A stretch of 64,000 nt of DNA from IMG/VR virus record IMGVR_UViG_3300034102_003113; one strand, written 5' to 3'. Origin of the DNA: a virus. The stretch's first letter is position 1. Each line of letters begins with the position of its first letter. The notes below the pieces were generated by a model, which did not search any database, had not been told where the DNA came from, and saw only the letters and a program-made list of their open reading frames with translations. Made by a program: the position numbers and the translations under genes. Below, piece after piece: positions 1-64,000 of the stretch.

Positions 1-550
1 TTCATATAATAACTTCTCTGCGTCAGTAATTAGAAAAATGCTTTCTGATCTCTTAGCCATTGAGGCCCAGAGCAAATTTACAAACGTAGAGATAAGACTA
101 AATAACACAAAGTTATCCACCTCTGACACGTATATCAACTATACCCAAGAAGATCTGTTCCCAACCACAATCTCCTCGGCCTCTAATCAAGTTATCTCTC
201 TTACAAGAGTTGAAAGAGTCAAGATCTACACAGAAGTGACTACAGTAGATCAGAATGGTGTAGAAACTACAAACACAGTAGTAACAGGGTCCAAGAATAT
301 TACTGTTCCTGGAGCGCTTATCGCTTCTCTTGGTGGGTATTATAAGACTCAGACAAATGGCAGACAACAAATTGTGGAAAATGAGTTAGGAGTTAAATTT
401 AAAAATAATAGATATTGGGGATTTAATCTTGGTTTTACTTACCAATCACCTAATACCTCACCGACGGTTACATCCACATCTTACTCAAGCCCTACAACCC
501 GTGCGGCGTCACTAGCCGAACTTGGTTATACCCTGGCAGACCTTGCCTGA
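1..550 (+). CDS. Virion/tail-associated protein, probably 5'-truncated by window edge
   Basis: Frame of ORF 38..550 is open back to base 2; Thr/Ser/Asn-rich composition like neighbouring structural genes. Confidence 0.5.
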   Translation, partial: SYNNFSASVIRKMLSDLLAIEAQSKFTNVEIRLNNTKLSTSDTYINYTQEDLFPTTISSASNQVISLTRVERVKIYTEVTTVDQNGVETTNTVVTGSKNITVPGALIASLGGYYKTQTNGRQQIVENELGVKFKNNRYWGFNLGFTYQSPNTSPTVTSTSYSSPTTRAASLAELGYTLADLA

Positions 551-580
551 TTAAAGTTTATTTAGAAATAAGAACATACT

Positions 581-2350
581 ATGGCCGGACTTTATAGTAA
601 AAAGAATCTTGGAGAGGTTCAGTTAAATCTCAAGGACGCTTTACAAAAGCTCTATGCCCCAGGCATCCAAGAAGACCTAAGACTATTTGCTTTTTCCAAT
701 TCTCTTTATTCTGAGATCCGGTCTGGTATTACAAAGATAGATGCCAATACTAATGAGGAGATAGAGATCCCTAATGAGATTTATGGCTTTATCAATGAGC
801 CATTTACAGATGATAATGGTAACGTCATCAACCGTACAAAATTTATAACAAATAAACTCACCTTCTCTAGCAATAACAGGGTCTTTTTTAACAAAATTTC
901 TAATGTTGCCTTTACTCTAGATCGCAGAACCAACCTTACCGAAGGTGCTCCTATTGTTGTATCCCAGAATGGCTCTATTGTTAATGTAGAGATTGTTGGT
1001 GCGGGATCACAATATCAGATTATCAACCCATCTGGGTCAGTAGTTACCCTTCCTGCATCTATCCAAGTGAATGTGAGAGGAAAGGAGTCTGGTGCCGAAA
1101 ATGCTATTGTAGAGATAACTATTCTTGCCAATGGTACAATTTCAAAAATAAATCCCCCAAATGTTATTTTTGGTGGTTCGGGATATTTTGAACAAGAGGA
1201 TCTCGAGTTAGTTACTCAATGTGGAGTTAATAGATTCGGTCAAGAAGAAACCCCAGTTCTCCATAAATGTAAAAATTATCCTACCACGGCAAATCGCCTT
1301 TATCACAAGGAATTTAAATACACTATACCTAGTGCTGGACAGGACATTGACTATGACACTGTATCCTTAGGTTATAAAGCAACCTTACGTCAAACCAAGT
1401 ACTTCTATCAGACTAGAGATGCTGCTGAGGGCGGGTTTTTTCTATTCGATGAAAAGTCAAATAAGTGGATGTATCTAGGGGAGTTTTATGATAGCCAGTA
1501 CGCTATTGAACTCCGCACAGAACCATTGCTTACAATGAGAAGATATGACACGATTGCGTCTTTAAATCTTCTTAATCTTGATTCACTTGATTCTAACTCA
1601 TTCTTTTTCTCATACGACGAAGGGTTTAGTGTAGCAGATAACCTAGGCGCGCAGATTAGATCATTGAGTCAAAACGTTGAGAACATAAAAGACTCCTTTA
1701 AGTACCTCCTTCAAAATAACAAACGCCAAAGGTTGGTAACTGATGAAAAAAATACTCTAGGAACCCAGTATAATATTTTTGAAGGTAAAAACTTTGATAG
1801 TACCTTCAGATTGATTATAAGAGACCCCGATGGAGTAGTGGATAGAAGCGATGTTGAGTTTACTGAATTAAGGACTTTGGAAGATCCAGAGCAAGTAGAA
1901 CTTACAGTTGGTGATCCTGGAGTAACTTATCATATCCCTGGCCTTTATCTCAATGTTGGTGGGGTCTATAAGAGAGCCTTTAGTACTGATGATAAACCAT
2001 TCCTCAGTTCTAGAGACAAAAGTTTTATTAGTCCCCTTCTAGATAAAATTAGTGGATCTACTAACTATGCCACAGGAAGTTTTGTTCCTAGGGCCGAAAG
2101 TGGTGAAAATAAATATTCTATTTCTACAGCATATCTTCGCCCAGGTGGAGAGGTTCTAATCGGATTTAACACATTGATCGGATCGTTGGTACAAAACCTA
2201 TCCTCCACAGCAAGTAATGGAGGATTTGTGTTCCATAGAGCGCTAACAACCCCAACTATCAATGCTGGTCAGAATGTAAAAGGTTGGCCGATATTTGACT
2301 ATGAGCATCTGGGAGTTACATACTCCCCTGTAATCTTAGCCTATACCTGA
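581..2350 (+). CDS. Putative virion structural protein
   Basis: 589 aa; 'IVGAGSQY'/'IFGGSGY' beta-repeat motifs typical of cyanophage tail/baseplate proteins; GATTAAAG late-promoter variant at 549-556. Confidence 0.55.
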   Translation: MAGLYSKKNLGEVQLNLKDALQKLYAPGIQEDLRLFAFSNSLYSEIRSGITKIDANTNEEIEIPNEIYGFINEPFTDDNGNVINRTKFITNKLTFSSNNRVFFNKISNVAFTLDRRTNLTEGAPIVVSQNGSIVNVEIVGAGSQYQIINPSGSVVTLPASIQVNVRGKESGAENAIVEITILANGTISKINPPNVIFGGSGYFEQEDLELVTQCGVNRFGQEETPVLHKCKNYPTTANRLYHKEFKYTIPSAGQDIDYDTVSLGYKATLRQTKYFYQTRDAAEGGFFLFDEKSNKWMYLGEFYDSQYAIELRTEPLLTMRRYDTIASLNLLNLDSLDSNSFFFSYDEGFSVADNLGAQIRSLSQNVENIKDSFKYLLQNNKRQRLVTDEKNTLGTQYNIFEGKNFDSTFRLIIRDPDGVVDRSDVEFTELRTLEDPEQVELTVGDPGVTYHIPGLYLNVGGVYKRAFSTDDKPFLSSRDKSFISPLLDKISGSTNYATGSFVPRAESGENKYSISTAYLRPGGEVLIGFNTLIGSLVQNLSSTASNGGFVFHRALTTPTINAGQNVKGWPIFDYEHLGVTYSPVILAYT

Positions 2351-5300
2351 TAGTAAGGGAGAATTAGAAACCAAGGGATTCTGTCTTGCGTTAACAAACA
2401 GATAATAGGTATCCTTTACCTTCTCTTGGTTTCCAATATGCTCGTACACGTCTTCATTAAATGGTGTTCCATCAGACTTAAAGATCGGCAATTCAACCTT
2501 AATCCGATGTGTGTAGTCTGAGTCATTGAGCGATTTTGACGAGGTTGTGATAATGTTTGTCGGGTTATCTGTGATTGAGTAGGAGAACTCAATCTTCTCA
2601 GAAATATTTAACTTATTTCCACCAAGGTTGGATAGAGTGTGATCTCCCCAGAATACATCGTAGTTACCTGCGGGCGTAGAAGGGTTGTATAGATTAGCAT
2701 CACTAATTGCAATATTTGCAAGTAATACGTCCGAAATTACATACGGAGGATAACAAATACCACTTGTGTAATTTGATGGTTGATCATAGCCAAATGGCGT
2801 TACTCTTTCCGAAGGCACCTTTGGAACCTCGCTTAATGAGGATACAAAATCCCCACTACCAGAACTGTAGGTAATCTTCAGGGTATCAGAGAAACTAATA
2901 GACTCTCCTGTATCAACTTTTGCGAATTGGAAGGCAATATCTTTCTCTAGGAAATATTTGACGTATTTTCCATTTAAAGATGTTCTGGCAGGCACAAAAG
3001 GTGTACCAAATGCTAATAACCAAATCTCATTTGTTCCTAGTGGGAGTTGATTATTGACAAAGGTATCTGTTAAAGTGTTATACTTTACTCTCTCAACGCT
3101 TAATACAAGAGGAGCGACAAATCCTTGGACGTTAGTGGTAAAGGCAAGGTTATCTGCGTTAGCAATAGCATTTACAATTATCGGTTTGGCCCAGTCACTC
3201 TCACTTGTAAAGGTTGGGAAACCATATGTAGTTGGATTATCAGATACAGTAATGGCCGTGAGGCTGGAGTGTAGATAGAATCGACTTGTAACTGTCCCTT
3301 CCCAATACATGAGGACAATTCGCTCTGTGATATTCCCTGCCGCAACGGTCTGGTGATTAGGAGATCCGCCTAGATCATTGGCTCCCAATGCCTCTGTGGA
3401 GTTGAAAAGAGCGTTATTTACAGGAATTCCAGTAAACTTAACTAAACCCCCTTCACCGAGAAGGTTGGGGACTAGTCTCATGCCGATATAATTAGAGGAC
3501 TGAGTATCACCGGAGTAGTTTGCCTCGCCAAGGATTAAGTTAGGACGCAAGGTATAGGTTCCTGTTCCATTACCATACTTACCTACACCAGCAGCATTTG
3601 ATTGAAGTGATGCTTTAAATAAGTTATTTACAAACCCATCTAGTGGATCATTAGTTTTAGAGATTGCCGTATCAAATAGGTATCTATTTCCTTCACTTAC
3701 TTTCCACCAAGATGGACGGGCATCAAATTCATACTTGTAGATACTGGGCTCGAAGTTTGTATCAAGTAAATCAGCATAACCATTATACCCATCTTTAGGA
3801 GAGACGATTAGTGAACTCCAAAGAGTCACCGATGAATAATCACCTTTATTAGGAACCAATCGAAGTACATAATTTCCAGACCCATTAGCAGGAAGCGCAT
3901 CTGCGTAGATAACGTTTGCTACTGTAGTTAACGTGATCTCTTCTGGAGTTGATAGGGGAATAGTAGTGGTAATTGTTTCCTCAATGGGATCACCATTTTC
4001 ATCCTCACCAATAATCCTAGTTATTGTCTCATCAAAAGCCACGAGTTGGTAGGTAACGGACGCTGTAGTATCTAATACTACGGCCTCAAGATCAATCTCA
4101 GCATCAGCATCTGGTGTAATGATGATATCTGGAGAGACCTCGGATACATTAACAATTAACTCACCTGAGTAGAACGTATCAACAGAATTAGGATCGGTTG
4201 AGGATTGAGCATATTTAATAAATATGTTAGGCTCTAGAGGCACTTCTAGTTCTTCGTTAGCAGTATCAGGCCCACCATTCCACATCCTAATTGAGATGGG
4301 TACATATCTATATCCTGTGGTTCCTAGCGCATTAGTTTTATAGATAAATCTGCTGGGAAGATTATCTAGATTAAAACTCATCTTGGAGATATACCTATCA
4401 CCCTCTTCAATAAACTTAGCATTCTTTGTTTTGTCAAAAGAACTAAATACTTCTGTCCATGTAGGGGCAAGATTTGTACCTCCATTAACAACATCAACTT
4501 TTATAGAAGTATTTGTCTCGATCTCAAAGATATATTTTCTGTCAGTTCCGTCATTATCTATTCTTAAAAACCCATCCCATCTCACTCCCCAGTTATCTTG
4601 ATTATCTCTGAGTACTCTTGGTGGACGCGAGAAACGCATATTAGAGTCTTTAGTGATATTGTTCCCGTCATAGACATAACGATTTACAACTGGAATGCGA
4701 GTCTCTACATAAGCCCCAGAGTTAAAATACTCTTTTTCTGAATAAAGTTCAAATGATCCTTGTTTAAACTCCAAAAGACTTTGGGTTGTCGCCGGATCGA
4801 TATCATCAGCACTATAAGGAATATTATTACCCGAGTCATTTGGCGATTCAAGAAACCATTGAGGCGGATTAAGAACAGAGTATTCTCTTGAAAATACGTA
4901 TTCTATGTCAAGAAAATCCGAACCAACAATACTCTTAAGTTCCTTTAGTTTTAGTCTTGAGTTTGTATCTGTTGATTGAAATTGTCTAACATAAATGGTT
5001 TGTCCGCCATCTACATAAGAACTAACTACAGTACCCTTAATACTAATCCCCGTACCAACTAACGACACTTCTTGAAGCGTAGAGGGATTAATATAAGATT
5101 TTAATGTCCAGACAAGGGTATTCGGAGTGGCAATCTGCTCCTCATATGATGATAGTTGATCTGGATTGATAGAGATATCAGCGGAGTTAATACTTATCGC
5201 GCCTGTATTCTCATTAAAGGATGTAAATGCTAATGTACCAAATTCTTGATCGATTCCTGCTCTTGCTCTATAGAATAGGGCCGTTGGACCTGCATGAAGG

Positions 5301-5731
5301 CCATTAAGTGTTCCTTTTCCTGTAAAAGAGTTAATTTGATCGATACGATCTTCAACCCTGATACGTGGTGTTGTGGATACTGTAGCCCCTGCAACTCCAC
5401 CAGCAATACTAATATCAGCCAATGGAGTTAGGAAACTCTTTGTAATCTCATTTTCAACAAACTCTCTTGTGATTTCAAAATCTTCTGGCTTGTACGTGCC
5501 ATAGATCGAAATCTCATTAGCATCATCAATGCGGGTAATATACTCCAGAACGTTAGTAAGAGCCTCTCCAGGATCCTCAAGATCGGAGAGGGCATTGTTT
5601 CTCAGTAGACCAATATAGTTAATATCATTAAGCTTCCTACCGGCCCTGCGCATCAGATAAGATTGCAGAGCCGAGTAGTTATTAGCAATATCTAAATTCT
5701 GAGAAACCTTCTTGTCTATTCTGGTTGCCAT
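2336..5731 (-). CDS. Large putative virion structural protein (PA14-like segment)
   Basis: 1131 aa; 'WGVRWDGFLR' resembles a PA14 strand; late motif at 5762-5769. Confidence 0.55.
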   Translation of the reverse strand: MATRIDKKVSQNLDIANNYSALQSYLMRRAGRKLNDINYIGLLRNNALSDLEDPGEALTNVLEYITRIDDANEISIYGTYKPEDFEITREFVENEITKSFLTPLADISIAGGVAGATVSTTPRIRVEDRIDQINSFTGKGTLNGLHAGPTALFYRARAGIDQEFGTLAFTSFNENTGAISINSADISINPDQLSSYEEQIATPNTLVWTLKSYINPSTLQEVSLVGTGISIKGTVVSSYVDGGQTIYVRQFQSTDTNSRLKLKELKSIVGSDFLDIEYVFSREYSVLNPPQWFLESPNDSGNNIPYSADDIDPATTQSLLEFKQGSFELYSEKEYFNSGAYVETRIPVVNRYVYDGNNITKDSNMRFSRPPRVLRDNQDNWGVRWDGFLRIDNDGTDRKYIFEIETNTSIKVDVVNGGTNLAPTWTEVFSSFDKTKNAKFIEEGDRYISKMSFNLDNLPSRFIYKTNALGTTGYRYVPISIRMWNGGPDTANEELEVPLEPNIFIKYAQSSTDPNSVDTFYSGELIVNVSEVSPDIIITPDADAEIDLEAVVLDTTASVTYQLVAFDETITRIIGEDENGDPIEETITTTIPLSTPEEITLTTVANVIYADALPANGSGNYVLRLVPNKGDYSSVTLWSSLIVSPKDGYNGYADLLDTNFEPSIYKYEFDARPSWWKVSEGNRYLFDTAISKTNDPLDGFVNNLFKASLQSNAAGVGKYGNGTGTYTLRPNLILGEANYSGDTQSSNYIGMRLVPNLLGEGGLVKFTGIPVNNALFNSTEALGANDLGGSPNHQTVAAGNITERIVLMYWEGTVTSRFYLHSSLTAITVSDNPTTYGFPTFTSESDWAKPIIVNAIANADNLAFTTNVQGFVAPLVLSVERVKYNTLTDTFVNNQLPLGTNEIWLLAFGTPFVPARTSLNGKYVKYFLEKDIAFQFAKVDTGESISFSDTLKITYSSGSGDFVSSLSEVPKVPSERVTPFGYDQPSNYTSGICYPPYVISDVLLANIAISDANLYNPSTPAGNYDVFWGDHTLSNLGGNKLNISEKIEFSYSITDNPTNIITTSSKSLNDSDYTHRIKVELPIFKSDGTPFNEDVYEHIGNQEKVKDTYYLFVNARQNPLVSNSPLLSGIG

Positions 5732-5761
5732 AGCAGGGCACTAGGAGTATCTATAAAGATA

Positions 5762-5769
5762 CTTTAAAC
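5762..5769 (-). promoter_or_regulatory. Putative late promoter GTTTAAAG
   Basis: Exact motif ~30 nt upstream of ATG 5731. Confidence 0.6.
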
Positions 5770-5772
5770 CTC

Positions 5773-6501
5773 TCAAGCCGGGGAATATAGATCGGAGTAA
5801 GCTCTAATGACAGACTTAACAAATCCAGAGCGGACAATCTCATCATAGCCAAAGTTAACATGGCCTACAGAATCATTAGAACTAAGTCTCCGAAGAGCAT
5901 CGGAAAGACCGTCATTGCCATAGCGATTGGCAAGATCACGCTGAACCACGTCACCTAGAAGGGCGATGGAAGAACTATCACCGAGGCGGGTGAGGATTGT
6001 CATTACGGAATGAGTAGTAGCGTTCTGCATCTCGTCGGCAATGATCATGCATCGGTGCAAAGAACGACCCCTGAGGTGTTCAATGGGCAAAAACTCAATA
6101 ACTTTTTTCTCTATGAGATAGTCTGCTTTACCTTTTTGCATAAATACTGCCAAGGAGTCACGGATTGGCATTATATGCGGAGCAATCTTCTCCTCAAGGT
6201 TACCGGGCAAAAACCCTAACCCTTGTTCCCCAGGAGTGGAGACAATAGGCTTTACGTAATAAATCTTTTCAATCTCCCTCTTATGAAGTTTTTCGCAAGC
6301 TGCGTGGATCGAAAGGAGTGTTTTTGCTGTGCCAGGAGGCCCCGTGAGTATAGTCAGGGTCTTTGTCTTCAGGTACTTCATTGCATCAACCTGGGACGGA
6401 TTCATCGGAAGCAGAGGTTTATGCTCCTCGAATTTAGGATTTGATGCTTGAACCATGTCTCCTTGTTCGATTCTTTGACGTCTAGAGGATTTTCTTGCCA
6501 T
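5773..6501 (-). CDS. phoH: PhoH-family ATPase
   Basis: GPPGTAKT Walker A, GFLPG, LRGRSL, DEMQN, LTRLG, GDVVQRD, IVRS motifs. Confidence 0.95.
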   Translation of the reverse strand: MARKSSRRQRIEQGDMVQASNPKFEEHKPLLPMNPSQVDAMKYLKTKTLTILTGPPGTAKTLLSIHAACEKLHKREIEKIYYVKPIVSTPGEQGLGFLPGNLEEKIAPHIMPIRDSLAVFMQKGKADYLIEKKVIEFLPIEHLRGRSLHRCMIIADEMQNATTHSVMTILTRLGDSSSIALLGDVVQRDLANRYGNDGLSDALRRLSSNDSVGHVNFGYDEIVRSGFVKSVIRAYSDLYSPA

Positions 6502-6520
6502 TAGAGGTTAGGGTTTCCAT

Positions 6521-6606
6521 GATACGAAAAAAGACCCAGGGAGATAAGGGTCTCCGCCGGGTCTTATGGTCTGTATGTCTTGAGAGACATTTAATATCTT
6601 CGTATC
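6521..6606 (-). promoter_or_regulatory. Structured 5' leader of phoH (multi-stem, terminator-like hairpin + U tract)
   Basis: Three nested inverted repeats: 6521-28/6599-606, 6531-44/6551-65, 6575-80/6585-90. Confidence 0.5.
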
Positions 6607-6614
6607 CTGACAAA

Positions 6615-6622
6615 CTTTAAAC
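6615..6622 (-). promoter_or_regulatory. Putative late promoter GTTTAAAG
   Basis: Exact motif just upstream of the structured phoH leader. Confidence 0.55.
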
Positions 6623-6625
6623 CAG

Positions 6626-6973
6626 TTAAGCAACTCTAACTTTTAATATGCTACCGGTCCTATACATTCCACCGACAGGGACAGGGGGCACTGCGGCAGC
6701 AGCGGCGGTATCATCGGCAAAAGCTCTCAGCCCAGTAAAATTAATTCTATTAAAACTTACAGGGACAGTTGATCTATCACCAAATCTTCTTACCACGCCA
6801 GTAGTATCAGCGTAATATACTTCGTCAAGAGGCTCGTTGATAAAGAGTTCCCCTCTATACATCGATTCCGAGTTGTTATCAAGGAGATCTTGTAAGTATT
6901 CTTTGTCGTGGGTAGAGTCGGCGGTGAATCTAACTCCCCAGCGATGGAAAGGTGGTTCTGGAGTAGCGGGCAT
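6626..6973 (-). CDS. Small putative virion protein
   Basis: 115 aa; 'GELFINE' and 'FADDTAAAAA..VGGMYRTG' modules seen in phage fibre-associated proteins; late motif upstream. Confidence 0.55.
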   Translation of the reverse strand: MPATPEPPFHRWGVRFTADSTHDKEYLQDLLDNNSESMYRGELFINEPLDEVYYADTTGVVRRFGDRSTVPVSFNRINFTGLRAFADDTAAAAAVPPVPVGGMYRTGSILKVRVA

Positions 6974-7001
6974 ATTCCTGCTCGGTGACTAATATAGTAG
7001 T

Positions 7002-7009
7002 CTTTAAAC
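7002..7009 (-). promoter_or_regulatory. Putative late promoter GTTTAAAG
   Basis: Exact motif ~29 nt upstream of ATG 6973. Confidence 0.6.
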
Positions 7010-7087
7010 TCTGGAGTTAAAGCGAGCGCCCAGCGCCAGCGCCCGAAAGTAACTATTACTTTTTACTCTTACTTTTCACCAACCAAC

Positions 7088-7098
7088 TATGATATAAT
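7088..7098 (+). promoter_or_regulatory. Extended -10 promoter (TATGATATAAT)
   Basis: Perfect TGnTATAAT upstream of kinase ATG 7124. Confidence 0.7.
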
Positions 7099-7123
7099 AT
7101 TTTTGTATAAATCTCAGAGAAGC

Positions 7124-7687
7124 ATGTTTCCTCAAACCATTGTAGTCCTTGGAGCCGATCGAGTTGGCAAATCCACCATCGTAGAAAACACCAAGAACGA
7201 TCTGATCTCTCGGGATATTTGCGTCCGCTCATTGCATTTCTCTGGTCCTCAGCCCCATCATCACACTCCTATTCAGCAATATATCGATCCGTTCCAATCT
7301 GCACTTGATCAAGAAGCCCAAGTAGTTATCTGTGATCGTGGGTTTTCAGAAGTATGTTTTTATGAGAAGTTTCGTCGTCATATCGAGATCTCCGAAGAAT
7401 GGGCCAATTCCGCTGAGTCGTTCTTCTCGGCATATAGTCAGAGCATTAAAGTCTTTCTTGTAGAGCGGACTTGGGAATGGAGTCTTCCTTTCCATATTAT
7501 CGAGATCAATACTCTCTATCCTGAGTGTTCAGATTATTATCTTGAGATGCAACTCAAAGCCCGCTATAAGGAACACGTAGAGTATTATGCCTATATGAGA
7601 GACTATCTTGCAAATCGTTCCCTGCTTTCGGATATCCAGATCATTGCTCCTACCTCAAGGCATTTCTCTCTGGCAGATGTGGTTTAA
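7124..7687 (+). CDS. Deoxynucleoside monophosphate kinase (thymidylate-kinase-like)
   Basis: P-loop GADRVGKST and ICDRGFSE motif; ATG 7124 preferred over TTG 7103. Confidence 0.75.
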   Translation: MFPQTIVVLGADRVGKSTIVENTKNDLISRDICVRSLHFSGPQPHHHTPIQQYIDPFQSALDQEAQVVICDRGFSEVCFYEKFRRHIEISEEWANSAESFFSAYSQSIKVFLVERTWEWSLPFHIIEINTLYPECSDYYLEMQLKARYKEHVEYYAYMRDYLANRSLLSDIQIIAPTSRHFSLADVV

Positions 7688-7689
7688 AG
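7682..7689 (+). promoter_or_regulatory. Putative late promoter GTTTAAAG
   Basis: Exact motif ~31 nt upstream of ATG 7721. Confidence 0.6.
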
Positions 7690-7720
7690 ATTATTGATTA
7701 GATATAGGAATATTACCCCT

Positions 7721-8440
7721 ATGGCAACCGTACTTAACACCGGTCTTCACCGCAAGATCGGTATGGAGTTTGAATACAAAATCTCCTTTCAAGAGTTCCT
7801 AACAGAAGCAATTGCTTCTCCGTTAGTATCTGCGTATAACTCAGGATCCAACACCCCGACTGCTCGTACAAACGCTAAAAACAAGTTCGTGGCCTGTGGT
7901 CCCTCGATGGGCTTTGAGGCTAAGAAATTTGCTTACGCTACCCTAGAGTTGGTTGTGGGTGCCCTGGCAGCCAATGCAAATGTCCCCGCTGCTGATAAGA
8001 CTGTTCTCAATGACCAACTTGTAAACATCACACGTTATGTGGGTATCGCGGGAGACGGAGACTTCCACTTCATGGTAGCTACCTTCAACCTTGCCGAAGC
8101 AATCTCAGGCGTAGTTGCTGAAGTCGTCCCTGCTCCTCAGGCTCCTGTTGGCGCTATTGCAACCCTAGAACTCATTGATGAGGGCAGTGGTTATACCGAT
8201 GGTACTGATGGTAATGGAACCATTAACGTTACGTTCCGTTCAACAGAGTCAACAAACCCTGCTGGATATACTAACGCAACTGGTACTGTCTCCATTGCAA
8301 CTGGTGAGGTTATCACAATCGATTCTATTGCCACTGGAGGCGTAGGATTCAAGGATGGTCAGATCGTATCTATTAACCCCGTCGCTCCTGGCACTAACGG
8401 TGGTACATTAGGCATGGCTGTCGTGCTTTCCGTCGCTTGA
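7721..8440 (+). CDS. Putative virion structural protein
   Basis: C-terminal 'IDEGSGY...GGVGFKDG' beta-repeat domain; start placed at ATG 7721 by promoter spacing. Confidence 0.55.
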   Translation: MATVLNTGLHRKIGMEFEYKISFQEFLTEAIASPLVSAYNSGSNTPTARTNAKNKFVACGPSMGFEAKKFAYATLELVVGALAANANVPAADKTVLNDQLVNITRYVGIAGDGDFHFMVATFNLAEAISGVVAEVVPAPQAPVGAIATLELIDEGSGYTDGTDGNGTINVTFRSTESTNPAGYTNATGTVSIATGEVITIDSIATGGVGFKDGQIVSINPVAPGTNGGTLGMAVVLSVA

Positions 8441-8446
8441 TAAGAT

Positions 8447-11400
8447 GTGTCTAGTCTGTATCGTTGCCGAGCCAGAGTAGCTTATAAGCCTTTCAATTCT
8501 GAGAGGCTTATTGTCTTTGAGGAAAAACAGATCCAAGAGATGAGCGTAAAGCTCAAATGGAACAATACGTTCCCCTCAATGAACTCTCAGGGTACTAACT
8601 CAGCCGATGCCTACACATCTGGAATAAGTCAATCTACCTGCCAAGTAACCATCTCAGATCCTTATCTGACAGGGGCCGCTTGGCCAGCATTATTTGACGC
8701 TGCCTCAATGTGGTCGGCGTCTAATACCGCTCAGACAAATAACATTATTCTTCCTCCTTGTGGGGAGAACCAGGATCCTGTAAGAGATAAGTGCTTTCGT
8801 TACGCTTCGATAGACGATAGCGCTCTTATCAACTCTGATGGTACCTCTAGAGAACTTTCTAGTACCTTCGCCCATATCATAATTTCATTATGGTACGAGG
8901 TTAATGGAACATCGTTCGGATCCGATTATTACTTCAGAGTAAATAGAATCAGTGTTAATCATGGGGCTAATTACCCCTCGGTTACGTTGGCCGGTACTGA
9001 ACCAAAAGCAGTTGTCTTCAATCAAAATCTTATCAATGTAAAATTTGATGAAGGAATGTCTGTTGAGGAAGCATTAAAGAAAATTGCTGAAGAAAGCGGA
9101 TATAAAGCAAGTTTCTGTGTTCCACCTGGCGAAAAAACAACTGATCCATACATCCTCCCACGCTCAATTATCTATAAAGGCGTAACGCCTGATGAGGCGA
9201 TGAAAAAACTCATCGGAGCGACAGGAGGATCTATGCTCTCCCTCCCAGTCAAAGAATTTGGAAATCGAGTGAGCATATGTACTCGAGGCGAGATTACTCA
9301 GAGCTGCACTGTGTTCTATCTAGGTAAAGGACTCTATGAGTCATACCAGATTGATGGCGAACCGCCTGTCACGTTTGCTGCAAGAAACACTCAGAGTGGC
9401 GCAAGTATTAATAATGGCGATCCATACACCTCGGCAAGTTTTGCAGCGGAAAAATACTCTATAAAAGAAGTTATCAAAGAGAAAAGAATCAAAGCCCTAG
9501 AGCAGGTTAAAAAGGTAACTTTCCCAGATCTTTTTAAATCATGTGATAAGAGATGCCAAGGACCACTGTCCGATGGGTATGGATGGTCTGGCGCTGGTCC
9601 TAGTATTGAGAATAAAAGATACATTAAGACAAACTTTTATGGCATAGCACCTAACGGCACTCAGGCTATTTCCTATCTTCCTGGCAAGGTGGAGAGCGCA
9701 TCGGAGGATGAGGGGAAAGTTGTTATTAAGACAGAGTTCTGGTTTCAGGTGTGCAAAGAGGATAAATCAGAAAAATGCTTTGGCCGGTATATCTACCAAG
9801 AGTCGACAAACCTCTCCGATGTTAAAGTAAAGCGCGGAGATGAGGTTAAGATCTCTCAGGCTATCGGCTCATCTACAACAGATAAAAAAGAACTAACCAG
9901 GTTTTATATCCAAGGTCATAGTAATGAATTTACTACCATAGACCCACAGCTTATCTGGAATTGGGCATCACCTGCTGAAACTGCAGCGGATTTTCAAAAT
10001 AAAGATGCTCCTTCCTCAACTCCTACTGGACAGACCCCACCACCATCAAACCAATCTACATCTGGAAGTTTATTAGTAGGCAGAGTAGGATCAACTGGGT
10101 CCTCAACTGGTCCTCATCTTCATGCAGAAAAATTTCCCCAAGGACAAACTGGAGGCCGTGGACAACGCATAGTATCTGCTGATGTAGACCCCTATGTATC
10201 CATCGGTGGCACTCCAGCTAGTACTTGGGGAGTTTATTCTCCATATGGTCCTAGGTCTGGAGGAATGCATTATGGTATAGATTTTTCAGGACCGGGACCT
10301 GGAGGGAAGAACATAAATAGCCAACCAGTTACTGTAACTGGAGGCGCAAAGATACTAAAAACAGGATATGATGGGGGGTATGGTAACTTTGTTGAAATAC
10401 GTACGCCTGCCGGATACGACTTACTTTTAGCCCACCTTCAAGACCAATCAATTCCTCCTAATTTACCTAGTTTGACTAGTTCCGACTCGGCGGGCAATAC
10501 TGAGCCCACTATTGCAACGGCCCCGGCCAATAAGGCACTGACCATTGAAACTTCATTTAAGGGCGTACCACGTGCTCTTCGGATTACACCTGGTAGAACC
10601 ATTCTGTCTTTTATCACTGATTATGATAAGTGGGTGGAGAATGGCGGGCCACGTGGCCAGGATCCATCCACCGATCCCGGCGTATGGTTGCCTTCAAGGT
10701 TTAGGAACTGGTTTGTTGGAGAGGTCGAGTTTGTCTGGAGGCAAGGAGACCTTAGGGTTAATATTGAGGCAAATAACGCTTGGGGTAATAGCGTTATTTT
10801 TGCCCCCACTTTCCCCGATTATCTACAAGGACAGCAGGGCACTGGCGAGTTTGAAATTACAAAAGACTATTATGGGTATATAAGATCCATAGGTGATTTA
10901 TGCTTCCCAATAAAAAATAAAGATGGGAAGATGACTAACTCATGTAAAGAACTTTGCAAAGAGGCTCAGGAATTTTATAAGAAGTATGGTTCTGGGGAAG
11001 GAAGTACAGACACCACCACATCTGCCTCTGGAGATGGCGGAGCGGGGTCTCAGACGGGGTTCCCTGTTGCTAAATGTCAATACACAGGGACGAAATACGA
11101 CCAGGCCAAAGTCAACAAGATCATCAACGCAGCCTACTCTGGTGGAATAAGAACAAACATAGGTCTAGCGGGTGTAGTTGCAAACGCTATCTGGGAATCA
11201 CGTCTAGACCCTAAAGCCCGCGGAGATAACGGTGATGCCTGGGGTGTCTTCCAATGGAACTCACGTAGGCCCGGATTGATCGCCTATGCACAGAGCGTTG
11301 GTGGAGATCCGAATAACTTCGATGTGCAGATGGGATACTTTGTAAAAGAACTTAAGACATCTGAATCAGCAACAGTCCCAGCTGTTAATGGGGCAGGGAC

Positions 11401-11515
11401 TCTAGCCGCAGCAACTGAGCAATTTGAAAGAAAATTTGAACGAGCTGGTATCCCAAAAATTCAGGATAGAATTGCAATAGCTAATGAAATCTTCCCATCA
11501 TTTAGTTGCTCATGA
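8447..11515 (+). CDS. Baseplate hub (late-control-D/gp27-like) with M23 peptidase and C-terminal tail lysozyme
   Basis: Hub-like N/C regions; GSTGSSTGPHLH, HYGID, GYGN, AHL (M23); ANAIWESRLDP/GVFQW/FERKFER (phage lysozyme 2). Confidence 0.8.
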   Translation: MSSLYRCRARVAYKPFNSERLIVFEEKQIQEMSVKLKWNNTFPSMNSQGTNSADAYTSGISQSTCQVTISDPYLTGAAWPALFDAASMWSASNTAQTNNIILPPCGENQDPVRDKCFRYASIDDSALINSDGTSRELSSTFAHIIISLWYEVNGTSFGSDYYFRVNRISVNHGANYPSVTLAGTEPKAVVFNQNLINVKFDEGMSVEEALKKIAEESGYKASFCVPPGEKTTDPYILPRSIIYKGVTPDEAMKKLIGATGGSMLSLPVKEFGNRVSICTRGEITQSCTVFYLGKGLYESYQIDGEPPVTFAARNTQSGASINNGDPYTSASFAAEKYSIKEVIKEKRIKALEQVKKVTFPDLFKSCDKRCQGPLSDGYGWSGAGPSIENKRYIKTNFYGIAPNGTQAISYLPGKVESASEDEGKVVIKTEFWFQVCKEDKSEKCFGRYIYQESTNLSDVKVKRGDEVKISQAIGSSTTDKKELTRFYIQGHSNEFTTIDPQLIWNWASPAETAADFQNKDAPSSTPTGQTPPPSNQSTSGSLLVGRVGSTGSSTGPHLHAEKFPQGQTGGRGQRIVSADVDPYVSIGGTPASTWGVYSPYGPRSGGMHYGIDFSGPGPGGKNINSQPVTVTGGAKILKTGYDGGYGNFVEIRTPAGYDLLLAHLQDQSIPPNLPSLTSSDSAGNTEPTIATAPANKALTIETSFKGVPRALRITPGRTILSFITDYDKWVENGGPRGQDPSTDPGVWLPSRFRNWFVGEVEFVWRQGDLRVNIEANNAWGNSVIFAPTFPDYLQGQQGTGEFEITKDYYGYIRSIGDLCFPIKNKDGKMTNSCKELCKEAQEFYKKYGSGEGSTDTTTSASGDGGAGSQTGFPVAKCQYTGTKYDQAKVNKIINAAYSGGIRTNIGLAGVVANAIWESRLDPKARGDNGDAWGVFQWNSRRPGLIAYAQSVGGDPNNFDVQMGYFVKELKTSESATVPAVNGAGTLAAATEQFERKFERAGIPKIQDRIAIANEIFPSFSCS

Positions 11516-12198
11516 TACCAAGGATAATAGCCAGCGGGGTAATGGCGGCAGTATTAAACTCTGCCAAAAAGGAACTACTTGAGACCGCAAAGTCTCAAAT
11601 AATTAAATCTCAAAAAGAAGCATTAAGAAAGGACCTCCTTGCGAAGGTAGCCGCACAATACACCCGCGAGGCAGAACATAATTTTAGCCAATACATCCAG
11701 GCTTTAGAATCATCTCAGGTAGAGATTAGTTTTCAAGGGAAACCTGGTGAGGCCCTTATTACAAGGGCACAATCTGCGGTAGATGAATTAGAAAACTACC
11801 TCGATAGGCAAAACCCTGACGGGGCCGTTATCCAGTTTCTTAAGAGGCGATATAATGAGGAGGGGATTAATATTATCACAGGGAGATTGTATGCAGGTCA
11901 TCTTGTCAATAAAAAATCCCAGGGTGTTTACGAGGTAGCTAATAAGATGGGTTACGCTGCTCCTGTAGATAAAAGAAAACCCTGGTTATCTAGCGAGAAG
12001 ACAACTCAGGGGGTCGAGGAATTATTGGCCAATGCAGCCAAAGAAATTTTTGAACTTACATTTGAGGATCTTGATTTAAGCTCAGATGCTGCGTTGTTGA
12101 AGTTTACGTCTGGAGGTATGGGATTTAAATCACCACAAAAGATGTCTAATAAACCTCCCACTCAAGTAAAATCAAAACGCAAGAAAAAGAAAAAGTAA
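11512..12198 (+). CDS. Hypothetical protein (possible neck/tail completion), basic C-terminus
   Basis: ATGA overlap with hub stop; ends KSKRKKKKK. Confidence 0.5.
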   Translation: MIPRIIASGVMAAVLNSAKKELLETAKSQIIKSQKEALRKDLLAKVAAQYTREAEHNFSQYIQALESSQVEISFQGKPGEALITRAQSAVDELENYLDRQNPDGAVIQFLKRRYNEEGINIITGRLYAGHLVNKKSQGVYEVANKMGYAAPVDKRKPWLSSEKTTQGVEELLANAAKEIFELTFEDLDLSSDAALLKFTSGGMGFKSPQKMSNKPPTQVKSKRKKKKK

Positions 12199-12897
12199 CT
12201 AACCGTAGTACTTAGATCCTTTCTCAAGGTTAGCCTTAGCGCTTAGGGCTTGTAGGTTTGCATTGATGGCATGATAGTCAAACCAACTCTCTGCAAGAGA
12301 CGTGTCTTTAAAATAACATTTTGTCCCTTTGCAATGCACGTCAATCCGTTCCAGATCAACCTTTTCCTCCCTGCACCACTCTTCGACAAGGTTTTTAAAT
12401 GGATAAGAATGGTCTATATGAAATTCTCCAGCGTTAATAAATACCCCGTGGACAGGGCACCTCATTGGTTTTCTTTTGAGCTGACGGTTGACACTAAGCC
12501 TAAATGTTTTGATTTGTGGTTCTATGATTTGTCTCATAGCCACTAAGGCATCCTTCTTATTTTGCTTATATTCAGGGATTGGCTTCGCTCTAGGAAAAAG
12601 TTCATCAGTAACTTTACCCTTCCCAAGCCATACTTCCCTCTTCGACCTAGAGGTAATCATGACAATGCCTTTCACGGCTTTGCCTTGAAACTTTTTATTA
12701 CGAATTTTATATTTTACAGCACCGCGGTCCTTAATTACTTTCCATTTTGGGATTAGGTCAGTGACAGAGTTTAAAAACTCCTCATCATCCCCTTTTACAA
12801 AGTAGTTGCACTCTGTTCCATTGACGACTTCTGTCCACTTTTTTTCGAAGCCTCCCTTCGTGTACTCACTACCTTGGATGGATATGATGCGTCGCAT
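12199..12897 (-). CDS. HNH-type nuclease (DCL/DUF3223-like)
   Basis: FHIDH...NLQALSAKANLEK HNH-like signature. Confidence 0.6.
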   Translation of the reverse strand: MRRIISIQGSEYTKGGFEKKWTEVVNGTECNYFVKGDDEEFLNSVTDLIPKWKVIKDRGAVKYKIRNKKFQGKAVKGIVMITSRSKREVWLGKGKVTDELFPRAKPIPEYKQNKKDALVAMRQIIEPQIKTFRLSVNRQLKRKPMRCPVHGVFINAGEFHIDHSYPFKNLVEEWCREEKVDLERIDVHCKGTKCYFKDTSLAESWFDYHAINANLQALSAKANLEKGSKYYG

Positions 12898-13580
12898 AAT
12901 ATAAACTCAATAAGTTGTTCTGAATATTTTTTAATATCATCCGCGTTTTTAAGATGGGGATTCTTGCGGACAAGGGTAGATACAGACCTTTTCTTAACCA
13001 AATAGTCCATGAGAAAAGTCTCATCATCTGGCTCAAGATCAGTGATTTTATGGAGAAGGTCACGATGACTCATCATAAAGTCCCCCATTGTCACTTCTGA
13101 TTCGTACTCTGGCTCAATAATGTTAGAGTACTCTGTTACAGGGGAAAAACTCATTGCAAATGCCTGTCGCACTGCACGAATCTTTTTAACAGACACCTGG
13201 ATCTTTTCGGCAATCTGATCATCGGTGATATCAGGATCCGTTGTTGTGTATTTGCGGATTTTTAGATACAGATCCGAGTAGGAGCGCGGAATCTTTACTA
13301 GGCGGGAGTTATCACGGAGGTAGTTAAGCATATGAAATTGTAGGCACCTATTCACCCAAGTAGAAAAATTTGCGCCCTTGCTCTGATCCCAGGAATCATA
13401 GATCTTTACAATGTACTCTAGCGCTGCATCTCTAAGTTCCTCATAAGGCAACCCAGTAAACGACGAGATCTTCTTCGCCACCTGTGAAGCCTTCCACATC
13501 TGTGATATAATTTGCTCATCACGTTCGGATCTACCTCTCCGTGACTTGCGCTTCTCCTGCTTATCAGATTCTGTGGTCAT
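12795..13580 (-). CDS. Phage RNA polymerase sigma factor (group 3, SigF/SigB-like)
   Basis: Region 2 'WDQSKGANFSTW...LNYLRDNSRLVKIPR', region 3 HTH 'DQIAEKIQVS'; region 4 degenerate. Confidence 0.9.
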   Translation of the reverse strand: MTTESDKQEKRKSRRGRSERDEQIISQMWKASQVAKKISSFTGLPYEELRDAALEYIVKIYDSWDQSKGANFSTWVNRCLQFHMLNYLRDNSRLVKIPRSYSDLYLKIRKYTTTDPDITDDQIAEKIQVSVKKIRAVRQAFAMSFSPVTEYSNIIEPEYESEVTMGDFMMSHRDLLHKITDLEPDDETFLMDYLVKKRSVSTLVRKNPHLKNADDIKKYSEQLIEFILCDASYPSKVVSTRREASKKSGQKSSMEQSATTL

Positions 13581-13894
13581 ACTGCTTCAATTGCTCCAAT
13601 AATAAATTCTTTGAGTTGAGACTTTGCCAAAATACCCTCTGTATTTAGCCCAAGAAGATTCGATTCATTGCCAAACACGGCAAAGTTAGGTGTTCCGTCA
13701 CACTCAATCTGGTCACAAAATGCCCAGTCATCGGTGGTTACATCCCACTCTCCAAACCCCACAGCATAATGTGGATACTCCTCGGCAATCTCATTTGCTG
13801 TTTCTGCCCAGACAGGTTTCATAGCATTGCATGCTGCGCATCCCGGTTGGTGAAAGAAAACAACTCTATGCTTAAATTGTTGTTGATCTGACAT
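13577..13894 (-). CDS. Thioredoxin-like protein
   Basis: FHQPGCAAC (CxxC) and cis-Pro motif GTP. Confidence 0.85.
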   Translation of the reverse strand: MSDQQQFKHRVVFFHQPGCAACNAMKPVWAETANEIAEEYPHYAVGFGEWDVTTDDWAFCDQIECDGTPNFAVFGNESNLLGLNTEGILAKSQLKEFIIGAIEAV

Positions 13895-13925
13895 AATTTG
13901 TATTCTTGCAAGTAATACGTTATGT

Positions 13926-13934
13926 ATTATACCA
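13926..13934 (-). promoter_or_regulatory. Extended -10 promoter (TGGTATAAT) for thioredoxin-sigma operon
   Basis: TGnTATAAT on minus strand ~31 nt upstream of ATG 13894. Confidence 0.6.
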
Positions 13935-15548
13935 TTAAAGATATCTTGTTGCAGACGTCTTAGGGTTAGTACCAGTGTCTATCTTGCCAATATCACTAGA
14001 GAGTCTTCTAGACCCACCACGGTAGAATGGGTCATGGACGAGTCGGGGAAGTTGTTTTCTATCTCCACCATGAACCGTCCTACCACCCATAATCTCATCG
14101 CGATAGACCGTGATTCCGTAGACAAATGCGTCTACAAAGTCATCGTTTTTAATAAATGGGAATGATGTAAGTTCGGACATCCGCTCCCCCAGATTAGGTA
14201 GATTCTCATATAGAGAGACCAGACCGTCCTCCGCAAGTGGGGCAATTGCGTTTGCCCTCAACACCTTATCCTTATTAGGTACTAACTCTTTAATTGAGAC
14301 ATTGATGGTTCTTTTAAGCGTTTGAATAAGCGGGACTCCTTGCGCTCGACCCTCAATGTATATGCATCTAATCTTCCACGTCTTTACGAGTTGTGGGAAG
14401 ATCTTTTCAAGGTCTGGGAACTCCATCCGTTCTAGGATATAATGCACAAGATGGAGTTTTGATTCCCGCTTATCATATCCCCAGATACATATGGCAGTAT
14501 AGTCGTTCATTCGATCGGCCTTATACGCCGTGTCGATGGTCGCGTAGATATAGGCATACTTCGATTTATTTTTGGCATGGTAGTCAAACCAATGCTCTTT
14601 AAAGATTGCACCCTGGTCACCTGCAGGTCGACCTTGGTATAGGGAATTGAAATCTTTGTCCCCGATGGATTTTTTAATCGCCTCAAGGTTTTCTACTGGA
14701 AAGAATTGTGGCCAATGCGACTCACCAAGTTTCCTCCCAAGCACGTCGTTTTCCTCATTGGTGCATAAAGCCGGTACATTAAGTTCTTTCCAGCCTTCTG
14801 GGTCGGCCTTAAGCAACCTACCAATTACATCGTCGGTATGAAACCTTGTGCCCATGGAGATGATTGCATGGTTAGGAAGACCACGTGTCAAGAACTGCGC
14901 CTGAGTCCAAGCAAAAGTGCTCTCCATAATAGTCAATGAGTTACCATCCGCAAGAAGGTCGTCTAGAATCCCGACTCCAGGGAGTTCCTCGTCACTAATC
15001 ACACCAAAACCAAAACCGGTAACATTACCACCTGCCGAAGCAATCTTAATCAGGCCCCCATTACCATTGCGAATAGCGCTGAGATTACATTTATCCTTAT
15101 CGATTTCACACTCTGGAAAAAGCCATGCAAAACTCTTATGTGAGATGTACTCAATCACCGCCCTAGAGTTCTCATTTGTCAGAGACAGGGCATAAGAACT
15201 CATAATAAACTGAGCTGTAGGACTCCGGCCCATCTGCCAGGACGGAAATACCTTGGAGATCAGCAATGACTTTCCTGTACGTGGAGGAAGGGAGATTGCA
15301 CTCTGCTTATATCCCTTTTCACCATCTCCGATCTTCTGGAGAAAATCTCCAATAACCTCATGGACATGAAAAGGTTGGAATTTTCCGGCGATAGGGACCT
15401 CCGAAGTGATAAAACGTGCGTACGTTAAGAAATCAGTTCGGCATTTTAACCGGAGTAGTTCTTGCTTGTCTGTGGGAGAGAGGGACAAGATATCCCCCTC
15501 CATCTCCTTAACAATCTGCCTTTCCTTCTTTACGTCTGCCTTGTTCAT
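13935..15548 (-). CDS. terL: Terminase large subunit
   Basis: PPRTGKS Walker A, GILDD Walker B, GTRFH, LYQGRP, IDTA...DYTA, NDDFVDA nuclease motifs. Confidence 0.95.
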   Translation of the reverse strand: MNKADVKKERQIVKEMEGDILSLSPTDKQELLRLKCRTDFLTYARFITSEVPIAGKFQPFHVHEVIGDFLQKIGDGEKGYKQSAISLPPRTGKSLLISKVFPSWQMGRSPTAQFIMSSYALSLTNENSRAVIEYISHKSFAWLFPECEIDKDKCNLSAIRNGNGGLIKIASAGGNVTGFGFGVISDEELPGVGILDDLLADGNSLTIMESTFAWTQAQFLTRGLPNHAIISMGTRFHTDDVIGRLLKADPEGWKELNVPALCTNEENDVLGRKLGESHWPQFFPVENLEAIKKSIGDKDFNSLYQGRPAGDQGAIFKEHWFDYHAKNKSKYAYIYATIDTAYKADRMNDYTAICIWGYDKRESKLHLVHYILERMEFPDLEKIFPQLVKTWKIRCIYIEGRAQGVPLIQTLKRTINVSIKELVPNKDKVLRANAIAPLAEDGLVSLYENLPNLGERMSELTSFPFIKNDDFVDAFVYGITVYRDEIMGGRTVHGGDRKQLPRLVHDPFYRGGSRRLSSDIGKIDTGTNPKTSATRYL

Positions 15549-18456
15549 AATTAATTTGGTCTAGGATGGATGAGATTTCCTGTTGTTCATTTGGAGATAG
15601 GCCAGAGCTTGGAAGGTCGAAATACTTAGATGGTAGGGAATTACCGAGTAGTGAGATCGGTTCTGGTGGGGTAGGGGAGTTTATCTTGGCTTCTAAAGAA
15701 TCCTTAAGCACTTTATTTTTATCCCGCTTTGTTTTGCATTTGCCAAATGTTGGTGGGAGTTCTTTGGGGATTAGGCCCAATACAAAGTCGGCAAGATCTA
15801 CTAAGTCTTTTGCAGGTTCTAACTCTTTCCATTCTCCATGAGCAGTTTTTAGGAAGTTATTAGTTATAAATAATGCTTCTTTCTTTGATGTAGCATTTAA
15901 CCGTGCTATTCTTGTTATATTTTTGAATACGTTTAGTAAACTATCAGTAGGTACAACTCCAACTCTTCCGCCATCTTTGGTATGGTCCAGACGTTTTACG
16001 TAGTTAAATGTATCTTTTATTGCTTTGGATGTTTCAATAATACTGAGTAATGTCTGAGAGAAGAATGACGAATTACCCACCATGAGTTTATTAATCAATC
16101 TGTATTGAGCATCAATAAGTTTTCTTTCAATAGACTCTACTTTCGTTATATTATTATCTGTTTGCTTAAATGCTTTCTCTATAGCTTCAAAGGTGTATGT
16201 AAGTTCTGACCATAACTCCGGCCAGTCAGCATGTTTTGCCCCTTCAATCCTATCGGCCATCTCCGAAAGTCTTTTGACCCCCTTGATAAGTTGAGTTAGG
16301 TCCCATTGATTACCACCAGAATCGCATAGATCTTCACCTACCTTTGTCGGAATCAGATCCAGGATGTCAGAGAGCGGGTTATTATTGTTATCAGTTGGAT
16401 CACCTTTTGGAGAATAGGAACTATTATTTGTTGATACAACGCTTCCGCATGGATCGAGTAACTTATTCCCATCGGAATCTTCGCCATGCTGAGTCTTTCT
16501 ACATTTTGGGTCGCATGGGCAATCCAACCCTCCCCCACCAAATAACCCACCAAGGCCAGGTATTCCTCCTAGGATAGATGAGACCGGATTTATTCCAGTG
16601 AGCGCAGAGAACGCACTCAACCCTAACCCTGCAGGACCAAGGAACGAAGTAAATTGCCCTCCTAATCCAACAAGTTGGAGAGCAGATGTTGCTAATTGCG
16701 GAACACCCTCAAGCCCTCCTAAGTTAGGAATTCCAGGTAGATTTGCAAAACTAGTGGCCATTTGGGCGATCTCACCAAGATCCCCACTTGAAAGCTTATT
16801 AATAATATCCCCAGAGAGAACATTAGAAAGACCACCAATCCCACCCGCAGTAGAGATGATCTGATTGATGGAGTCTGGGAGGGAAAGATCTAAAGCGCCT
16901 ACCGCGCTTCCGATAATATTATTTATAGAGACAGGTTGGTCATTAAGAATATCTTTACCTATGTCCCATATTGGTGAGACAAACTGCGCCACTTCAGGAG
17001 GTAGTTGAGAAAGACCGAGCATCGCAGCACTATCGATTGCCCCTAAAGCCCCTCCGGCCATATATGCTGAGTATACTCCAGCTACTTGAGAAGGCAGAGC
17101 ATTAAATGCCTGGTTTAGGGAGTTCTTACCAATAATCTGAAGAGCATCATCCAGGGTATTATTTCTAATCCCCCGAGCAAGTACATCTCCAGCACCTCCT
17201 AGGGTGCGGAGGATTGCTACCAACTCATCATCAATGACTCCACCGCGGTTAATTGCAGAAACTATTTGTGAGGTGATAGCATCTACGGACTGATTGGAGT
17301 TATTTGCAATAGCAATCTTTGCTAAGTTGCTTAATGTATCCGCCCCATTAAACTTACCAGGTAGAGCATTGGCTGCAATCATTGCCACCTTAAGTGCTGG
17401 GTCAGAAGCAATAGGAGCTATGGCTCTCCCAGCGGCCTCTAAGACTGCCTTTCCAGCCTTACCAACAAAGTCTTGGGAGGATGGAGAAGCTTTTTGAGCC
17501 AGAGCTGGCATCGGTTTTTTAGAAGCCAGGAAATCCTTTCTTGTCGGAGGCGGATCGTTAGGATAGAACTGGATTGGTTTCCTAGACCCGGAACTCACCC
17601 ACTTCATCTGCTTCTGGTATCTGAGGCAGATTGCCAACTCTGAATCTAACCCCGTATCAATAACAGCTTCCATCCCGTGGTTTTTCTCTGTGCAAGATGG
17701 AAGAGTTGTACGGAATACTACCGGAGGTGAAGATAAAGGCATCCATGAGAAATCACCATTCTCATCTCTCCGACACATTAACATTGTCGATCTAAACTTT
17801 TTATCCTCAGTGAACTCTCTAACTTCTCCTTCTAGAGCCTGAGAGCATTTTGGCATTCCAGATTCCTTAGAAAGGTTTGTAGTCACTGGGGATTCTACAA
17901 CTCCAGGGTCGAATCCTTTCTCAACTATTTTGCCATGGGTAAGAGACTTCCAGGCATAGACCGAATCCTCACCCTCTTGGGTGTTGTTACGACGAAGGCA
18001 AATAACAACGTCCTGATTTACTTCATTTTCGAGTAGGTAGATCCGCCCGGCATTATCCTCATTGCATCTCATACCTGGATCTGAAGAAGCATTTCCTGCC
18101 TCCATCTGCTCACCAAGTATTGTGAGTTGGACAGGGGTTCCTACACCACTCCCTCTGGGGTCTTTGTTAAAAATCTGACTAACAAATGCATCATTAGTAT
18201 TCCCGCTGGCCTTAGAAATCAGACATGGTGACCCAATATATTGCGAACTTAGATGGCCTTTATGACTCCCTTGGACATACATCCAATCCGACGTCATCCC
18301 AGCATAAAGTGCCTTCACCCTCCCAAGTCTCTTAGGATCTGAAACCGAAACAATCGTACCTATTTCATTAAATGGGTCACCAAAAGGTCCGCCAATAGCC
18401 TCTGAACTACGTGTGGCTAATTCCTTAAGTCCTTGGAGCTCATCAAAAAATCCCAT
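15508..18456 (-). CDS. Baseplate spike (gpV/gp5 OB-fold) with long C-terminal extension
   Basis: N-terminal 'GTIVSVSDPKRLGRVKA...SDW'; located in baseplate operon. Confidence 0.7.
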   Translation of the reverse strand: MGFFDELQGLKELATRSSEAIGGPFGDPFNEIGTIVSVSDPKRLGRVKALYAGMTSDWMYVQGSHKGHLSSQYIGSPCLISKASGNTNDAFVSQIFNKDPRGSGVGTPVQLTILGEQMEAGNASSDPGMRCNEDNAGRIYLLENEVNQDVVICLRRNNTQEGEDSVYAWKSLTHGKIVEKGFDPGVVESPVTTNLSKESGMPKCSQALEGEVREFTEDKKFRSTMLMCRRDENGDFSWMPLSSPPVVFRTTLPSCTEKNHGMEAVIDTGLDSELAICLRYQKQMKWVSSGSRKPIQFYPNDPPPTRKDFLASKKPMPALAQKASPSSQDFVGKAGKAVLEAAGRAIAPIASDPALKVAMIAANALPGKFNGADTLSNLAKIAIANNSNQSVDAITSQIVSAINRGGVIDDELVAILRTLGGAGDVLARGIRNNTLDDALQIIGKNSLNQAFNALPSQVAGVYSAYMAGGALGAIDSAAMLGLSQLPPEVAQFVSPIWDIGKDILNDQPVSINNIIGSAVGALDLSLPDSINQIISTAGGIGGLSNVLSGDIINKLSSGDLGEIAQMATSFANLPGIPNLGGLEGVPQLATSALQLVGLGGQFTSFLGPAGLGLSAFSALTGINPVSSILGGIPGLGGLFGGGGLDCPCDPKCRKTQHGEDSDGNKLLDPCGSVVSTNNSSYSPKGDPTDNNNNPLSDILDLIPTKVGEDLCDSGGNQWDLTQLIKGVKRLSEMADRIEGAKHADWPELWSELTYTFEAIEKAFKQTDNNITKVESIERKLIDAQYRLINKLMVGNSSFFSQTLLSIIETSKAIKDTFNYVKRLDHTKDGGRVGVVPTDSLLNVFKNITRIARLNATSKKEALFITNNFLKTAHGEWKELEPAKDLVDLADFVLGLIPKELPPTFGKCKTKRDKNKVLKDSLEAKINSPTPPEPISLLGNSLPSKYFDLPSSGLSPNEQQEISSILDQINYEQGRRKEGKADC

Positions 18457-18464
18457 AACTTATA

Positions 18465-20630
18465 TTAACCTTCTTGTATAAGTTCTGGTTCAAAGAAACC
18501 ATCACCTACAGCCCAGAGATCCGCTGAGAGATACGCATATTGTGTTCTTTTATTTAAGTTATCTGGGAGCCAGTTCTTAGTTATATAATCCACTCTATCC
18601 CAAGACTTTCCATTACGATTGTAATAGTAAGGAACTCTAAAGAATACATTTTTACTATCTTCGAGTGTGGTAACTCTTGATACCCCCGCAACAATTTGAT
18701 TAGAGTAGTTATTGATACTTAAGTCACTTTCTCCGCCTACTTGAAGTATTTCTGACTTATACGGCCATAAGGGCGGAGCGGATAACTCAGCGTTTCTAAG
18801 TCCGTTTTTAGGTTTTTTAATGATTACCTGATATTCACTATTGTTATCATTTTTTCCACTAACTAACTCACTGACTTCAACTTCCTCACTCGTATGGGAT
18901 TTTAAATCAAATACTGACGTTAGGAACGCGAATGAAAGCATACTTCCCTTGGCTTCCATGAGACCATTCCACTTCCCATCATAGATTTTAACGGAATTTG
19001 TAGGTTGTAAAGAAACGATTTTTGTGTTGGGGTTATATACTTTTTGTTTAAATGTATTTTCTGATAATAGATTTGTTCCGTCGTATGTTAGTGTATGAGT
19101 CTCATCTAACTTGATTCTATTACTGTTATCCTGGGAAGAATTTGATGTCCAAAGTGAACTACTTAAGAAAGGAAATTGACTCAATGCCTCGCCCTTAGGA
19201 GTTTTTACTTCTCCGACAGTAGGAAGAGTTACTGTTTTCTCTCGCTCGTACCAACCAAAAGCATTTTTAATAAGCGCTACCTTTATTTTCCTTTCCCATC
19301 TTACATCCCAAAGATTACCTGTAAGACCAACATGTTGCGCTAACCAATCTAAGGTCAGTGGAGAACAAGTTTCTGGATCTAAGTAATCTTGGTAGAAAGA
19401 AGAGATCTGATCTTTCTTCTTAGATAAAAAGTCATCTGCACCACTAGTCAACCACTGAGCAGGGGACTCACTTTCTGAGAATAAAGGATCTGAACGATAT
19501 GCTTCTGAAATACCTGGAAGTCTGGAGTAGATAGGCCTTGATATCGAAGTTTTTTTGTAATCAAGCGCAGATCTTTTAAATGAACTTTTGGTGATTTGAA
19601 TGATATTCTCAAAAAGATCTTTTATACGATCATATACTGCCACTATGAAACTAAAATTAGTATGTATCCTAGTCTCTCTATAGAGATACTCATCCTCTAT
19701 GATAATTGAACACTGCTCATACCACTTATCAGGAAGAGTAGAGAACGTAGAGAGCAATTTAGTTTTTATTTCTTCTCTTACGCCATCTTCATATAAAACA
19801 TCAGAGATAAATCCTTCCGATGTTTTTGGATACACAAGGACTATGAATGAGGAGATAAATTTATCCTTCCTATTCTCCAGTCCCACTAAGTTAGTCTTTG
19901 GTGGATTGTTTACATCACCCAGTCTCTCATCTATAACTCTTATAGCGGTATCAATAAAATCCTCTGAAAAATAATATTTAGGAGGAAGAAGTACCCTAGA
20001 GTATTTTGATGCTGGAGAGTTAATATTTAATGTTACACTAGACTCATTGCTAAAACTCGAGACTTTTCCTCTTAGTACAGAATGTAATCTAATCTCCTCA
20101 GGACCATTTAAAAAATATATGAGAGGAGAATCTGCGCCATTAGGTGCTTCATCAGTGGCATATGTATTATATGATTCATACTTCCACTTTTTATTTTTTA
20201 CATATGATAGTTTTCCAATGAGGCATTTTCCAGGATTACAAAGATCATCCGTCCCCTCGCCATTTTTGCATATCATACCCTCCCTAGAGCAACTCTCCAT
20301 GCCACCATGCTCAGTGCCACCCAACGGATGCCCATGGGAGTAAATTGGAAATCCCCCAAGATCTTGATCTTCTGCAATTACTTCCTCATCGGAATAAGTA
20401 TGGCCAATATTTTTATATACAAATCCGTTCAGATCCAGGTTCTCTTTTTGAAACTCAATTACCTCATTTCTAGGAGAATTTAGATCTCTGGTCTCGAATG
20501 CAATTCGACCAAGTTTATGCGCGAAAATCTTCTGCTTCTTAGTTCTATCAAACTCCAGGGTAATATGACCTGAAGAAAGAGAGGGGTTTCTTCTTCTCGA
20601 CTTTATACTATCCCAGGATGTTAGATTCAT
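18465..20630 (-). CDS. Baseplate wedge protein (P2 gpI-like domain)
   Basis: 'YSRLPG..Y', 'LDPETC..LDWLAQHVG' motifs; follows gpJ-like gene. Confidence 0.7.
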   Translation of the reverse strand: MNLTSWDSIKSRRRNPSLSSGHITLEFDRTKKQKIFAHKLGRIAFETRDLNSPRNEVIEFQKENLDLNGFVYKNIGHTYSDEEVIAEDQDLGGFPIYSHGHPLGGTEHGGMESCSREGMICKNGEGTDDLCNPGKCLIGKLSYVKNKKWKYESYNTYATDEAPNGADSPLIYFLNGPEEIRLHSVLRGKVSSFSNESSVTLNINSPASKYSRVLLPPKYYFSEDFIDTAIRVIDERLGDVNNPPKTNLVGLENRKDKFISSFIVLVYPKTSEGFISDVLYEDGVREEIKTKLLSTFSTLPDKWYEQCSIIIEDEYLYRETRIHTNFSFIVAVYDRIKDLFENIIQITKSSFKRSALDYKKTSISRPIYSRLPGISEAYRSDPLFSESESPAQWLTSGADDFLSKKKDQISSFYQDYLDPETCSPLTLDWLAQHVGLTGNLWDVRWERKIKVALIKNAFGWYEREKTVTLPTVGEVKTPKGEALSQFPFLSSSLWTSNSSQDNSNRIKLDETHTLTYDGTNLLSENTFKQKVYNPNTKIVSLQPTNSVKIYDGKWNGLMEAKGSMLSFAFLTSVFDLKSHTSEEVEVSELVSGKNDNNSEYQVIIKKPKNGLRNAELSAPPLWPYKSEILQVGGESDLSINNYSNQIVAGVSRVTTLEDSKNVFFRVPYYYNRNGKSWDRVDYITKNWLPDNLNKRTQYAYLSADLWAVGDGFFEPELIQEG

Positions 20631-21916
20631 AGCGAATATAGGTCAGTGTATGTGTAGGTTAATGGACTAAAATCATTTATCGAAGTAAAAGTAATTTGTG
20701 CATTATATAACTTATAAGAGACAATTCCAGACGGAGAAGAAAACACCTGATTATCAGAGTTAATCACATCCAGGTAGTTATATAGGCATTTATTGAGTGT
20801 TTCATTCTCTACACCACTAAACCCTGCACATAAACCCTCCACTTCTGTACTATCTTTGATCATTAATTTTAGATCAAAAGTATTTACTGTTTTTACAAAT
20901 GAGAACTCATAGATCTTTCTTAGAAGATCTTGGTAAGACAGATCGGACCCAAGCGGAAGGTTAAGTGGATTAATATAGTCCTGTAATGCCTGCAATATTT
21001 CATTTGATCGTAGATCTGTATTTCCTGTGATTTCTGTTGGATCATAGTACATCTCTATGACCACATCTATAGGAATTATCTCTGGTGCAAGAATAGAAAT
21101 ATTTGTGCCTAGCGTAACACGATTTCTTATAGACTCTACGACATACTGAAGGGTTGTGTCAGAAAGGGCATTACCACTTTCATCGCCCATGCAGATTACA
21201 ATGTTTCCAGATAACGCCGAGGAAAGTTGATATCTTTCTTCATATGTAAGAACTTTAACAATAGAAGCTTCTGGTGCAAGTACTGATACTTCGTTTTCAA
21301 AGTCAGATGATGTTGTAAGGTTTCTCCTACTCAGAACTTCAAATGCTCTCTGCTTCATTGCATTTACAGACTCTAAATCTTTACCCCCAGCTGCATCGGA
21401 GTTATTTCGTAAAAAATCTAGTCCTACAAAAGCTTTCTCGATTTTATTAATTTCTCCAGCACTTACGTTATATACTGAGCCCCACTTACTAGAACGACAG
21501 ATCACAGTGGATGAGTCTTCAGACTCCAATATCCTGACTTCTTCTAAAATCTCGTACTCTAATCCGCTGTTTGCAAATACTTTTGTACCTTGTGGTATAA
21601 CTACGACTCTGTTATAGCCAGGAGTTCTATAAAATGTTATATCAACTAGGGCCTTGGCTCCGATCCTTCTCTGAATTCCAAGTTGTCTGAGCCATTGTAA
21701 ACTGAACGCCTCTGGTAGGTTATTTAAATAATAAAGAAGTTCTGCTTGAGCAAAAGCCTGACCTTCACTAATAGCAGCAAGAGGGGAGGCAGGGGTAAAA
21801 TCATTTAGTTCTCCACCTGACTCTAAATTCATCCGAGTCTGTATCGCACGAACTAAAGCTGCGGTATTCCGACTATCTAACTGAAGCGGGAGAATAGGTC
21901 CGTAGATGTTTGACAT
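20627..21916 (-). CDS. Baseplate J-like wedge protein
   Basis: 'LRQLGIQRR', 'IPQGTKV', 'GSVYNV', 'GGKDLES', 'TSSDFE' motifs. Confidence 0.9.
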   Translation of the reverse strand: MSNIYGPILPLQLDSRNTAALVRAIQTRMNLESGGELNDFTPASPLAAISEGQAFAQAELLYYLNNLPEAFSLQWLRQLGIQRRIGAKALVDITFYRTPGYNRVVVIPQGTKVFANSGLEYEILEEVRILESEDSSTVICRSSKWGSVYNVSAGEINKIEKAFVGLDFLRNNSDAAGGKDLESVNAMKQRAFEVLSRRNLTTSSDFENEVSVLAPEASIVKVLTYEERYQLSSALSGNIVICMGDESGNALSDTTLQYVVESIRNRVTLGTNISILAPEIIPIDVVIEMYYDPTEITGNTDLRSNEILQALQDYINPLNLPLGSDLSYQDLLRKIYEFSFVKTVNTFDLKLMIKDSTEVEGLCAGFSGVENETLNKCLYNYLDVINSDNQVFSSPSGIVSYKLYNAQITFTSINDFSPLTYTYTDLYSL

Positions 21917-22974
21917 TAGAATGTATTTGAGGAGTTACGAGAAGACATGGGCACCCCATCTTCTTTATCTGCATTAAGAATCTTTGGTAGTGATCCTGTA
22001 TCAAAGTAGTCCCCATTGGACATAGTTGCAGGATCAAATGTTAAGAAATTATTAATTCTTGGGCCAATAAGACTGATTTCGTAGATATCTCTGTCACCTT
22101 TATCCAAACCTGGAATATTTTCCAGTTCTCCGAGTACTGAAGTAGCGTTCCATATATCCGAGTCCGTTAATACCGATGAGAAAGTCGATGCAAGGTCTCT
22201 GATGGATTCCGCTCCTGCGGGATTAAATACAGACTCTAGAGAAATACCAGAAGGATAACCTACATATCCATCAAGTACAGAATCTTTAAACGTAGTTGGC
22301 ACTGAGGAAGAGTTTTCAAAGCCGGGATATGCTACGCCGGAGTAATAATCTTGAGGAGTTAAATATCCCGTAGGAAACGATATTCCTCTGAAATCTTTGT
22401 CAAGATCTATATTATCGATAAGTGCAACAGTAGTATTTGATGGAGGAGTATGTAGTTTTGTGTGCGGATTATTTCCAACAACTGAAGCGATAAAATCTAT
22501 ATCTTTACCCAGGGCAGGATCAGAAGCTATAGAAAGGAGGATTTTATCTCCTAGCTGTGAGATCTCTTCATAACCTGGTAGTAAGTACCCCAAGGTATTT
22601 ACTAAATAGTTTTTAAGTTTATTTCCATAACCAGATAAAGAGTCCATCTCAGAGAATAGATCTTTGAGTAAAAGAGAACGGATTTTAGTTAACCAATCAG
22701 CCCCCAACTTCTCATCTATATAATCAGTAAACTCTTCCTCAAGATCATATTCTGTTTGTATGGCATCTAAAACCACGTTAACAAAATAGGTTTCAGAACC
22801 TAAGAAGCTTTGAAAAATATCAGAGGGTCGCTGGACATCAAATGCCCTTGTAGGGGAAGCTCCTATTACCTGATTTTGTACTTCTCTGAATGAATCGGCA
22901 CTGCCATATGCCACCGAAGCCAGTCCGCTTAGTGTACTAAAATCATCGGTAATATACCCTATTTTCAAGGCCAA
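21916..22974 (-). CDS. Putative baseplate protein (gpX/LysM-like N-terminus)
   Basis: 'STLSGLASVAYGS' LysM-like start; first gene of baseplate operon; TTG start. Confidence 0.45.
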   Translation of the reverse strand: MALKIGYITDDFSTLSGLASVAYGSADSFREVQNQVIGASPTRAFDVQRPSDIFQSFLGSETYFVNVVLDAIQTEYDLEEEFTDYIDEKLGADWLTKIRSLLLKDLFSEMDSLSGYGNKLKNYLVNTLGYLLPGYEEISQLGDKILLSIASDPALGKDIDFIASVVGNNPHTKLHTPPSNTTVALIDNIDLDKDFRGISFPTGYLTPQDYYSGVAYPGFENSSSVPTTFKDSVLDGYVGYPSGISLESVFNPAGAESIRDLASTFSSVLTDSDIWNATSVLGELENIPGLDKGDRDIYEISLIGPRINNFLTFDPATMSNGDYFDTGSLPKILNADKEDGVPMSSRNSSNTF

Positions 22975-23045
22975 AACTCTTTGCTCTATTAGAATTTAAA
23001 CCATAGTAAGTAGGTTAAAGGTTATCAGACAAACTCGTATTGTTG

Positions 23046-23597
23046 ATGGCTGAAGCAACGTTTCAACAACTCACTACCCTCCTTCCAGGGGAAGAACCTT
23101 TCATTGGCGACCTCGAAGAAGGCGAAGTATGCGTTAATGTTGCAGACGGGAGATTGTGGGCAGGTGACTCCATCGGGACACCAGTGGAACTCGGAGGGGC
23201 TGTAAAAAATAGTCCCATAGGCCAACTTCTCACTTCTAATTATCTAGATGTAGATGTTTCTTCTCCAGATAATTTACCCATCTCAAATACGAATCCGTTG
23301 GACATTCCTCCTGGGTATTACAGAGAACAGAGAATACTACTTAGATTCCCAGAGATCCCCCTAGAGAACTTTGTCACCTACTTCGACTATCCAGTGAATT
23401 GGGGAAGCGAGGTAATATGGAAAGCGTACTCTACCGGATTTACCTGGGGTGGAGGCGATGAGATCTTAAATCCAACGGCTAATAATCCTATCGATTTTTA
23501 CAAAGCCCAAGGAAGAATTATCTTGGTAGAACTGAGTTCTTTCGGTCCGAGTGCTTACTGGATGGGAAGAGTTCTATGGGTTAACTCTAATTCTTAA
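23046..23597 (+). CDS. Putative tail-fibre-associated protein
   Basis: 'LEEGEVCVNVADGRLWAGD' fibre N-terminal module; GGTTAAAG variant at 23013-20. Confidence 0.55.
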   Translation: MAEATFQQLTTLLPGEEPFIGDLEEGEVCVNVADGRLWAGDSIGTPVELGGAVKNSPIGQLLTSNYLDVDVSSPDNLPISNTNPLDIPPGYYREQRILLRFPEIPLENFVTYFDYPVNWGSEVIWKAYSTGFTWGGGDEILNPTANNPIDFYKAQGRIILVELSSFGPSAYWMGRVLWVNSNS

Positions 23598-23612
23598 TTT
23601 ATACCCCCAATC

Positions 23613-26600
23613 ATGTTAGATAAAATCCAGTTCCAGAACGGAACAATTGTAACCAAAGAATATCTTAACGAGGTTCAGAAAGGCTCGAGCTTTTCTGCCG
23701 ATACCTCCCGCGCGGATTTTTACTCGGAACCTACTAACTCTGAGCATGCTGGTTGGGCAATTAGTCAGAGAGACTCACTCAAAGACTGGGAAGTAGCTGA
23801 TCCTAGAGAGGATAATGAAACTGCCATTGGTCGTTTAGCCCATGATGGCGTTGTTCTAAATTCTTATAATCCGACCACTGGAGCAAAAATCTGGGGTCCT
23901 CCTGCACTTATTGAAACGTCCCCTAACACCGGCGTATATGGTGTATGGGTAGAAGCAGGAAGTATTATTCTTAGCGACGGACAACCCATCTCGTGGGGGA
24001 TTCAATTTGTACAGTTGTTAAGTGGTGTAGAAGTAAACTATCTATATATTTCTGAACAAGGTGCAAGAGATAATATTACAAATAATGAGGCCATAGAGAT
24101 CTCTATCGGTTCAGCTCTACCATCTGTATCTGAACCCCACATCCCCCTCGCCAAACTCACCTTTGGCGCTGATGGCGCTTCTCTAGAAACCAATGAAGAT
24201 GGCGACGTAGTTGGAGCCGGGTATGTTGATCTCCGTCCTTCTCTATATATCGGTAATCTTAATACTTACCCGCGCACTCTTCGTAATACGGCCATCAAAG
24301 AGGATTCCTATATTGCAAAGAGCTGGGAAAGAGTTATTGCCGACACCTCTAATGGTTCGCTGATCGTATCTCTACCTTCTATCCCCACAGACTCCGATCG
24401 TATTGCCATCGTTGATATCTCGGGTACATTTGATAGGTTCCCTATCGTCATCCGTCCAGGTGCTGATACCAAGATCAATGGTTCGGTAGATGATTGGATT
24501 GTAAATATCCGTGATGCTCACCTGGAACTTTTCTATCATGAGGCGACATCTGAATGGAAGTTTGAAGAAACCCCTGGTGGTGATTGCAATCCCGTCCTTG
24601 GTACGTTCCTAAGTTGTGGTGGTAAAGAGTTTATTGGTCAGAGACTAGCCACTGAATGTCCAGATGGTGATGTTGTTCCTGTAACGTTCCCTAATACCCC
24701 AGATGGCGTATATCGTTACGAGGCCTCATCTCAGAAATGTTATAAAGAATACTACCCCAAAGTTGCCGTTTATGCAAATGGCGAGGGTGGTCTGATTGCA
24801 ATTAACAATGCCCCACGTTGTTCAAAGGATTCGAGTTCCTCGCTCTCAGCAACTGCTGTTAAAAATATTATTTACGTTGACCCTGCTGTTGGGGACGATG
24901 CACTTACCAATAATGGATTCGACGCTGACCGTCCTTTCAGAACAATCGAAAGGGCCCTGATTGAAGCTGTAAGAGAGAGTCGCAGAGCAGGTCAATATAA
25001 TGATCGTTACGACCGCGTGATGATCGAGTTGGCTCCTGGAGATTATTATGTAGATAACTCACCAGGTGTGAGTAGCGTACCTTCTCTATCGTCTAATAGT
25101 GGACTCATCCAGAGAGTATTCACTGGTTTCACGGTACTCCAAGTAGTTGAGTCGGATAGATCGATTAGAATTGACATCGACGCCCTAGACCCAACTCTAA
25201 CCCAACCACCAAAGTCCCTAAATCTTGGACGTATTCTTTACGCTCAGAGTGGTGGTACGGGTAATATCGTTAAGATTGAGAAGCAGACTCTTAGTTCTTC
25301 TGTATGGACAGTAACTCTAGAGTATGTAAGAGGAACGTTTGCCTTTAACGACGAACTTTACTATGACAATCTGTCCGTAGTCAATCCATCGGGTGGTGGT
25401 CTAATTGTCCCAAGAGGTATCTCGGTGGATGGTGTGGATCTACGTAAGGTTCGTATTCGCCCAATGTACGTTCCTGAACTCACTCCTACTGAGATCGAGC
25501 CCCAGACAAAGCGGACTTCTATCTTCAAGGTTACTGGCGGTACTTATATTTCACTACTTACCTTTACCGACAACCCTCAGTACGCAAGAACGCATAATAC
25601 TGTTACTTCAGTAACATTTGCATCAGAAGCCGAGATTTTTGGTTCAGGTGATGAAGTCTCCTATTACTCCAAACTCAACTCCCTCTTCAATACATTTGAT
25701 GGATGGGGTAGTGAGGGTCTTGAGCCAATCCGCGCAGAGACAACAATTGTTGCTCCTATCGCCTCATCTAAGGATCTCCGTCAGACCGACCTTGAGGAGA
25801 ACCAGACTGGGCTTCCTTTCCCAGACTCCAGAGACCTTTCATCGGTAACCTATCCTGGTCCTACAAGACTTGTTCGCACAGACTCTTCTGGCAATCAACT
25901 CTTCAACCTACCGGATATCAACTCCACAAGATCTTCTTCACCATACGTCTTCAATTGCTCTGTAAGATCTATCTTTGGTCTTAATGGTATGTGGGCGGAA
26001 GGATCCAGAGTGTCTGGATTCAAGTCGATGGTTACTGCGAACTTCACCCAAGTATCGCTTCAAACCGATCCCAACTGTTTCAATGACCAAGGATACTATC
26101 TTGATCCCCCTACAAATAAAGAAGTTGGATCGGGTAAACAATACCGTGTAAGTCCTAATGATAGATTCAAGTATCGTCACTTTGGATTTAGAGGTAGTAA
26201 CGACTCAACAATCCAGATCGTTTCCTGCTTTGTAATTGGTAATGCTGATCACTTTATTGCTGAGAGCGGCGCTGATCTTTCTATTACTAATTCCTGCTCT
26301 GACTTTGGTGATATCTCACTTAGAGGCATAGGTTATAAGGCAAGACCATTCAGCCAAGACCAAGGAATTCCTGGTCCAGGTTATGCTGGAACACGTCTTG
26401 CTCAGGTGATCCCACCACTTCCACTAAAGTATGGTTGTAAGTCCGACTTAACTGGTAAGTGCCTTAAGACGGCAGATTGCCTTTGCAAACCAACTCTAGT
26501 AAATACTGAAATCAATACAAGTCTTGTTATAAATTACGATAAGACAGAGACATATATCCTTGATAATGCTGTTGGATTCTCTGCTCCATCATCTATCAGA

Positions 26601-28595
26601 GTATACTTTGATAATGCTGACAATGCCAATCCTTTCACCCTAGATAATCCACCAAGCGCTGATATTGCCGCCTTTGGTCAGTTCTCCTATACCAAGAAGA
26701 ATCTTGAGGGACAATACATCCATGCTGGTGGAGTAGCATATGCAAATCGTCGTCGGATCTACATCAATGGATTTGACGAGGAAGGAAATTCCATAGTCTT
26801 CTCTGGCGAGATTCAGATTTCTTCATCAACAACTCCCGGGTTTGATAAGCTTGATGACAGATCTAAAGTCTTTGGATGGGACGAGACCCAGGCATCTTGG
26901 TACTTCTTGGTACAAACAACAAATATTGTCGAGGAGTCAGTTGACGACGACGGAGATGGTTACCTACTCAAGCGTTTGGACTATGCCTTTAGATTCAAAC
27001 TCGCTCCAGGTTCTGCTCCTAATGTTGCAATCAGAGATATTGACTTTATCTTCGACCGTTCAGCCATCAAAATCCTTCGTGGAATCGACTCTAGAAAGAA
27101 CGATGATAGAGTCTATCGCGTAATCCTATCTGGATTTGATAAGAATCTTGGGATCAGAAGACCCCAACCCTACTATGTAATAGAGAAGCAAACATCGGCA
27201 GCGGGATATCCTCTCAATGGTTCTGCTGATCTACTTGACGATCCACTTACAGTAACTCAGATAATCCCATATAACAATGTATTTAGACCAGGTGTAAAAA
27301 CTGATCTTGATGCCGATAAGTTTATTACTTACCTAACCACCGGTTCAACTGCACGTCAAGTCTTTACCGCGGATGTTTTCCCATCTGTTGATCTTGACGA
27401 ACCAGAACTCACGGAGGATCCAGCTGACTCAATCACTAAGATTGCTCTTCAGCAACTCCAAGAAAGACCGGGGGTATACTTCGATGCAGAGGTGACTCCT
27501 AGTACCGAAAGATTTAATGTAAAACTCAGGGCAAATAGTACTGATATCGGCATCCTAATCAACCTCCGTAGACCATCGGTAATCCGCGCTTCCAACCATA
27601 CTTGGGAATGGACCGGCTATCTAAACTACGACACTGCCTTCCCAACCTTCCAAGGTGATCCACTCGAGGCAGAGTTTGCGCTTGGTAAGATCATTGTTGA
27701 GGAGAATGGTGGTAGAGTGTATGCTACCGGCATGAACGAAGAGGGTAGTTACTATATTGGTACTACTGTATTCGACTTGCGTTCTGGTGAGCAGTTCGCC
27801 ATTCCACTCAAGGCAGATACAGAACCTGGTAACGTAACAAACCAGGTACTTAATAATGTTATTATTAAGAATACTCTACTCATGGCGGATGATAGCAAGA
27901 TCATCTTCCAAGACGGAACTCAGATCATTCTTAATAAGAACACCGAAATCGTATCTAATACCGGTCCGATTACTCCTGATACCAGAGCCAAGTCCTACGC
28001 CACCGAGGAATACGCTGGATTTGTTCAGTTGGCAAAACGTCAGGATATCGAAGGCGCAAGAAACCTTATCGGACTCAAGGGCGTTTCAGATAAGGTAGTT
28101 GTTTCGGCCCTCCAACTTGCTCAAGAACTTGATACTCGTCTCTCAGGATTTATTTCTGCTGGTACAGGCGTAACAATCCAGGTCACACCTAATAACAATG
28201 GCACTGAAGATGAGACTGATGACTTCAACACCTACGCAGTTTCTATCGGCCAAGATGTCTCCACTACCGCTAACGTCACCTTCAATAGCGTAACTGCTGC
28301 GGCTGATATCTGCGCTTTCTCCGATATCAGATTAAAGCAAAATGTTCTTTCTATTGATAACTCACTAGAGAAGATCGAGAATCTCCGCGGTGTATCCTAC
28401 GAACTTAAGGCTGATCCAGGTGTACCTCACCTTGGCCTCATTGCCCAAGAGGTCAAGGCAATCGTCCCAGAGGTAGTGTCTCATGATGAAGTTTCTGATA
28501 TGTACAAAGTATCCTATCAATCTCTCATCCCCGTCCTTATCGAGGCAATCAAGGAACTTTCAGACAGAGTTAAGAAGTTAGAAGGAAACCAGTGA
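23613..28595 (+). CDS. Tail fibre/spike with C-terminal intramolecular chaperone (peptidase S74)
   Basis: 1660 aa; 'IYVDPAVGDD..PFRTIERAL' beta-helix start; C-terminal SDIRLK...GLIAQEV...LIEAIKEL. Confidence 0.85.
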   Translation: MLDKIQFQNGTIVTKEYLNEVQKGSSFSADTSRADFYSEPTNSEHAGWAISQRDSLKDWEVADPREDNETAIGRLAHDGVVLNSYNPTTGAKIWGPPALIETSPNTGVYGVWVEAGSIILSDGQPISWGIQFVQLLSGVEVNYLYISEQGARDNITNNEAIEISIGSALPSVSEPHIPLAKLTFGADGASLETNEDGDVVGAGYVDLRPSLYIGNLNTYPRTLRNTAIKEDSYIAKSWERVIADTSNGSLIVSLPSIPTDSDRIAIVDISGTFDRFPIVIRPGADTKINGSVDDWIVNIRDAHLELFYHEATSEWKFEETPGGDCNPVLGTFLSCGGKEFIGQRLATECPDGDVVPVTFPNTPDGVYRYEASSQKCYKEYYPKVAVYANGEGGLIAINNAPRCSKDSSSSLSATAVKNIIYVDPAVGDDALTNNGFDADRPFRTIERALIEAVRESRRAGQYNDRYDRVMIELAPGDYYVDNSPGVSSVPSLSSNSGLIQRVFTGFTVLQVVESDRSIRIDIDALDPTLTQPPKSLNLGRILYAQSGGTGNIVKIEKQTLSSSVWTVTLEYVRGTFAFNDELYYDNLSVVNPSGGGLIVPRGISVDGVDLRKVRIRPMYVPELTPTEIEPQTKRTSIFKVTGGTYISLLTFTDNPQYARTHNTVTSVTFASEAEIFGSGDEVSYYSKLNSLFNTFDGWGSEGLEPIRAETTIVAPIASSKDLRQTDLEENQTGLPFPDSRDLSSVTYPGPTRLVRTDSSGNQLFNLPDINSTRSSSPYVFNCSVRSIFGLNGMWAEGSRVSGFKSMVTANFTQVSLQTDPNCFNDQGYYLDPPTNKEVGSGKQYRVSPNDRFKYRHFGFRGSNDSTIQIVSCFVIGNADHFIAESGADLSITNSCSDFGDISLRGIGYKARPFSQDQGIPGPGYAGTRLAQVIPPLPLKYGCKSDLTGKCLKTADCLCKPTLVNTEINTSLVINYDKTETYILDNAVGFSAPSSIRVYFDNADNANPFTLDNPPSADIAAFGQFSYTKKNLEGQYIHAGGVAYANRRRIYINGFDEEGNSIVFSGEIQISSSTTPGFDKLDDRSKVFGWDETQASWYFLVQTTNIVEESVDDDGDGYLLKRLDYAFRFKLAPGSAPNVAIRDIDFIFDRSAIKILRGIDSRKNDDRVYRVILSGFDKNLGIRRPQPYYVIEKQTSAAGYPLNGSADLLDDPLTVTQIIPYNNVFRPGVKTDLDADKFITYLTTGSTARQVFTADVFPSVDLDEPELTEDPADSITKIALQQLQERPGVYFDAEVTPSTERFNVKLRANSTDIGILINLRRPSVIRASNHTWEWTGYLNYDTAFPTFQGDPLEAEFALGKIIVEENGGRVYATGMNEEGSYYIGTTVFDLRSGEQFAIPLKADTEPGNVTNQVLNNVIIKNTLLMADDSKIIFQDGTQIILNKNTEIVSNTGPITPDTRAKSYATEEYAGFVQLAKRQDIEGARNLIGLKGVSDKVVVSALQLAQELDTRLSGFISAGTGVTIQVTPNNNGTEDETDDFNTYAVSIGQDVSTTANVTFNSVTAAADICAFSDIRLKQNVLSIDNSLEKIENLRGVSYELKADPGVPHLGLIAQEVKAIVPEVVSHDEVSDMYKVSYQSLIPVLIEAIKELSDRVKKLEGNQ

Positions 28596-28613
28596 TAGTA
28601 GGTAGGTAGTTCT

Positions 28614-30719
28614 ATGTCAGTTTTACGATTTACAGCTTCTGGAAACCTTAAGTTAGATAGAAATGTTAAGTATGTAAGGGCTAGTATTAATATTAGTTGG
28701 AATGACGAGTCGGCTCTTTGGGGTACTGCATTAAAGAGTCTCTCATTCAATGATGATAACAACACGGTTCAGTGGTCTACAACCCAAGATAGTGGAAATG
28801 CCTCAAGGAATTTTAAAATATCTGGTAGTACAACCTCAGCAACTGAAGTTTCAGTAACTTATCAATCTCAGAACACTCCACTTAACATAGATAAAAAGAG
28901 TGATACAAGACTTGCGTTTCTTGATGGGGATGGTACTGATGCTAATGCTACAGTTACACTTAGTATCGATGAGGTGGTATACTTTACTCCTGCCGAAAAT
29001 CCACCTCCGCCAGGAACTACACCATCACCTGTTGGACCTACTTCTTGCCCCGCTCCTACAGACTGGGTAAATATCCTTCCACCATGCGGACGACCACCAT
29101 CTGGATTAAGTTCTCCTGACGGACTACAAATTTCAAAATCTGGGCAGAATCAGATAACTCTTAATCTAAGAAACTATACAAATAAGTTAGTAACTTTAAA
29201 AATTACGCATGAGAGAGACCCTGGATCTGTTTGGACCCAGAGTTTTGATTTTAATATACCTAACTGTTCAGATATTAGTCCCAACACAGGCGGTACTCCA
29301 TACGCAAAGGCCGGATATTCCAACTCAAATATAACTGGAGTTAACACATTTTACGTATATAACGTAGATGGTGGAGATTACAATTACGTTTTCAATCATA
29401 GTTCTAATCCTGGTCCTCGCCCTTTGCGCACAAACTATAACTTAGTATGTAACACCGAGTGTTCTACTAACCCAGATGGGACTCAAAATTGCGTTACAAC
29501 TTGCAGTTGTGAACCCTACCAGGAAACCTATGGTGGCTCATGGCCTCATTGCCCCACTGGAGTAGCAGTTTCCAAAAATGGAGGGAGCAGAGTCCAATGG
29601 CAGTTTGAAGATGGCGGCGGTGGAGACTATAATGACCAGAAAGTTACCATCGAGGTGGTGAGTGTAAGGAACGCGATTAGTTCCACTGGTCCTATCTGCA
29701 CTTCAGCGCTTAAGAGCAGTGTATGGATCTCTGATGGAAGTGATCTCGCTGCAAATGGTAATTGCATTAGTGACTATAAAGACCACTCTAACAAAATCAG
29801 GTTTAGAATCCCATCTCTGAAAACATCAAAAACTACATTCACCTCCCCTGTTTGTTCTTCTTCATTCAGAGGTGTTGCAGGAGCCGCGGCTCCAGGTGAA
29901 GACCAAGGATCATCTAGTTCAGAGTACTCTGTTCTTCATATTTTTAATAGAGACTTCAAAAACACTGAATCATTAGTATCTGGTTCGGGTCTAATTGTCA
30001 CGCCACAGAGCGAAGGTGATGTATACATCGGGACCCTCCCCAATCCTAGTTTAAATACCACTTCAAGAAAACATTACTTAGTTCAATTCACCGATGGAAC
30101 AACAGTTTCAGCAGGTGCAAGTAATATTGATGTTACCATAGGGCAGAATTTAACTGCCGATGGATTAGTCTCTCCTATAGTTGTATCTAAAAAAGAACAA
30201 GTAAGTACAAGTTCTCTTCGTGTATGGTTTTATATCAACCTACAACAAAATGAGAGTTCTACCGAGGATGTTATCCATGTCTTTAATGACGATACAAACA
30301 CAACAGATGATGGGCTTAGCGACCTAGTATTCCCTGGAGTTACTATAGTCCCTCAACAACTTACAGACCCTGGCAATGAGACCGCGGGATTTGAAACATT
30401 AGATGCAACAAATAAAAAGCATTATCTACTTACTTTTACAGACTCAACAATCGTTAATTCGGACGCATCGAATATTAATATCATTATAAACCAAAATAAA
30501 ACCGCGAGCAATATCACTGCTAGAATCGGCATCTCTAAAAAAGAACGAGTCGATAATAAGAACGTTAGGGTATGGCTCACGGCTTATTACACTACTCGTC
30601 CAGTGGGTAAAGAACTCGATAACACTTTTGTGAGAGATTGGTCTGTAAATCGCTCCAGAGTTGAGGATTTCTCTGGTAATGTATTTGTTAGAAACTGGAA
30701 TCTTAAAAAGATAGTATGA
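28614..30719 (+). CDS. Putative virion structural protein, Cys/Pro/Thr-rich with duplicated C-terminal domain
   Basis: Two repeats 'V(L/I)H(I/V)FN..KHYL..FTD.T.V..ASNI..I.QN.TA..SKKE.V...RVW'; EDGGGGDYND Ca-binding-like loop. Confidence 0.55.
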   Translation: MSVLRFTASGNLKLDRNVKYVRASINISWNDESALWGTALKSLSFNDDNNTVQWSTTQDSGNASRNFKISGSTTSATEVSVTYQSQNTPLNIDKKSDTRLAFLDGDGTDANATVTLSIDEVVYFTPAENPPPPGTTPSPVGPTSCPAPTDWVNILPPCGRPPSGLSSPDGLQISKSGQNQITLNLRNYTNKLVTLKITHERDPGSVWTQSFDFNIPNCSDISPNTGGTPYAKAGYSNSNITGVNTFYVYNVDGGDYNYVFNHSSNPGPRPLRTNYNLVCNTECSTNPDGTQNCVTTCSCEPYQETYGGSWPHCPTGVAVSKNGGSRVQWQFEDGGGGDYNDQKVTIEVVSVRNAISSTGPICTSALKSSVWISDGSDLAANGNCISDYKDHSNKIRFRIPSLKTSKTTFTSPVCSSSFRGVAGAAAPGEDQGSSSSEYSVLHIFNRDFKNTESLVSGSGLIVTPQSEGDVYIGTLPNPSLNTTSRKHYLVQFTDGTTVSAGASNIDVTIGQNLTADGLVSPIVVSKKEQVSTSSLRVWFYINLQQNESSTEDVIHVFNDDTNTTDDGLSDLVFPGVTIVPQQLTDPGNETAGFETLDATNKKHYLLTFTDSTIVNSDASNINIIINQNKTASNITARIGISKKERVDNKNVRVWLTAYYTTRPVGKELDNTFVRDWSVNRSRVEDFSGNVFVRNWNLKKIV

Positions 30720-31027
30720 GGGTCACATCAATATCCGCTTCGGGTCGTAGAGCCCGACCACCCAAGTGGTGGTGCGAGTTAGTAGAAAAAGTACCCAAGG
30801 TATATTTACCCTGGCTCAGACCAAAAGTCTGGACACGTGAACTGGCACAGAAGTGGATGGATAGCATCCCATCAAAATGCCCCTTTGAAAGGCAGTGGTG
30901 GATAGGGGACAAACTGGTACTTTTTATCCCGGCTCTATGCTCCTTGAATCCGCTCTCCACCCAACTCTACTCGCTACGTCTTGAAGCGCAGACTTATCTA
31001 TCTAGACTTGAAGTACCCCAAGAGTAG
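30716..31027 (+). CDS. Mo-nitro_C (Mo-dependent nitrogenase C-terminal-like) domain protein
   Basis: IPSKCPFER...IPALCSLNPL..QL..LR matches this cyanobacterial family. Confidence 0.85.
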   Translation: MRVTSISASGRRARPPKWWCELVEKVPKVYLPWLRPKVWTRELAQKWMDSIPSKCPFERQWWIGDKLVLFIPALCSLNPLSTQLYSLRLEAQTYLSRLEVPQE

Positions 31028-31034
31028 TTTAAAG
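31027..31034 (+). promoter_or_regulatory. Putative late promoter GTTTAAAG
   Basis: Exact motif in intergenic region before SSB-like gene. Confidence 0.45.
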
Positions 31035-31068
31035 AAATGTATCAAGGTCCAGACCTGAAATCTGGATC

Positions 31069-31079
31069 CATGATATAAT
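31069..31079 (+). promoter_or_regulatory. Extended -10 promoter (CATGATATAAT)
   Basis: Perfect TGnTATAAT upstream of 31141. Confidence 0.7.
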
Positions 31080-31140
31080 ATCTAAGTGAGCAAAGAGAGA
31101 TCTTTCCTCCAAGAGACCCTAACCCAAGAGAATTTTTAAC

Positions 31141-32070
31141 ATGGCAACTTTTAGCATCACGACCATTGACCTGAGCACCAATGCTCCTCAACTCGCTCCT
31201 CTCTCTGGTCGCGAATACACCTCTGAATACACCCAACTCCCCAACGCTAACCTTCCTAAGGTAATGCGTAAGGAACTCGATACTGTGTTCACATTTCTGA
31301 CAGGCGAAGACCTCCCTCTCGATGAGAACACTTTCCTGATCAAGTCCCGCGATGGTGTATACTTCCGCCTTTTTGGCCCAGTCCTCAAGGTTGGTGCTGA
31401 TGGCGTAGAAGGCACTGAGACTGGTAAACTTTATGTCCAATGGGGACCTCGCTTCATTCCTGTTGGCATTGCAAAGGGTGGTTTCACCACCGCCGATGGT
31501 CGTGAAATGGAAGCCGAGTTTGGTTCGTTTAACTTCTCCGGTCGTGGTGAGGACCCGTGCCTCTTCATCTCTGTTGATACCGAAGATGGCCAAACCGTCC
31601 TCCCTGTGGCCGTTCGTTTCAGCGACTGGGAAAATCCCACCGAACCCAAGGCCCTCAATGCCCTTCTCAAGAAGAAGCCCGAAGACGTAGTCGCCCTTCT
31701 CCAACCTGTGACCGCCAAAGGCGCAGCATCTGGTCCTCGTATCGAAGCCGATGAGGAAATCGATTTCCGCGAACTGGATGTAAATGTTCCTTATGAGGTG
31801 GTTGGATATTACCCTTGCAAAACCTCCTATGGTTTGACCTACCGCATCTTGATTGACAACCTCCCTGAAGAGGGTAAGGTGTCCGGTGCATGGGCTCATA
31901 GTTCCATCCGTCCTCTCCTGGCCACTAAACCTGAGATCAATCGCGATAAGCCTGCTACTCTCACCCTGCGTAGCAAAGAGGAACTGGATACCGGCAAGAT
32001 CCGTATCCGCTCCACTCTGCTTCTCGCACAACAAGAAGCCGATGAGTCGGCTCTCAACCTCGATTTCTGA
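31141..32070 (+). CDS. Putative single-stranded DNA-binding protein
   Basis: Beta-rich, acidic tail ending EADESALNLDF, strongly biased codons, own promoter and terminator. Confidence 0.5.
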   Translation: MATFSITTIDLSTNAPQLAPLSGREYTSEYTQLPNANLPKVMRKELDTVFTFLTGEDLPLDENTFLIKSRDGVYFRLFGPVLKVGADGVEGTETGKLYVQWGPRFIPVGIAKGGFTTADGREMEAEFGSFNFSGRGEDPCLFISVDTEDGQTVLPVAVRFSDWENPTEPKALNALLKKKPEDVVALLQPVTAKGAASGPRIEADEEIDFRELDVNVPYEVVGYYPCKTSYGLTYRILIDNLPEEGKVSGAWAHSSIRPLLATKPEINRDKPATLTLRSKEELDTGKIRIRSTLLLAQQEADESALNLDF

Positions 32071-32092
32071 TAACTCAGAGGTCTGATATATT

Positions 32093-32123
32093 GCCCTGGA
32101 GGATTAACCCCCTCTGGGGCTTT
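32093..32123 (+). terminator. Hairpin terminator
   Basis: GCCCTGGAGG/CCTCTGGGGC stem followed by TTT. Confidence 0.6.
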
Positions 32124-32126
32124 ATA

Positions 32127-32134
32127 GTTTAAAG
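32127..32134 (+). promoter_or_regulatory. Putative late promoter GTTTAAAG
   Basis: Exact motif ~22 nt upstream of ATG 32157. Confidence 0.65.
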
Positions 32135-32156
32135 ACCTATTACCACTAGGTTTATT

Positions 32157-32684
32157 ATGGATAATGAATTAAGAGTCCCAGAGGGATGGGGATTGGCAGA
32201 GTACGCCGAACCTGGAAAGGATACGGGAAAGACCCAAAAGAATGTTGAGTTGGTTTCTCCTGGTCCTCAATCAGGCGAAGATGATTATCACTCTCAGTAT
32301 GTAGATCCAGAAGGAAAGTTTGGTGCTGCAAAAACAGGACAAGGTGCGTCTAGTCCATCCTCGTATAGTGGAGAGGAGACGGCCCAAGAGGAACCTAAAG
32401 GATCCCAACCTTACGATGTTGGTCAACTCCATCTTGAGGATAAAGAGGTGGTTGTTGAGGATGGAAGACAACGTGGCTATCATTACTATCTAGTCACCCA
32501 TCCAGACAAGGAGTACTTCTACTCAGTAATTCCTAAACTCCGCGGAAACAAAGAGACCTATAAGAGTCCACACAAGTCGACTCGAAAGGAGGCTCTTGAG
32601 GCCGCCTATAAGGTCCTAAATGTTACATTACCCGCCTCTATCTCAGATCAGATGCACTATACCTATCCAGAGAGTGAAATCTGA
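32157..32684 (+). CDS. Acidic hypothetical protein with N-terminal VPEGW tag
   Basis: MDNELRVPEGWGLAEYAE; low-complexity N-half. Confidence 0.7.
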   Translation: MDNELRVPEGWGLAEYAEPGKDTGKTQKNVELVSPGPQSGEDDYHSQYVDPEGKFGAAKTGQGASSPSSYSGEETAQEEPKGSQPYDVGQLHLEDKEVVVEDGRQRGYHYYLVTHPDKEYFYSVIPKLRGNKETYKSPHKSTRKEALEAAYKVLNVTLPASISDQMHYTYPESEI

Positions 32685-32691
32685 TCCAAAC

Positions 32692-32702
32692 TATGATAGA
32701 AT
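32692..32702 (+). promoter_or_regulatory. Extended -10 promoter (TATGATAGAAT)
   Basis: Upstream of nrdB; same 11-mer at 36520 and 62556. Confidence 0.65.
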
Positions 32703-32734
32703 GAAATTCTTTTCTACAGATCCCAGTACCCCCC

Positions 32735-33730
32735 ATGAGTAGCATCCTAGAGCATAACAAGATGATCTTTAAGAAGGACACTGGGTTTGATTTCCCAGAG
32801 TTCTACGACTACTATGAGCGTACAGTGGCAAGTGTATGGCGTCATCAAGAGGTAGCCATGGAATCCGATCTCCGCGATTGGCAATTCAACTCTACACCTG
32901 ACGAGAGGGCTGTTATCGCCGGGATCCTCAAGGGATTTGTTAGCGCAGAGTTGGGAATCGGATGCTACTGGGCAGATGAAGTATGCCGAATCTTCCCCAA
33001 ACCAGAGATTCAGGCTATGGCTAAAGCCTTCTCATTCTTTGAGACTATCCATGCCGCTGCCTATTCCTACCTCAATGATGTTCTTGGACTCAAGGAGTAC
33101 GAGGAATTTATCAACGATCCCGTCACCTGTTCTAAGATCGATACATTTTTCTCTAAGTATCCAGATAAGGTCGCTCTTGCAGTGTTCTCTGGAGCGGGGG
33201 AAGGTGTAAGTCTATTCAGTTCATTTGCTGTGCTCCTTAGCTTCAATAAGGATGGTAGGTACAAGGGTCTGGCTCAGATTATTTCCTGGTCTGCCATTGA
33301 TGAGCAGACTCACTCCGAGGCTGGATGCCAACTCTTCAAGAGATTGGTGGAAGAGACAGGACTATCAGACTCCGATCGCCAAGCCATCTATGAAGGTTTC
33401 CAACTCGTAGTAGACAAGGAATCCTCCTTTATCGACCATATCTTTAACTCAGCGTATATCTCCTCAATCGACGCCAGTGAGTTGAAAGCTTATATTAAGA
33501 ACAGGGCAAATGAACGCCTACTTCTCCTTGGTCTTGACCAGATGTTCAAACTATCAACCGAAGAACTTACAAAGGCTAAATCAATCTCATCTTGGTTTGA
33601 TCCGATGGTCAAAGGGGCAAGTAGCACAGATTTCTTTGCCGCTTCTAAAGATGGTGCTAATTACGTAGCCAAAATCTCCCAAGATTTCATGGCTGTAGAT
33701 CTTTCCGCCTTAGACCTTGTTCTTGTCTAA
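32735..33730 (+). CDS. nrdB: Ribonucleotide reductase class I beta subunit
   Basis: VW..EV.M..D..DW, ETIHAAAY, EGVSLFSSF, DEQTH, DFF motifs. Confidence 0.95.
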   Translation: MSSILEHNKMIFKKDTGFDFPEFYDYYERTVASVWRHQEVAMESDLRDWQFNSTPDERAVIAGILKGFVSAELGIGCYWADEVCRIFPKPEIQAMAKAFSFFETIHAAAYSYLNDVLGLKEYEEFINDPVTCSKIDTFFSKYPDKVALAVFSGAGEGVSLFSSFAVLLSFNKDGRYKGLAQIISWSAIDEQTHSEAGCQLFKRLVEETGLSDSDRQAIYEGFQLVVDKESSFIDHIFNSAYISSIDASELKAYIKNRANERLLLLGLDQMFKLSTEELTKAKSISSWFDPMVKGASSTDFFAASKDGANYVAKISQDFMAVDLSALDLVLV

Positions 33731-33733
33731 GAA

Positions 33734-33889
33734 ATGATCAAAGAACCTATTTGCACCAAGGGTTATTGGGTGGTTGAACTTTCTGATGGTTATCAAATCA
33801 AATTCAATGACGGCGAAACAGCCCAAGATTTTTATCTACTAAATAAAGCTAGAGAAGAACAAATTTATGGCAATCCATCCAAACCCTGA
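33734..33889 (+). CDS. Small hypothetical protein (51 aa, not in ORF track)
   Basis: ATG 4 nt after nrdB stop; MIKEPICTKGYWVVELSDG...; fills the gap. Confidence 0.55.
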   Translation: MIKEPICTKGYWVVELSDGYQIKFNDGETAQDFYLLNKAREEQIYGNPSKP

Positions 33890-34073
33890 CCGAGATGAGT
33901 CTTTGATGATCAAAGACCATGGCACAACATGTCTAATCACTGACATCAAAGCCGATGGATATCTCCGCAGGGCACGAATGAAAAAGAATACAACACCACC
34001 AATCGACCGATACTCTAGACCTTGTGGTGGTAGAGGCGGGTTTGATGACTTTGTGGAGAGATGGCATGAATGA
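33867..34073 (+). CDS. Conserved cyanophage-type hypothetical protein
   Basis: 'PDRD..M...GTT.LITD' pattern recalled from small cyanomyovirus ORFs. Confidence 0.6.
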   Translation: MAIHPNPDRDESLMIKDHGTTCLITDIKADGYLRRARMKKNTTPPIDRYSRPCGGRGGFDDFVERWHE

Positions 34074-34476
34074 CTTTAGAACTCCAGATGGTTGGAGTGT
34101 AAGAGGACGGGAGCAAGGTGGCCGAGATTTCTCAGACTCCAAGGAAATGTGGAAGCAATGGAGAAACTCACCCTATGAGGTAAGTAATAAAGGCCAAGTA
34201 AGACGAAAAGGAAGCGGTGAAGTCCGTAAACCTAGAGACGATGGACGTAAGCATCACAGAGTTAATCTAACTTGGGATGGTAATCGTGAGGAACCAATGC
34301 TCCATCAAATGGTTATGGAACTATTCGGTCCGCCAAAGCCTAAAGGAAAGAATATAGTAATCCTCCATAAAGATAACAATGGAACAAACAACTCCATCTC
34401 TAATCTAAAATGGGGAACTAAGTCAGAGAACGTACAACAGGCGCATGACGATGGGTTAATCGATAACTCAAAATAA
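34066..34476 (+). CDS. NUMOD4-HNH endonuclease with N-terminal PDGW leader
   Basis: WK...YEVSNKGQVR (NUMOD4), HQMVMELF, ILHKDNNGTNNSISNLKWGTKSENVQ (HNH_3); ATG 34066 overlaps upstream stop. Confidence 0.85.
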   Translation: MNDFRTPDGWSVRGREQGGRDFSDSKEMWKQWRNSPYEVSNKGQVRRKGSGEVRKPRDDGRKHHRVNLTWDGNREEPMLHQMVMELFGPPKPKGKNIVILHKDNNGTNNSISNLKWGTKSENVQQAHDDGLIDNSK

Positions 34477-34556
34477 TCGTCCACTAATTAACCAAATAGC
34501 ATTTAACCTAGACGCGGAGTAACAGACCATTACATCTAGGTTAATTTGTTATGCTC

Positions 34557-34567
34557 TATGATAAAAT
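34557..34567 (+). promoter_or_regulatory. Extended -10 promoter (TATGATAAAAT)
   Basis: Upstream of nrdA; preceded by 10-bp inverted repeat 34503-12/34535-44. Confidence 0.65.
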
Positions 34568-34588
34568 TAATTTACCCACTTTGATCAG

Positions 34589-36505
34589 ATGCCAGAACTT
34601 CAAGTACCAGAATGGATGAGTAAGGAAGCCGTGGATACCCTCTCAAGGGGGTATCTATGGAATGCGGAGACCCCCCGTGGGATGTTTGAACGAGTCTCAA
34701 ATCAAGCCGCTAAGATCCTTGAATATCCAGAATTAGCCGATGATCTTTTCGAGGTACTCTGGCGTGGGTTTTTAGGTCTTGCTACTCCAGTAGCCAGCAA
34801 CTTTGGCACGTCTCGTGGGTTACCAATTAGTTGCTACTCAACTCATCTCTCCGACTCGGTCCAGTCCATCTACTCCCACCTCAAGGAAGTCGCTGCTCTA
34901 TCAAAGAATGGTGGTGGAGTAGGAGTATATCTCGGTGACATCCGCCCTTCTGGATCTCCTATTGCCTCTGGTGGGAAGAGCACCGGCATTGTTCCTTGGG
35001 CTCGGCAATATGACCAGTGTGCTTCTGTAGTCAGCCAAGGTGGAGTGAGGAGAGGAAGTTTTGCAATGTATGTCCCTATCGACCACCCTGATCTTGCAGA
35101 GTTGCTCCGCACTAAAGACCACTCTCAAGGTGACCCGCGGGATTTTGTTGATAGCAATATCGCCGTCTCTATCACCGATGAGTGGGTAGAGAGCATGTTG
35201 GCTGGAGATCGTGAAAAGCAAAAGATCTTTGGCGAGGTGCTTAAGGTTCGGATGATCAGCGGGTCACCATACATCATTTATATTGATAATGCCAACCGCG
35301 CCAATCCTGAATGCTATACCCAACGTGGTCTTAAAGTAAGTCTTAGTAATCTCTGTTCAGAGATCTTCCTCCATACAGATGAGAACCATACCTTTGTCTG
35401 CGTACTCAGTTCTATCAACCTTGCCCGATGGGAAGAATGGAAAGACTGGAGAGGAGCAAAAACTGGCAAATCTGTACCTGAGTTGGCCGTGTACCTCCTC
35501 GATGCGGTCGTAGAGGAGTTCTGTCATAAGGGCGATCGCACTGCATCCATGGGACGGAGTGTTCGTTTCGCTCGTAAATCCAGAGCTCTTGGCCTGGGTA
35601 CTATGGGTCTCCATGCACTCTATCAGTCTAAGAATCTTCCGTTTGCATCTGAGGAAGCCCGTGTCCTAAACATCGAGACACATAGATTCATCAAAGAGCA
35701 GGCAATTAAGGCCTCTGAGGAGATGGCAATCAGATATGGCGAACCAGAATGGTGCGAGGGAAGTGGCCGGAGACACACTCACCTGATGGCCATTGCTCCA
35801 ACTCGTTCTAACTCTGTTATCTGCGGAGCTGTGAGTCAGGGCATCGAACCCATCGATGCTAATTACTATGTCGCTAAGCAAGCAAAAGGTACTTTTGTTC
35901 GTAAAAATCCCTACCTTGAAGCGTACCTAGACTCAGTCGGGAAGAACACCGAGGAGGTATGGGAAAGCATATTGGAGTTCAGAGGATCTGTCCAGCATCT
36001 CGATTTCCTATCCGAGGAGACCAAGGGTATCTTCCTCACAGCTCGTGAGATGGACCAGTTTGAACTTGTTAAACAAGCCTCAGATCGTCAACCCTATGTT
36101 TGCCAAGGGCAATCCCTCAACCTCTTCGTAGACCCTGAGTCCTCCCCAGAATATCTCTTCAAGCTCCACCTAAGTGCCTGGAAGGGTGGCCTGAAGTCCC
36201 TTTATTACCTCAAGAGTAGTTCTTTACTCGTCAAGAGAAAGAAACTCGAGACGGTATCTAAGACCGCAAAAATCATCACAAAGGAAACTTGCCCTTATTG
36301 CACCATGGCAAAGTCCCTGCTCAAAGCAAAGGGATACAAGATTGAGGAGATTGATCGCGCCAATGTGCCTGACTCTGAATTCCCCTACCGCACTGTGCCT
36401 CAGATCTGGATCAATGGACAGTACATTGGTGGATACACAGAACTGGCAGAGAAGATTGGCACTCCAGAAAAACAATATGGTGAGTGTACTGCCTGCGAGG
36501 GTTGA
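34589..36505 (+). CDS. nrdA: Ribonucleotide reductase class I alpha subunit with inserted glutaredoxin domain
   Basis: ATPV, PISC, GGGVG, SQGGVRRG, SNLCSEI, AIAPT, KSLYY; then CPYC/TVPQI Grx; terminal CTAC. Confidence 0.95.
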   Translation: MPELQVPEWMSKEAVDTLSRGYLWNAETPRGMFERVSNQAAKILEYPELADDLFEVLWRGFLGLATPVASNFGTSRGLPISCYSTHLSDSVQSIYSHLKEVAALSKNGGGVGVYLGDIRPSGSPIASGGKSTGIVPWARQYDQCASVVSQGGVRRGSFAMYVPIDHPDLAELLRTKDHSQGDPRDFVDSNIAVSITDEWVESMLAGDREKQKIFGEVLKVRMISGSPYIIYIDNANRANPECYTQRGLKVSLSNLCSEIFLHTDENHTFVCVLSSINLARWEEWKDWRGAKTGKSVPELAVYLLDAVVEEFCHKGDRTASMGRSVRFARKSRALGLGTMGLHALYQSKNLPFASEEARVLNIETHRFIKEQAIKASEEMAIRYGEPEWCEGSGRRHTHLMAIAPTRSNSVICGAVSQGIEPIDANYYVAKQAKGTFVRKNPYLEAYLDSVGKNTEEVWESILEFRGSVQHLDFLSEETKGIFLTAREMDQFELVKQASDRQPYVCQGQSLNLFVDPESSPEYLFKLHLSAWKGGLKSLYYLKSSSLLVKRKKLETVSKTAKIITKETCPYCTMAKSLLKAKGYKIEEIDRANVPDSEFPYRTVPQIWINGQYIGGYTELAEKIGTPEKQYGECTACEG

Positions 36506-36519
36506 TCTAAGCCCAAATC

Positions 36520-36530
36520 TATGATAGAAT
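36520..36530 (+). promoter_or_regulatory. Extended -10 promoter (TATGATAGAAT)
   Basis: Upstream of dNTPase gene. Confidence 0.65.
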
Positions 36531-36540
36531 CTACAAGTAA

Positions 36541-37008
36541 ATGCTACCCCAGCAAGATATGAATTTCGACTACGCCAGGTTTATCGATGAAGGCTATGCT
36601 TCTCAGCAAAAGTACGCTAAAGCTGCAGGACAACCTGGCCCTTTGGATGAAAACCTCTCCAGTAATGATCGCCATGCAAAGGTGATTGAGTACATGGGCC
36701 ATCTCATCGAAGAGACTATTGAGGCCCGAGTGTATGTCCCACGGCGTAGTTGGAAAACCAATGAACCCTCGTTCCTTGACTCCAATAAAAACCGTGAGGA
36801 GTTTATCGCTGAATGCTTTGATATTCTTCTCTTCCACCGGGCAATTTTGGCTTATGCCGGAGTTACTGGGGATGAATTTGCTGAGGTTGCAGCACGGAAA
36901 CTCGACTATAACTCAAAACGTAAAGATCACATCACCAATGGCACCGAGTCCGCTCCTGTTGATCCGTCTAAAGAACTTCAAGGAGACTGCCCTTCAGCTT
37001 CTTTCTAA
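36541..37008 (+). CDS. All-alpha dNTP pyrophosphatase (dimeric dUTPase / T4 gp56 dCTPase-like)
   Basis: EETIE...SWK...EEFIAECFD pattern (ExxE...ExxD). Confidence 0.75.
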   Translation: MLPQQDMNFDYARFIDEGYASQQKYAKAAGQPGPLDENLSSNDRHAKVIEYMGHLIEETIEARVYVPRRSWKTNEPSFLDSNKNREEFIAECFDILLFHRAILAYAGVTGDEFAEVAARKLDYNSKRKDHITNGTESAPVDPSKELQGDCPSASF

Positions 37009-37016
37009 ATGATACA

Positions 37017-37193
37017 ATGAACAAACGACCGATTCAAAGACTCCTACAGGATACCTCTGAAGACCGGTGTTTAAATTGTGACGGGAGGGGGTTTGAGATC
37101 ATCACTCATACCTCTCCTGATGGATACGTAGAACCAAACGAGGTACAGGAATGTGAACATTGCAATAGCACTGGAAAACGCATGGGGAATTAA
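37017..37193 (+). CDS. Small zinc-finger protein (58 aa, DnaJ-type CxxCxGxG; not in ORF track)
   Basis: CLNCDGRG...CEHCNSTG. Confidence 0.65.
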   Translation: MNKRPIQRLLQDTSEDRCLNCDGRGFEIITHTSPDGYVEPNEVQECEHCNSTGKRMGN

Positions 37194-37650
37194 ACCGGAG
37201 TCTTCGGTTTTAGTTCTTAATGCCACCTATGAACCGATAAACATCACAAGTTGGAAAAGGGCTATCATCCTTCTTGTAAAGGAGAAAGCTACGATTATCT
37301 CGGAGAAGGTAATCCGTCTTATCGACTATGTTCGTGTTCCTGTATCCAAAATTATGGAAGCAAAGCCATCTCGGGCGATGATTTACAAACGAGATGGGCA
37401 TAAATGCCAATATTGTGGCTCTACGAGGGGATTGACAATTGACCATGTAATTCCTAAGAGTCGTGGAGGTGGGGATACTTGGCAGAATTTAGTTGTTGCG
37501 TGTAGCAAATGTAATACATTTAAGAGCAATAAACTCTTAGAGCATACAGGAATGAAACTTGTACGAAAACCCACAGCCCCGGTAAATAAGATCATCTTCG
37601 TGATTTCCCAAACTAAAGACCCAGAATGGCAACAGTATAATTATATTTGA
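37153..37650 (+). CDS. HNH endonuclease (McrA-like)
   Basis: VLVLNATYEP, RDGHKCQYCG, TIDHVIPKSRGG, NLVVACSKCN. Confidence 0.92.
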   Translation: MNIAIALENAWGIKPESSVLVLNATYEPINITSWKRAIILLVKEKATIISEKVIRLIDYVRVPVSKIMEAKPSRAMIYKRDGHKCQYCGSTRGLTIDHVIPKSRGGGDTWQNLVVACSKCNTFKSNKLLEHTGMKLVRKPTAPVNKIIFVISQTKDPEWQQYNYI

Positions 37651-37660
37651 TTAAAGTTCG

Positions 37661-37691
37661 GAGGGGAGTTAAATCTTCCCTCTTTTTTTTA
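37661..37691 (+). terminator. Rho-independent terminator
   Basis: GAGGGGAG/CTTCCCTC stem + long T tract. Confidence 0.75.
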
Positions 37692-37699
37692 TTGTCATC

Positions 37700-38266
37700 A
37701 TGGACTTTTATTTCTCTTTTGGTAAAAAGAAACCATCAGAAAGATCAATGATTATCTCCGCAGCATTTATCTGGGGAATCTTTGAGGCCATAGTAGATCC
37801 ATTACTTGATTTCATCAATCGTAAGGTTTTAAATAGTTTTGATGGAGAGAAATTAAAGTTGGTATTTGATGAGTTAGATATTTTTTGGCTTAGAAATGGG
37901 CAAAATAAGCATTATTCTAACTCTGACATTCGTCTTATTATATGTTTATTTTTGAGATCAGTAGAAGATAACCAACTAACTAGAAAAGAACTCTTAGCGC
38001 TCACTAACTTTATCCAGAGACATTGGGTAGCATCTGAAGCTTTAAAGAAGACTTTTACTCAAACTGATGAAGTTATCGAGGCGCATGTGGAATCCACTGT
38101 GGATCAGGCCATCGAGTTATATGAAAAAACATATATGGAAAAACCACAAACCCCAGAAGAGTTTGTGGCCAGTACTGCAGAGATAATATTCCATGAACCA
38201 GACGGGAGTAAGGCTCAAGAACTGCTTGGTGGGATGATGGAGATAAAGAATAAGTTTTTTTACTAA
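37700..38266 (+). CDS. Hypothetical protein
   Basis: 188 aa ORF, no recognised motif. Confidence 0.6.
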   Translation: MDFYFSFGKKKPSERSMIISAAFIWGIFEAIVDPLLDFINRKVLNSFDGEKLKLVFDELDIFWLRNGQNKHYSNSDIRLIICLFLRSVEDNQLTRKELLALTNFIQRHWVASEALKKTFTQTDEVIEAHVESTVDQAIELYEKTYMEKPQTPEEFVASTAEIIFHEPDGSKAQELLGGMMEIKNKFFY

Positions 38267-39477
38267 ATAACCCAAAGAGGCTTCATAGGATCCTTGGAAG
38301 CAGTGTTATTTTGTCTCAGGATTTTATATGTCCCATCATCCTGGGTCTCTGGACTGACCCACTCTCTATTACCATCTAGTGCCTCAGAGATTTCTTTAAT
38401 CCAGTCTCCGGCTGTACATGCCGGGACGTTCTGGCAGATCACGTTACTATGCTTTGTAGGAATGTGTACTTTAGCTGCGTAATCGTCAGGGAATCCCATT
38501 AAGGCCAACCCTTCCGCGATAGTCAACCATCTATCTTCGTAGGGATGCATGAGATAAGGAAGTGACTTCCACATTAGACTCTGTGTTCTATACCAGGATA
38601 GTTTAATACTTCCATCCATAATATTTTTTCCAGCTTTTTTCTTTTCAAGCGTGTAATTCAACCAGCGATTAGCCTTCTCATCCTTGACAACTCTCGCCGC
38701 TTCTTCTAACCACCCAGAGTCGTAGATTACGTTCCAGGCAGAGGTCATTCTCTGAGATGCAACATTGGAGAGAATATCTTGCTTAGTAGAACCAACATAC
38801 TTCGACTCAATAAACTGCCATAATGGATCTTCACTTGGTTTTGTTCTTGACTTATTAACAGATTCTGACTCAGCAAACTTACCTTCTTTGAGGAATTGAT
38901 GAAAAGGAACAAAATCTTTTTTAATTGGTGAAAGTACTGGGACTTTATCTCCCTTCCATAAGAAAAAGAAACTTCTTGTCCGTTCTTGTGGCACTCCATG
39001 ATTAATCGAGGTGGTCTTTACCAGACTCATCGTATAACCATGACCCTGAGCTAGAGTGTTAATTCTTTCCGCAAACTCCTCGCCCATCTTAGAGTAAAGA
39101 GCAGGAGCATTCTCTACCATAATTGCCTTAGGTTTAATCTTTGACATAGCAAATTCTGCTGCATTGTACATATGTACGTTGCTAGGAGCTGAGCATCCCC
39201 GCGGATTATTTGCTTTATCCCCAGATGTGGTATTTGCCATAGACAACCCAGCACAAGGTGGAAGTGATGTAATGATGTCTACATAGGCATTAGGAAACTG
39301 CTCCTCCTCAAAGTCATAGAAAGGCACTTTGTTCATGTATTGAAGACAATACTGATCATTGGCTCCAAACACACTCCCCCATGAGGCGATCCATTCAGGA
39401 TCTGATCCTAATGCCATAGAAGTTCCAACAACACTTCCTCCCACTAGAGGGATGATATGCCCATGAGTATACGCCAT
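38263..39477 (-). CDS. C5-cytosine DNA methyltransferase-fold protein with atypical SAM-binding motifs
   Basis: PPC (IV), ENAP (VI), PQERTR (VIII), RWLT..E...LMGFP (IX). Minus strand: CAT at 39475-77, CTA at 38263-65; the track's + label is wrong. Confidence 0.85.
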   Translation of the reverse strand: MAYTHGHIIPLVGGSVVGTSMALGSDPEWIASWGSVFGANDQYCLQYMNKVPFYDFEEEQFPNAYVDIITSLPPCAGLSMANTTSGDKANNPRGCSAPSNVHMYNAAEFAMSKIKPKAIMVENAPALYSKMGEEFAERINTLAQGHGYTMSLVKTTSINHGVPQERTRSFFFLWKGDKVPVLSPIKKDFVPFHQFLKEGKFAESESVNKSRTKPSEDPLWQFIESKYVGSTKQDILSNVASQRMTSAWNVIYDSGWLEEAARVVKDEKANRWLNYTLEKKKAGKNIMDGSIKLSWYRTQSLMWKSLPYLMHPYEDRWLTIAEGLALMGFPDDYAAKVHIPTKHSNVICQNVPACTAGDWIKEISEALDGNREWVSPETQDDGTYKILRQNNTASKDPMKPLWVI

Positions 39478-39524
39478 GTGATATAATTAATTAAGTCTAG
39501 AGTTCCTTAGACTGAAAATCCCTG

Positions 39525-39532
39525 GTTTAAAG
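39525..39532 (+). promoter_or_regulatory. Putative late promoter GTTTAAAG
   Basis: Exact motif ~23 nt upstream of ATG 39556. Confidence 0.65.
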
Positions 39533-39555
39533 ACTATGGAGGATAGATTTTAGCA

Positions 39556-39855
39556 ATGGATAAGAGACTTTCTACGCAAGATTACATGGAGATCCTGAAA
39601 AAGAAACGTCAGGATGGAACATATGACTACGCTGATCGAGTCTTTTATAAGGGCAAAGTAATGCTTAAATGCCCTCCAGGAGCTACTAAACTTGGCAATA
39701 CCTGCGTCCCATCAGCCGCTGCTACTGCAAAGGGTGCTGGTCCAGGAAAAACATGGCAAAAAGATCTCGGAGGCATTAATCCTCAACAAGTTCAACAATT
39801 AGGTGTCGCAAAAACATCCAAAGATATAAAAAAAGCTAGAGAAAAGAATGGATGA
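39556..39855 (+). CDS. Small basic protein with CPPG..CVP module
   Basis: 99 aa, late motif upstream. Confidence 0.6.
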   Translation: MDKRLSTQDYMEILKKKRQDGTYDYADRVFYKGKVMLKCPPGATKLGNTCVPSAAATAKGAGPGKTWQKDLGGINPQQVQQLGVAKTSKDIKKAREKNG

Positions 39856-41002
39856 TCCGCTTATCATCACAAACGGAAAGTTTTCTATCTCAATTGAGAC
39901 AAAAAAATCTCTAAAGAATGTAAACTTTGGAGCAGGATCTATTACTCTACGCCCAGGTAAACCCAAAGAAGCTACCCAGTGGTACGACGTAAATAACAGA
40001 CAGGTATATAAACGTCCGAGCGGGCACTGGAGTTATACTAATCCAGAACAATCTAAAAAAAGCCTAGAGAAGAGAATGTCTAGCGCCTATGACCGTAATG
40101 CCGGATCATCAAGTGCGCAAAAACCCTCTGCTCAAGGGACAAAAACATCAGCGCACACTCTCTCCGAGAATCTAATCAAGGATTTATTACTGACTAAGAA
40201 CGATAGTTCTAAAGTTAAACTTAAGGGGATTTTTGAATCCGAGATTAATAAATTAGAATCGGATGATAAAACAAAAAGAGACTGGATTGACTCCACTTAC
40301 AATTCAGCACAAGCGATTCAAACTTACTTAGATAGTAGTGGAGAACAAATAAAAAACATAGATTATGTCGGGAACAAAACTCAATCAGAAGAGTTTTACA
40401 CAGCGGATATAATCATACAAACAGATAAAAGAAAATTAGGAGTTTCCTTAAAGAAAACTGGAAACGCTAGGATGTATAATACATCTATTAACAAAGATAA
40501 TAGAGTCCAAGAGTTCTTTGCTGCCCAAGATGATCTGTTAAAGAGATTTGTACCTCAAGGGACAAAGTTAAATAGAAAGCTCAGGAAAGAAATTTTTAGT
40601 AATAACAAAAATCAAAAAATAGACGGATTGACTCTAGAGAAACATCTCTCTAATCTAAGAGTGGATCTACAAAAAAATTTAAAAGATGACATTGACAATG
40701 TACTAGGCTCTAGTAACATAGTAGGTAAAGTACAAAAGATATTCAATGCCATTAATAAAAACACACTAATACTCGTGTCCAATAAAGATGTGATTGACTC
40801 TTCTAATTTAAAAAAATTAGGGCAAAATCACCTCGAACCAAGACACGCTAACGACGGATCTAATTTTATATATTACGGGAATACGGCCGTAGCTAGATTA
40901 GGTATCCGTCAGGACGGAATGGGTTATGGAACTTCGATAAAACTAGAAGCCAATTTCACCCAACAATTTATTCGTGAATTAACAAAGAATACCAATGATT
41001 GA
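39848..41002 (+). CDS. Putative PD-(D/E)xK endonuclease
   Basis: HTLSE helix, then TADIII...GVSLKK core; Lys/Asn-rich, AT-rich gene. Confidence 0.6.
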   Translation: MDDPLIITNGKFSISIETKKSLKNVNFGAGSITLRPGKPKEATQWYDVNNRQVYKRPSGHWSYTNPEQSKKSLEKRMSSAYDRNAGSSSAQKPSAQGTKTSAHTLSENLIKDLLLTKNDSSKVKLKGIFESEINKLESDDKTKRDWIDSTYNSAQAIQTYLDSSGEQIKNIDYVGNKTQSEEFYTADIIIQTDKRKLGVSLKKTGNARMYNTSINKDNRVQEFFAAQDDLLKRFVPQGTKLNRKLRKEIFSNNKNQKIDGLTLEKHLSNLRVDLQKNLKDDIDNVLGSSNIVGKVQKIFNAINKNTLILVSNKDVIDSSNLKKLGQNHLEPRHANDGSNFIYYGNTAVARLGIRQDGMGYGTSIKLEANFTQQFIRELTKNTND

Positions 41003-41237
41003 AAGAATCTCAAAACCAATTCGCTTTGATAAGCAAATCCCCTGGCTCATTGTAGCTCGCGATGGAGAAAAGTTTTTTGTCGCTAAAGAAGATGTAATCG
41101 CCGAGGACCCTAGCATGGAACTCATTGAGATGGGAAGTCGCTCATTACTTCAGTGGGCAATGGAGTATGATTATCCTCTTCGCAAGTTTGTAAAACTCCA
41201 GAAGATCCTTGTTAAGAAGTATTTCGACATTGAATGA
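40995..41237 (+). CDS. Hypothetical protein
   Basis: 80 aa, coupled to upstream ORF. Confidence 0.6.
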   Translation: MIERISKPIRFDKQIPWLIVARDGEKFFVAKEDVIAEDPSMELIEMGSRSLLQWAMEYDYPLRKFVKLQKILVKKYFDIE

Positions 41238-41250
41238 CTAGTTAGTTTCC

Positions 41251-41261
41251 TGTGATAGAAT
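41251..41261 (+). promoter_or_regulatory. Extended -10 promoter (TGTGATAGAAT)
   Basis: Upstream of ThyA-fold gene. Confidence 0.65.
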
Positions 41262-41290
41262 GATCATCTAATCATTCACCACGGGAGATT

Positions 41291-42127
41291 ATGACTCTGT
41301 CATTTGATTATCAGTACATTAAGATTGCAAAAGAGATCCTGACCGAAGGTACCGAGGTTATCGGCCGAAACAATCTCCGCTATAAGCAGATGTTCGGTCA
41401 GACAATCAAGATCGATCTTCGGGAGGGATTTCCTGCTCTCACGATCCGTAAGATGCCCGTACGTAATCTCTTCCGAGAGTTTATGTGGGATGTCAATGGA
41501 GACTATCAAGTAACCAATCTCGGTCCTGCCAAGCACTTCTGGGACTTTTTGGCCGATACCGAAGGCCGTCTTGCAGGGTCTTACGGACGTTCCTGGCGAT
41601 CCTGGCCTCAAGTCTGCCCAGAGCAAAATATGCAATGGGAGAAATTCCGTAATGAACCATTCGACCAACTCAAGTGGATCTGGGAACAACTTCGCACAAA
41701 TCCAACCAATCGCCAACTTGTTCTTCAGACTTTCAATCCTGCTTACGATTCTCTTCACTGTCCTCCTTGTCATCCTAACCTCACTTTTTCTAGTGATGGG
41801 ACTTATCTTGATTTGATGGTTAATGCTCGGAGTAATGACATGGCCACAGGAGTCCCTCTGGATATGTTCCGTTATGGCCTCCTTACTACAAAGATGGCGC
41901 AGGATGCCAATCTTACTCCTCGATTTGTGATGTTCGCCTCGGCCAATAACCACATCTATTCTCAGAATGAGATGGCCATTGAATCGATCATCAAGAACGT
42001 GCCCATGGCACCGTGTGATGTCTGGATCAATAATGAGAAGTCACTTTTCGATCTTGATCCTGAGGCTGATTTTGAACTGATTGATTACTTCTCCCATCCC
42101 TCAGCTCGTATGGAGGTGGCTAACTGA
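41291..42127 (+). CDS. Thymidylate-synthase-fold enzyme, probably dCMP methylase/hydroxymethylase
   Basis: DLREGFP, YG..WR.W, DQL, PPCH, RSND, HIY; Asp (41861-63) at the E. coli ThyA Asn177 position. Confidence 0.8.
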   Translation: MTLSFDYQYIKIAKEILTEGTEVIGRNNLRYKQMFGQTIKIDLREGFPALTIRKMPVRNLFREFMWDVNGDYQVTNLGPAKHFWDFLADTEGRLAGSYGRSWRSWPQVCPEQNMQWEKFRNEPFDQLKWIWEQLRTNPTNRQLVLQTFNPAYDSLHCPPCHPNLTFSSDGTYLDLMVNARSNDMATGVPLDMFRYGLLTTKMAQDANLTPRFVMFASANNHIYSQNEMAIESIIKNVPMAPCDVWINNEKSLFDLDPEADFELIDYFSHPSARMEVAN

Positions 42128-43404
42128 TGCCTATTCCCTCCTACGATTACACTTCATCCCTACTCGAAGATGTATTTGAGCCCGTCATCGATCCTTATTG
42201 TCCGGTTGTCGTTATTGATTTCAAAGTATACGCTCATGCCATTAATAAGTACGCTGAGTTGGCTTCGGAAGTTGCTAGGAATGATGATGAGTTAAAGACA
42301 ATCATGAAGGCCATGTGGGCCTATAAACTCAACCGGGGACCTGACATGCTCCAGTCATTCCCCTTTGTTGGATTGATTGTAGATGACCTTAAAGGCCAAT
42401 TTGAGCCAGAGTTTTCTGAGGCATCTACCACTGGAGTTGGGTATTGGAGGCATATCGAAGCTCATAAGATTAATCTTGCAGAGTACAAGGGTGGTAGAGG
42501 AGAAAAAACGCCGTTCTTCTACCTAACAGAGGCCGCCGGGTATGAATACATTCTCTCCCAAGGCTCCACCTTCCCCTACTTTGCTAAGGAGTTCTTTGAG
42601 GCAGATGATATTGCAGGACATATCTGCAGACTGAAAAGAAAAGCCAAAAAGAACTCTGTATTAGCCCAAAGACAGATCATCCTCTCCACGGTGGATGGGG
42701 ACTGGCAAGGACTTGTATCCGACTCTCATGATATTGTCTGGGCCAATACCGGCCCATGGCTCCCTCGCCTCCGTTCTGAGACAGAAGTTTGCGATTACTA
42801 TCTCCGCAAAGACAAACTAATTATCGACTCCGCCTATGGTTGCTATACTGTAAAGGAGAAGGTCGGTGATGCCGGAGATAACCTTATGCCTGGAACACCA
42901 CTGCGATTTTTTGACTTATACAATGAAGATTCTGAATGGCGTTTTACAAAAGAAGACACCCAAGCCATATCAAAAGTACTTAACTCTGACACTCCTTCAA
43001 ACAGGGAAGATCACCTACAATCCGCAAAAAAATTTCTCTCCTCTAAGGGACTTTTCATGCCAGAGATTGGTGAGACCCAGTATGATGAAAAACAATTCTT
43101 CTTCTCAAAAGCAAAGAAGATTCGCGTTGAAAACTCTCATCCAGAGTTGCGTGGGAGGAACAAAACTTTATGCCTTGGCGTCGCGGATCAAGCAGAAGTT
43201 TTTAACAAATGCAAGGAATTAGCGCTCCAACAAGAGGAGTTAAAGCAACAGATCAAAGAACATACTGACCAGGTTGCCAAATGCAAGGAAGAGGAGGATA
43301 AAAAATGCGTCAAAGACCTCAGGTTAACAATCAAATCCCTCAAGGAACTCCGAGATTCAGTTGTAAAGGACTTTAAAGAACTCGTTAATCTCCTAGACGA
43401 CTGA
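42127..43404 (+). CDS. 5'-3' exonuclease (FEN/T4 RNase H-like) with C-terminal coiled coil
   Basis: YWRH..YKGGR, EADDIAG, STVDGDWQ, GDAGDN. Confidence 0.85.
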   Translation: MPIPSYDYTSSLLEDVFEPVIDPYCPVVVIDFKVYAHAINKYAELASEVARNDDELKTIMKAMWAYKLNRGPDMLQSFPFVGLIVDDLKGQFEPEFSEASTTGVGYWRHIEAHKINLAEYKGGRGEKTPFFYLTEAAGYEYILSQGSTFPYFAKEFFEADDIAGHICRLKRKAKKNSVLAQRQIILSTVDGDWQGLVSDSHDIVWANTGPWLPRLRSETEVCDYYLRKDKLIIDSAYGCYTVKEKVGDAGDNLMPGTPLRFFDLYNEDSEWRFTKEDTQAISKVLNSDTPSNREDHLQSAKKFLSSKGLFMPEIGETQYDEKQFFFSKAKKIRVENSHPELRGRNKTLCLGVADQAEVFNKCKELALQQEELKQQIKEHTDQVAKCKEEEDKKCVKDLRLTIKSLKELRDSVVKDFKELVNLLDD

Positions 43405-43411
43405 CCAAAAC

Positions 43412-43451
43412 TATCCTATAATAGTCCCAGAGACCTGGGACTTTTTTCTTT
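43412..43451 (+). promoter_or_regulatory. -10 box overlapping a terminator hairpin
   Basis: TATAAT 43417-22, then AGTCCCAG/CTGGGACT stem + T tract. Confidence 0.55.
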
Positions 43452-45293
43452 ATGGCAGCAGAATCAAAAAAACAAGGACATTCTTCGGCAAAGGAGACGT
43501 TGGGGGTGAAAGGCCCATCGAAGATGTACAAATCGATTCTCGCTTGGTTGGAGAACAAAGGCTATCATCTTCGTTTTGATTACAATGCAAAACTTCAAAG
43601 CTTCCACTCTCTCTACGAAGAACATGATCCTTCTATGGATCCTATGGCGCCGAAAAGTGTCCGGTATCCCAAGTGGTTCCAGTTTTTGGTACCAGCTTCT
43701 GAATATCGCCTTGAAGCCGCCCAAGATTTAATCCTTGACGAGACATGTATTGAGGAGATTGGCGCAGATGAGCAGGAATTTGCCGTACCACTTTTCGTAT
43801 ATCGTAGTGGCCGGAGTAGTGAGATCACGGATCACGTCCTAGGACTAGAGAATCTTAAAGCCCTCCGCCATAAGAAGATGGGAGGAGGACAGTATAAACT
43901 AGGTATCTCCCACTCGCCAAATAAAAACAAAGGCAATAAAAAAGCCATTGAGGAGACCTATGCCTATGTCCCTGAGAAGGATTGGTTCACCGAGGAACTC
44001 CAAGAACTTACCTTCGAGGATATCGTAAAGATTTTTCCATACCATGAGGCCCAGATGGTTAAGTTGATTATTGGCCGGGCATGTATTGGTCGGAGTGGAT
44101 CAGTCCATCCTGGCACTGGAGATATCATCGAGCACGGGTTCCGTAAAGCAGGAGTTGTGATCGGTGAACCGGGGGTTGGTAAGACGATTACCCTCAATGG
44201 TATTCTTAATGCAATGAAGTACGTTGGGTATGACGTATCTGCTATGGGAGATTTTGGATCCCGCTTCAATCAGGGATCTGTAATCACCTCCCACCTCGCA
44301 TATAACGACGACCTTACACTGGAAAGTCTTGAGAAGATGCTCAAGGCCCACAGTTTCAAATCGGTGGTTACTGGAGGGACGGAAAAGATCGAGAATAAAG
44401 GTGTCGATGCTGTCGAAGTAGTAGCAAATACTGTCATTCTTGCAAACTGCAATGAGTGGAAGCCGGAGATAACCTATAGTCTTGATAGTGGAGCGATTAG
44501 TCGCTTAGCACCCATCTCTACATACCGCCTCTTTGAACTTGAAGAGATGTCCAATGAGGAAGGCCATGACATCCACCCCGGCTCTCATATCCGGTGGTTG
44601 TGCGAGAAGTATGACACGGATCCTATGTCACTCTATCTGCGCATCTTACGTGATTGCACTGACTTTTTCCTTGGAAAGTGTGAACAAGCAGAGGATATCC
44701 ACTTCTATTCTGAGTCGCTTATTCCATATATGCGTATTCAGATCCATAAAAACTCTCTCGAGTGCTTTATTAGATTTGGTTTCTTGGCCTATGCCATCCG
44801 CCAACGTAAAGCAGATGGTGGTTGGCTTCCTGAGTTAACCCTGGGATCCCTTGCTGAGATACTTGAGGCTACCAGGTTTTTGATGATTGATAAGAGGGCC
44901 GATGGTTTCCGTAATCTTCTCAAGGATGACTGGAATGAGAGGAATCGGTCACAATGGCATCCCTATTGGGCCCAACGTAAACTCCTCATCACCTCCATTG
45001 ACAAGGCCTATGAGATCTTTAACACCTACAAAAACGATAAGGATGTTGCCCTCACAACTGAGAATGTATTCGATGTCCTCCGCCTACGTGATGGTTTCTC
45101 CATGGGTAAAAAGATGACGCATATTGTCCGCACCTGGGAAATGGTCAAGGGTGAGAAGAATAAAATCTATGAGTTGGCAAAGAAAATTGTCGAGCAGATG
45201 ACAGAGGCCGAATTGGAACCTATCTATTCAGAGACTACTAAAGCAAACGTTGAGTGGATTTATGATCCCACCTATGATCCTCAAAAAGTGTGA
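43452..45293 (+). CDS. SF3 (D5-like) DNA helicase
   Basis: GEPGVGKT Walker A, AYNDD Walker B, FKSVVTGG..IENKG, ANCN sensor. Confidence 0.75.
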   Translation: MAAESKKQGHSSAKETLGVKGPSKMYKSILAWLENKGYHLRFDYNAKLQSFHSLYEEHDPSMDPMAPKSVRYPKWFQFLVPASEYRLEAAQDLILDETCIEEIGADEQEFAVPLFVYRSGRSSEITDHVLGLENLKALRHKKMGGGQYKLGISHSPNKNKGNKKAIEETYAYVPEKDWFTEELQELTFEDIVKIFPYHEAQMVKLIIGRACIGRSGSVHPGTGDIIEHGFRKAGVVIGEPGVGKTITLNGILNAMKYVGYDVSAMGDFGSRFNQGSVITSHLAYNDDLTLESLEKMLKAHSFKSVVTGGTEKIENKGVDAVEVVANTVILANCNEWKPEITYSLDSGAISRLAPISTYRLFELEEMSNEEGHDIHPGSHIRWLCEKYDTDPMSLYLRILRDCTDFFLGKCEQAEDIHFYSESLIPYMRIQIHKNSLECFIRFGFLAYAIRQRKADGGWLPELTLGSLAEILEATRFLMIDKRADGFRNLLKDDWNERNRSQWHPYWAQRKLLITSIDKAYEIFNTYKNDKDVALTTENVFDVLRLRDGFSMGKKMTHIVRTWEMVKGEKNKIYELAKKIVEQMTEAELEPIYSETTKANVEWIYDPTYDPQKV

Positions 45294-45342
45294 CAGGGGT
45301 TTTGTGACAATGTGTGAACAGGCCCCCTACTTCCTTCTTAAC

Positions 45343-45353
45343 TCTGATAAAAT
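45343..45353 (+). promoter_or_regulatory. Extended -10 promoter (TCTGATAAAAT), probably leaderless transcript
   Basis: -10 ends 6 nt before ATG 45360. Confidence 0.5.
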
Positions 45354-45359
45354 CTTCTC

Positions 45360-46349
45360 ATGACTAAAATCTCCGCCTCTGTATCCCTTGACTCTGAGCA
45401 ATGGGACCACAAACCCTCCTCTAAGCTCCAATATGGCTCAGATGTAGATAAGTTTGGCAATCCTAAGACCGAAGTACGTGTCATTGGGGCCCGTCTTGGT
45501 TCTGCAATCGAGGAGGTAACCCCGAAGTCTTTGGCTCGTTTTATCTCTCGTGGTCAGACCTGGAGTCCCTTTGTATTTAATGTATGCCCTAATTGGAAAC
45601 GTCCTCGTCGTGTAGAAGGACTTTTTAAGTCTTGTCAGGTGTTTGCCATTGACTTTGACAATGGAGAATCTACGGAAGAGATCCAACTTCGTGCCTCCGA
45701 ACTCGGTCTAAAGTTTTCCATAATCCATCACAGTTTCAGTTCAACTCCAGACCACCCCAAACACCGAGGGATTATCTTCACAGACAGGGAGATCAGTGAC
45801 TTCGAAACAGCTAAAAAGATCTCAACCGGATTGGCCTACGCCTTCGATGGTGATAAGCAATGTATCGATGTTGCTCGGTTATATTTTGGCTCTATTGCAA
45901 ATAGTATTATTTCTGTTGAGACTGAGTATTGTGCTTCGGTTGATGATCTTGAGAAGATCGCTCAGGCAGTTAATGCTGACCAATATCTGACTAAGTCAGA
46001 ACGGAATGTTACTAAACCCGAAGGATCGGAGTGGGGAGATTCTAAACTCCAACGGAAGATTCTCGGTGGATTAACAGCATCCAAACGGTCATATGTCAAA
46101 AAGAAAGTTCTTGGGATTCTTAAGGATGTGGAGACATTCGATGGTAAGAAGGGGTCGAGATATGAATGCGTGTGGAGAAATGCCTCTAGATTGGCAAGGA
46201 TGCCGGAAGTGGTTGGTAGTGCCGCGTATCAATGGATGATTGAAAGCATCGAGAAGAACCCTCACTTCTCCGATTGGGAATGGGATGCCGGTAATGTTGT
46301 AATGAACGCCATTCAATGGAGTTCGGATCATGCCGACGAACCAGTTTAA
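45360..46349 (+). CDS. Primase (AEP/prim-pol-like)
   Basis: AIDFDNG (DxD), HSFSST..PKHR, D..RLYFG; next to helicase. Confidence 0.7.
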   Translation: MTKISASVSLDSEQWDHKPSSKLQYGSDVDKFGNPKTEVRVIGARLGSAIEEVTPKSLARFISRGQTWSPFVFNVCPNWKRPRRVEGLFKSCQVFAIDFDNGESTEEIQLRASELGLKFSIIHHSFSSTPDHPKHRGIIFTDREISDFETAKKISTGLAYAFDGDKQCIDVARLYFGSIANSIISVETEYCASVDDLEKIAQAVNADQYLTKSERNVTKPEGSEWGDSKLQRKILGGLTASKRSYVKKKVLGILKDVETFDGKKGSRYECVWRNASRLARMPEVVGSAAYQWMIESIEKNPHFSDWEWDAGNVVMNAIQWSSDHADEPV

Positions 46350-46357
46350 AATATGAT

Positions 46358-46621
46358 ATGAGCAATATTACAAATATTAGTTTTGGGTCGGATGTAAAAT
46401 TTTCTGCGGAAGAAATCCAATTAGGAGAGAACTTCTTTAATAAGGATTCTATAAACGCCGGAAAGTTATCCACAGAGTTATACAAAGGACAATTCTCTGT
46501 GAGTAATAAAGTTGCGGATAATTTTCCAGTCTTTAACGCTTTTGACTCTAAATCCTCTCCAGAGAACTCTTTACCTCCGATCCCTCCCTCCACCCGCCCG
46601 TACATCTGGAAATACCAATGA
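46358..46621 (+). CDS. Hypothetical protein
   Basis: Fills gap; ATG 46358 preferred. Confidence 0.45.
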   Translation: MSNITNISFGSDVKFSAEEIQLGENFFNKDSINAGKLSTELYKGQFSVSNKVADNFPVFNAFDSKSSPENSLPPIPPSTRPYIWKYQ

Positions 46622-46630
46622 ACAATTAGG

Positions 46631-46638
46631 GTTTAAAG
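46631..46638 (+). promoter_or_regulatory. Putative late promoter GTTTAAAG
   Basis: Exact motif ~34 nt upstream of ATG 46673. Confidence 0.65.
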
Positions 46639-46672
46639 ACAATATAGATATAGCTTTATTCCCCGATATATT

Positions 46673-48622
46673 ATGCCGGGCCGCGAAGACCTCATACAAC
46701 AGAATAGAGCAGCGACCCGTGCCAGAGTAGAAAATGCTGGTGAACAGGCATCGGTAGGTGGTGAGAAACCAATATACTCCTCCCATCGCAGTCTTCTTGG
46801 CGGAAATTTAGATGTTGCATCAGCGCTTGAGAGCATTGAGTTTTCAATCCAGGGGCCTCTGGGTGATGGCGCCTTACGTAACTCAGTTGCTTATATTCGC
46901 TATTGGAGCCGTCCAGGGACTAAAGCATCGGCAGAAACAACCTCGCAGACTATCGATGCAACACAACTCGATCCTGCTCTTGACCCCCAATTACAAACTG
47001 CCGAGCAATTAAGAAATGCATGGTATGATGGAGGAGAGTTACCAGATAATACAGTAATAGAGTATTCTACTTCTCTACCTGGCGAGGTAGATGCGGCAGA
47101 CTGGTATACTGTCTCGACAGGAGTAGAAAGAGATGGGGATGGAAATATACTCAGAGGAATAAGTCAGACTGTTTTCTCTGCCCCGAATAAGGACCGGCAG
47201 ATTGCTCTTTCAAAAGAGATCCCCACAACCAAAGCAGGTACAGGAAGCGCAAATACAAGCATAGTTGCAAACTCCTCAGAAGTTGATAATGGTTCATCTC
47301 CAGCAACTAGGTCAGGAAATGCCGGAGTAGGGCAACTTAAACCGGCGAATCCTAACGGATTTGTAAATACCGTGTCGCGGATAGGAAGAAGTGTACTTGG
47401 ACTTCCTCCTGGGCAGACAGGGTATCAGGGGGCGGCTGGATCGGCTCAAGGTGGCAAGGCACCTCTGGCAAAGAGCGGCACTTTTTCTAAGGGAATGTGG
47501 CAGTTCCTATTTAATCCTTCCGAACTAGAGATTGAAGCAGGTCCAGAGTTTAAAGCAGCAGAGACATGGGGTGTTAGCGACAAGGGTAATTCTGGCCAAC
47601 CTCTTAACTGGAGCCATAATAAAAATACTCAACTCAAGTTTAATTCTGTGCTCCTCAATGGATATGTATTTGGACGCAAGGTAGAGGAGTTAGAGCAAGG
47701 TATCTTTGAGCTCTTTATGGCCAGAGATGGTGAAGGTCAGGCTGGACCCCCTATCCTTGAGTTTGTATGGGGGAAGAGAGTGTTTGGCCCATGTGTGATT
47801 AAGGATATTTCCATCAAAGAAAAGATGTGGGATGAGGGGATGGTTGTCAATGCAGAACTTTCCTTTACCCTTGAGCAGATTCCTGAATGGACGATTAATG
47901 ACGGATATGTAGATGTGGCTAGACCTGGCCGGATCCCTATGGTCAACGATGCTACTGAATCCGGTCCTGTTGGAGTAGGAAGTACTGTTCCTTCTGGTAC
48001 TCCTTCAGATCCTGGAAGTCCAGATTCTCCATCTCAAAAACCACCTGCTCCGGCGGGTTCAAAGTCTGGAGATGGGAAGTTATGTGATTGGGCATTAAAT
48101 ATTAGTAAACAATTTCAGCAATTATATGTAAGGGTAAATAATCCCCTAACTGCGGCAGCATTCGGTAATTTTAATAGTCAAGTTTCACAATTCTATTCGC
48201 TTAAAGGATCTTTATATTCTGGGTCTAGTGAGATTGGAAGTTATGTAGATACAAAAGTTGCTTCTGGATGCAAAAGGTCTTCTTACCAAGCAACTACAGA
48301 AAATATTAAAAAGACCGGCGGAGGTTTCTCTCTCAATGGGGGTTTAATAAGTGCTGAACAACAAACAATTCAATTTATAAGAGAATGTACCGCATCAACT
48401 AAAAGAGCAATAGATGAATGGCAAAGAACATCCCCTAAATGTAAACCACAAAGAGTTGTTGGACAAGCTGCGCGGGTAAGTGAAGCACAAAATACTGCTT
48501 GTGCTAAATATTCAGGTAAATGTTCTACTCCAAATGAAAGATTCGGTACTACTGGTCAGTGTCCTCAAGTTAATAATGGACGTGGAGTTATATGTTCTGG
48601 AGGAGTTTGGACTCCATTATAA
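46673..48622 (+). CDS. Tail tube initiator (CIS-tube/gpU-like domain) with Cys-rich extension
   Basis: FLFNPSEL...PPILEFVWG..CVIKDISIKE...AELSFTLEQ. Confidence 0.7.
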   Translation: MPGREDLIQQNRAATRARVENAGEQASVGGEKPIYSSHRSLLGGNLDVASALESIEFSIQGPLGDGALRNSVAYIRYWSRPGTKASAETTSQTIDATQLDPALDPQLQTAEQLRNAWYDGGELPDNTVIEYSTSLPGEVDAADWYTVSTGVERDGDGNILRGISQTVFSAPNKDRQIALSKEIPTTKAGTGSANTSIVANSSEVDNGSSPATRSGNAGVGQLKPANPNGFVNTVSRIGRSVLGLPPGQTGYQGAAGSAQGGKAPLAKSGTFSKGMWQFLFNPSELEIEAGPEFKAAETWGVSDKGNSGQPLNWSHNKNTQLKFNSVLLNGYVFGRKVEELEQGIFELFMARDGEGQAGPPILEFVWGKRVFGPCVIKDISIKEKMWDEGMVVNAELSFTLEQIPEWTINDGYVDVARPGRIPMVNDATESGPVGVGSTVPSGTPSDPGSPDSPSQKPPAPAGSKSGDGKLCDWALNISKQFQQLYVRVNNPLTAAAFGNFNSQVSQFYSLKGSLYSGSSEIGSYVDTKVASGCKRSSYQATTENIKKTGGGFSLNGGLISAEQQTIQFIRECTASTKRAIDEWQRTSPKCKPQRVVGQAARVSEAQNTACAKYSGKCSTPNERFGTTGQCPQVNNGRGVICSGGVWTPL

Positions 48623-48628
48623 TAAATT

Positions 48629-51600
48629 ATGGCAACTTCATCAATAATCCTAGATATACGGGCTAATACACAGAGGGCTCTTAGTGAGTTCAAAACGTTC
48701 TCATCCCAACTTGATAATAAATTCCTAGTATCTGGACTTAAACTCGATGTAGTTCGCAATGCGCTTTCCCAAATCAACCGTGAGTTCCAAAAGAGTCTAG
48801 GGGAACAAGGACTAGCCTCAGCGCAATCTCTTAAAGCCGCAGAGAACCAAGCCACGATTCTAACCAATATCTACGCCGGATTCAGCAAAACAGCATCTGG
48901 TCGTATTGTCGAGGACTTTTCATCGGCTCTTAATCTAGTAGCCACAAGAACTGGATCCACGGTTTCTGATATTCAGAAAACCCTAGCAGTATCACCCTAT
49001 CTTTCTAGGGATTTGTCGCAGGGCATCAGGCAAAATATCCTAGTAGATATTCAAAATCTCCAAACCGCTGCTCGTAGAGCCGGACTTGGTGGCAACACTG
49101 CTGATATCCTTAATAAGTTCTTGACTGGGCAGACAGGTGGCCAAGAACTCCAAGAATCTGGGGATACACTCTCCAAGATGCTCGGTGCGGAACTAAGTAG
49201 AGTTGGTGGTGGAGTTGGTACAGAGACAATGTCTCTTACTGAGAGAACAAGGATTCTCCGCGCTGCTCTAGCAAATATAGACATTGAGGGATTCGCCAAA
49301 GAAACTGGCGGATTTAGGGCCGTATTAGAACAATTCTCGGCATCTCTCTTCAATCCAAAAGCTGGCCTTCTCGGCGCGATGAGGGAATTCGTCTTAAAGA
49401 CTGGCGAGGCTCCAACTACTATTTTTAAAGAAACTACAAAACTTTTTGAGAGTATCTTTGGCGAAGAAGGATTTATTAAAACACTGAGCCGAGAACTTGC
49501 CAAAGCATTTGGTATTAGGGGCGAAGACACGGCCATAAGATTCTTAGGCAGAGGGATTCGGTTTATTACCAATCTCATCAATGGTGCTAAAAATCTAATC
49601 GATGATATTCTCAATACTCCAATAGTCCGTAAAGTCGCGGAAATAATCAGATCTGCTTTTGATGGTATTGTAGGATTCTTAAGGAAGCTTGAAGGTATTG
49701 CCAATAATCCTCCAGACTTCCCAGATATCTCAAAGGAGAGCATCCAGACATTCATCCGAGAGATCGGAGAAAATGTGCGTGGATTCTTACGTAAAGTAGG
49801 AGCATTTATTCGCGGAGAGGACATTTCCGATGAAGCAAATACTGGGGCATCAATTGTTGGTACAATTGTCGATGAGGCTGGTAAAACCATGCTCACCTTC
49901 TTCAAGGAAGTTGGTGATGCCTTATTGGCTAAAACCGGCACCATTGCCCTCGAACTTGCTAAAGTCCTTCCAGGAACCATTGCTGGGGTTATTGCCAAAG
50001 GACTGACAGGAGCAGGAGGGATTACAGGATTTATACTTTCAGCTCTTGGGGTAGGAGGGCTGGGACTAGGCGCCTCAAGAGCCTTTGGTGGATTTAGGAG
50101 AGGTGTTCTTGCTGGAGAAGGTGGGATTCCAGGCGCAGCAAATAGATTCTTAGGATCTCCTTTTGGCCCATTAAGACCAAGAGCCAGGGTTACTGGAAGT
50201 GGCCGAACACGTGGAGGCGGAGGAACCATCCCACCTGACCTAGATGACCTGATCTCTTCAGTAAGAGATACACCCGATAGATATTCATTAGATCCGATGT
50301 TCCAAAACATTCGCGAAACTAATGAATTAAATAGATTCAATAGAGAGTTTGCTCAGTCCCAACAACAATTCAGAGACCGTGAATTCTTCCAACGCCGCAT
50401 GGCTGAAGATAGATTTGGTAGTGAAGGCCCTCTAAGAAAAGGAATGTCTCAGTTTGGCAGTTCTCAATACTTAACACAAATAGGTCCTCTTCCAATGGAA
50501 TCTGCCGAACCATGGACAATGGCAAATGGCAGGTACCAACCCTACATGGGGGACGTTAATGAAGAGGCCATACTAGAAGGTCGTAGGAGAGAAATAGCAC
50601 GTAGACAAGCGCTTGGAGGAAGAAACCCCCTTACAAGTGTTGGTCGGAATCTATTAGGCACTTCTGGACTCGATGCATGGGATGGAGGTTGGGATAGAAG
50701 TCGTGGTAATATTGCCGCAAGATTTAATAGAAGATACGGATCTGGTGGTACTAGAGTTGTGATGAGAAGCGGGATTGGTAGACTTGGAGCAAGGATCGGA
50801 GGTGGTGTTAGGGGTATTGGGAGTTATTATCGCGGAGGCGGAGGTGCTGGGATTACTGGATTGGCAGGTGCTGGTATTGCTCTTGGTGGTACTATGCTCG
50901 GAGAGAGTATGGGAGGTGAAACCGGTGAGAATATAACTGCTCTCAGTCAAATCGGTGGAGGAGTTCTTTCTGGCGCTTCTACTGGGGCGATGATAGGCTC
51001 TATCATTCCTGGCATTGGAACCGCAGCCGGGGCGGTGATCGGTGGGGTGATTGGTGGCATAGTCCCATTCATGGACAAGGGGGTAAGAGATGCCGTGGGT
51101 AGATTTGTGGGGGATCTCGGTCGATCTATGACAGAAGGCGGGAAGTCGATTGCCAGCGCCATCTCCGGTGGTATTCGTAATATCCAAAATGGATGGAATT
51201 CTGTAACAACTACAGTACAGGAGTCTGTAACCAAGCTTTTACCTCAGAAAATCACAGAGACCCTAGAGTTCTTTACAAAAGAAATTCCTAAAAAACTCAA
51301 GGATTTTGCTGGAGGTATAGGAACATCTATGATGAATGCAATTACCAACTTTGACCTAGGTAAGAATATTCTAGATGCTCTTAATTTTGTTAAGAATAAA
51401 CTTCAAGGTCGGGAAGTAGGTGGTCCGGTTATTAAGGGTACTTCTTATATCGTTGGGGAGAGAGGCCCAGAAATCTTCACACCAAGTCAATCTGGTTCTA
51501 TTACCACTAATAGAGATCTAAACTCCCTGGCATCTAGATCTGGTGGAGGTGGAGGATCTTCTAATGTTGTATTTAATATAACTATTAATGCTACTGGGCT

Positions 51601-51712
51601 TGCTGGCAACGATATTGCTGCTGCAATTCAACCTGCAGTAATACAAATTTTAGATAATGGAATGAAACAAGCCTCTTCAAATATTGTAACTAGAGGAACT
51701 ACAGTGATATGA
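48629..51712 (+). CDS. Tail tape measure protein
   Basis: Helical Ala/Gly/Ile-rich; GAMIGSIIPGIGTAAGA; REVGGPV..YIVGERGPE C-terminal motif. Confidence 0.85.
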   Translation: MATSSIILDIRANTQRALSEFKTFSSQLDNKFLVSGLKLDVVRNALSQINREFQKSLGEQGLASAQSLKAAENQATILTNIYAGFSKTASGRIVEDFSSALNLVATRTGSTVSDIQKTLAVSPYLSRDLSQGIRQNILVDIQNLQTAARRAGLGGNTADILNKFLTGQTGGQELQESGDTLSKMLGAELSRVGGGVGTETMSLTERTRILRAALANIDIEGFAKETGGFRAVLEQFSASLFNPKAGLLGAMREFVLKTGEAPTTIFKETTKLFESIFGEEGFIKTLSRELAKAFGIRGEDTAIRFLGRGIRFITNLINGAKNLIDDILNTPIVRKVAEIIRSAFDGIVGFLRKLEGIANNPPDFPDISKESIQTFIREIGENVRGFLRKVGAFIRGEDISDEANTGASIVGTIVDEAGKTMLTFFKEVGDALLAKTGTIALELAKVLPGTIAGVIAKGLTGAGGITGFILSALGVGGLGLGASRAFGGFRRGVLAGEGGIPGAANRFLGSPFGPLRPRARVTGSGRTRGGGGTIPPDLDDLISSVRDTPDRYSLDPMFQNIRETNELNRFNREFAQSQQQFRDREFFQRRMAEDRFGSEGPLRKGMSQFGSSQYLTQIGPLPMESAEPWTMANGRYQPYMGDVNEEAILEGRRREIARRQALGGRNPLTSVGRNLLGTSGLDAWDGGWDRSRGNIAARFNRRYGSGGTRVVMRSGIGRLGARIGGGVRGIGSYYRGGGGAGITGLAGAGIALGGTMLGESMGGETGENITALSQIGGGVLSGASTGAMIGSIIPGIGTAAGAVIGGVIGGIVPFMDKGVRDAVGRFVGDLGRSMTEGGKSIASAISGGIRNIQNGWNSVTTTVQESVTKLLPQKITETLEFFTKEIPKKLKDFAGGIGTSMMNAITNFDLGKNILDALNFVKNKLQGREVGGPVIKGTSYIVGERGPEIFTPSQSGSITTNRDLNSLASRSGGGGGSSNVVFNITINATGLAGNDIAAAIQPAVIQILDNGMKQASSNIVTRGTTVI

Positions 51713-52230
51713 TAGACTTACCTCAGATAACGTCAAGAGTTGATACTTCTGATCTTCAGAATATCAAGAACCAATTAGCCTTACGTGATAGAATTAATGC
51801 TGATAGGTATGAAAATAACCAACTCGAGAGAAAAAATCCTAGCGTAATCTTCTCAGAACAATCTGGTCTGTCATTAGCAGACACTGCCCTACGTGGTCTT
51901 AAATACCCACTTGAGTTGAATGGCAAAGGAGGATTGAAACTCTCTTCTAATTACGATCGAGTTGGTGAACAAATACTCGAGGTACTACAGACCAGAATCG
52001 GAGAAAGAGTCTATAGACCATTTTTTGGCATCCCAGAACTTCTCTTTGAGACCATTGATGAGAGTACATTAGCTCAAACAATCCGTTCACAGATAGGTTC
52101 AGTAGTGCCCTCAGGTGTGGAATTAGAGGTTAAAGTATCCTTATCCGAAGATGGTGGAGCTCAGATCGTAGTATTCTACTCTGTCGAAGGAAGCCAACCA
52201 TCTCTGATTAAATACGCATTTAGACCATGA
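51709..52230 (+). CDS. gp25/gpW-like baseplate wedge (sheath initiator)
   Basis: GLKYPL, VLQTRIGERVYRPFFG. Confidence 0.9.
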   Translation: MIDLPQITSRVDTSDLQNIKNQLALRDRINADRYENNQLERKNPSVIFSEQSGLSLADTALRGLKYPLELNGKGGLKLSSNYDRVGEQILEVLQTRIGERVYRPFFGIPELLFETIDESTLAQTIRSQIGSVVPSGVELEVKVSLSEDGGAQIVVFYSVEGSQPSLIKYAFRP

Positions 52231-52652
52231 GTCGCATACAAAGAAACTTTTCTCAGTTTGGTGCTGATGCTCAGCAGATGATCATCGACCAAATCCAGTC
52301 CATAGACCTTGAGAAAATTGGACCAAAATCAATCGCCCACGTTGGCAAAACCCTAATCTCTCTAGTTAAGCAATCCCACCAACTCCAAGAAGATGTAGAG
52401 GAAGAGGAAGTGCGGGATAACTGGATTACTATCCGTGAACTCTCCCACATACTTCTCGTGGAGATACTCGATAAGTTTAAAGAGTTAAGTGCCCTTGGTG
52501 AAATCCCTGAATGGGAGAGAGCAAACGTCCTCAATCTGCTCCAAGAGATCACAAAAGTCTGCCACGCAGAAGAAAAACGAGATGCCCTTTCCGAGATCAA
52601 CACCGGCAAAATCATCGATGACAAAGTACTTGATGAGATGCTAGGATTATGA
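52227..52652 (+). CDS. Hypothetical helical protein
   Basis: 141 aa, ATGA-coupled. Confidence 0.6.
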   Translation: MSRIQRNFSQFGADAQQMIIDQIQSIDLEKIGPKSIAHVGKTLISLVKQSHQLQEDVEEEEVRDNWITIRELSHILLVEILDKFKELSALGEIPEWERANVLNLLQEITKVCHAEEKRDALSEINTGKIIDDKVLDEMLGL

Positions 52653-52813
52653 TGAACATTGATCAGGCTAGAGCAGGCGGAGAGGGAATGCTTTCTGCTT
52701 CTGTTAAGAAAGAAGAAGAAGAGGACATGACTGAAGGCCCTGATCTCTTCCAAAGTAAAGAGCAAAAAGTCCAGATCGAAGTCCCAGAAGGTTGGCACTC
52801 TAAGGAGCCTTGA
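52649..52813 (+). CDS. 54-aa micro-protein with C-terminal VPEGW tag (not in ORF track)
   Basis: MMNIDQ...EEEEDMTE...QIEVPEGWHSKEP; ATGA-coupled, fills gap exactly. Confidence 0.75.
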   Translation: MMNIDQARAGGEGMLSASVKKEEEEDMTEGPDLFQSKEQKVQIEVPEGWHSKEP

Positions 52814-52814
52814 G

Positions 52815-53018
52815 ATGCCCCGCGAATGGAACACCCCGGTAAGAGAACACTGGAACGCTCCAATTCATAATATACTCAAAGCAATAGATAATCACACCCA
52901 ACTCTACTTTAAGACTGGGGATAAGTGGCATGTAGATCAAGCAAATTTCTTAAGAAGCTATGTGTCCGATTTGAAAACATGGATACATAAGGAGGAAGGG
53001 AATCAGTTTAAGGATTAG
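52815..53018 (+). CDS. Conserved cyanophage-type hypothetical protein
   Basis: MPREWNTP.RE.WNAPIH..LKAIDNH pattern recalled from cyanophages. Confidence 0.7.
   Translation: MPREWNTPVREHWNAPIHNILKAIDNHTQLYFKTGDKWHVDQANFLRSYVSDLKTWIHKEEGNQFKD
53006..53013 (+). promoter_or_regulatory. Putative late promoter variant GTTTAAGG
   Basis: ~23 nt upstream of ATG 53037. Confidence 0.55.
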
Positions 53019-53036
53019 TGAGAGTTATAATTACCC

Positions 53037-55424
53037 ATGCCTTTAAAACAAGGATCCTCGGACAAGGTAGTCCAAGATAATATTCGCTGCATCTTAGACA
53101 AAGATGGGTGCGGATATGATCCGCCGTATAAAGACCCGGCTAGAGAGCAATATACTCCAGCCCAGGCTGCGGCTATTGCCTATGCAAAAGCAGGGCGGAG
53201 GAACAACACGGGTAATAAAACCTCTGCATCTAAAAAAACTAAGAGTGTAAAAACCCAAGAGATCAAGACGCCTGAAGCGAAGAAGGAAGAGCCAAAGTCT
53301 CCCGCTCAATCCGCAAAACCTGAAACTGAAACTGATACAAAAAAACCTGGTTCTGATATCCAGATCCCTGAAGGGTGGACAACACAAAAACCCGGAGGGG
53401 ACACTAGTACCTCAAAAAAGAACCAACCGCCTGAGAAGGAGAAGGACGAACTTTCTCCTGAGGCGGACAAGCAGATGCTTGACGAGGTGATGGAAGGGTA
53501 TAAGATGAAGTGGGGCAACAGTGCCTCATTACTTGGCGATGCGTGGGATACGTATGATGCTAAGCAAAAGAAAAAGTTCCTTGCTAATGCAAAGAAGATA
53601 AAAGCAGAGGAACAGGCCAAACAGAATAAAGAAGATAAAAATAGTCCGCCTGCTTCTACGCCCGCGCCCGCACCTGCATCTGCACCAACCACGGAAGCGA
53701 CTCCTCAGTCAGCACCGACTCCAACTCCTACTACTGGAGGTGGAGATGCTGGGGATGCTGATAAGAAGCCTCAGGTTGCTGATGGATGGAAATCAAAAGA
53801 TGATGGTTGGACAACTCATCTAAAGCCAAAGTTTGATGGGGATAATATTAACTACCAGAATAAAGTATATAAACCAACAAAGACTTTACCAGGATCTACC
53901 AATCCTAAACTCTACTCAGACGAAGAAGGTAAACCCAAGTTTGTTGTGAAAGAGGGTGGTGCTAAAGGCCAGAATGATGCGGAATACGCTGCTAACCAGG
54001 TCTATGGCATTCTCTCCCCGCATCTTCCCACCGGTGCCATAAAATCAAGACTCATTGATGGTAAGTTGGTTAATGACTTTATGCCCAACTCTAAAACTGT
54101 TAATGATCTCAGCGAGGATGAGTTAAATAGATACGATGTAAACTCTAAAGTAAGAAAGTCTCTCGCTGCTGACGCGTTAGTCGCCAACTGGGACTATGCT
54201 GGACTTGCAAATGATAATATGATGGTCGATGGCCAGGGTAGAGTACTAAGAATCGACTCTGGTGGGACATTTAATTATAGAGCACAGGGTGAACAGAAAG
54301 ACTTTGATTCGGTGCCTATGGAGATGTGGACACTCCGCTCCAGCACCCAAGGCAAACAATTCTGGGGTAATGCTCAAGAAGAAGATTATGAAAATCTCTG
54401 GAGAGACCAAGTTGCTTATATTGGTCTAGAAGGAAATAAACTTAAGAGCACCATAGCAAATTCAAATCTACCGTCAGAAGTCAAAGAAGCTTTTGGTAAA
54501 AGGGTGGATATTCTTTCAATCGCTGCCCAAGAGGCGAACAATATCGCCAAAAGAGACGGTGTCTCATGGAAGGGAGTAGATCAAGTGATGGAGAGAGCGT
54601 TTAGATACGCCTCCGCTATGAATTCAAAAAATCCTAACTGGGGTGATCTTGTAAGAAACAAAATTCGTGGTGATTTAGAGAAAGCGTTCCCTGAGCAAGC
54701 TCCAAAACTTGACTTCAATCTCCCCACCAACTCTAACAAGTATAACGAGTCAAATTACAAACAAACTGTTAAGGCAGTAGATAATCAATTAAATAGTTCC
54801 GATGCTGGGTATTATGGAGGAGATCCAGATGCTGTAAAACAAATCTCCCCAGAAGCAAAATACGCCTTGAGGGAGTATAGTGGATCTCTATACCAGGATT
54901 TAAATGCCATGGTAAGAGGAAAGACAAAATCTTTCAATGATAATGATATAAAATTCTTCAGTCAGATTGTTGATGTAATGGATGAAAGTTTAGATCAAAT
55001 ACCTGATCATCCAAATGTAGGTATGTTCTATAGAATGAATAAGATTTCTAATAAATATACCGACGACGTTGATGCGCTTAATAACTTAAAACCTGGAGAT
55101 ACATATGTATCTAAAGGATACTCTTCTTACACAGATGACCATGAAGGAGATGAGAATAACAGAAATGAGATACTTGATTCTTTCTATCATGGTAGTACAT
55201 CTAAGACAAACTTTATAACCATTTACCAAGGAAAGAATATAAAAAATATCGCTCCTCTATCAGATATTCAAAACGAGAGAGAATCACTCATGCAAAGAGA
55301 TAAAAACCTTAAAGTTGCAAGTATTAAGGAAGAATCGATTAAAGATTGGCCAAATATCAGCTGGGGAGGCAATGAAACTATGACCGGTAAGATTAAAGTT
55401 ATCTATCTTACAGATGCTGATTGA
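53037..55424 (+). CDS. Multidomain effector: disordered leader + PI3/4K/HipA-like kinase + VIP2/Alt-like ADP-ribosyltransferase
   Basis: Kinase: GST loop, FVVK, AEYAA, DALVANWD..N, RIDSG. ART: Y...Y..LN..R, FYR, GYSSYT, QNERE. Confidence 0.8.
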   Translation: MPLKQGSSDKVVQDNIRCILDKDGCGYDPPYKDPAREQYTPAQAAAIAYAKAGRRNNTGNKTSASKKTKSVKTQEIKTPEAKKEEPKSPAQSAKPETETDTKKPGSDIQIPEGWTTQKPGGDTSTSKKNQPPEKEKDELSPEADKQMLDEVMEGYKMKWGNSASLLGDAWDTYDAKQKKKFLANAKKIKAEEQAKQNKEDKNSPPASTPAPAPASAPTTEATPQSAPTPTPTTGGGDAGDADKKPQVADGWKSKDDGWTTHLKPKFDGDNINYQNKVYKPTKTLPGSTNPKLYSDEEGKPKFVVKEGGAKGQNDAEYAANQVYGILSPHLPTGAIKSRLIDGKLVNDFMPNSKTVNDLSEDELNRYDVNSKVRKSLAADALVANWDYAGLANDNMMVDGQGRVLRIDSGGTFNYRAQGEQKDFDSVPMEMWTLRSSTQGKQFWGNAQEEDYENLWRDQVAYIGLEGNKLKSTIANSNLPSEVKEAFGKRVDILSIAAQEANNIAKRDGVSWKGVDQVMERAFRYASAMNSKNPNWGDLVRNKIRGDLEKAFPEQAPKLDFNLPTNSNKYNESNYKQTVKAVDNQLNSSDAGYYGGDPDAVKQISPEAKYALREYSGSLYQDLNAMVRGKTKSFNDNDIKFFSQIVDVMDESLDQIPDHPNVGMFYRMNKISNKYTDDVDALNNLKPGDTYVSKGYSSYTDDHEGDENNRNEILDSFYHGSTSKTNFITIYQGKNIKNIAPLSDIQNERESLMQRDKNLKVASIKEESIKDWPNISWGGNETMTGKIKVIYLTDAD

Positions 55425-55430
55425 TTAACC

Positions 55431-55583
55431 ATGACAAAACCCTACGAAAAACTAACAGACGCCCAGAAAAAACGCCTTGCTATGAGAAGACAAGCGCTAG
55501 ACGATGATAGTACCGATGCTTTCTTTGAGATACAAAAAACAAAACCACAACCCCCTGAAGGTTGGAAGGAGCAAGGGAAATAA
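55431..55583 (+). CDS. 50-aa micro-protein with C-terminal PPEGW tag (not in ORF track)
   Basis: MTKPYEKLTDAQKKRLAMRR...PQPPEGWKEQGK; fills gap. Confidence 0.7.
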   Translation: MTKPYEKLTDAQKKRLAMRRQALDDDSTDAFFEIQKTKPQPPEGWKEQGK

Positions 55584-55586
55584 TTA

Positions 55587-55594
55587 GTTTAAAG
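55587..55594 (+). promoter_or_regulatory. Putative late promoter GTTTAAAG
   Basis: Exact motif ~22 nt upstream of ATG 55617. Confidence 0.65.
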
Positions 55595-55616
55595 GACTAT
55601 ATACATAGTCCCTATC

Positions 55617-56261
55617 ATGCCTCTCAAAGAAGGATCCAGTCAAGAGACTATCTCTGGCAATATTAAGCGCGAGATGGAATCTGGCAAACCACAAAAACAG
55701 GCCATCGCCATTGCATTAGACAAAGCTGGGAAGTCTAACCGCAACTCAGCCGACTCAGCCGAACCCGAAGAGGGACAAATGGCCCAGGGTGATGTCCGTG
55801 CAATCATGGCCATGGCTCAAAAGATCGATGGCATGGTCTCAGAAATGACTGACCTTCCTGAGTGGGTCCAGGCTAAAATCACAAAAGCCCAGGATTACCT
55901 ATCTGCAGTTACCCAACACCTTGCCCATCCTGGTGAAGATGAACAGGCTGAGGATATGGCCGAAGGTAAAGACCAAGACAATGATGGGGATGTAGACTCT
56001 GAAGACTGGAAGATCTCTCGTGATGAGGCTATTAAAGGAGCCATGGGAGACGAGGAGACTTCTGATAATGCCGAAGACTCCGATCCTTGTTGGAAGGATT
56101 ACGAGATGGTGGGGATGAAGAAAGGCCAAGGTGGTAAACCAGTACCCAATTGTGTGCCTAAGTCATCTGATAATGGCGAATGTGAAGAATGCTCAGATGA
56201 ATACTCTGAGGTGTCTGTGCCAGATGGTTGGTCGGTGAGTTCTAATGTCTACAAAGATTAA
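55617..56261 (+). CDS. Modular acidic protein (putative internal head protein), C-terminal VPDGW
   Basis: MPLK.GSS module, [12 protein letters not shown] module, CWK.Y..VG.KK..VPNCVP module joined by acidic linkers. Confidence 0.7.
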
Positions 56262-56279
56262 TGTGCCAGATGGTTGGTC
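56217..56279 (+). repeat. 17-bp direct repeat GTGCCAGATGGTTGGTC encoding VPDGWS in two overlapping genes
   Basis: Copies at 56217-56233 and 56263-56279. Confidence 0.85.
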
Positions 56280-56727
56280 AGTAGACCCCACCTTCGGTGA
56301 AATTCCATCTCCGTATGATAAGAAACAGCATCTTGAGGGGCAACAAGATAAGTCCCAGATGCTAGAAGATGAGATAGATCCGTCTGAAGAAGCGGATATG
56401 TCTGAAGATGAGTATGAATACTGGAGATCTATTGCCACTGGTCAACCAGAGACATCCAATGAAGCAAATCAGGCAAATTATGCCGATGATGGTAAAAAGT
56501 ATACTCACACCTACAAAGATCCTAAAACAGGTAATACTCGCAAGGTTCGTTATGGGGCCAAAGGTTACTCTATTGCCCCCGGCACCAAGAAAGGTGATGC
56601 CTACTGTGCCAGATCCTTGGGAGACATGAAGTCAGAAGGGATGGATTGTTCCGGCCCAGATCGAAATACTCCAATGTGCCTCTCACGTAAAAAGTGGAGA
56701 TGTAAAGGCGCTAAATCTTCTAGGTAG
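56245..56727 (+). CDS. Protein with N-terminal VPDGW, acidic leader and basic Cys-containing C-domain
   Basis: [13 protein letters not shown]; [23 protein letters not shown]...KKWRC. Confidence 0.7.
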
Positions 56728-56780
56728 GGGATCCCGAACCAAATATATCACTTAGGGGGGTTTACAGATCCCCCTTCGTC

Positions 56781-56788
56781 GTTTAAAG
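56781..56788 (+). promoter_or_regulatory. Putative late promoter GTTTAAAG
   Basis: Exact motif ~31 nt upstream of lysis operon. Confidence 0.65.
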
Positions 56789-56819
56789 TAGGATAAGTCA
56801 ATTTATCATAGGAGTTTCT

Positions 56820-57233
56820 ATGACCACAGTATTCTTTTACGTTTTCGTATTCTCTTCCTGGGGCTTAGGACTTTTGTCTTGGATGGTTGCCTTAAGCGAT
56901 TTTATGACTCGCAGGGATCTGGAAAGCAAGGAAAAGTTTCTAGAGATAACCCAGAAAAAAGCACTCTTCAATCGCTTTAATGATATCAGTGGGATTCAGA
57001 TCCCCAGTCTAACTCAATCAGAAAAAACTAAGAAGGCCCCATGGGGCAGAGTTGGAGAAGCTGAAGAAAGCCCAGAACTTATCCCAGAAAAGATCAAAGA
57101 ACTAATGAAGTCATCTCCCAATCACCCTGAGGTGGAAGAGATCGATGGTACAGATCAGATTCTAGGCGTTAAGTTTGAAGCACGTGATTATCCCCCTGTG
57201 TTTGGCGATGGAGACGGAGAAGACGACGAATGA
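56820..57233 (+). CDS. Membrane protein, candidate holin/lysis accessory
   Basis: Single N-terminal hydrophobic segment; coupled to endolysin. Confidence 0.45.
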   Translation: MTTVFFYVFVFSSWGLGLLSWMVALSDFMTRRDLESKEKFLEITQKKALFNRFNDISGIQIPSLTQSEKTKKAPWGRVGEAEESPELIPEKIKELMKSSPNHPEVEEIDGTDQILGVKFEARDYPPVFGDGDGEDDE

Positions 57234-58504
57234 AAGCACCAATTTGTGGCATTGAGCTTATCAAAAGGTTTGAGGGTTGCCATCTTGAGGCGTATCCCGA
57301 TCCTCTCACAAAGGCAAAACCTTACACCATAGGCTGGGGATCTACGAAGAAAAAAGACGGGACTCCCTTCGCCCTCGGAGAAGTAATCACGCAGCAAGAA
57401 GCAGATGAACTCCTTCTTTATCAACTAGAGGCAGGATATCTGCCACCTCTTGCATCTATTCCATACTTCAATGAGATGTCTCCAGAACAAGTTGGAGCAT
57501 TATTGAGTTTTGCTTATAACCTAGGTGCAAGATTCTATGGTTCAGAAGGATTTGAAACAATATCCAGAAGACTTAGAAACCGCGAATGGGAACTTATCCC
57601 AGATGCATTGTTCCTCTATAGAAACCCAGGAACGGACGTAGAGGAAGGACTTAAGAGACGTAGAGTGGCCGAAGGGGCCCTCTGGTCTAAAGGTTTAAAA
57701 AAGGATAAAATGGAAAAACAACAAATAGTTGCTTTACAGGACACTATACTTAAAAAAGAACCTCTCCAATCCTACCAACTCGACTTCAACCTTAAAAGAG
57801 TGGTGCAGAAAGGAAAGGGTTACCAGGTAATTGACATTACCGATGAGGGTATACACTCTAAAGTGACCTTGGATTATGGTGCTGGAGTATGGTATATCTA
57901 TAATCCGCATTGGAAAGTACAAGGTGTCCATGATGTAGTATATAAGCAGGGAAGCCATCGCATCCTCCAGGTAAAATACTTCCCCCAGAGAGACAGTCGC
58001 ACTACTCATGCCCATCGCATGTGCTTCTCTAGCTCTTGCTCGATGATGGCCGACTTCCTTAACCCTAAGGCAATTGATGTTGCCGAACAGGAAGACGACT
58101 TCTACATGAAGAACTACGTGTTTAGGTACGGAGATACTACTAGTTCCGATGCTCAAATCAAAGCTCTCCGTGATGTTGGAATTAAGGCATCTTTCCGTCA
58201 GAACCTCTCACAGGTTGATATTGAAGCACAGATAGATAAAGGAATCCCTGTACCCGTAGGTATTCTCCATCATGGCCACGTTTCCGCCCCTAGAGGTGGT
58301 GGGCATTGGGTGTGTATTATTGGTTATGATAAGATAAACGCTCAATATATCGTCCATGACCCATATGGTGAGTTAGATCTTACAAATGGTGGGTATTATG
58401 GATCCACTAATGGTGCTTCTCAGAGATACTCCTATTCAAACTTTAATAAGCGCTGGATGGCAGAAGGAATGGGTAGTGGTTGGGGGATCATTGCTGAGAG
58501 GTGA
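57230..58504 (+). CDS. Endolysin: GH24 lysozyme + C39-like cysteine peptidase
   Basis: IKRFEG..AYPD..TIGWG, GLKRRRVAE; QRD..CFSSSC, GGGHW, HDPYG. Confidence 0.9.
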   Translation: MKAPICGIELIKRFEGCHLEAYPDPLTKAKPYTIGWGSTKKKDGTPFALGEVITQQEADELLLYQLEAGYLPPLASIPYFNEMSPEQVGALLSFAYNLGARFYGSEGFETISRRLRNREWELIPDALFLYRNPGTDVEEGLKRRRVAEGALWSKGLKKDKMEKQQIVALQDTILKKEPLQSYQLDFNLKRVVQKGKGYQVIDITDEGIHSKVTLDYGAGVWYIYNPHWKVQGVHDVVYKQGSHRILQVKYFPQRDSRTTHAHRMCFSSSCSMMADFLNPKAIDVAEQEDDFYMKNYVFRYGDTTSSDAQIKALRDVGIKASFRQNLSQVDIEAQIDKGIPVPVGILHHGHVSAPRGGGHWVCIIGYDKINAQYIVHDPYGELDLTNGGYYGSTNGASQRYSYSNFNKRWMAEGMGSGWGIIAER

Positions 58505-58656
58505 GTGAGGAGTTAAAAACATCACTTGATATGCTTTATAGGGCTCGGTGGAATGTCCCCCGGGCCGCTTCTCATTGCGGGATCCCGAACCAAGAGATGA
58601 TAGAGGCATTCAACAAATGGTTCCTAGAAGAGGAAAGGCCATATTACAAACTGTAA
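58501..58656 (+). CDS. Small conserved cyanophage-type protein (51 aa, not in ORF track)
   Basis: GTGA overlap; ML..ARWNVPRAASHCG...EM...F, HTH-like. Confidence 0.6.
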   Translation: MSEELKTSLDMLYRARWNVPRAASHCGIPNQEMIEAFNKWFLEEERPYYKL

Positions 58657-58660
58657 CAAG

Positions 58661-58683
58661 GGGAGGTCGAGAGGCCTCCCTTT
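58661..58683 (+). terminator. Hairpin terminator
   Basis: GGGAGGTC-GAGA-GGCCTCCC + TTT. Confidence 0.65.
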
Positions 58684-58717
58684 CGAGTATGATTAGGGGG
58701 TACTGATACAGGACCCC

Positions 58718-59713
58718 ATGGCAACCATCTCCGAGGTGCAGTCGGCACTCACAAAGATCATCGATAAATCAATCCCCCACTCCGTGTTTCTATGGGGTCC
58801 TCCTGGTGTAGGTAAATCCTCCATTGTTAAAAAGATCGCCCAAGACAATGACCTCGAGCTTATCGACCTTCGCATCTCGCAACTCGCCCCTACCGACATC
58901 CGCGGTCTCCCGTACGTCGAAGATGGGTTGGCTAAGTTCGCCCCTCCGTCGTTCCTTCCGCAGGAAGGCCGAGGTATTCTCTTTGTTGATGAGTTTAACA
59001 TGGCATCTCCCTCGATGATGGGAATTGCCCAGCAACTCATCCTTGACCGTCAGGTGGGGGATTATAAAGTCCCCGAAGGTTGGTTTATTATTGCTGCCGG
59101 TAATCGTGCCCAGGACCGTGCTGCGGTGTCTCAAATGCCCGCCCCGGTGGCCAATCGCTTCATCCACTTTGAGGTGGAATCGGATCTCTCCTCGTGGAAG
59201 GAGTACGCCATTACTAAGGGAATGAATGAGCAGATTCTCTCATTCCTTAACTTTCGCTCCCCGCTTCTCTTCGAGTTCAATAAGAACGCCACTGCATGGC
59301 CTTCGCCTCGGAGTTGGGAATTTGCTAACTCTTTACTCGATGTGGGTCTAGATATCTCCTCGGCAGTTGGCGAAGGAACTTCCGCAGAGTTCTATGCCTA
59401 CCAAACTATCTACTCCAAGCTCCCAGACATCCAGGCCATCCTATCTGGTGAAGATGTAGAGGTACCTAAGGAACCTTCTCTGATGTATGCTGTCTGTGGA
59501 GCTATTATCTCCCGAGCCAAATCCGCCCAAGACTTCTATAACGGGGTTAAGTGGCTCATCAAGGGAACTACTGAAGATTATGTCGGCCTCTTCATGGGAG
59601 ATGCTATGATCTCTCTCAAGGCAAATAACCTCCAGGGTACATTTGTGAAACTCATTGCCAAAGATCCCCAGGTCAAAGCCTTCATCACCAAATATCAGGA
59701 GCTCCTGCGATGA
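58718..59713 (+). CDS. MoxR-like AAA+ ATPase
   Basis: WGPPGVGKS, LFVDE, AAGNR, ANRF, PSPRSW. Confidence 0.9.
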   Translation: MATISEVQSALTKIIDKSIPHSVFLWGPPGVGKSSIVKKIAQDNDLELIDLRISQLAPTDIRGLPYVEDGLAKFAPPSFLPQEGRGILFVDEFNMASPSMMGIAQQLILDRQVGDYKVPEGWFIIAAGNRAQDRAAVSQMPAPVANRFIHFEVESDLSSWKEYAITKGMNEQILSFLNFRSPLLFEFNKNATAWPSPRSWEFANSLLDVGLDISSAVGEGTSAEFYAYQTIYSKLPDIQAILSGEDVEVPKEPSLMYAVCGAIISRAKSAQDFYNGVKWLIKGTTEDYVGLFMGDAMISLKANNLQGTFVKLIAKDPQVKAFITKYQELLR

Positions 59714-60876
59714 GCATTGAAGAGAACCTTGTTAGGTCAAGGGTGAAGCTTCTAAAACAATCACCCTTCTTCGGAACCTTACTGCTCAATACCAAGTACA
59801 AGATCACTGAGCATATCTCCACTGCCGCCACTGATGGTGATGTGCTGATGCTCAATGAGGAGTTCATGGAGTCACAGAGTCCTGAGCACTTCCGCTCTAT
59901 CCTCCTCCATGAGGTACTTCACATGGCACTGGAACATATCGAGAGAATGAAGGATGTATTTAAGATCGATCCTTTAACTGCTAACTTGGCCGCAGATATT
60001 GTTGTTAATGGTATCATCCAAGACAATAAACTCCCATTACCAGAGGAAGCTATCACCGATAATGATCTGAAGCATCTCAGTGTACGTGAGATCTATAGTA
60101 TCCTAAAGCAAAAGCAGAGAGAAGATCCAGATCATCTGAATAAGAAGTATGGTGATGGGGCAAGTGATATCAACCAATGCCTCCAACCAGGCGGAGATGG
60201 CAATAAACCCCCGTCTTCATCTCAGTCTCAACCAGGCGGAGATGGTAAAACGAACTGGAAGGACGTATTGAATAAGGCAATGACTATTGCCCGGAGTAAG
60301 AACGCTGGGCCTATTGGGGCAGGGATGAGTAGGATCTTCAAAGAATTCCTAGAACCCACAATCAACTGGAAGGATGTTCTATATAAATATATTACTGCTG
60401 CTCGCTCGGACTTCGAAGGTTTTGATCGTCGTATGATCCACCAAGGATTCTATCTCGATGACCTTGGCGGCGGAAAGATCAAAGTGGCTCTATTCATGGA
60501 TACTTCTGGGTCTGTTGACGAGGAACTTCTATCTGAGTTTTTTGCTGAGGTAAAGTTTGCCATCAATGCGTTTCCCAATACCGAAGGTGAGATGTGGTAC
60601 TTCGATACTGAACTCTACCCAGAGGGAGATATTCGTGATATTGATAAGCCTCAGATCAAAGGAGGTGGTGGAACATCATTCGCCCCAGTGATGAAGAAAC
60701 TCCAAGAGATCCATGAGGAGGATAGTTCTGCTCAAACATTAGGAATTATCTTCACCGATGGTTATGCACAAATGAATATCCCAGAACCTGACTGTGGAGT
60801 ATTGTGGTGTATTAGTCCTGGTGGAGTAGATGATAACTACTTTAGTTTTGGGGACGTAGTTAGGATCCTAAAGTGA
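59710..60876 (+). CDS. DUF2201-type metallopeptidase + VWA domain protein
   Basis: TAATDG, HEVLH, DTSGS (MIDAS), GGGGT, FTDG. Confidence 0.9.
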   Translation: MSIEENLVRSRVKLLKQSPFFGTLLLNTKYKITEHISTAATDGDVLMLNEEFMESQSPEHFRSILLHEVLHMALEHIERMKDVFKIDPLTANLAADIVVNGIIQDNKLPLPEEAITDNDLKHLSVREIYSILKQKQREDPDHLNKKYGDGASDINQCLQPGGDGNKPPSSSQSQPGGDGKTNWKDVLNKAMTIARSKNAGPIGAGMSRIFKEFLEPTINWKDVLYKYITAARSDFEGFDRRMIHQGFYLDDLGGGKIKVALFMDTSGSVDEELLSEFFAEVKFAINAFPNTEGEMWYFDTELYPEGDIRDIDKPQIKGGGGTSFAPVMKKLQEIHEEDSSAQTLGIIFTDGYAQMNIPEPDCGVLWCISPGGVDDNYFSFGDVVRILK

Positions 60877-60878
60877 TA

Positions 60879-60886
60879 GTTTAAAG
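60879..60886 (+). promoter_or_regulatory. Putative late promoter GTTTAAAG
   Basis: Exact motif ~19 nt upstream of ATG 60906. Confidence 0.65.
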
Positions 60887-60905
60887 TCTAATATACTAGA
60901 TTCTT

Positions 60906-61118
60906 ATGGCAGATCCTGGATTTGAAAATGGCTGGGAAGTACCCGGCCATGATTACCAAGCGCACAGTGGGGCCACTGCTTCTCGTGGTCCTACTCAGGT
61001 TATTTACAAGAAGGGAGGAGCAAGTGGTAAAACGGTTGCTACCGAAACCATCACCTATGACGTGAATAATAATATTGCTACCAGGTCAATCGCTTGGGAA
61101 CCTGACATTCTCATGTGA
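60906..61118 (+). CDS. Small putative virion protein
   Basis: YKKGGASGKTVAT.TITYD..NN module. Confidence 0.6.
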   Translation: MADPGFENGWEVPGHDYQAHSGATASRGPTQVIYKKGGASGKTVATETITYDVNNNIATRSIAWEPDILM

Positions 61119-61127
61119 GTATAAGTC

Positions 61128-62528
61128 ATGCCATTTTACAGTAATCCATTAGAAACCCATCCTGTTGATGAGGCTATCAGCGTAGCCAATAACCGGATGT
61201 TTTACGTACATCAGCTCGCTGATACACGTGGGATAATTATCGATCCGTATTCATTGTCGAGTTCGTCGTCTTCAGCCTCGGCAGGGTTTATGGACGCTTT
61301 CGGTCGGCAGAGAATCTCCCAGCCACATACCATTGGGGACTACAAGCACCTCTATGCACTGGATCCCAACTTTCTAGATAGCCTCAATGCCGGAGGCGCC
61401 GTGAACTTTAATCCCAACAAAGCCGCGGCTACCCTCTCCACATCCAGTGACCCGACATCCTACGCCATCCACCAAACAAGGTTATATCACCAGTACCAGC
61501 CAGGAAAATCCCAACTTATCCTATCCTCATTTGTCTTTGGCGCTGCCCAGACAAATGTAACCAAACGGACAGGATACTTTGACGATAGAAACGGAATCTA
61601 CTTCGAGCAGACTGGCAATGGCACACTTAACTGGGTGATTAGAAACTATGTCACCGGGTCTCCGGTAGAGACAGGCAGTCGTATCGCTCAGGCGAACTGG
61701 AATGTGGATCGGTGCGATGGCACTGGCCCTAGTGGTTTTAACCTAAACATCACAAAAACCCAACTCGTCTTCATCGACTTTCAATGGCTTGGAGTCGGTA
61801 GAGTTAGATGCGGATTTGTCCACAATGGAGCCATGATTATCGCCCATGAATACTTCCATTCTAATGAGAGAGATGCGGTGTACTTGTCATCTCCGAATCT
61901 ACCTGTGAGATGCGAGATTAGGAATACAGGCACGACGACCGGTGGATCTTTTGACCAGATCTGTTCCACTGTGCAGAGCGAAGGAGGTTACCAGGAGACG
62001 GGTATAGACTGGGAGAGAGCTAATACATCCATGAGGGCCACACCTACTCCGGGTGGATCGCCCCTACCTGTTCTGGCCATACGTCTCAGAAACACGTTTG
62101 GTGGTACACAGAACCGTATGAGCGCTATCCTCACCAATGTGGGGTTATACGTAGAAACCAAACCCGTCCGTTACGAGATTGTTAAGTTGCCTAGTTCTTC
62201 TAGTCTAACAACTACAGATGTCGGTGGGTTAGTCTGGACAAACGTCGATGACAATAGCAGTGGTATTCAGTACTGTGTTAATGCCACCGGGTACGTTACT
62301 ACTGGTTCTTCGGCGCTATTCGGTGGATTCTCTTCTGCTGGCACTTCTCAGAACTCTCGTAGCGAAGTAGGGGCCGGTGGTCTCACTGCCTCTAAGAAGA
62401 ACTTTATCTCGCAGAATTTCGACTCCTCAAACTCAGAGATCTACGCCGTAGTGGTACGCACGATCGGCACTGGGCCTAGTGACTCAGCGTCCGTAGCCTG
62501 CTCACTACAATGGAGAGAGGTCTATTAG
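61128..62528 (+). CDS. Putative virion structural protein (lectin-like beta sandwich)
   Basis: DAFGRQR.S, YQPGKS, IDFQWLGVGRVRCGF, NLPVR.EI, terminal WRE. Confidence 0.65.
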   Translation: MPFYSNPLETHPVDEAISVANNRMFYVHQLADTRGIIIDPYSLSSSSSSASAGFMDAFGRQRISQPHTIGDYKHLYALDPNFLDSLNAGGAVNFNPNKAAATLSTSSDPTSYAIHQTRLYHQYQPGKSQLILSSFVFGAAQTNVTKRTGYFDDRNGIYFEQTGNGTLNWVIRNYVTGSPVETGSRIAQANWNVDRCDGTGPSGFNLNITKTQLVFIDFQWLGVGRVRCGFVHNGAMIIAHEYFHSNERDAVYLSSPNLPVRCEIRNTGTTTGGSFDQICSTVQSEGGYQETGIDWERANTSMRATPTPGGSPLPVLAIRLRNTFGGTQNRMSAILTNVGLYVETKPVRYEIVKLPSSSSLTTTDVGGLVWTNVDDNSSGIQYCVNATGYVTTGSSALFGGFSSAGTSQNSRSEVGAGGLTASKKNFISQNFDSSNSEIYAVVVRTIGTGPSDSASVACSLQWREVY

Positions 62529-62555
62529 GCTTCTCCCTGTACACTACATCAAACT

Positions 62556-62592
62556 TATGATAGAATTGGAGGGACACTGATCCCTCTTTTTT
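62556..62592 (+). promoter_or_regulatory. Extended -10 promoter overlapping a terminator hairpin
   Basis: TATGATAGAAT 62556-66; GAGGGA/TCCCTC stem + T6. Confidence 0.6.
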
Positions 62593-63351
62593 ATGACAAA
62601 CCTGGTCAAGTTGATGTGGGTGACTCCCGAAGCCGAACACCTTATCACCGACATGGCGCGTGTGTCGGCACCAAAGAACCAGGGGAACTATGATACGGCC
62701 TCGCGACTTATCAAGTACCTCATCAAGCATCGCCACTGGAGTCCGTTTGAGATGGCCTCAATGTGCGTGGAGATCAACACTACTCGGGACATTGCCGCCC
62801 AGATCATCCGCCATCGCTCCTTCAGCTTCCAGGAGTTCTCCCAGCGATACGCCGATGTTAAAGATCTTGGCACTATCCCTATCCCCGAACTCCGTCGTCA
62901 AGATACCAAGAACCGCCAGAACTCTATCGCCGATCTTGACCCTGAACTGGTAAGAGCATTCGAGCAGCGTACTAAAATGCTCTTCGCGGAATCCCAAGAA
63001 CTCTACGATGACATGCTTGAGGCAGGAATCGCCAAGGAATCTGCCCGTAAAGTCCTGCCGATGAACTCTCCGAGCCGTATCTATATGACCGGAACCCTGC
63101 GTTCTTGGATGCACTACATCGATCTACGATGCTCCAATGGGACGCAGAAAGAGCATATGGATATTGCCAACGCCATTGCTGATATCTTTGGTGAGCAATT
63201 CCCCTCTATTCAACAGGCACTTTGGGAGATTCAGGGAGAACCTGAACCCCAACCCGAGTCTTACGTTATCTCACCACAGAAAAAAGCCCCCAAGGTATCT
63301 CGGAGGCAGATGGTTAAGATGTGGTTGATGGATAAGATCTTCGGTCTATGA
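62593..63351 (+). CDS. thyX: Flavin-dependent thymidylate synthase
   Basis: HWSPFE, RHRSFSFQEFSQRY, ESARKVLP, LRSWMHY..LR, QKEH. Confidence 0.97.
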   Translation: MTNLVKLMWVTPEAEHLITDMARVSAPKNQGNYDTASRLIKYLIKHRHWSPFEMASMCVEINTTRDIAAQIIRHRSFSFQEFSQRYADVKDLGTIPIPELRRQDTKNRQNSIADLDPELVRAFEQRTKMLFAESQELYDDMLEAGIAKESARKVLPMNSPSRIYMTGTLRSWMHYIDLRCSNGTQKEHMDIANAIADIFGEQFPSIQQALWEIQGEPEPQPESYVISPQKKAPKVSRRQMVKMWLMDKIFGL

Positions 63352-63355
63352 CCAA

Positions 63356-63808
63356 TCAACCGACATAAAGTTTCTTAAGAAGAAGCAGAGTTTCAGGGGC
63401 GTTGATGGACTTAGAGTCCACAGCGCTTCTGATTTTTTCTGCTACTTGACGTTCCTTATCCCCAATGATTCCCTTTTCGATCTTTTCAGATGCGATCTGA
63501 GGAATCCATTGACGTGAGATGAGTTTCACGATTTTGTTAATCTCTTCGACAGAAAGTTTACCATCATGACCAACTTCCACTGCGAGAGCGATAGCAGTAT
63601 CGATATCACTATCCTTCCAACCCTGTAGACTTCCGTCTAGGATAGGATCCACAATATTGTAGATTGTTTTTACTGAAGGTCCGAGCTTTGAAAGCAGGAA
63701 CTTTGCTGCGAGTTTATCCCACCCAGCGATAATAGCCCCAGCAGCAGCACCACTGGCCGCGCTAAGAATCGCCGGGAGGATTTGTGTTGAGAACCAAGCG
63801 GTGAGCAT
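63356..63808 (-). CDS. Hypothetical protein with N-terminal hydrophobic segment (holin-like?)
   Basis: Hydrophobic N-terminus; SD-like GGAGG; late motif variant GTTTAAGG at 63830-37. Confidence 0.55.
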   Translation of the reverse strand: MLTAWFSTQILPAILSAASGAAAGAIIAGWDKLAAKFLLSKLGPSVKTIYNIVDPILDGSLQGWKDSDIDTAIALAVEVGHDGKLSVEEINKIVKLISRQWIPQIASEKIEKGIIGDKERQVAEKIRSAVDSKSINAPETLLLLKKLYVG

Positions 63809-63986
63809 AATACAATACCTCCTGATTGTCCTTAAACGACGAATGTCCCCGCCTATCTGTCATGTGTGTATGGCGGGGAATTGTGACAATTATCCCTCGG
63901 ATAACACATTGGGGCATATAGGCCCAGCTTTTTAAATGCCGCGCCACTCAACCTAGGCTCGTTGTGCCCGCCCGCAGGCTACAAAA

Positions 63987-63997
63987 TATGATATAAT
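63987..63997 (+). promoter_or_regulatory. Extended -10 promoter (TATGATATAAT) for a gene beyond the window
   Basis: Perfect TGnTATAAT. Confidence 0.6.
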
Positions 63998-64000
63998 GCC

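Follow-up and report, generated by a model that had tools for sequence, protein, structure and literature searches.

In a TIM5-like marine cyanomyovirus, a short peptide tag with the consensus [I/V/L]-P-[E/D]-G-W, well supported as a docking motif, is shared by seven proteins that are otherwise unrelated. Our preferred, though tentative, explanation is that the tag tethers these seven carriers to one conserved phage partner during morphogenesis and thereby brings them into the particle. All seven are encoded in a single stretch of 64,000 nt (the window), at the positions given in the preliminary description of this DNA:

32157–32684, + strand: 175-aa protein, tag at residues 8–11 (codons 32178–32189)
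34066–34476, + strand: NUMOD4/HNH_3 homing-type endonuclease between nrdB and nrdA, tag at residues 7–10 (codons 34084–34095)
52649–52813, + strand: 54-aa micro-protein, orthologue of S-TIM5 gp067 (annotated virion protein), C-terminal tag (codons 52784–52795)
53037–55424, + strand: 795-aa protein, tag (53367–53378) in a low-complexity leader of ~270 aa
55431–55583, + strand: 50-aa micro-protein conserved in contigs L001 and L002, C-terminal tag (codons 55554–55565)
55617–56261, + strand: 214-aa protein A, first half of a split gene, C-terminal tag (codons 56220–56231)
56245–56727, + strand: 160-aa protein B, second half of the split gene, N-terminal tag (codons 56266–56277)

The called genes of the window (20,593 aa) contained nine P[ED]GW tetrapeptides versus 0.14 expected by composition (Poisson, 5e-14), in line with the earlier estimate of well under one chance occurrence. 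PEGW was the top over-represented 4-mer of the window proteome (6 observed versus 0.07 expected, p 1.7e-10). At the DNA level, the pattern CCNGANGGNTGG had nine matches in the window versus 0.42 in shuffles, and a T4-like cyanophage used as a control had three matches in 244 kb. All nine matches in the window lay in the coding frame of a gene, so the tag is not a DNA motif; a DNA-level motif was also ruled out by third codon positions, which varied within and between genomes. The proposal that selection acts on the peptide rather than on the DNA, made from synonymous codon variation, is supported, and the variation held within the window and between relatives.

Three tags were N-terminal, three C-terminal and one was in a linker. 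Each lay no more than about 15 residues from a chain end or else in a hydrophilic linker, with hydrophilic flanks rich in disorder-promoting residues, and the chains with C-terminal tags ended 5–10 residues past the tryptophan. The tag has the features of a short linear motif, namely a length of 3–10 residues, a disordered context, an island of conservation and recurrence in unrelated proteins. The preliminary description held that the tag is always terminal or in a linker. This was true of the seven copies, but not of two others that it had missed, both located inside folded domains of average composition:

14790–14801, − strand: DPEGW in the large terminase (TerL)
59072–59083, + strand: VPEGW in a MoxR-like AAA+ ATPase (58718–59713)

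The TerL copy is lineage-specific, being absent from the S-TIM5 TerL, and is probably due to chance. The MoxR copy probably lies outside the tag system.

Relatives of the window were identified through protein search; near-identical DNA was not found in cultured phages. Loss of the tag from orthologues had been named beforehand as an observation that would speak against a functional motif. Across L001–L004, the complete 159-kb genome G001, S-TIM5 and S-TIM54, no orthologous position had lost the tag, down to approximately 39% carrier identity; E and D interchanged, and codons changed freely at synonymous sites. Two carrier families were sampled through 139 homologues: their leaders were variable and rich in indels, yet P, G and W within them were essentially invariant, and nearly every protein had a single tag. 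All 42 of 42 homologues of the 32157 family had the tag, with P8, G10 and W11 invariant in the 31 sequences of its alignment (A4). In the B family, 92 of 97 homologues had exactly one PxGW; position 2 was E or D in 88 and position −1 was I, V or L in 83. An acidic residue is thus favoured at position 2 without being strictly required, since S, A, Q, N, K, R or T also occurred there occasionally. The tag of the HNH endonuclease was found in the orthologues from S-TIM5 (gp089), G001 and G002, and that of the 795-aa protein in L001 and L002/L003. For the ADP-ribosyltransferase domain of the latter, L004 has a different leader (MSTEIKVPEGW...), which also bore the tag. Terminal tags were absent from S-CBWM1, where the copies were internal to larger proteins. 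The leaders are modular, with an MPLK domain and a KPG..Y..G..K..GRW module common to several proteins, and S-TIM5 gp094 and gp067 were alike over ~13 residues around the tag, beyond its core. Together, these results support selection on the tag peptide and its portability between leaders, as had been suggested along with its use at N- or C-termini and in linkers.

Several carriers are linked to the virion by annotation or by sequence. The N-terminal ~70 aa of the 32157 carrier were orthologous to S-TIM5 gp094. The GenBank record of S-TIM5, the sole source of these annotations, lists gp094, gp067 and gp079 as 'virion structural protein', and gives no virion annotation for gp066, gp065 or gp089, which counts against incorporation of the carriers into the particle. 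The tag of gp079 is a variant, PEDW, and that of its G003 orthologue is PDGW. The 54-aa micro-protein begins with MMNIDQAR, a copy of the N-terminus of the capsid protein, and continues through a variable, charged linker to the C-terminal tag; the capsid N-terminus pattern occurred only twice in the six frames of the entire S-TIM5 genome. A short-word tblastn search of all of S-TIM5, run to see whether the remaining carriers mimic other virion proteins, returned just tag-to-tag and capsid N-terminus matches.

The 795-aa protein has an MPLK-type N-domain (phrog_2423), the low-complexity leader, a middle domain and a C-terminal domain that is predicted, by its match to family profiles, to be an Alt-like/exoenzyme ADP-ribosyltransferase (Pfam ADPrib_exo_Tox, PF03496, 1e-9, 38.4 bits versus a cut-off of 23.4; PHROG 802, Alt-like, 1.5e-4). 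It also contains two degenerate tag copies, ADGW (53778–53789) and DDGW (53799–53810). The MPLK N-domain, shared with protein A, is found in Acinetobacter phages, where its coding sequence lies next to those of the capsid protein and the head protease-scaffold. In protein A it is followed by an acidic linker, a cysteine motif (CW..GY..VPNCVP) and the C-terminal tag, while protein B comprises the N-terminal tag, an acidic linker and a Cys-rich C-domain. The HNH endonuclease matched Pfam HNH_3 at 3.4e-10 as well as PHROG HNH families.

Six of the seven carriers had been described as lying directly behind a GTTTAA(A/G)G late motif or in operons behind it, and the positions of the boxes bear this out, with the HNH gene as the exception:

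46631–46638, + strand: GTTTAAAG box heading the operon 46673–53018, the last gene of which encodes the tagged 54-aa micro-protein
32127 (to 32134, upstream of the 175-aa carrier), 53006 and 55587: further GTTTAAAG boxes

The boxes were 23–42 nt upstream of the starts at 32157, 46673, 53037 and 55617. In S-TIM5, a GTTTAAAG box was located 26–51 nt upstream of the portal, sheath and ~15 other virion-annotated genes, and boxes also preceded gp094, gp079, the gp071–gp067 operon and gp066/gp065. Co-regulation of the carriers other than HNH with morphogenesis genes is therefore supported. The HNH gene lies in a nucleotide-metabolism cluster and has no late box of its own, which fits poorly with a purely structural role. 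The operon of the 54-aa micro-protein also holds baseplate- and tail-lysin-like genes, so that the tail instead of the head is possible as the site of docking.

Proteins A and B are encoded by genes with a conserved overlap of 17 nt, and the tag on either side of their junction is encoded, in different frames, by a repeat:

56216–56279, + strand: exact 18-nt direct repeat, copies at 56216–56233 and 56262–56279

Fused A–B homologues exist (P0088, P0099 and P0101). The distant fusions are single proteins without a tag, and the P0088 fusion has one tag in its linker, whereas the split genes bear a tag at the new end of each product. For this junction only, the duplicated tag could be read as take-off and landing sites of a translational bypass or frameshift that would yield a fused A–B product. 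The 46-nt spacing of the copies (55 nt in S-TIM5), their different frames and the existence of fused homologues are compatible with this. However, B has its own conserved ATG with an upstream purine-rich stretch (GGTGAG), the overlap is conserved, the junction copies are not identical at the DNA level in relatives and the other five carriers would be left unexplained. There is no stop codon directly after the first copy; nine sense codons precede the stop. Bypassing of the T4 gene 60 type was rejected on account of these sense codons and the conserved start of the downstream reading frame, and we regard any bypass or frameshift here as highly improbable.

Under the preferred explanation, flexible ends or linkers would present a hydrophobic residue of strand type, followed by a turn formed by Pro-x-Gly and by a tryptophan that serves as anchor. 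In the structural model of the 56245 protein (B), which is of low confidence (mean pLDDT 50.7), the tag did not pack confidently against the domain of the same chain and formed no strand. The tagged set would consist of accessory proteins with one tag per polypeptide and, except for HNH, late-type promoters: two micro-proteins, the 32157/gp094 family, both halves of the split protein, the kinase-like/ADP-ribosyltransferase protein and the HNH endonuclease. One conserved phage-encoded partner would tether them during morphogenesis, leading to their incorporation into the particle. The head would be a more likely site than the tail, and the enzymes would then be available for delivery with the DNA. 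Loading of the carriers into the virion is plausible; a single partner, any identity proposed for it, and the packaging and injection of the enzymes are inferred.

Two neighbouring loci were considered as partner:

52227–52652, + strand: 141-aa all-helical protein, translationally coupled to the tagged 54-aa micro-protein and encoded by the best-conserved gene in the cluster
58718–60876, + strand: MoxR-like AAA+ ATPase and DUF2201_N metallopeptidase/vWA-like protein, downstream of the A and B genes, a candidate alternative partner

The 141-aa protein is a candidate partner or chaperone. Its model (pLDDT 82.5) had no fold relatives in the PDB or BFVD beyond its own S-TIM5 orthologue, and an Atlas feature search gave weak small-terminase-like leads only. 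The phage Hsp20 is unlikely to be the partner, since the window lacks Hsp20 at its conserved place between endolysin and ATPase and all tags are kept.

A more specific version of docking, possible but rather doubtful, is that the tag is an encapsulin-like bidirectional loading peptide binding a site in the head (capsid or scaffold), that the payload, including the ADP-ribosyltransferase and HNH, is co-injected, and that the micro-protein with the capsid N-arm serves as an adaptor. It is unlikely that the carriers have no common partner and that the tag is a small structural turn, spread by duplication or recombination of leader modules and kept locally, for instance to cap or protect flexible ends. 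The likeness of gp094 and gp067 over ~13 residues, the exact repeat at the A/B junction and the modular leaders would be expected from such spread, and the MoxR copy and a DNA-polymerase copy place the same turn inside folds. Yet a binding motif, and not a neutral relic, is what one recognises in P, G and W that stay invariant over 139 sampled homologues, in single copy within otherwise fast-evolving, gapped leaders at one terminus or the other. Moreover, the DNA copies diverge synonymously between relatives, which indicates that there is no ongoing homogenisation.

Docking onto a host protein after infection, with the tag imitating a short linear motif of the host as an effector would and regardless of packaging, appears quite unlikely. 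An ADP-ribosyltransferase and a kinase-like domain are typical of host-takeover proteins, and the micro-proteins are little more than a tag and could act as competitive binders, but the carriers stand behind a morphogenesis-type box and not among early genes, some are annotated as virion components in the S-TIM5 record and one copies the capsid N-terminus. The literature searched does not describe such a host motif. We judge it improbable, too, that the tag is a recognition element for the neighbouring ATPase and metallopeptidase/vWA pair, whose action on the tagged proteins, be it processing, remodelling or degradation, would make the tag a maturation or timing signal instead of a packaging signal. 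The pair was located 3′ of A/B in all relatives examined (L001–L004, S-TIM5, S-TIM54 and the distant contigs L018 and L019/L020) as well as in the window. Short segments that are exposed are common binding sites of the vWA adaptors of MoxR ATPases, and the non-structural HNH carrier is accommodated. Nevertheless, a mere cleavage site need not stay on both new ends after the A/B split, variation at the acidic position speaks against coordination of the MIDAS type, and such ATPase–vWA pairs are widespread in tagless phages. Tethering to one conserved phage partner during morphogenesis remains the reading that we prefer.

Should the partner prove to be part of the virion, sequence alone would define the set of proteins injected by a widespread lineage of ocean phages, the conservation of tiny ORFs and their presence in particles would be explained, and the tag would provide a minimal handle to load proteins, including foreign ones, into tailed-phage particles. 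S-TIM5 can be cultured on Synechococcus WH8102, which makes the idea directly testable. Portable targeting peptides are known from T4 heads, encapsulins and contractile injection systems. A sharp five-residue tag that is usable at both ends of a protein and labels an entire payload set is not known to have been described for a tailed phage, and in a full-text search the motif was not mentioned in any relevant context.

The core of the tag, hydrophobic-Pro-x-Gly-Trp, is the same as that of the N-terminal signature of WW domains (L-P-x-G-W-E). WW domains have a three-stranded fold of ~35 residues and two tryptophans 20–22 residues apart, whereas the tag lacks both this fold and a second tryptophan at the right spacing. 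A WW domain was ruled out by the lack of a Pfam WW match at E<5, the few residues that follow the C-terminal tags and the absence of a strand in the B model. Payload signals of PVC/AFP extracellular contractile injection systems and the MIX motif of type VI secretion systems resemble the tag as common markers on unrelated effectors. The likeness extends to payload genes beside contractile-tail/baseplate genes, disordered leaders and a nearby AAA+ ATPase gene. To our knowledge, however, these signals are N-terminal and have no sharp five-residue consensus; here, the particle is a DNA-containing phage and loading into the tail is just one option. The capsid-targeting sequence (CTS) of T4 is likewise a short portable peptide on unrelated proteins that directs them into the particle, as the tag would; T4 also packages an ADP-ribosyltransferase, Alt, and such an enzyme would be among the cyanophage cargo. 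The CTS is strictly N-terminal, ~10 residues long and cut off by the prohead protease. With tags at both kinds of terminus and in a linker, no known cleavage and a sequence that does not resemble the CTS, the cyanophage tag departs from this N-terminal-only pattern, and the comparison is an analogy only. The best formal analogy is with the cargo-loading peptides of encapsulins. These have a GSL-type consensus, which the tag does not share, and bind the inside of an HK97-fold shell, while the cyanophage shell, to which the tag may bind, is a lambda gpE-like capsid. Both are nevertheless short conserved terminal peptides that follow a flexible, disordered linker, occur at either end, once per chain, and mark unrelated cargo.

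The tetrapeptide P[ED]GW, the core of the peptide tag [I/V/L]-P-[E/D]-G-W, was found nine times in a six-frame scan of the window (eight copies on the plus strand, one on the minus strand), always within plausible genes. The amino-acid composition of the called genes (20,593 residues) predicted only 0.14 copies (Poisson 5 × 10−14), in agreement with the preliminary description, which had estimated well under one chance occurrence. PEGW was the most over-represented of all 4-mers (six observed, 0.07 expected), and PDGW also ranked high (three observed, 0.07 expected). The degenerate DNA pattern CCNGANGGNTGG gave nine matches compared with 0.42 in shuffled sequences. Since all nine matches were in the coding frame and third codon positions varied among the copies, the signal is one of the peptide, as had been proposed from synonymous codon variation. 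All seven instances described earlier were recovered in place, in the following carriers (start position, protein):

32157, ORF with an N-terminal tag
34066, HNH protein
52649, micro-protein of 54 aa
53037, kinase-like/ADP-ribosyltransferase (ART) protein of 795 aa
55431, micro-protein of 50 aa
55617, protein A
56245, protein B

These seven tags, near a terminus or in a linker, had hydrophilic flanks enriched in disorder-promoting residues. The two additional copies, in the large terminase and a MoxR-like ATPase, lay in ordinary folded sequence. A tag-like N-terminus without the glycine, MPELQVPEW, was present in the RNR large subunit (34589–34610); PEW was over-represented in the proteome too (seven observed, 0.9 expected).

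The window terminase shared 65–69% identity with its counterparts in cyanophages S-TIM5 and S-TIM54, and the gene order, from the tail fibre via nrdB, HNH and nrdA to the MoxR ATPase, was that of the cultured S-TIM5. The source was therefore assigned to an uncultured TIM5-like cyanomyovirus; DNA nearly identical to the window was not found among cultured phages. The carriers occupied two sites. At one, the 32157 ORF and the HNH gene adjoined nucleotide-metabolism genes; the other was a cluster 3' of two large virion proteins, a tail-lysin-like protein and a gp25-like baseplate protein. Beyond this cluster lay genes for a membrane protein, an endolysin, the MoxR-like ATPase and a DUF2201_N metallopeptidase/vWA protein. 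Directly 3' of the tagged genes (56820–58504), a 137-aa protein preceded a 424-aa lysozyme/peptidase. Orthologues of the former (S-TIM5 and loci L018 and L019) had an N-terminal membrane helix and an acidic tail, and the pair is a probable holin–endolysin cassette. The protein 3' of the MoxR-like ATPase (59710–60876) combined a putative DUF2201_N metallopeptidase with a vWA-like domain. The S-TIM5 orthologue by position, gp056, is labelled an HNH endonuclease in the record, which looks like a misannotation.

Related phages had been suggested as a check on the tag, and there it was kept at orthologous positions. Every such position was tagged in all four IMG/VR relatives compared, with E/D exchanges and altered flanks, even in carriers only approximately 39% identical. 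The one complete genome among them (159 kb) contained 11 DNA matches versus one in the reversed control; nine of the 11 were in real genes and sited as in the window. The whole S-TIM5 genome contained seven copies, five of them terminal (gp094, HNH gp089, gp067, gp066 and gp065) and two internal (one in the DNA polymerase, one in the ATPase). Homologues were sampled broadly for two carrier families. Within the B family, the looser form PxGW was present in 92 of 97 proteins, once in each, with E/D at position 2 in 88/92 and I/V/L at position −1 in 83/92; the five exceptions were two near-variants (PEDW, PDDW) and three truncated gene calls. All 42 members of the 32157 family contained PxGW (E/D at position 2 in 37, I/V at position −1 in 41). 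P, G and W formed an invariant island amid a variable, gapped leader in both families. [I/V/L]-P-[E/D]-G-W was taken as the working consensus, in which the acidic residue is a preference and no strict requirement. A T4-like cyanophage control had only three DNA matches in 244 kb, and in the distant myovirus S-CBWM1 all five copies were internal to larger proteins; the terminal-tag habit is accordingly specific to TIM5-like phages.

The tag was also retained through changes of protein architecture. The ART domain of a relative (locus L004) has a leader starting MSTEIKVPEGW, in contrast to the MPLK-domain leader in the window, so the enzyme is tagged on both sides of the change. A and B each represent half of a gene that is undivided elsewhere. 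Distant homologues P0099 and P0101 had the CW..GY..VPNCVP motif of A fused to the C-domain of B and no tag, and P0088 was an A–B fusion with a single tag in the linker. TIM5-like phages had the split with a conserved overlap of 17–20 nt, and both new ends were tagged (in the window, 55617–56727). A cleavage site would not be expected to persist on both ends; retention of two tags fits a need for a separate address on each polypeptide. A functional, portable docking motif very likely exists. Distant single-gene relatives of A/B (L019, 1519–2530) shared the N-terminus M-x-L-T-P-x-x-x-R-G-D without PxGW, possibly a lineage-specific counterpart of the tag. The ART gene (53037–55424) and its small neighbours, encoding a 67-aa Trp-rich protein (52815–53018) and the tagged 50-aa micro-protein (55431–55583), were all absent from S-TIM5 and look like one inserted module; the small genes may encode a partner that confers immunity to the enzyme or acts as its chaperone. 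Another leader module, KPG..Y/W..D/N..G..V/L.K..G.W, recurred 5' of unrelated domains at:

Window 39848–40050, 384-aa protein starting at 39848
Window 53800–53880, middle domain of the ART protein
L004 10470–10620
S-TIM5 138720–138860
S-TIM5 17229–17370

Its carriers beyond the window were the L004 ART protein, the S-TIM5 virion protein gp079 and the kinase-like gp208.

Several observations linked the carriers to the virion. The late box GTTTAA(A/G)G, described earlier as preceding six of the seven tag genes directly or in operons, was located 23–42 nt upstream of the 32157, 46673, 53037 and 55617 starts, the HNH gene being without one. Among the 38 boxes of S-TIM5 (loci L005–L008), 22 preceded the start of a co-oriented gene by 26–51 nt. 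The genes behind them were mostly virion-labelled, including the portal, the sheath and approximately 15 others; the box also preceded gp094, gp079, the gp071–gp067 operon and gp066/gp065. This distribution favours a morphogenesis promoter element, and the shared promoter-like box supports a carrier–virion link. In the S-TIM5 record, the orthologues of the 32157 protein (gp094, matching its N-terminal part) and of the 54-aa micro-protein (gp067) both bear the label virion structural protein, which is given to only about six of about 100 S-TIM5 proteins of their size (rough count from the record tables). The label also applies to gp079, whose N-terminus is the variant APEDWG (VPDGWG in the orthologue from a relative). 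The labels are believed to derive from the proteomic study of virions by Sabehi et al. 2012.

The N-terminus of the 54-aa micro-protein (MMNIDQAR) was a near copy of that of the major capsid protein (MMNLDQVR; family consensus M..N.DQAR..DP[IV]LT). A six-frame search of whole S-TIM5 found the pattern at only two gene starts, those of the micro-protein and the capsid protein. The copy spans the first 8–9 residues of the micro-protein, and the pattern was encoded at:

Window 52649–52675
L024 2455–2478, minus strand
S-TIM5 42629–42652, minus strand
S-TIM5 152552–152575

The micro-protein was thus interpreted as a capsid N-arm mimic followed by a variable linker and the tag, an arrangement that looks like an adaptor. 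The MPLK N-domain (phrog_2423; MPLK..GSS..NI..G.PQKQA.AIA) was common to the ART protein and A (53037–53170 and 55617–55750). In Acinetobacter Obolenskvirus phages it is encoded by a 68-aa gene that immediately precedes those for the head protease-scaffold and the capsid protein (L025 4001–4207, partly hidden beneath the annotated protease start), a position that supports the link between tag and virion.

A single common partner of the carriers' tags is likely. No other gene of the cluster was as conserved as that of the 141-aa protein (52227–52652), which was coupled to the one for the micro-protein; the 141-aa model was a confident helical bundle, for which no resemblance to known folds was found. 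The model of B was of low confidence, and the tag was not placed against the protein's own domain. With neither a late box nor a virion label, the HNH protein is the awkward carrier, pointing to packaging of the endonuclease or else to a partner with more than a structural role. The second possibility would fit recognition of the tag by the neighbouring MoxR ATPase and metallopeptidase–vWA pair (58718–60876), an alternative that we kept alive. Virion loading was the best single reading of the tag, a tentative choice with a probability just under half. The carriers may be located in either the head or the tail, as the last gene of a baseplate-like operon is that of the micro-protein.

No mention of the tag motif in any relevant context was found in the papers searched. 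The LPxGW signature of WW domains matches the core pattern of the tag, but the domain itself was absent and this candidate was rejected. The closest analogies were the cargo-loading peptides of encapsulins, which occur at either terminus, behind a linker and once per cargo, the capsid targeting sequence of T4 with its packaged Alt, and the leader signals of contractile-injection payloads.

Follow-up and report, generated by a model that had tools for sequence, protein, structure and literature searches.

A Thymidylate Synthase Look-Alike That Probably Starts T4-Style Cytosine Replacement in a TIM5-like Cyanophage

Genome Features

The 64,000-nt stretch of DNA analysed here (the window) belongs to a TIM5-like cyanophage (Aurunvirus), and its gene order is syntenic with that of S-TIM5. 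It was compared with the named relatives S-TIM5, S-TIM54, S-TIM61, and S-TIM66 and with four IMG/VR relatives (G001 to G004). The features relevant to deoxynucleotide metabolism and DNA modification are as follows.

7124..7687, + strand: thymidylate-kinase-fold P-loop NMP kinase, candidate kinase for modified dCMP (P-loop, predicted fold)
32735..33730, + strand: NrdB, ribonucleotide reductase beta subunit (NCBIfam NF007186, 1e-53; syntenic with S-TIM5 NrdB)
34589..36505, + strand: ribonucleotide reductase alpha subunit (NCBIfam NF006577, 4e-184) with a C-terminal glutaredoxin domain (GRX models, residues 559-622)
36541..37008, + strand: MazG-like all-alpha NTP pyrophosphohydrolase, candidate dCTPase (weak profile matches, predicted fold)
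38263..39477, - strand: C5 cytosine DNA methyltransferase-like protein, P0462 (PF00145, 3e-21; TIGR00675, 59 bits, below cutoff)
41253..41261, + strand: extended -10-like box TGATAGAAT upstream of the ThyA-like gene; same box at 7090, 32694, 36522, and 62558
41291..42127, + strand: thymidylate synthase (TS)-fold enzyme, predicted to modify dCMP at C5 (P0001, 278 aa; PF00303, 2e-54), containing RSNDMATGVPLDMFRY
41759..41770, + strand: codons for Cys157-Pro-Pro-Cys160, Cys160 being the catalytic nucleophile by alignment
41861..41863, + strand: GAT codon for Asp191, at the position of Escherichia coli ThyA Asn177, the pyrimidine-specificity determinant (translation, alignment)
62593..63351, + strand: ThyX, flavin-dependent thymidylate synthase (PF02511, 2e-47, 162 bits; TIGR02170, 168 bits, cutoff 88)

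The motif TGATAKAAT occurs 10 times where 2.1 occurrences would be expected, each copy on the + strand, and 0 of 100 shuffles reached this count. Boxes precede five genes by 10-30 nt (kinase, nrdB, pyrophosphatase, ThyA-like gene, and thyX); the kinase start at ATG 7124 fits this spacing. The initial annotation had placed these genes, nrdB apart, behind one early promoter class: the common motif holds, and the boxes are presumably "early".

P0462 lies on the opposite strand within the interval to which the initial annotation was devoted and was overlooked there. It contains the motifs PPCAGLS, ENA, QERTR, and QNVP and is apparently an active C5 DNA methyltransferase.

Thymidylate Supply and Accessory Enzymes

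ThyX passes both family cutoffs and contains the motif RHRSFSFQEFSQRY, with the RHR...S signature (RHRSFSFQEFS); the gene is complete, as had been proposed. TIM5-like phages carry one TS-family gene and a ThyX per genome; ThyX was found in S-TIM5, G003, and G002, and the G001 and G004 contigs should, by position, end short of thyX. No second TS gene was found in the lineage, and none of 81 host-family genomes encodes ThyA. That ThyX supplies dTMP is well supported.

The pyrophosphatase gene begins 35 nt downstream of nrdA. By sequence its product resembles PRA-PH/MazG proteins weakly (PF01503, E 0.005, below cutoff; phrog_12184, 2e-5), but it has the metal-binding EExxE...ExxD motifs, invariant at E57, E58, E61, E91, and D94, and the four-helix core of the MazG/DCTPP1/gp56 superfamily. 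Its predicted structure (pLDDT 94) has as best full-length matches the dCTPase DCTPP1 and MazG-like enzymes, the DCTPP1 match having modest scores (Foldseek probability 1.0, E 0.05; VIA Z 7.5, 111 of 113 residues aligned). Pairwise comparison detects no similarity to T4 gp56 (BLASTP E 7 or worse). Of its description as gp56/dUTPase-like, the superfamily fold and motifs stand; the modelled protein is a candidate functional analogue of gp56. The 7124 kinase has a P-loop (GADRVGKST) in an NMP-kinase fold. Its sequence matches are weak, but thymidylate kinases make up most of the 40 best Foldseek matches of its model (pLDDT 96; E 1e-5, TM 0.5-0.57 for these matches). The model thus bears out its assignment as a dNMP kinase and makes it a candidate functional analogue of T4 gp1. 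That the two enzymes complete a pre-replicative route is well supported; their substrates would be dCTP and modified dCMP, respectively.

Active Site of the TS-Fold Enzyme

P0001 is 80% identical to the S-TIM5 protein annotated "ThyA" and passes the cutoff of TIGR03284, the NCBIfam equivalog model for thymidylate synthase. Canonical TS structures are its best matches in the PDB, and T4 gp42 is not among the best 60; judged by sequence, P0001 is closer to canonical TS than are gp42 or the Xp12 enzyme. In E. coli numbering it has the TS fold with all the catalytic residues of ThyA (including Glu58, Tyr94, Cys146, Arg166, Ser167, Asp169, His207, and Tyr209) and keeps R21, W80, and H147.

Six active-site positions are altered: N177D, Q165A, W83L, L143C, R127Q, and F176L. 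Three separate alignments place Asp191 at Asn177, confirming the replacement reported in the initial annotation. In TS, Gln165 orients Asn177 for uracil recognition; P0001 has Ala179 and Asp191 instead. The C-terminal tail of TS seals the active site for hydride transfer. In P0001 the tail is TS-like, conserved (..MEVAN), and aligned to the E. coli C-terminus, yet two residues of the hydrophobic seal have changed, Trp83 to Leu and Leu143 to Cys. This cysteine, Cys157, occupies the position at which T4-type hydroxymethylases have Asp or Glu, and residues 96-98 read G-S-Y, versus the S/T-x-Y of hydroxymethylases.

Among close homologs of P0001, 88 of 89 have Asp at the Asn177 position. In a monophyletic clade (26 representatives of 50%-identity clusters, support 0.89), Asp is found in every representative with a residue in that column, one of the 26 being gapped there; all 113 canonical TS representatives have Asn. 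The clade lacks Gln165, Trp83, and Leu143. Its fixed changes besides Asp are Q165A/G/S, W83L, L143C, R127Q, and F176L, together with the clade-specific F62D, S180R, and D205N. Position 143 is mostly Cys and acidic in none, and Asp169 is kept in 25 of 26. Loss of Gln165 is also found in T4 gp42 and in the Xp12 enzyme, from which the clade is separate in the tree. Some clade members in other phages have a kinase nearby.

N177D is the accepted sign of dCMP specificity and has been used in experiments as its predictor (PMC8670742; bioRxiv 10.1101/2024.12.05.627091; PMC13326640), and we strongly infer dCMP as the substrate of P0001. With Asp clade-wide, Gln165 lost, and ThyX complete, it is well supported that P0001 acts on dCMP, modifying C5, and is not a second, redundant dTMP synthase. 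The division of labour proposed earlier, ThyX making dTMP and the ThyA-fold enzyme a modified dCMP, is upheld as a prediction.

Glucosyltransferase, Deaminase, and Folate Enzymes in the Lineage

A homolog of the T4 DNA alpha-glucosyltransferase (AGT) is present in all TIM5-like genomes in which the gyrase-psbA interval is covered: S-TIM5, S-TIM54, S-TIM61, S-TIM66, and the two IMG/VR genomes with that interval. The S-TIM5 protein exceeds the Pfam AGT cutoff (37 bits, cutoff 25), its phmmer matches are T4 AGT structures only (2e-14 to PDB 1y6f), and tblastn similarity (8e-12) extends over 86% of the protein; homology spans both AGT domains, with the HDH motif aligned. Beyond the TIM5-like lineage, members of the AGT family come almost exclusively from T4-like phages with hmC in their DNA. 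AGT needs a hydroxyl acceptor. TIM5-like genomes also encode a dCMP deaminase, approximately 90 kb from the TS gene. The AGT homolog was not found within the 64-kb window; to judge from the relatives, this phage would carry both genes beyond it.

A search of S-TIM5, the sole genome covered, gave no TET/JBP gene, and no conserved 2OG oxygenase was found. FolA-type dihydrofolate reductase (DHFR; PF00186) is absent from S-TIM5, from five marine Synechococcus genomes, and from the 81 host-family genomes. A reductive methylase yields dihydrofolate, which DHFR recycles.

Comparison with Known Systems

The T4 hmC pathway (gp42, gp56, gp1, cd, td, and the alpha/beta-glucosyltransferases) has the same logic and set of roles as the TIM5-like phage. 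Both have a TS-fold enzyme with Asp at the Asn177 position and a dTMP synthase apart from it, together with an all-alpha pyrophosphatase and an NMP kinase; a dCMP deaminase and an AGT homolog complete the set in the TIM5-like lineage. Of these parts the glucosyltransferase alone is recognisably orthologous. P0001 is much nearer to canonical TS and lacks the gp42 signature, ThyX takes the place of a ThyA-type td as the source of dTMP, the kinase is Tmk-like, and there is no DHFR.

The dCMP methyltransferase of Xp12 resembles P0001 in having Asp177, a non-acidic residue 143, and Asp169, in having lost Gln165 and Trp83, and in having a deaminase in its genome. It differs in Pro at 147 and in the DHFR and deaminase that adjoin its TS gene. 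The TIM5 enzyme has retained His147, belongs to another clade, has no DHFR as partner, and is accompanied by ThyX and a glucosyltransferase. Engineered TS mutants, N229D in Lactobacillus casei and N177D in E. coli, share with P0001 the TS-like site, His147, the tail, and the single switch to Asp; they are reported to methylate dCMP (Liu and Santi 1992; Hardy and Nalivaika 1992). In the natural clade, other changes are fixed besides Asp. In Bacillus phage G, the gp313-gp319 cluster combines an AGT homolog with a dCMP deaminase, a gene resembling thymidylate kinases, and an Asp177-bearing TS homolog. This TS homolog shows the full signature of a hydroxymethylase, with Asp143 and Thr147 and without the TS tail. 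The genes lie together in phage G, whereas in TIM5-like phages they are scattered along the genome.

Product of the Enzyme

In published sequence rules, an acidic residue 143 denotes a hydroxymethylase, and a non-acidic residue 143 with Asp169 and the C-terminal tail kept denotes a methylase (PMC6400193; PMC13326640). P0001 shares Asp at 177 with T4-type hydroxymethylases but has Cys157, G-S-Y, and a TS-length tail; its D191, C157, and D183 agree with the Xp12 type. On residues, therefore, the rules would class it as a 5-methyl-dCMP synthase. We also considered a 5-hydroxy-dCMP synthase of the RB69 gp48 type, of which D169N is the marker (PMC13326640), and rejected it, Asp183 being kept. The initial annotation had likewise preferred methyl, arguing from retention of PPCH; that argument is not supported as put, the published determinants being position 143, position 169, and the tail. 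The preference itself is doubtful because the lineage's AGT homolog needs a hydroxyl acceptor, and the absence of FolA-type DHFR from phage and host family makes a reductive methylase less favoured. A DHFR partner is an associated, not strictly defining, feature of the Xp12-type enzymes, from which P0001 also differs in clade.

We infer both the product chemistry and the extent of cytosine replacement, and favour 5-hydroxymethyl-dCMP followed by glucosylation, a reading to which we give about an even chance. Simple methylation, with 5-methylcytosine in the DNA and the AGT homolog acting elsewhere or a relic, we consider appreciably less probable. It would explain the similarity to canonical TS, the conserved tail, and the kept His147 and Asp169; the proven Xp12 methylase is likewise non-acidic at 143 (Asn), and the engineered mutants that P0001 resembles are methylases. 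It would, however, leave the glucosyltransferase without an acceptor, no TET/JBP gene (in S-TIM5) or conserved oxygenase having been found that could hydroxylate 5-methylcytosine. P0462 argues against complete C5 substitution under either reading: it would lack a substrate if all cytosines, whether methylated or hydroxymethylated, were already substituted at C5. Another C5 product, or another pyrimidine nucleotide as substrate, with the glucosyltransferase decorating the product, is improbable. The clade signature (C143, H147, non-Gln 165, L83, and D177 with F62D, S180R, and D205N) matches no characterised class, and TS homologs have recently given unexpected chemistry, such as flavin-dependent 5-hydroxy-dCMP synthases; but in folate binding and catalysis its residues (E58, D169, Y94) are the usual ones, the hydroxylase marker D169N is absent, and no extra modification genes were seen adjoining 41291-42127.

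Two readings in which the DNA need not be modified have very little in their favour. P0001 could be a working dUMP-to-dTMP synthase beside ThyX, its Asp tolerated, as the TIGR03284 match and the intact catalytic residues would allow; against this, Asp is fixed clade-wide, Gln165 is lost too, ThyX is already there, modification partners occur in the lineage, and N-to-D mutants of TS are reported to lose their preference for dUMP. It is equally hard to credit that 5-methyl-dCMP is only an intermediate, deaminated by the dCMP deaminase to give a second route to dTMP, with the DNA left unmodified. Such a route, from dCMP through 5-methyl-dCMP to dTMP, has been suggested in Xp12-like phages, with deaminases beside Asp-type TS genes, and TIM5-like genomes do encode a deaminase. 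That gene is remote from the TS gene, however, ThyX already provides dTMP, phages with the proposed route also have 5-methylcytosine in their DNA, and the AGT homolog would be left unexplained.

Our preferred reading is thus a T4-analogous, pre-replicative pathway assembled from non-orthologous parts, in which 5-hydroxymethyl-dCMP is the most likely product. Ribonucleotide reductase would supply dCDP/dCTP, and the MazG-like pyrophosphatase would convert dCTP to dCMP, purging the dCTP pool. P0001, at the entry step, would bind dCMP via Asp191 and transfer a one-carbon unit from methylene-tetrahydrofolate to C5; the thymidylate-kinase-fold enzyme would phosphorylate the modified dCMP for incorporation, and on DNA the base would be glucosylated by the lineage's T4-type AGT homolog. 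Separately, ThyX would make dTMP from what the dCMP deaminase of the lineage provides. Somewhat more tentatively, at just short of an even chance, the TIM5 clade may represent dCMP hydroxymethylases of a mechanistic type not recognised before, working without the Asp/Glu water activator regarded as defining for hydroxymethylases and with tail and His147 kept. Another clade-specific residue may substitute for the activator, for example Cys157 or Asp67, the latter a single helical turn away from the catalytic Glu.

Implications

In public records of TIM5-like phages the gene is named "ThyA / thymidylate synthase", and an NCBIfam equivalog model passes P0001; automated annotation thus conceals what is probably a DNA-modification pathway in a cyanophage lineage of global distribution. 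The literature searched contains no report of the base composition of TIM5-like virion DNA. If that DNA is fully modified at cytosine, evasion of restriction and CRISPR in Synechococcus would be affected, as would metagenomic library recovery and nanopore basecalling, and possibly the reported "persistent low abundance" of these phages. The clade also sets the published methyl-versus-hydroxymethyl sequence rules against genomic context. If it does form a new hydroxymethylase class, those rules misclassify the whole clade as methylases, and widespread marine cyanophages would carry glucosyl-5-hydroxymethylcytosine DNA in a host without ThyA or FolA.

A Thymidylate Synthase Homolog Very Probably Directed to dCMP

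The ThyA-like protein of this TIM5-like cyanophage is very probably a dCMP-directed enzyme that modifies cytosine at C5, and it would head a T4-like pathway put together from non-orthologous parts. The relevant genes of the window are:

7124-7687 (+): P-loop kinase, with the P-loop at the N-terminus
36541-37008 (+): MazG-like pyrophosphatase candidate, 35 nt after nrdA, with sequence matches below threshold
38263-39477 (-): gene resembling C5 cytosine methyltransferases, its catalytic motifs intact; conserved in S-TIM5
41291-42127 (+): thymidylate synthase (TS)-fold enzyme of 278 aa, with a full-length TS domain (PF00303, 2e-54)
62593-63351: ThyX, complete

As the initial annotation had proposed, the ThyA-fold protein has Asp in place of Asn177 (E. 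coli ThyA numbering), and an intact ThyX is encoded alongside it. The aspartate, Asp191 of the protein (GAT at 41861-63), occurs in the stretch RSNDMATGVPLDMFRY; when the protein is aligned to E. coli ThyA, the Xp12 enzyme, T4 gp42, and phage G gp319, it takes the place of Asn177. Residues serving catalysis and nucleotide binding are retained (R21, E58, W80, Y94, R126, C146, H147, R166, S167, D169, H207, and Y209); substitutions comprise N177D, Q165A, W83L, L143C, R127Q, and F176L. The N177D change turns TS from dUMP to dCMP and is a routine predictor of cytosine-modifying TS homologs, with position 147 ranking next in discriminating power (PMC8670742; bioRxiv 10.1101/2024.12.05.627091). An acidic residue at position 143 (Asp145 in T4) activates the water that makes hydroxymethyl; the T4 D145N enzyme is inactive, and the C-terminal tail of TS is absent from the T4 enzyme (PMC6400193). 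Flavin-dependent 5-hydroxy-dCMP synthases are marked by D169N (PMC13326640). Because the window enzyme has Cys143 and Asp169 and keeps the tail, it would be called a 5-methyl-dCMP synthase when these published rules are applied to its sequence. The proven methylase of Xp12 has Asn143, Pro147, and Leu165, whereas the window enzyme has Cys143, His147, and Ala165. Among metagenomic homologs, one protein of 504 aa (P0164) joins an Asp177/Pro147 TS homolog to a LOG/SLOG (Lysine_decarbox) domain at its C-terminus; such an arrangement is unusual for a TS of the dCMP type.

Conservation in the TIM5-Type Lineage

The protein is approximately 80% identical to its counterparts in S-TIM5, S-TIM54, S-TIM61, and S-TIM66, members of the genus Aurunvirus whose hosts are marine Synechococcus, and the order of the surrounding genes is that of S-TIM5 at roughly 100-163 kb; identity reaches 92-93% in the nearest IMG/VR contigs. 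Of 89 close homologs that were drawn from marine metagenomes and span the site, 88 have Asp, the sole Asn belonging to an outlier of 28% identity. In a tree built from the matches of a search over 1.84 billion cluster representatives, the TIM5-type sequences are monophyletic (26 representatives, support 0.89), with T4 gp42 and the Xp12 enzyme placed outside. Every clade member with a residue at that column has Asp177 (one member is gapped), and in most of the clade 143 is Cys, 147 is His, and 165 is small; all 113 canonical TS sequences have Asn177, with Leu143 and Gln165 in nearly all. F62D, S180R, and D205N are further fixed changes specific to the clade. Asp177 is thus a fixed trait of the TIM5-type lineage. 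A TS-DHFR fusion within the clade was considered and rejected, the 447-aa relative concerned having an HNH/NUMOD4 N-terminus rather than DHFR.

Nucleotide Metabolism Genes and Their Promoters

Two accessory enzymes had been assigned to the pathway from the sequence. The dNMP kinase at 7124 is supported by its P-loop and by a predicted structure (pLDDT 96) that best matches thymidylate kinases. A kinase is also encoded close to distant clade members, mostly on short contigs; in two contigs of unrelated phages it is an NMP or nucleoside kinase. For the second assignment, a gp56/dUTPase-like pyrophosphatase at 36541-37008, pairwise comparison of the ORF with T4 gp56 shows no similarity, and a profile search of PDB sequences gave no match. 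Its EExxE...ExxD motifs are invariant, and its structural model (pLDDT 94) best matches the mouse and human dCTPase DCTPP1 and then MazG-like enzymes, at modest scores, suggesting a fold of the DCTPP1/MazG type. A dCMP deaminase is encoded by S-TIM5 and by four of five IMG/VR relatives. A tblastn search of the 64-kb window for T4 DNA alpha-glucosyltransferase (AGT), BGT, gp56, the deaminase, and DHFR found none of them.

The ribonucleotide reductase alpha subunit (34589-36505, +) has a fused C-terminal glutaredoxin domain (residues ~559-622). Two HNH genes, at 34024-34476 (+; HNH_3/NUMOD4) and 37153-37650 (+; HNH/HNH_5), lie between the nucleotide-metabolism genes and are probably homing endonucleases; an HNH/NUMOD4 segment is also joined to the N-terminus of P0096, a metagenomic TS relative.

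The placement of these genes behind one early promoter class holds as far as a common box is concerned. TGATAKAAT, which looks like an extended -10 element, occurs 10 times in the window, always on the + strand, versus 2.1 expected, and precedes the kinase, nrdB, pyrophosphatase, ThyA-like, and thyX genes by 10-30 nt; nrdA has the variant box TGATAAAAT. We infer that these promoters are early. A candidate late-promoter box separate from this set, GTTTAAAG, is present in 14 copies versus 2.8 expected (14 were reached in 0 of 100 shuffles), at sites including 31027, 32127, 39525, 46631, 55587, 56781, and 60879 (+) and 5762, 6615, 7002, and 22284 (-), mostly directly upstream of, and oriented towards, structural genes or genes of unknown function.

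Other Genes in the Window

The gene at 53037-55424 (+) is sited among virion and baseplate-like genes, so its 795-aa product, which has an ADP-ribosyltransferase exoenzyme domain at the C-terminus (PF03496, 1e-9), may be injected to modify the host. A small protein (30716-31027, +) contains the C-terminal domain of Mo-dependent nitrogenase (PF06967, 1e-14); it recurs (L009:4845-5198 and L010:8164-8628) close to the capsid genes of a cyanophage-like contig that is unrelated but has a TIM5-clade TS gene as well. A 424-aa protein (57230-58504, +) fuses a phage lysozyme domain to a C39-like or papain-like peptidase domain.

Predicted Product of the Proposed Pathway

On the product, genomic context points in the direction opposite to the residue rules. 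One S-TIM5 protein has only T4 AGT structures as sequence relatives in the PDB (2e-14), exceeds the cutoff of the Pfam AGT model, and can be aligned to T4 a-gt over 86% of its length. All four isolates have this homolog, as do both IMG/VR genomes in which the gyrase-AGT-psbA interval is covered; the nearest long relative of the window begins inside psbA and is therefore uninformative. Beyond the TIM5 lineage, the AGT family occurs almost solely in T4-like phages that contain hmC. Around distant clade members, mostly on short contigs, no glycosyltransferase or DHFR is recognizable within 10 kb. In Bacillus phage G, an AGT homolog has as neighbours a kinase, a dCMP deaminase, and a TS homolog in which the hydroxymethylase signature is complete (Asp143, Thr147, Asp177), a cluster that predicts glucosyl-hmC DNA in that phage. 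The cluster (L036/L037, NC_023719.1, ~225-235 kb) also includes a HAD hydrolase and a glucose-1-phosphate thymidylyltransferase, and its kinase is a thymidylate kinase.

The acceptor for the glucosyltransferase has few possible origins. TIM5-like genomes each have exactly one TS-family gene, and a second, gp42-like one was sought and rejected, none being found. Oxidation of 5mC to 5hmC was likewise rejected as the core route: S-TIM5, the one genome searched, has no TET/JBP match, and a 2OG-Fe(II) oxygenase is present in just one of five TIM5-like genomes. That leaves the Asp-type enzyme as the sole visible origin of the acceptor.

A reductive methylase gives off dihydrofolate, whereas a hydroxymethylase and ThyX give off tetrahydrofolate. 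In Xp12 a DHFR gene adjoins the methylase gene; in S-TIM5, in contrast, no FolA-type DHFR was found, nor in five marine-type Synechococcus genomes. A sample of the picocyanobacterial host family, 81 genomes taken around Synechococcus sp. UW140, was searched for ThyA (PF00303) and, among DHFRs, for the FolA type alone (PF00186); neither was found in any genome, and positive controls matched. The missing FolA-type DHFR favours non-reductive chemistry but is not proof of it.

We put the chances that the enzyme makes 5-hydroxymethyl-dCMP, which is then glucosylated, at about even. 5-Methyl-dCMP, the product favoured initially, is what the residue rules give, but we regard it as less likely in view of the AGT homolog in TIM5-like genomes and the lack of FolA-type DHFR in S-TIM5 and the 81 family genomes. 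A different product, or unmodified DNA, takes up what probability remains. If all cytosines were C5-substituted, the C5 methyltransferase would have no substrate; perhaps, then, only part of the cytosine is replaced, or the methyltransferase is directed at host DNA or active at a different time.

No report linking the S-TIM5 "ThyA" to cytosine modification was found in the literature searched, outside which lay the original S-TIM5 paper (PNAS 2012). The system is of a known kind; new are its setting in a cyanophage, where ThyX occurs and a FolA-type DHFR was not found, and the enzyme clade itself, with its conflict with the published signature.

Follow-up and report, generated by a model that had tools for sequence, protein, structure and literature searches.

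A leader-bearing fusion of kinase-fold and ADP-ribosyltransferase domains encoded by an uncultured TIM5-like cyanophage

The 64,000-nucleotide window (the whole stretch of viral DNA that we analysed, from IMG/VR record IMGVR_UViG_3300034102_003113) contains a single open reading frame at 53037-55424 (+ strand) that encodes a protein of 795 amino acids plus a stop (P0001). The protein is a fusion of a leader protein, a linker with a helical hairpin, a kinase-fold enzyme, and an R-S-ExE ADP-ribosyltransferase (ART). The source phage is a TIM5-like cyanomyovirus: it is uncultured, marine, and related to S-TIM5, although the gene is absent from S-TIM5 and its cultured kin. We propose that P0001 is probably modular virion-carried cargo, with two enzymes that act on the host after entry with the DNA. 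P0001 would be made together with the virion proteins, packed by its leader and/or PEGW tags into the particle (the head being the likeliest compartment), and carried with the DNA into the next host cell. Once inside, ATP-dependent phosphorylation of a host protein by the kinase-fold domain would be accompanied by NAD+-dependent ADP-ribosylation of arginines by the ART, as expected from the ExE loop in Vis, the iota/C2-type toxins, and T4 Alt.

P0001 has 23 full-length homologues, which are 33-91% identical to it over the queried part (aa 270-795). Its N-terminal MPLKQGSS is kept in the homologues (alignment A1), which supports the start codon. All of the features described below are on the + strand.

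The kinase-fold domain (53820-54716, aa 262-560) has a conserved core at about aa 278-496. It had been described as an atypical kinase, and the AlphaFold model bears this out: the AF2 model of aa 262-560 is a confident (pLDDT 94.8, pTM 0.90) bilobal kinase fold, and all of its top structural matches are kinase-fold enzymes. The best matches from VIA-align are CotH (5jda, Z 12.6), PI4KII-alpha (4pla, 12.1), and CtkA (3akj, 12.1), with further matches to actin-fragmin kinase (11.0) and HipA (10.6); Foldseek gives PI3K, PI4K, and CtkA. The fold matches span 198-228 aligned residues at 9-16% identity. As the top structural matches are within one Z unit of each other, no one family stands out as the parent.

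Like CotH, PI4KII-alpha, CtkA, actin-fragmin kinase, and HipA, the domain has a Gly-rich loop, a Lys, a Glu, an Asp...Asn pair, and an Asp-x-Gly metal site. In P0001, these are LPGSTNP (aa 284-290), K305 (in VVK, 53943-53951), E316 (53982-53984), D379-x6-D386 (DALVANWD, 54171-54194), D393-N394 (DN, 54213-54218), and D407-x-GG (in IDSGG, 54252-54266), and they are accompanied by RAQGxxK (aa 415-421) and R489. K305, E316, D386, N394, and D407 are invariant in an alignment of 37 sequences with a mean column identity of 29% (A2), and the equivalent columns are invariant in a broader alignment of 57 proteins (A3). The canonical roles of these five residues were assigned by their order and spacing. 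Judging from the alignments, the domain appears to hold the full set of conserved ATP-binding and phosphotransfer-type residues.

At the sequence level, no Pfam or NCBIfam model matched the domain at threshold. The weak matches were to HipA_2, HipA_C, APH, and Act-Frag_cataly only, and the best sub-threshold models (HipA_2 at 0.007 and HipA_C at 0.0045) were seen in a few relatives. Searches of PDB sequences with the domain, either as a single sequence or as a profile, gave nothing significant. The ESM Atlas clusters for the domain are all "hypothetical protein," and the nearest named ones are LepB_N and PI3_PI4_kinase. We rejected the assignment of the domain to any named family by sequence profile; hhalign against E. 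coli HipA gave a probability of 1.9% and aligned only the helix with the conserved Glu.

The ART domain (54744-55421, aa 570-795) matches PF03496 over aa 570-769, with 38.4 bits against a cut-off of 23.4. Its characteristic residues are Y614-x8-N623, R666 (in FYR, 55026-55034), S697-Y-T699 (SYT, 55125-55133), and E747-R-E749 (ERE, 55275-55283). The catalytic residues are invariant in A1, and of 101 related ART domains, 95 keep the R, 88 keep the S, and 98-100 keep the ExE. Solved ARTs were matched by profile (Vis, 4xzj, E 1.6e-8; SpvB; C2-I; and Tre1) and by fold (with Foldseek, Vis 4xzj at E 6.2e-7 and Tre1 6dre_B at a TMt of 0.82 and an rmsd of 3.8, as well as C3, VIP2, and ExoS). The fold, the Arg, the Ser-x-Thr, and the Glu-x-Glu are shared with Vis, Tre1, C3, VIP2, Certhrax, and SpvB. 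However, the solved R-S-E ARTs are bacterial toxins or T6SS effectors, whereas this ART is encoded by a phage, lies behind a kinase-fold domain, and has insertions of its own (aa 702-715 have low confidence in the model). The R-S-E ART that was named in the preliminary description is thus upheld, each of the two folds is supported by structure and by conserved catalytic residues, and the kinase and ART motifs lie where that description had placed them.

The pairing of these two domains is widespread in phages. The kinase-fold domain is present in 5,756 protein clusters. Its partner domains in 57 representatives include ADPrib_exo_Tox (23), MuF (12), NUDIX (5), and portal (2), and 2H is another partner. 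With an iterated profile, ART was found in 84 of 148 representatives (the best-scoring of the 5,756 clusters, not a random sample), and the kinase-fold domain came first in 82 of those 84. Our literature search found no described kinase-ART phage cassette. Stand-alone and ART-less forms of the kinase-fold domain also occur (L006, P0049, and P0115). Although no cultured phage carries the exact P0001 gene, the kinase-fold domain is present in some cultured phages, namely in gp67 of Gordonia phage GodonK and in proteins labelled "ADP-ribosyltransferase" in Mycobacterium phage Onyinye and Pseudomonas phage Dolphis.

P0001 had been described as a double warhead. The presence of two enzyme domains in one polypeptide stands, but the fixed order, with the kinase before the ART in 82 of 84 proteins, suggests that they may form a single functional unit instead of two independent warheads. 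The same order among relatives suggests that the domains probably share a target or pathway, which would be one of early host takeover or counter-defence. RNAP and defence proteins, which the preliminary description had put forward as targets, are speculative candidates. Co-occurrence of domains in multi-domain phage proteins is, in general, no proof of functional coupling.

What the kinase-fold domain acts on is a related question. We propose phosphorylation of a host protein because CotH, CtkA, and HipA, which are protein Ser/Thr kinases, are among the nearest folds. The nearest folds also include the lipid kinases PI4KII and PI3K, so protein substrates are not assured. Furthermore, some kinase-fold enzymes perform other chemistry, such as AMPylation (SelO) or the glutamylation of an ART (SidJ). 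The domain could act on a small molecule or a lipid, perform another nucleotide-dependent chemistry, or serve mainly to regulate or aim the attached ART, and we consider this to be rather unlikely. It would fit with the lipid kinases PI4KII-alpha, PI4KIII-beta, Vps34, and MavQ being among the top folds, with the nearest named Atlas clusters, and with the tight directional linkage to ARTs and the linkage to other NAD/ADP-ribose enzymes, NUDIX, and 2H. On the other hand, the protein kinases CotH, CtkA, actin-fragmin kinase, and HipA match the fold equally well, and the sole hints at the sequence level are to HipA families. As for regulating the ART, the stand-alone and ART-less forms argue against such a role, as they imply that the kinase-fold domain can work without an ART.

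The evidence for packaging begins with the leader (53037-53207, aa 1-57), which matches phrog_2423. Its motif, MPLKxGSS...NI...QAAAIAYAKAG, is near-invariant in A1, and P0001 has an insertion of about 20 aa relative to the common form. The same motif opens the ORF at 55617-56261, whose 214-aa product has the compact form of the leader, a C-terminal VPDGW tag, a match to phrog_2423 (E 1.1e-17), and a C-terminal half that matches S-TIM5 gp066. In relatives, the leader is a stand-alone protein of 96-104 aa, and the slot of the fusion gene is occupied by separate small genes for leader and ART. In other phages, the motif is linked to head genes: a DUF2213 "prohead core protein protease" encoded beside the capsid gene of Acinetobacter phage Scipio begins with it, and in Pseudomonas phage 14-1, it is a 68-aa ORF between MuF and DUF2213. 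(The ESM Atlas clusters for the leader are "hypothetical protein" only.) The T4-type prohead protease cleaves after Ile/Val-x-Glu, and PEGW might be a site of this type; the gp21-like protease family (PF03420) had no match in the complete genome L004 or in S-TIM5, both TIM5-like, but it had none in any control genome either, so this negative carries no weight.

The linker is Lys/Pro-rich and contains a PEGW motif (53367-53378, aa 111-114), in which P111 is invariant and G113 and W114 are nearly invariant (A1). Among the stand-alone proteins of relatives, its equivalents are the tag at the C-terminus of the leader and the tag at the N-terminus of the ARTs, which begin MSTxIxVPEGW. Across the window's likely proteins, P[ED]GW occurs 9 times against 0.14 expected (about 65-fold; the maximum in 2,000 shuffles was 3). 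Just 5' of the kinase-fold domain are ADGW and DDGW motifs (53778-53810, aa 248-258); homologues have PAGW at this site, so the acidic residue is not conserved there. Between PEGW and these motifs, the full-length model has a helical hairpin (53457-53636, aa 141-200), with helices at 141-172 and 175-200 and block-mean pLDDT values of 70-88. The copy number of hairpin-like units varies among the homologues, with extra units at A1 columns ~301-360. The preliminary description had a disordered leader of about 270 aa with tags. The tags are present, but aa 1-57 form two conserved helices and aa 141-200 form the hairpin, and only aa 54-136 and 200-261 have low confidence in the full-length model.

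The neighbouring genes also point to the virion. The S-TIM5 record labels gp071-gp067 as virion proteins, and the kinase-ART gene is in line with their counterparts; virion mass spectrometry reportedly lies behind these labels. On the 5' side, a 54-aa ORF (52649-52813) that ends VPEGWHSKEP is the counterpart of gp067, which is itself a 50-aa protein that ends VVPDGWKTKE and is labelled "virion structural protein and packaging" in NC_019516. No terminator-like site was found on the + strand across 45-59 kb. That P0001 is made late is therefore an argument from position, as the gene is co-directional and tightly packed with counterparts of virion genes. Because these adjoining genes are tail- or baseplate-like and are not head genes, the compartment could be the head or the tail lumen.

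Delivery in the virion, which had also been claimed, is favored indirectly, by the link between the leader and head modules, by the PEGW tags, and by the fusion of the cassette to MuF or portal proteins elsewhere. P0001 itself has no match to MuF (PF04233) or to a portal domain at E up to 1, so the argument for a head anchor is borrowed from relatives. The lack of these domains would also fit with P0001 being an unpackaged cytoplasmic effector in the producing cell, like T4 ModA/ModB or T7 gp0.7 (the latter is early-expressed, non-virion, and of a different kinase lineage). In that case, the role of the leader and tags would lie in assembly chaperoning, regulation, or the like. PEGW is also found in unlikely virion parts, namely an HNH endonuclease and an AAA ATPase. 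Nevertheless, we think that both the unpackaged effector and this use of its leader and tags are unlikely: the genes around it have S-TIM5 counterparts that are labelled as virion proteins, the leader is fused elsewhere to a protein of the prohead scaffold/protease type, and many phages have this cassette joined to MuF and portal proteins.

Directly 3' of the kinase-ART gene is a 50-aa ORF (55431-55583) that ends PPEGWKEQGK, and its product is a possible partner protein. This ORF is conserved in three related loci (L001, L002, and L005), while three others (L003, L088, and L089) have a small downstream ORF with a different body and the same PEGW tail. The ART varies as well: in the P0012-P0018 comparison, the chassis is 74-94% identical and the ART is ~30% identical. 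(When viral and metagenome contigs were scanned with P0012, we found divergent loci only, and no locus with a swapped ART on a close chassis.) The exchange of the ART between otherwise near-identical proteins suggests an arms race over whatever the ART modifies.

A swapped module on a conserved chassis is also what one would see if the system were like a polymorphic toxin, with a variable ART directed at rival phages or cells and an immunity protein encoded by the 55431-55583 ORF. A small ORF is always found 3' of the gene, with a different body in loci that have a different ART. But divergence of the small ORFs is also seen where the entire protein has diverged, so it need not be tied to the ART specifically, and their PEGW tail, which is common to proteins of the module, fits a virion role better. 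Also, TIM5-like phages are a lytic cyanophage lineage (PMC10087341). We consider this explanation to be very unlikely.

Virion-carried cargo that modifies the host has a precedent in T4 Alt, which, like P0001, has a C-terminal R-S-E-type ART and a long N-terminal extension. Furthermore, the alt gene is just after baseplate-hub and tail-tube genes, which is similar to the position of the P0001 gene. The T4 record places Alt in the capsid and has it entering together with the DNA. Nevertheless, orthology of P0001 with T4 Alt is not supported, as there is no full-length similarity and the N-terminal part of Alt is unmatched. The match to Alt-like PHROG 802 is weak and partial (E 1.5e-4), and hhalign with T4 Alt aligned only residues 408-485 (E 0.0025, probability 11.7%). 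T4 Alt also lacks the MPLKxGSS leader, and the ART of P0001 is closer to Vis or Tre1 than to the ART of T4 Alt. We also considered whether T4 Alt might be a hidden kinase-ART protein and rejected this because the kinase-domain profile matches nothing in Alt.

P0001 also resembles the polyvalent, MuF-fused, and portal-fused effectors, which have several host-directed enzymes per chain and are predicted to be packaged and injected (PMC5512222, PMC9503650). Alt/VIP2-type ARTs are typical cargo of these effectors (PMC5512222, PMC9503650), and T7 gp0.7 has been cited as a precedent for a phage kinase that phosphorylates host proteins for takeover (PMC5512222). The kinase-fold domain of P0001 occurs in MuF and portal fusions, but P0001 has the small leader protein instead. 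PMC9503650 makes no mention of protein kinase, HipA, PI3K, or PI4K. PMC5512222 does describe a kinase clade, mainly from Verrucomicrobia and Bacteroidetes, which has lost the C-terminal subdomain and has a His...Asp pair that is split by an insert. By that description, the domain of P0001 is probably set apart, as it has no conserved His and has a helical C-lobe with the invariant R489.

A more speculative proposal, which we think has a small chance of being correct, is that the cassette is an obligate two-step machine in which, for example, phosphorylation could prime or complete an ADP-ribose-based mark on one host target. It would then represent a large unnamed class of phage effectors, which in TIM5-like cyanophages would be loaded into the particle by a previously undescribed address system of MPLKxGSS leader and PEGW tags, replacing the MuF or portal fusion.

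Because injected phage proteins act before phage gene expression, they determine how the first minutes of an infection go and how the phage fares against host defences. A kinase-fold domain that lacks a database model, is found in thousands of phage clusters, and is usually placed before an ART points to a common host-modifying strategy. In marine cyanophages, the kinase-ART protein could affect the takeover of Synechococcus, and the arrangement of leader and PEGW might allow a myovirus to take exchangeable cargo on board.

P0001, the kinase-ADP-ribosyltransferase (ART) protein, is encoded by a single uninterrupted ORF of 795 amino acids (53037–55424, + strand). The start codon is fixed because the N-terminus, MPLKQGSS, is conserved across the full-length homologues. 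(The 23 full-length homologues from metagenomes are 33–91% identical to P0001 over the queried part, amino acids 270–795.) Sequence comparison identifies the source of the window as an uncultured TIM5-like cyanomyovirus, because the primase (43452–45293) shares 61.5–62.5% identity with the primases of cyanophages S-TIM5, S-TIM54, S-TIM61, and S-TIM66 and because the gene order (thymidylate synthase, polymerase, primase, virion-protein block, ATPase) matches that of S-TIM5. The TIM5-like phages have a lytic life cycle, with marine Synechococcus as host (PMC10087341). The module that contains the kinase-ART gene ends with a 424-amino-acid protein (57230–58504) in which a phage lysozyme domain is joined to a C39-like papain-type peptidase domain. 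This protein is conserved at 70–85% identity in every TIM5-like relative examined, and it may degrade the cell wall as part of the virion.

The preliminary description read P0001 as two enzymes in one polypeptide. The motifs that it listed are present where it placed them, and the reading is correct as regards the fold and the catalytic residues of both domains. Amino acids 570–769 match Pfam PF03496 (38.4 bits, cut-off 23.4), and the family profile matches solved ARTs, with Vis first (E = 1.6e-8), then SpvB, C2-I, Tre1, and C3. In the full-length AlphaFold model, block-mean pLDDT for the ART part is mostly 74–93, and the model's fold matches are Vis, Certhrax, Tre1 (TMt 0.82, rmsd 3.8), C3, VIP2, and ExoS. 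None of R666, S697-Y-T699, and E747-R-E749 varies in the alignment of full-length homologues (A1). In the R-S-E clade of ARTs, a Glu-x-Glu loop goes with an arginine acceptor, and by analogy we infer from this loop that P0001 modifies arginine.

The kinase-fold domain (amino acids 262–560) has no sequence match in Pfam, NCBIfam, or the PDB. We aligned the domain alone in 37 sequences taken from IMG/VR loci (mean column identity 29%), and the model built from this alignment reached a pLDDT of 94.8 and a pTM of 0.90. When this was compared to 48,161 chains with VIA-align, the top ranks were kinase-fold enzymes only: CotH (Z = 12.6, 224 residues aligned), PI4KII-alpha (12.1), CtkA (12.1), and actin-fragmin kinase (11.0), with PI4KIII-beta, Vps34, ATM, HipA (10.6), RIO, and Fam20 also in the top rows. 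Foldseek agreed on the kinase fold. The modelled structure clearly belongs to the PI3/4K, AFK, CotH, HipA type of branch, but no single parent family is clear because the top matches are level to within about one Z unit. Sequence hints in relatives are weak and are limited to HipA_2, HipA_C, APH, and the actin-fragmin kinase family. Invariant in the 37 sequences are K305, E316, Y323, D379, N384, W385, D386, D393, N394, D407, G409, G410, A416, G418, K421, and R489, and the equivalent columns are unchanged in 57 further proteins. Judged by order and spacing, they would provide an ATP-binding Lys, a Glu in a helix, a catalytic segment with Asp...Asn, and a metal site of the form Asp-x-Gly-Gly. 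The catalytic segment of PI4KII-alpha is extended in a similar way.

When 1.84 billion representatives were searched with a profile, the kinase-fold domain was present in 5,756 clusters at E ≤ 0.001 and in 3,169 at 1e-30, and many of these proteins have 1,000–7,000 amino acids. (The metagenomic protein P0026, with 3,416 amino acids, has five copies that total 1,087 bits, and several proteins of 5,000–7,000 amino acids have two to four copies each.) No Pfam family covers the domain in ten cluster proteins, four of them with 247–275 amino acids. Fusions at IMG/VR loci join the domain to MuF (L007, L013), portal (L014), and ARTs (L010, L014, L023). Pfam partners in 57 representatives were ADPrib_exo_Tox (23), MuF (12), the PF01129 ART (6), NUDIX (5), and portal (2). 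With an iterated ART profile, we found an ART in 84 of 148 representatives, which are the top scorers rather than a random sample; 74 have R, S, and ExE, and in 82 of the 84 the kinase-fold domain comes before the ART. Among the structures matched in BFVD are a portal fusion, proteins of the Gordonia phages GodonK and Sixama, and proteins named "ADP-ribosyltransferase" from Mycobacterium phage Onyinye and from an uncultured phage. The domain also stands alone in the TIM5-like group, as a 406-amino-acid protein (L006:5686–6906) is 50% identical over it and has neither an ART nor the MPLK leader.

The N-terminal third of P0001 is modelled with helices at amino acids 9–21 and 41–57 and a helical hairpin at 141–200; model confidence is low at 54–136 and 200–261. 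The hairpin, which lies in the linker (53457–53636; A1 columns ~301–360), can be repeated: one or two further copies, with a similar W...KK pattern, are present in some homologues. The leader (amino acids 1–57) matches phrog_2423, which has no annotated function, and a compact form of it heads the next larger ORF (55617–56261, E = 1.1e-17). Related TIM5-like contigs have, at this position, a separate protein of 96–104 amino acids, which consists of the leader, a Lys-rich stretch, and VPEGW plus 7–9 residues. These contigs also have one or two separate ART genes (~300–330 amino acids) whose products start with MSTxIxVPEGW and continue into a Lys/Pro-rich linker. Because relatives carry the two separately, P0001 has the appearance of a leader protein joined, at the PEGW that both have (amino acids 111–114), to a cargo protein that also gained the kinase-fold domain. 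S-TIM5 has neither the leader protein nor the cargo protein. More broadly, the leader motif (MPLxKGSS...QAxAIA..AG) occurs in 402 phage records. It forms stand-alone proteins of 60–100 amino acids in head-gene modules; in other cases, it is joined to a prohead scaffold/protease-type protein with DUF2213. Acinetobacter phage Scipio is such a case: the leader heads a DUF2213 "prohead core protein protease" whose gene lies immediately upstream of the capsid genes (L097:3501–4859). Pseudomonas phage 14-1 has the leader as a 68-amino-acid ORF between the MuF and DUF2213 genes (L098:3501–3707). These placements tie the leader to head assembly.

P[ED]GW occurs at 9 sites in the ~20,200 residues of the window's proteins, versus 0.14 expected. 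It is usually V/I-P-E/D-G-W, and six sites are within ~20 residues of a terminus. Besides the site within P0001 (53367–53378), it is found in 52649–52813, 55431–55583, 55617–56261, 56245–56727, 32157–32684, and 34024–34476. The motif is kept in the S-TIM5 counterparts gp067, gp066, and gp065; gp067 (50 amino acids, annotated as virion structural) ends in VVPDGWKTKE. Possible roles for the motif are a docking peptide and a protease site. One carrier is a small ORF of 43–50 amino acids that always comes next after the kinase-ART gene (55431–55583 here, ~8757–8890 in L003, and downstream of 2655 in L088). Its body varies among lineages and diverges fast, while the PEGW-x-EQ/K tail is kept, and its product may be a partner or an immunity-like protein.

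Four arguments, all of them indirect, suggest that P0001 is packaged. First, its gene begins 18 nt after the preceding ORF and is in line with counterparts of gp071, gp070, gp069, and gp067, which are labelled as virion structural proteins in the S-TIM5 record; no terminator-like site was found on the + strand at 45–59 kb. The others are the P[ED]GW tags, the leader's link to head assembly, and the fusion of the cassette to head proteins in many phages. Two observations weigh on the other side. The gene adjoins tail/baseplate-like genes (CIS_tube, tape-measure-like, and gp25-like proteins), and P0001 may instead be located in the tail lumen; moreover, PEGW is shared by an ATPase and an HNH endonuclease. 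Delivery by the virion, as originally proposed, is the most likely reading and seems to us reasonably probable.

P0012–P0018 share 74–94% identity with P0001 over leader, hairpin, and kinase-fold domain but only 29–33% over the ART, so by sequence the ART module is exchanged on a conserved chassis, a putative signal of an arms race. The features described for the polyvalent-protein kinase clade (PMC5512222) are absent from the kinase-fold domain of P0001, and PMC9503650 nowhere uses the terms "protein kinase", "HipA", "PI3K", or "PI4K"; neither survey describes the pairing of a kinase fold with an ART. The kinase-ART cassette is not a one-off. What is distinctive in P0001 is the cyanophage setting, the lack of MuF or portal, and the arrangement of leader and PEGW.
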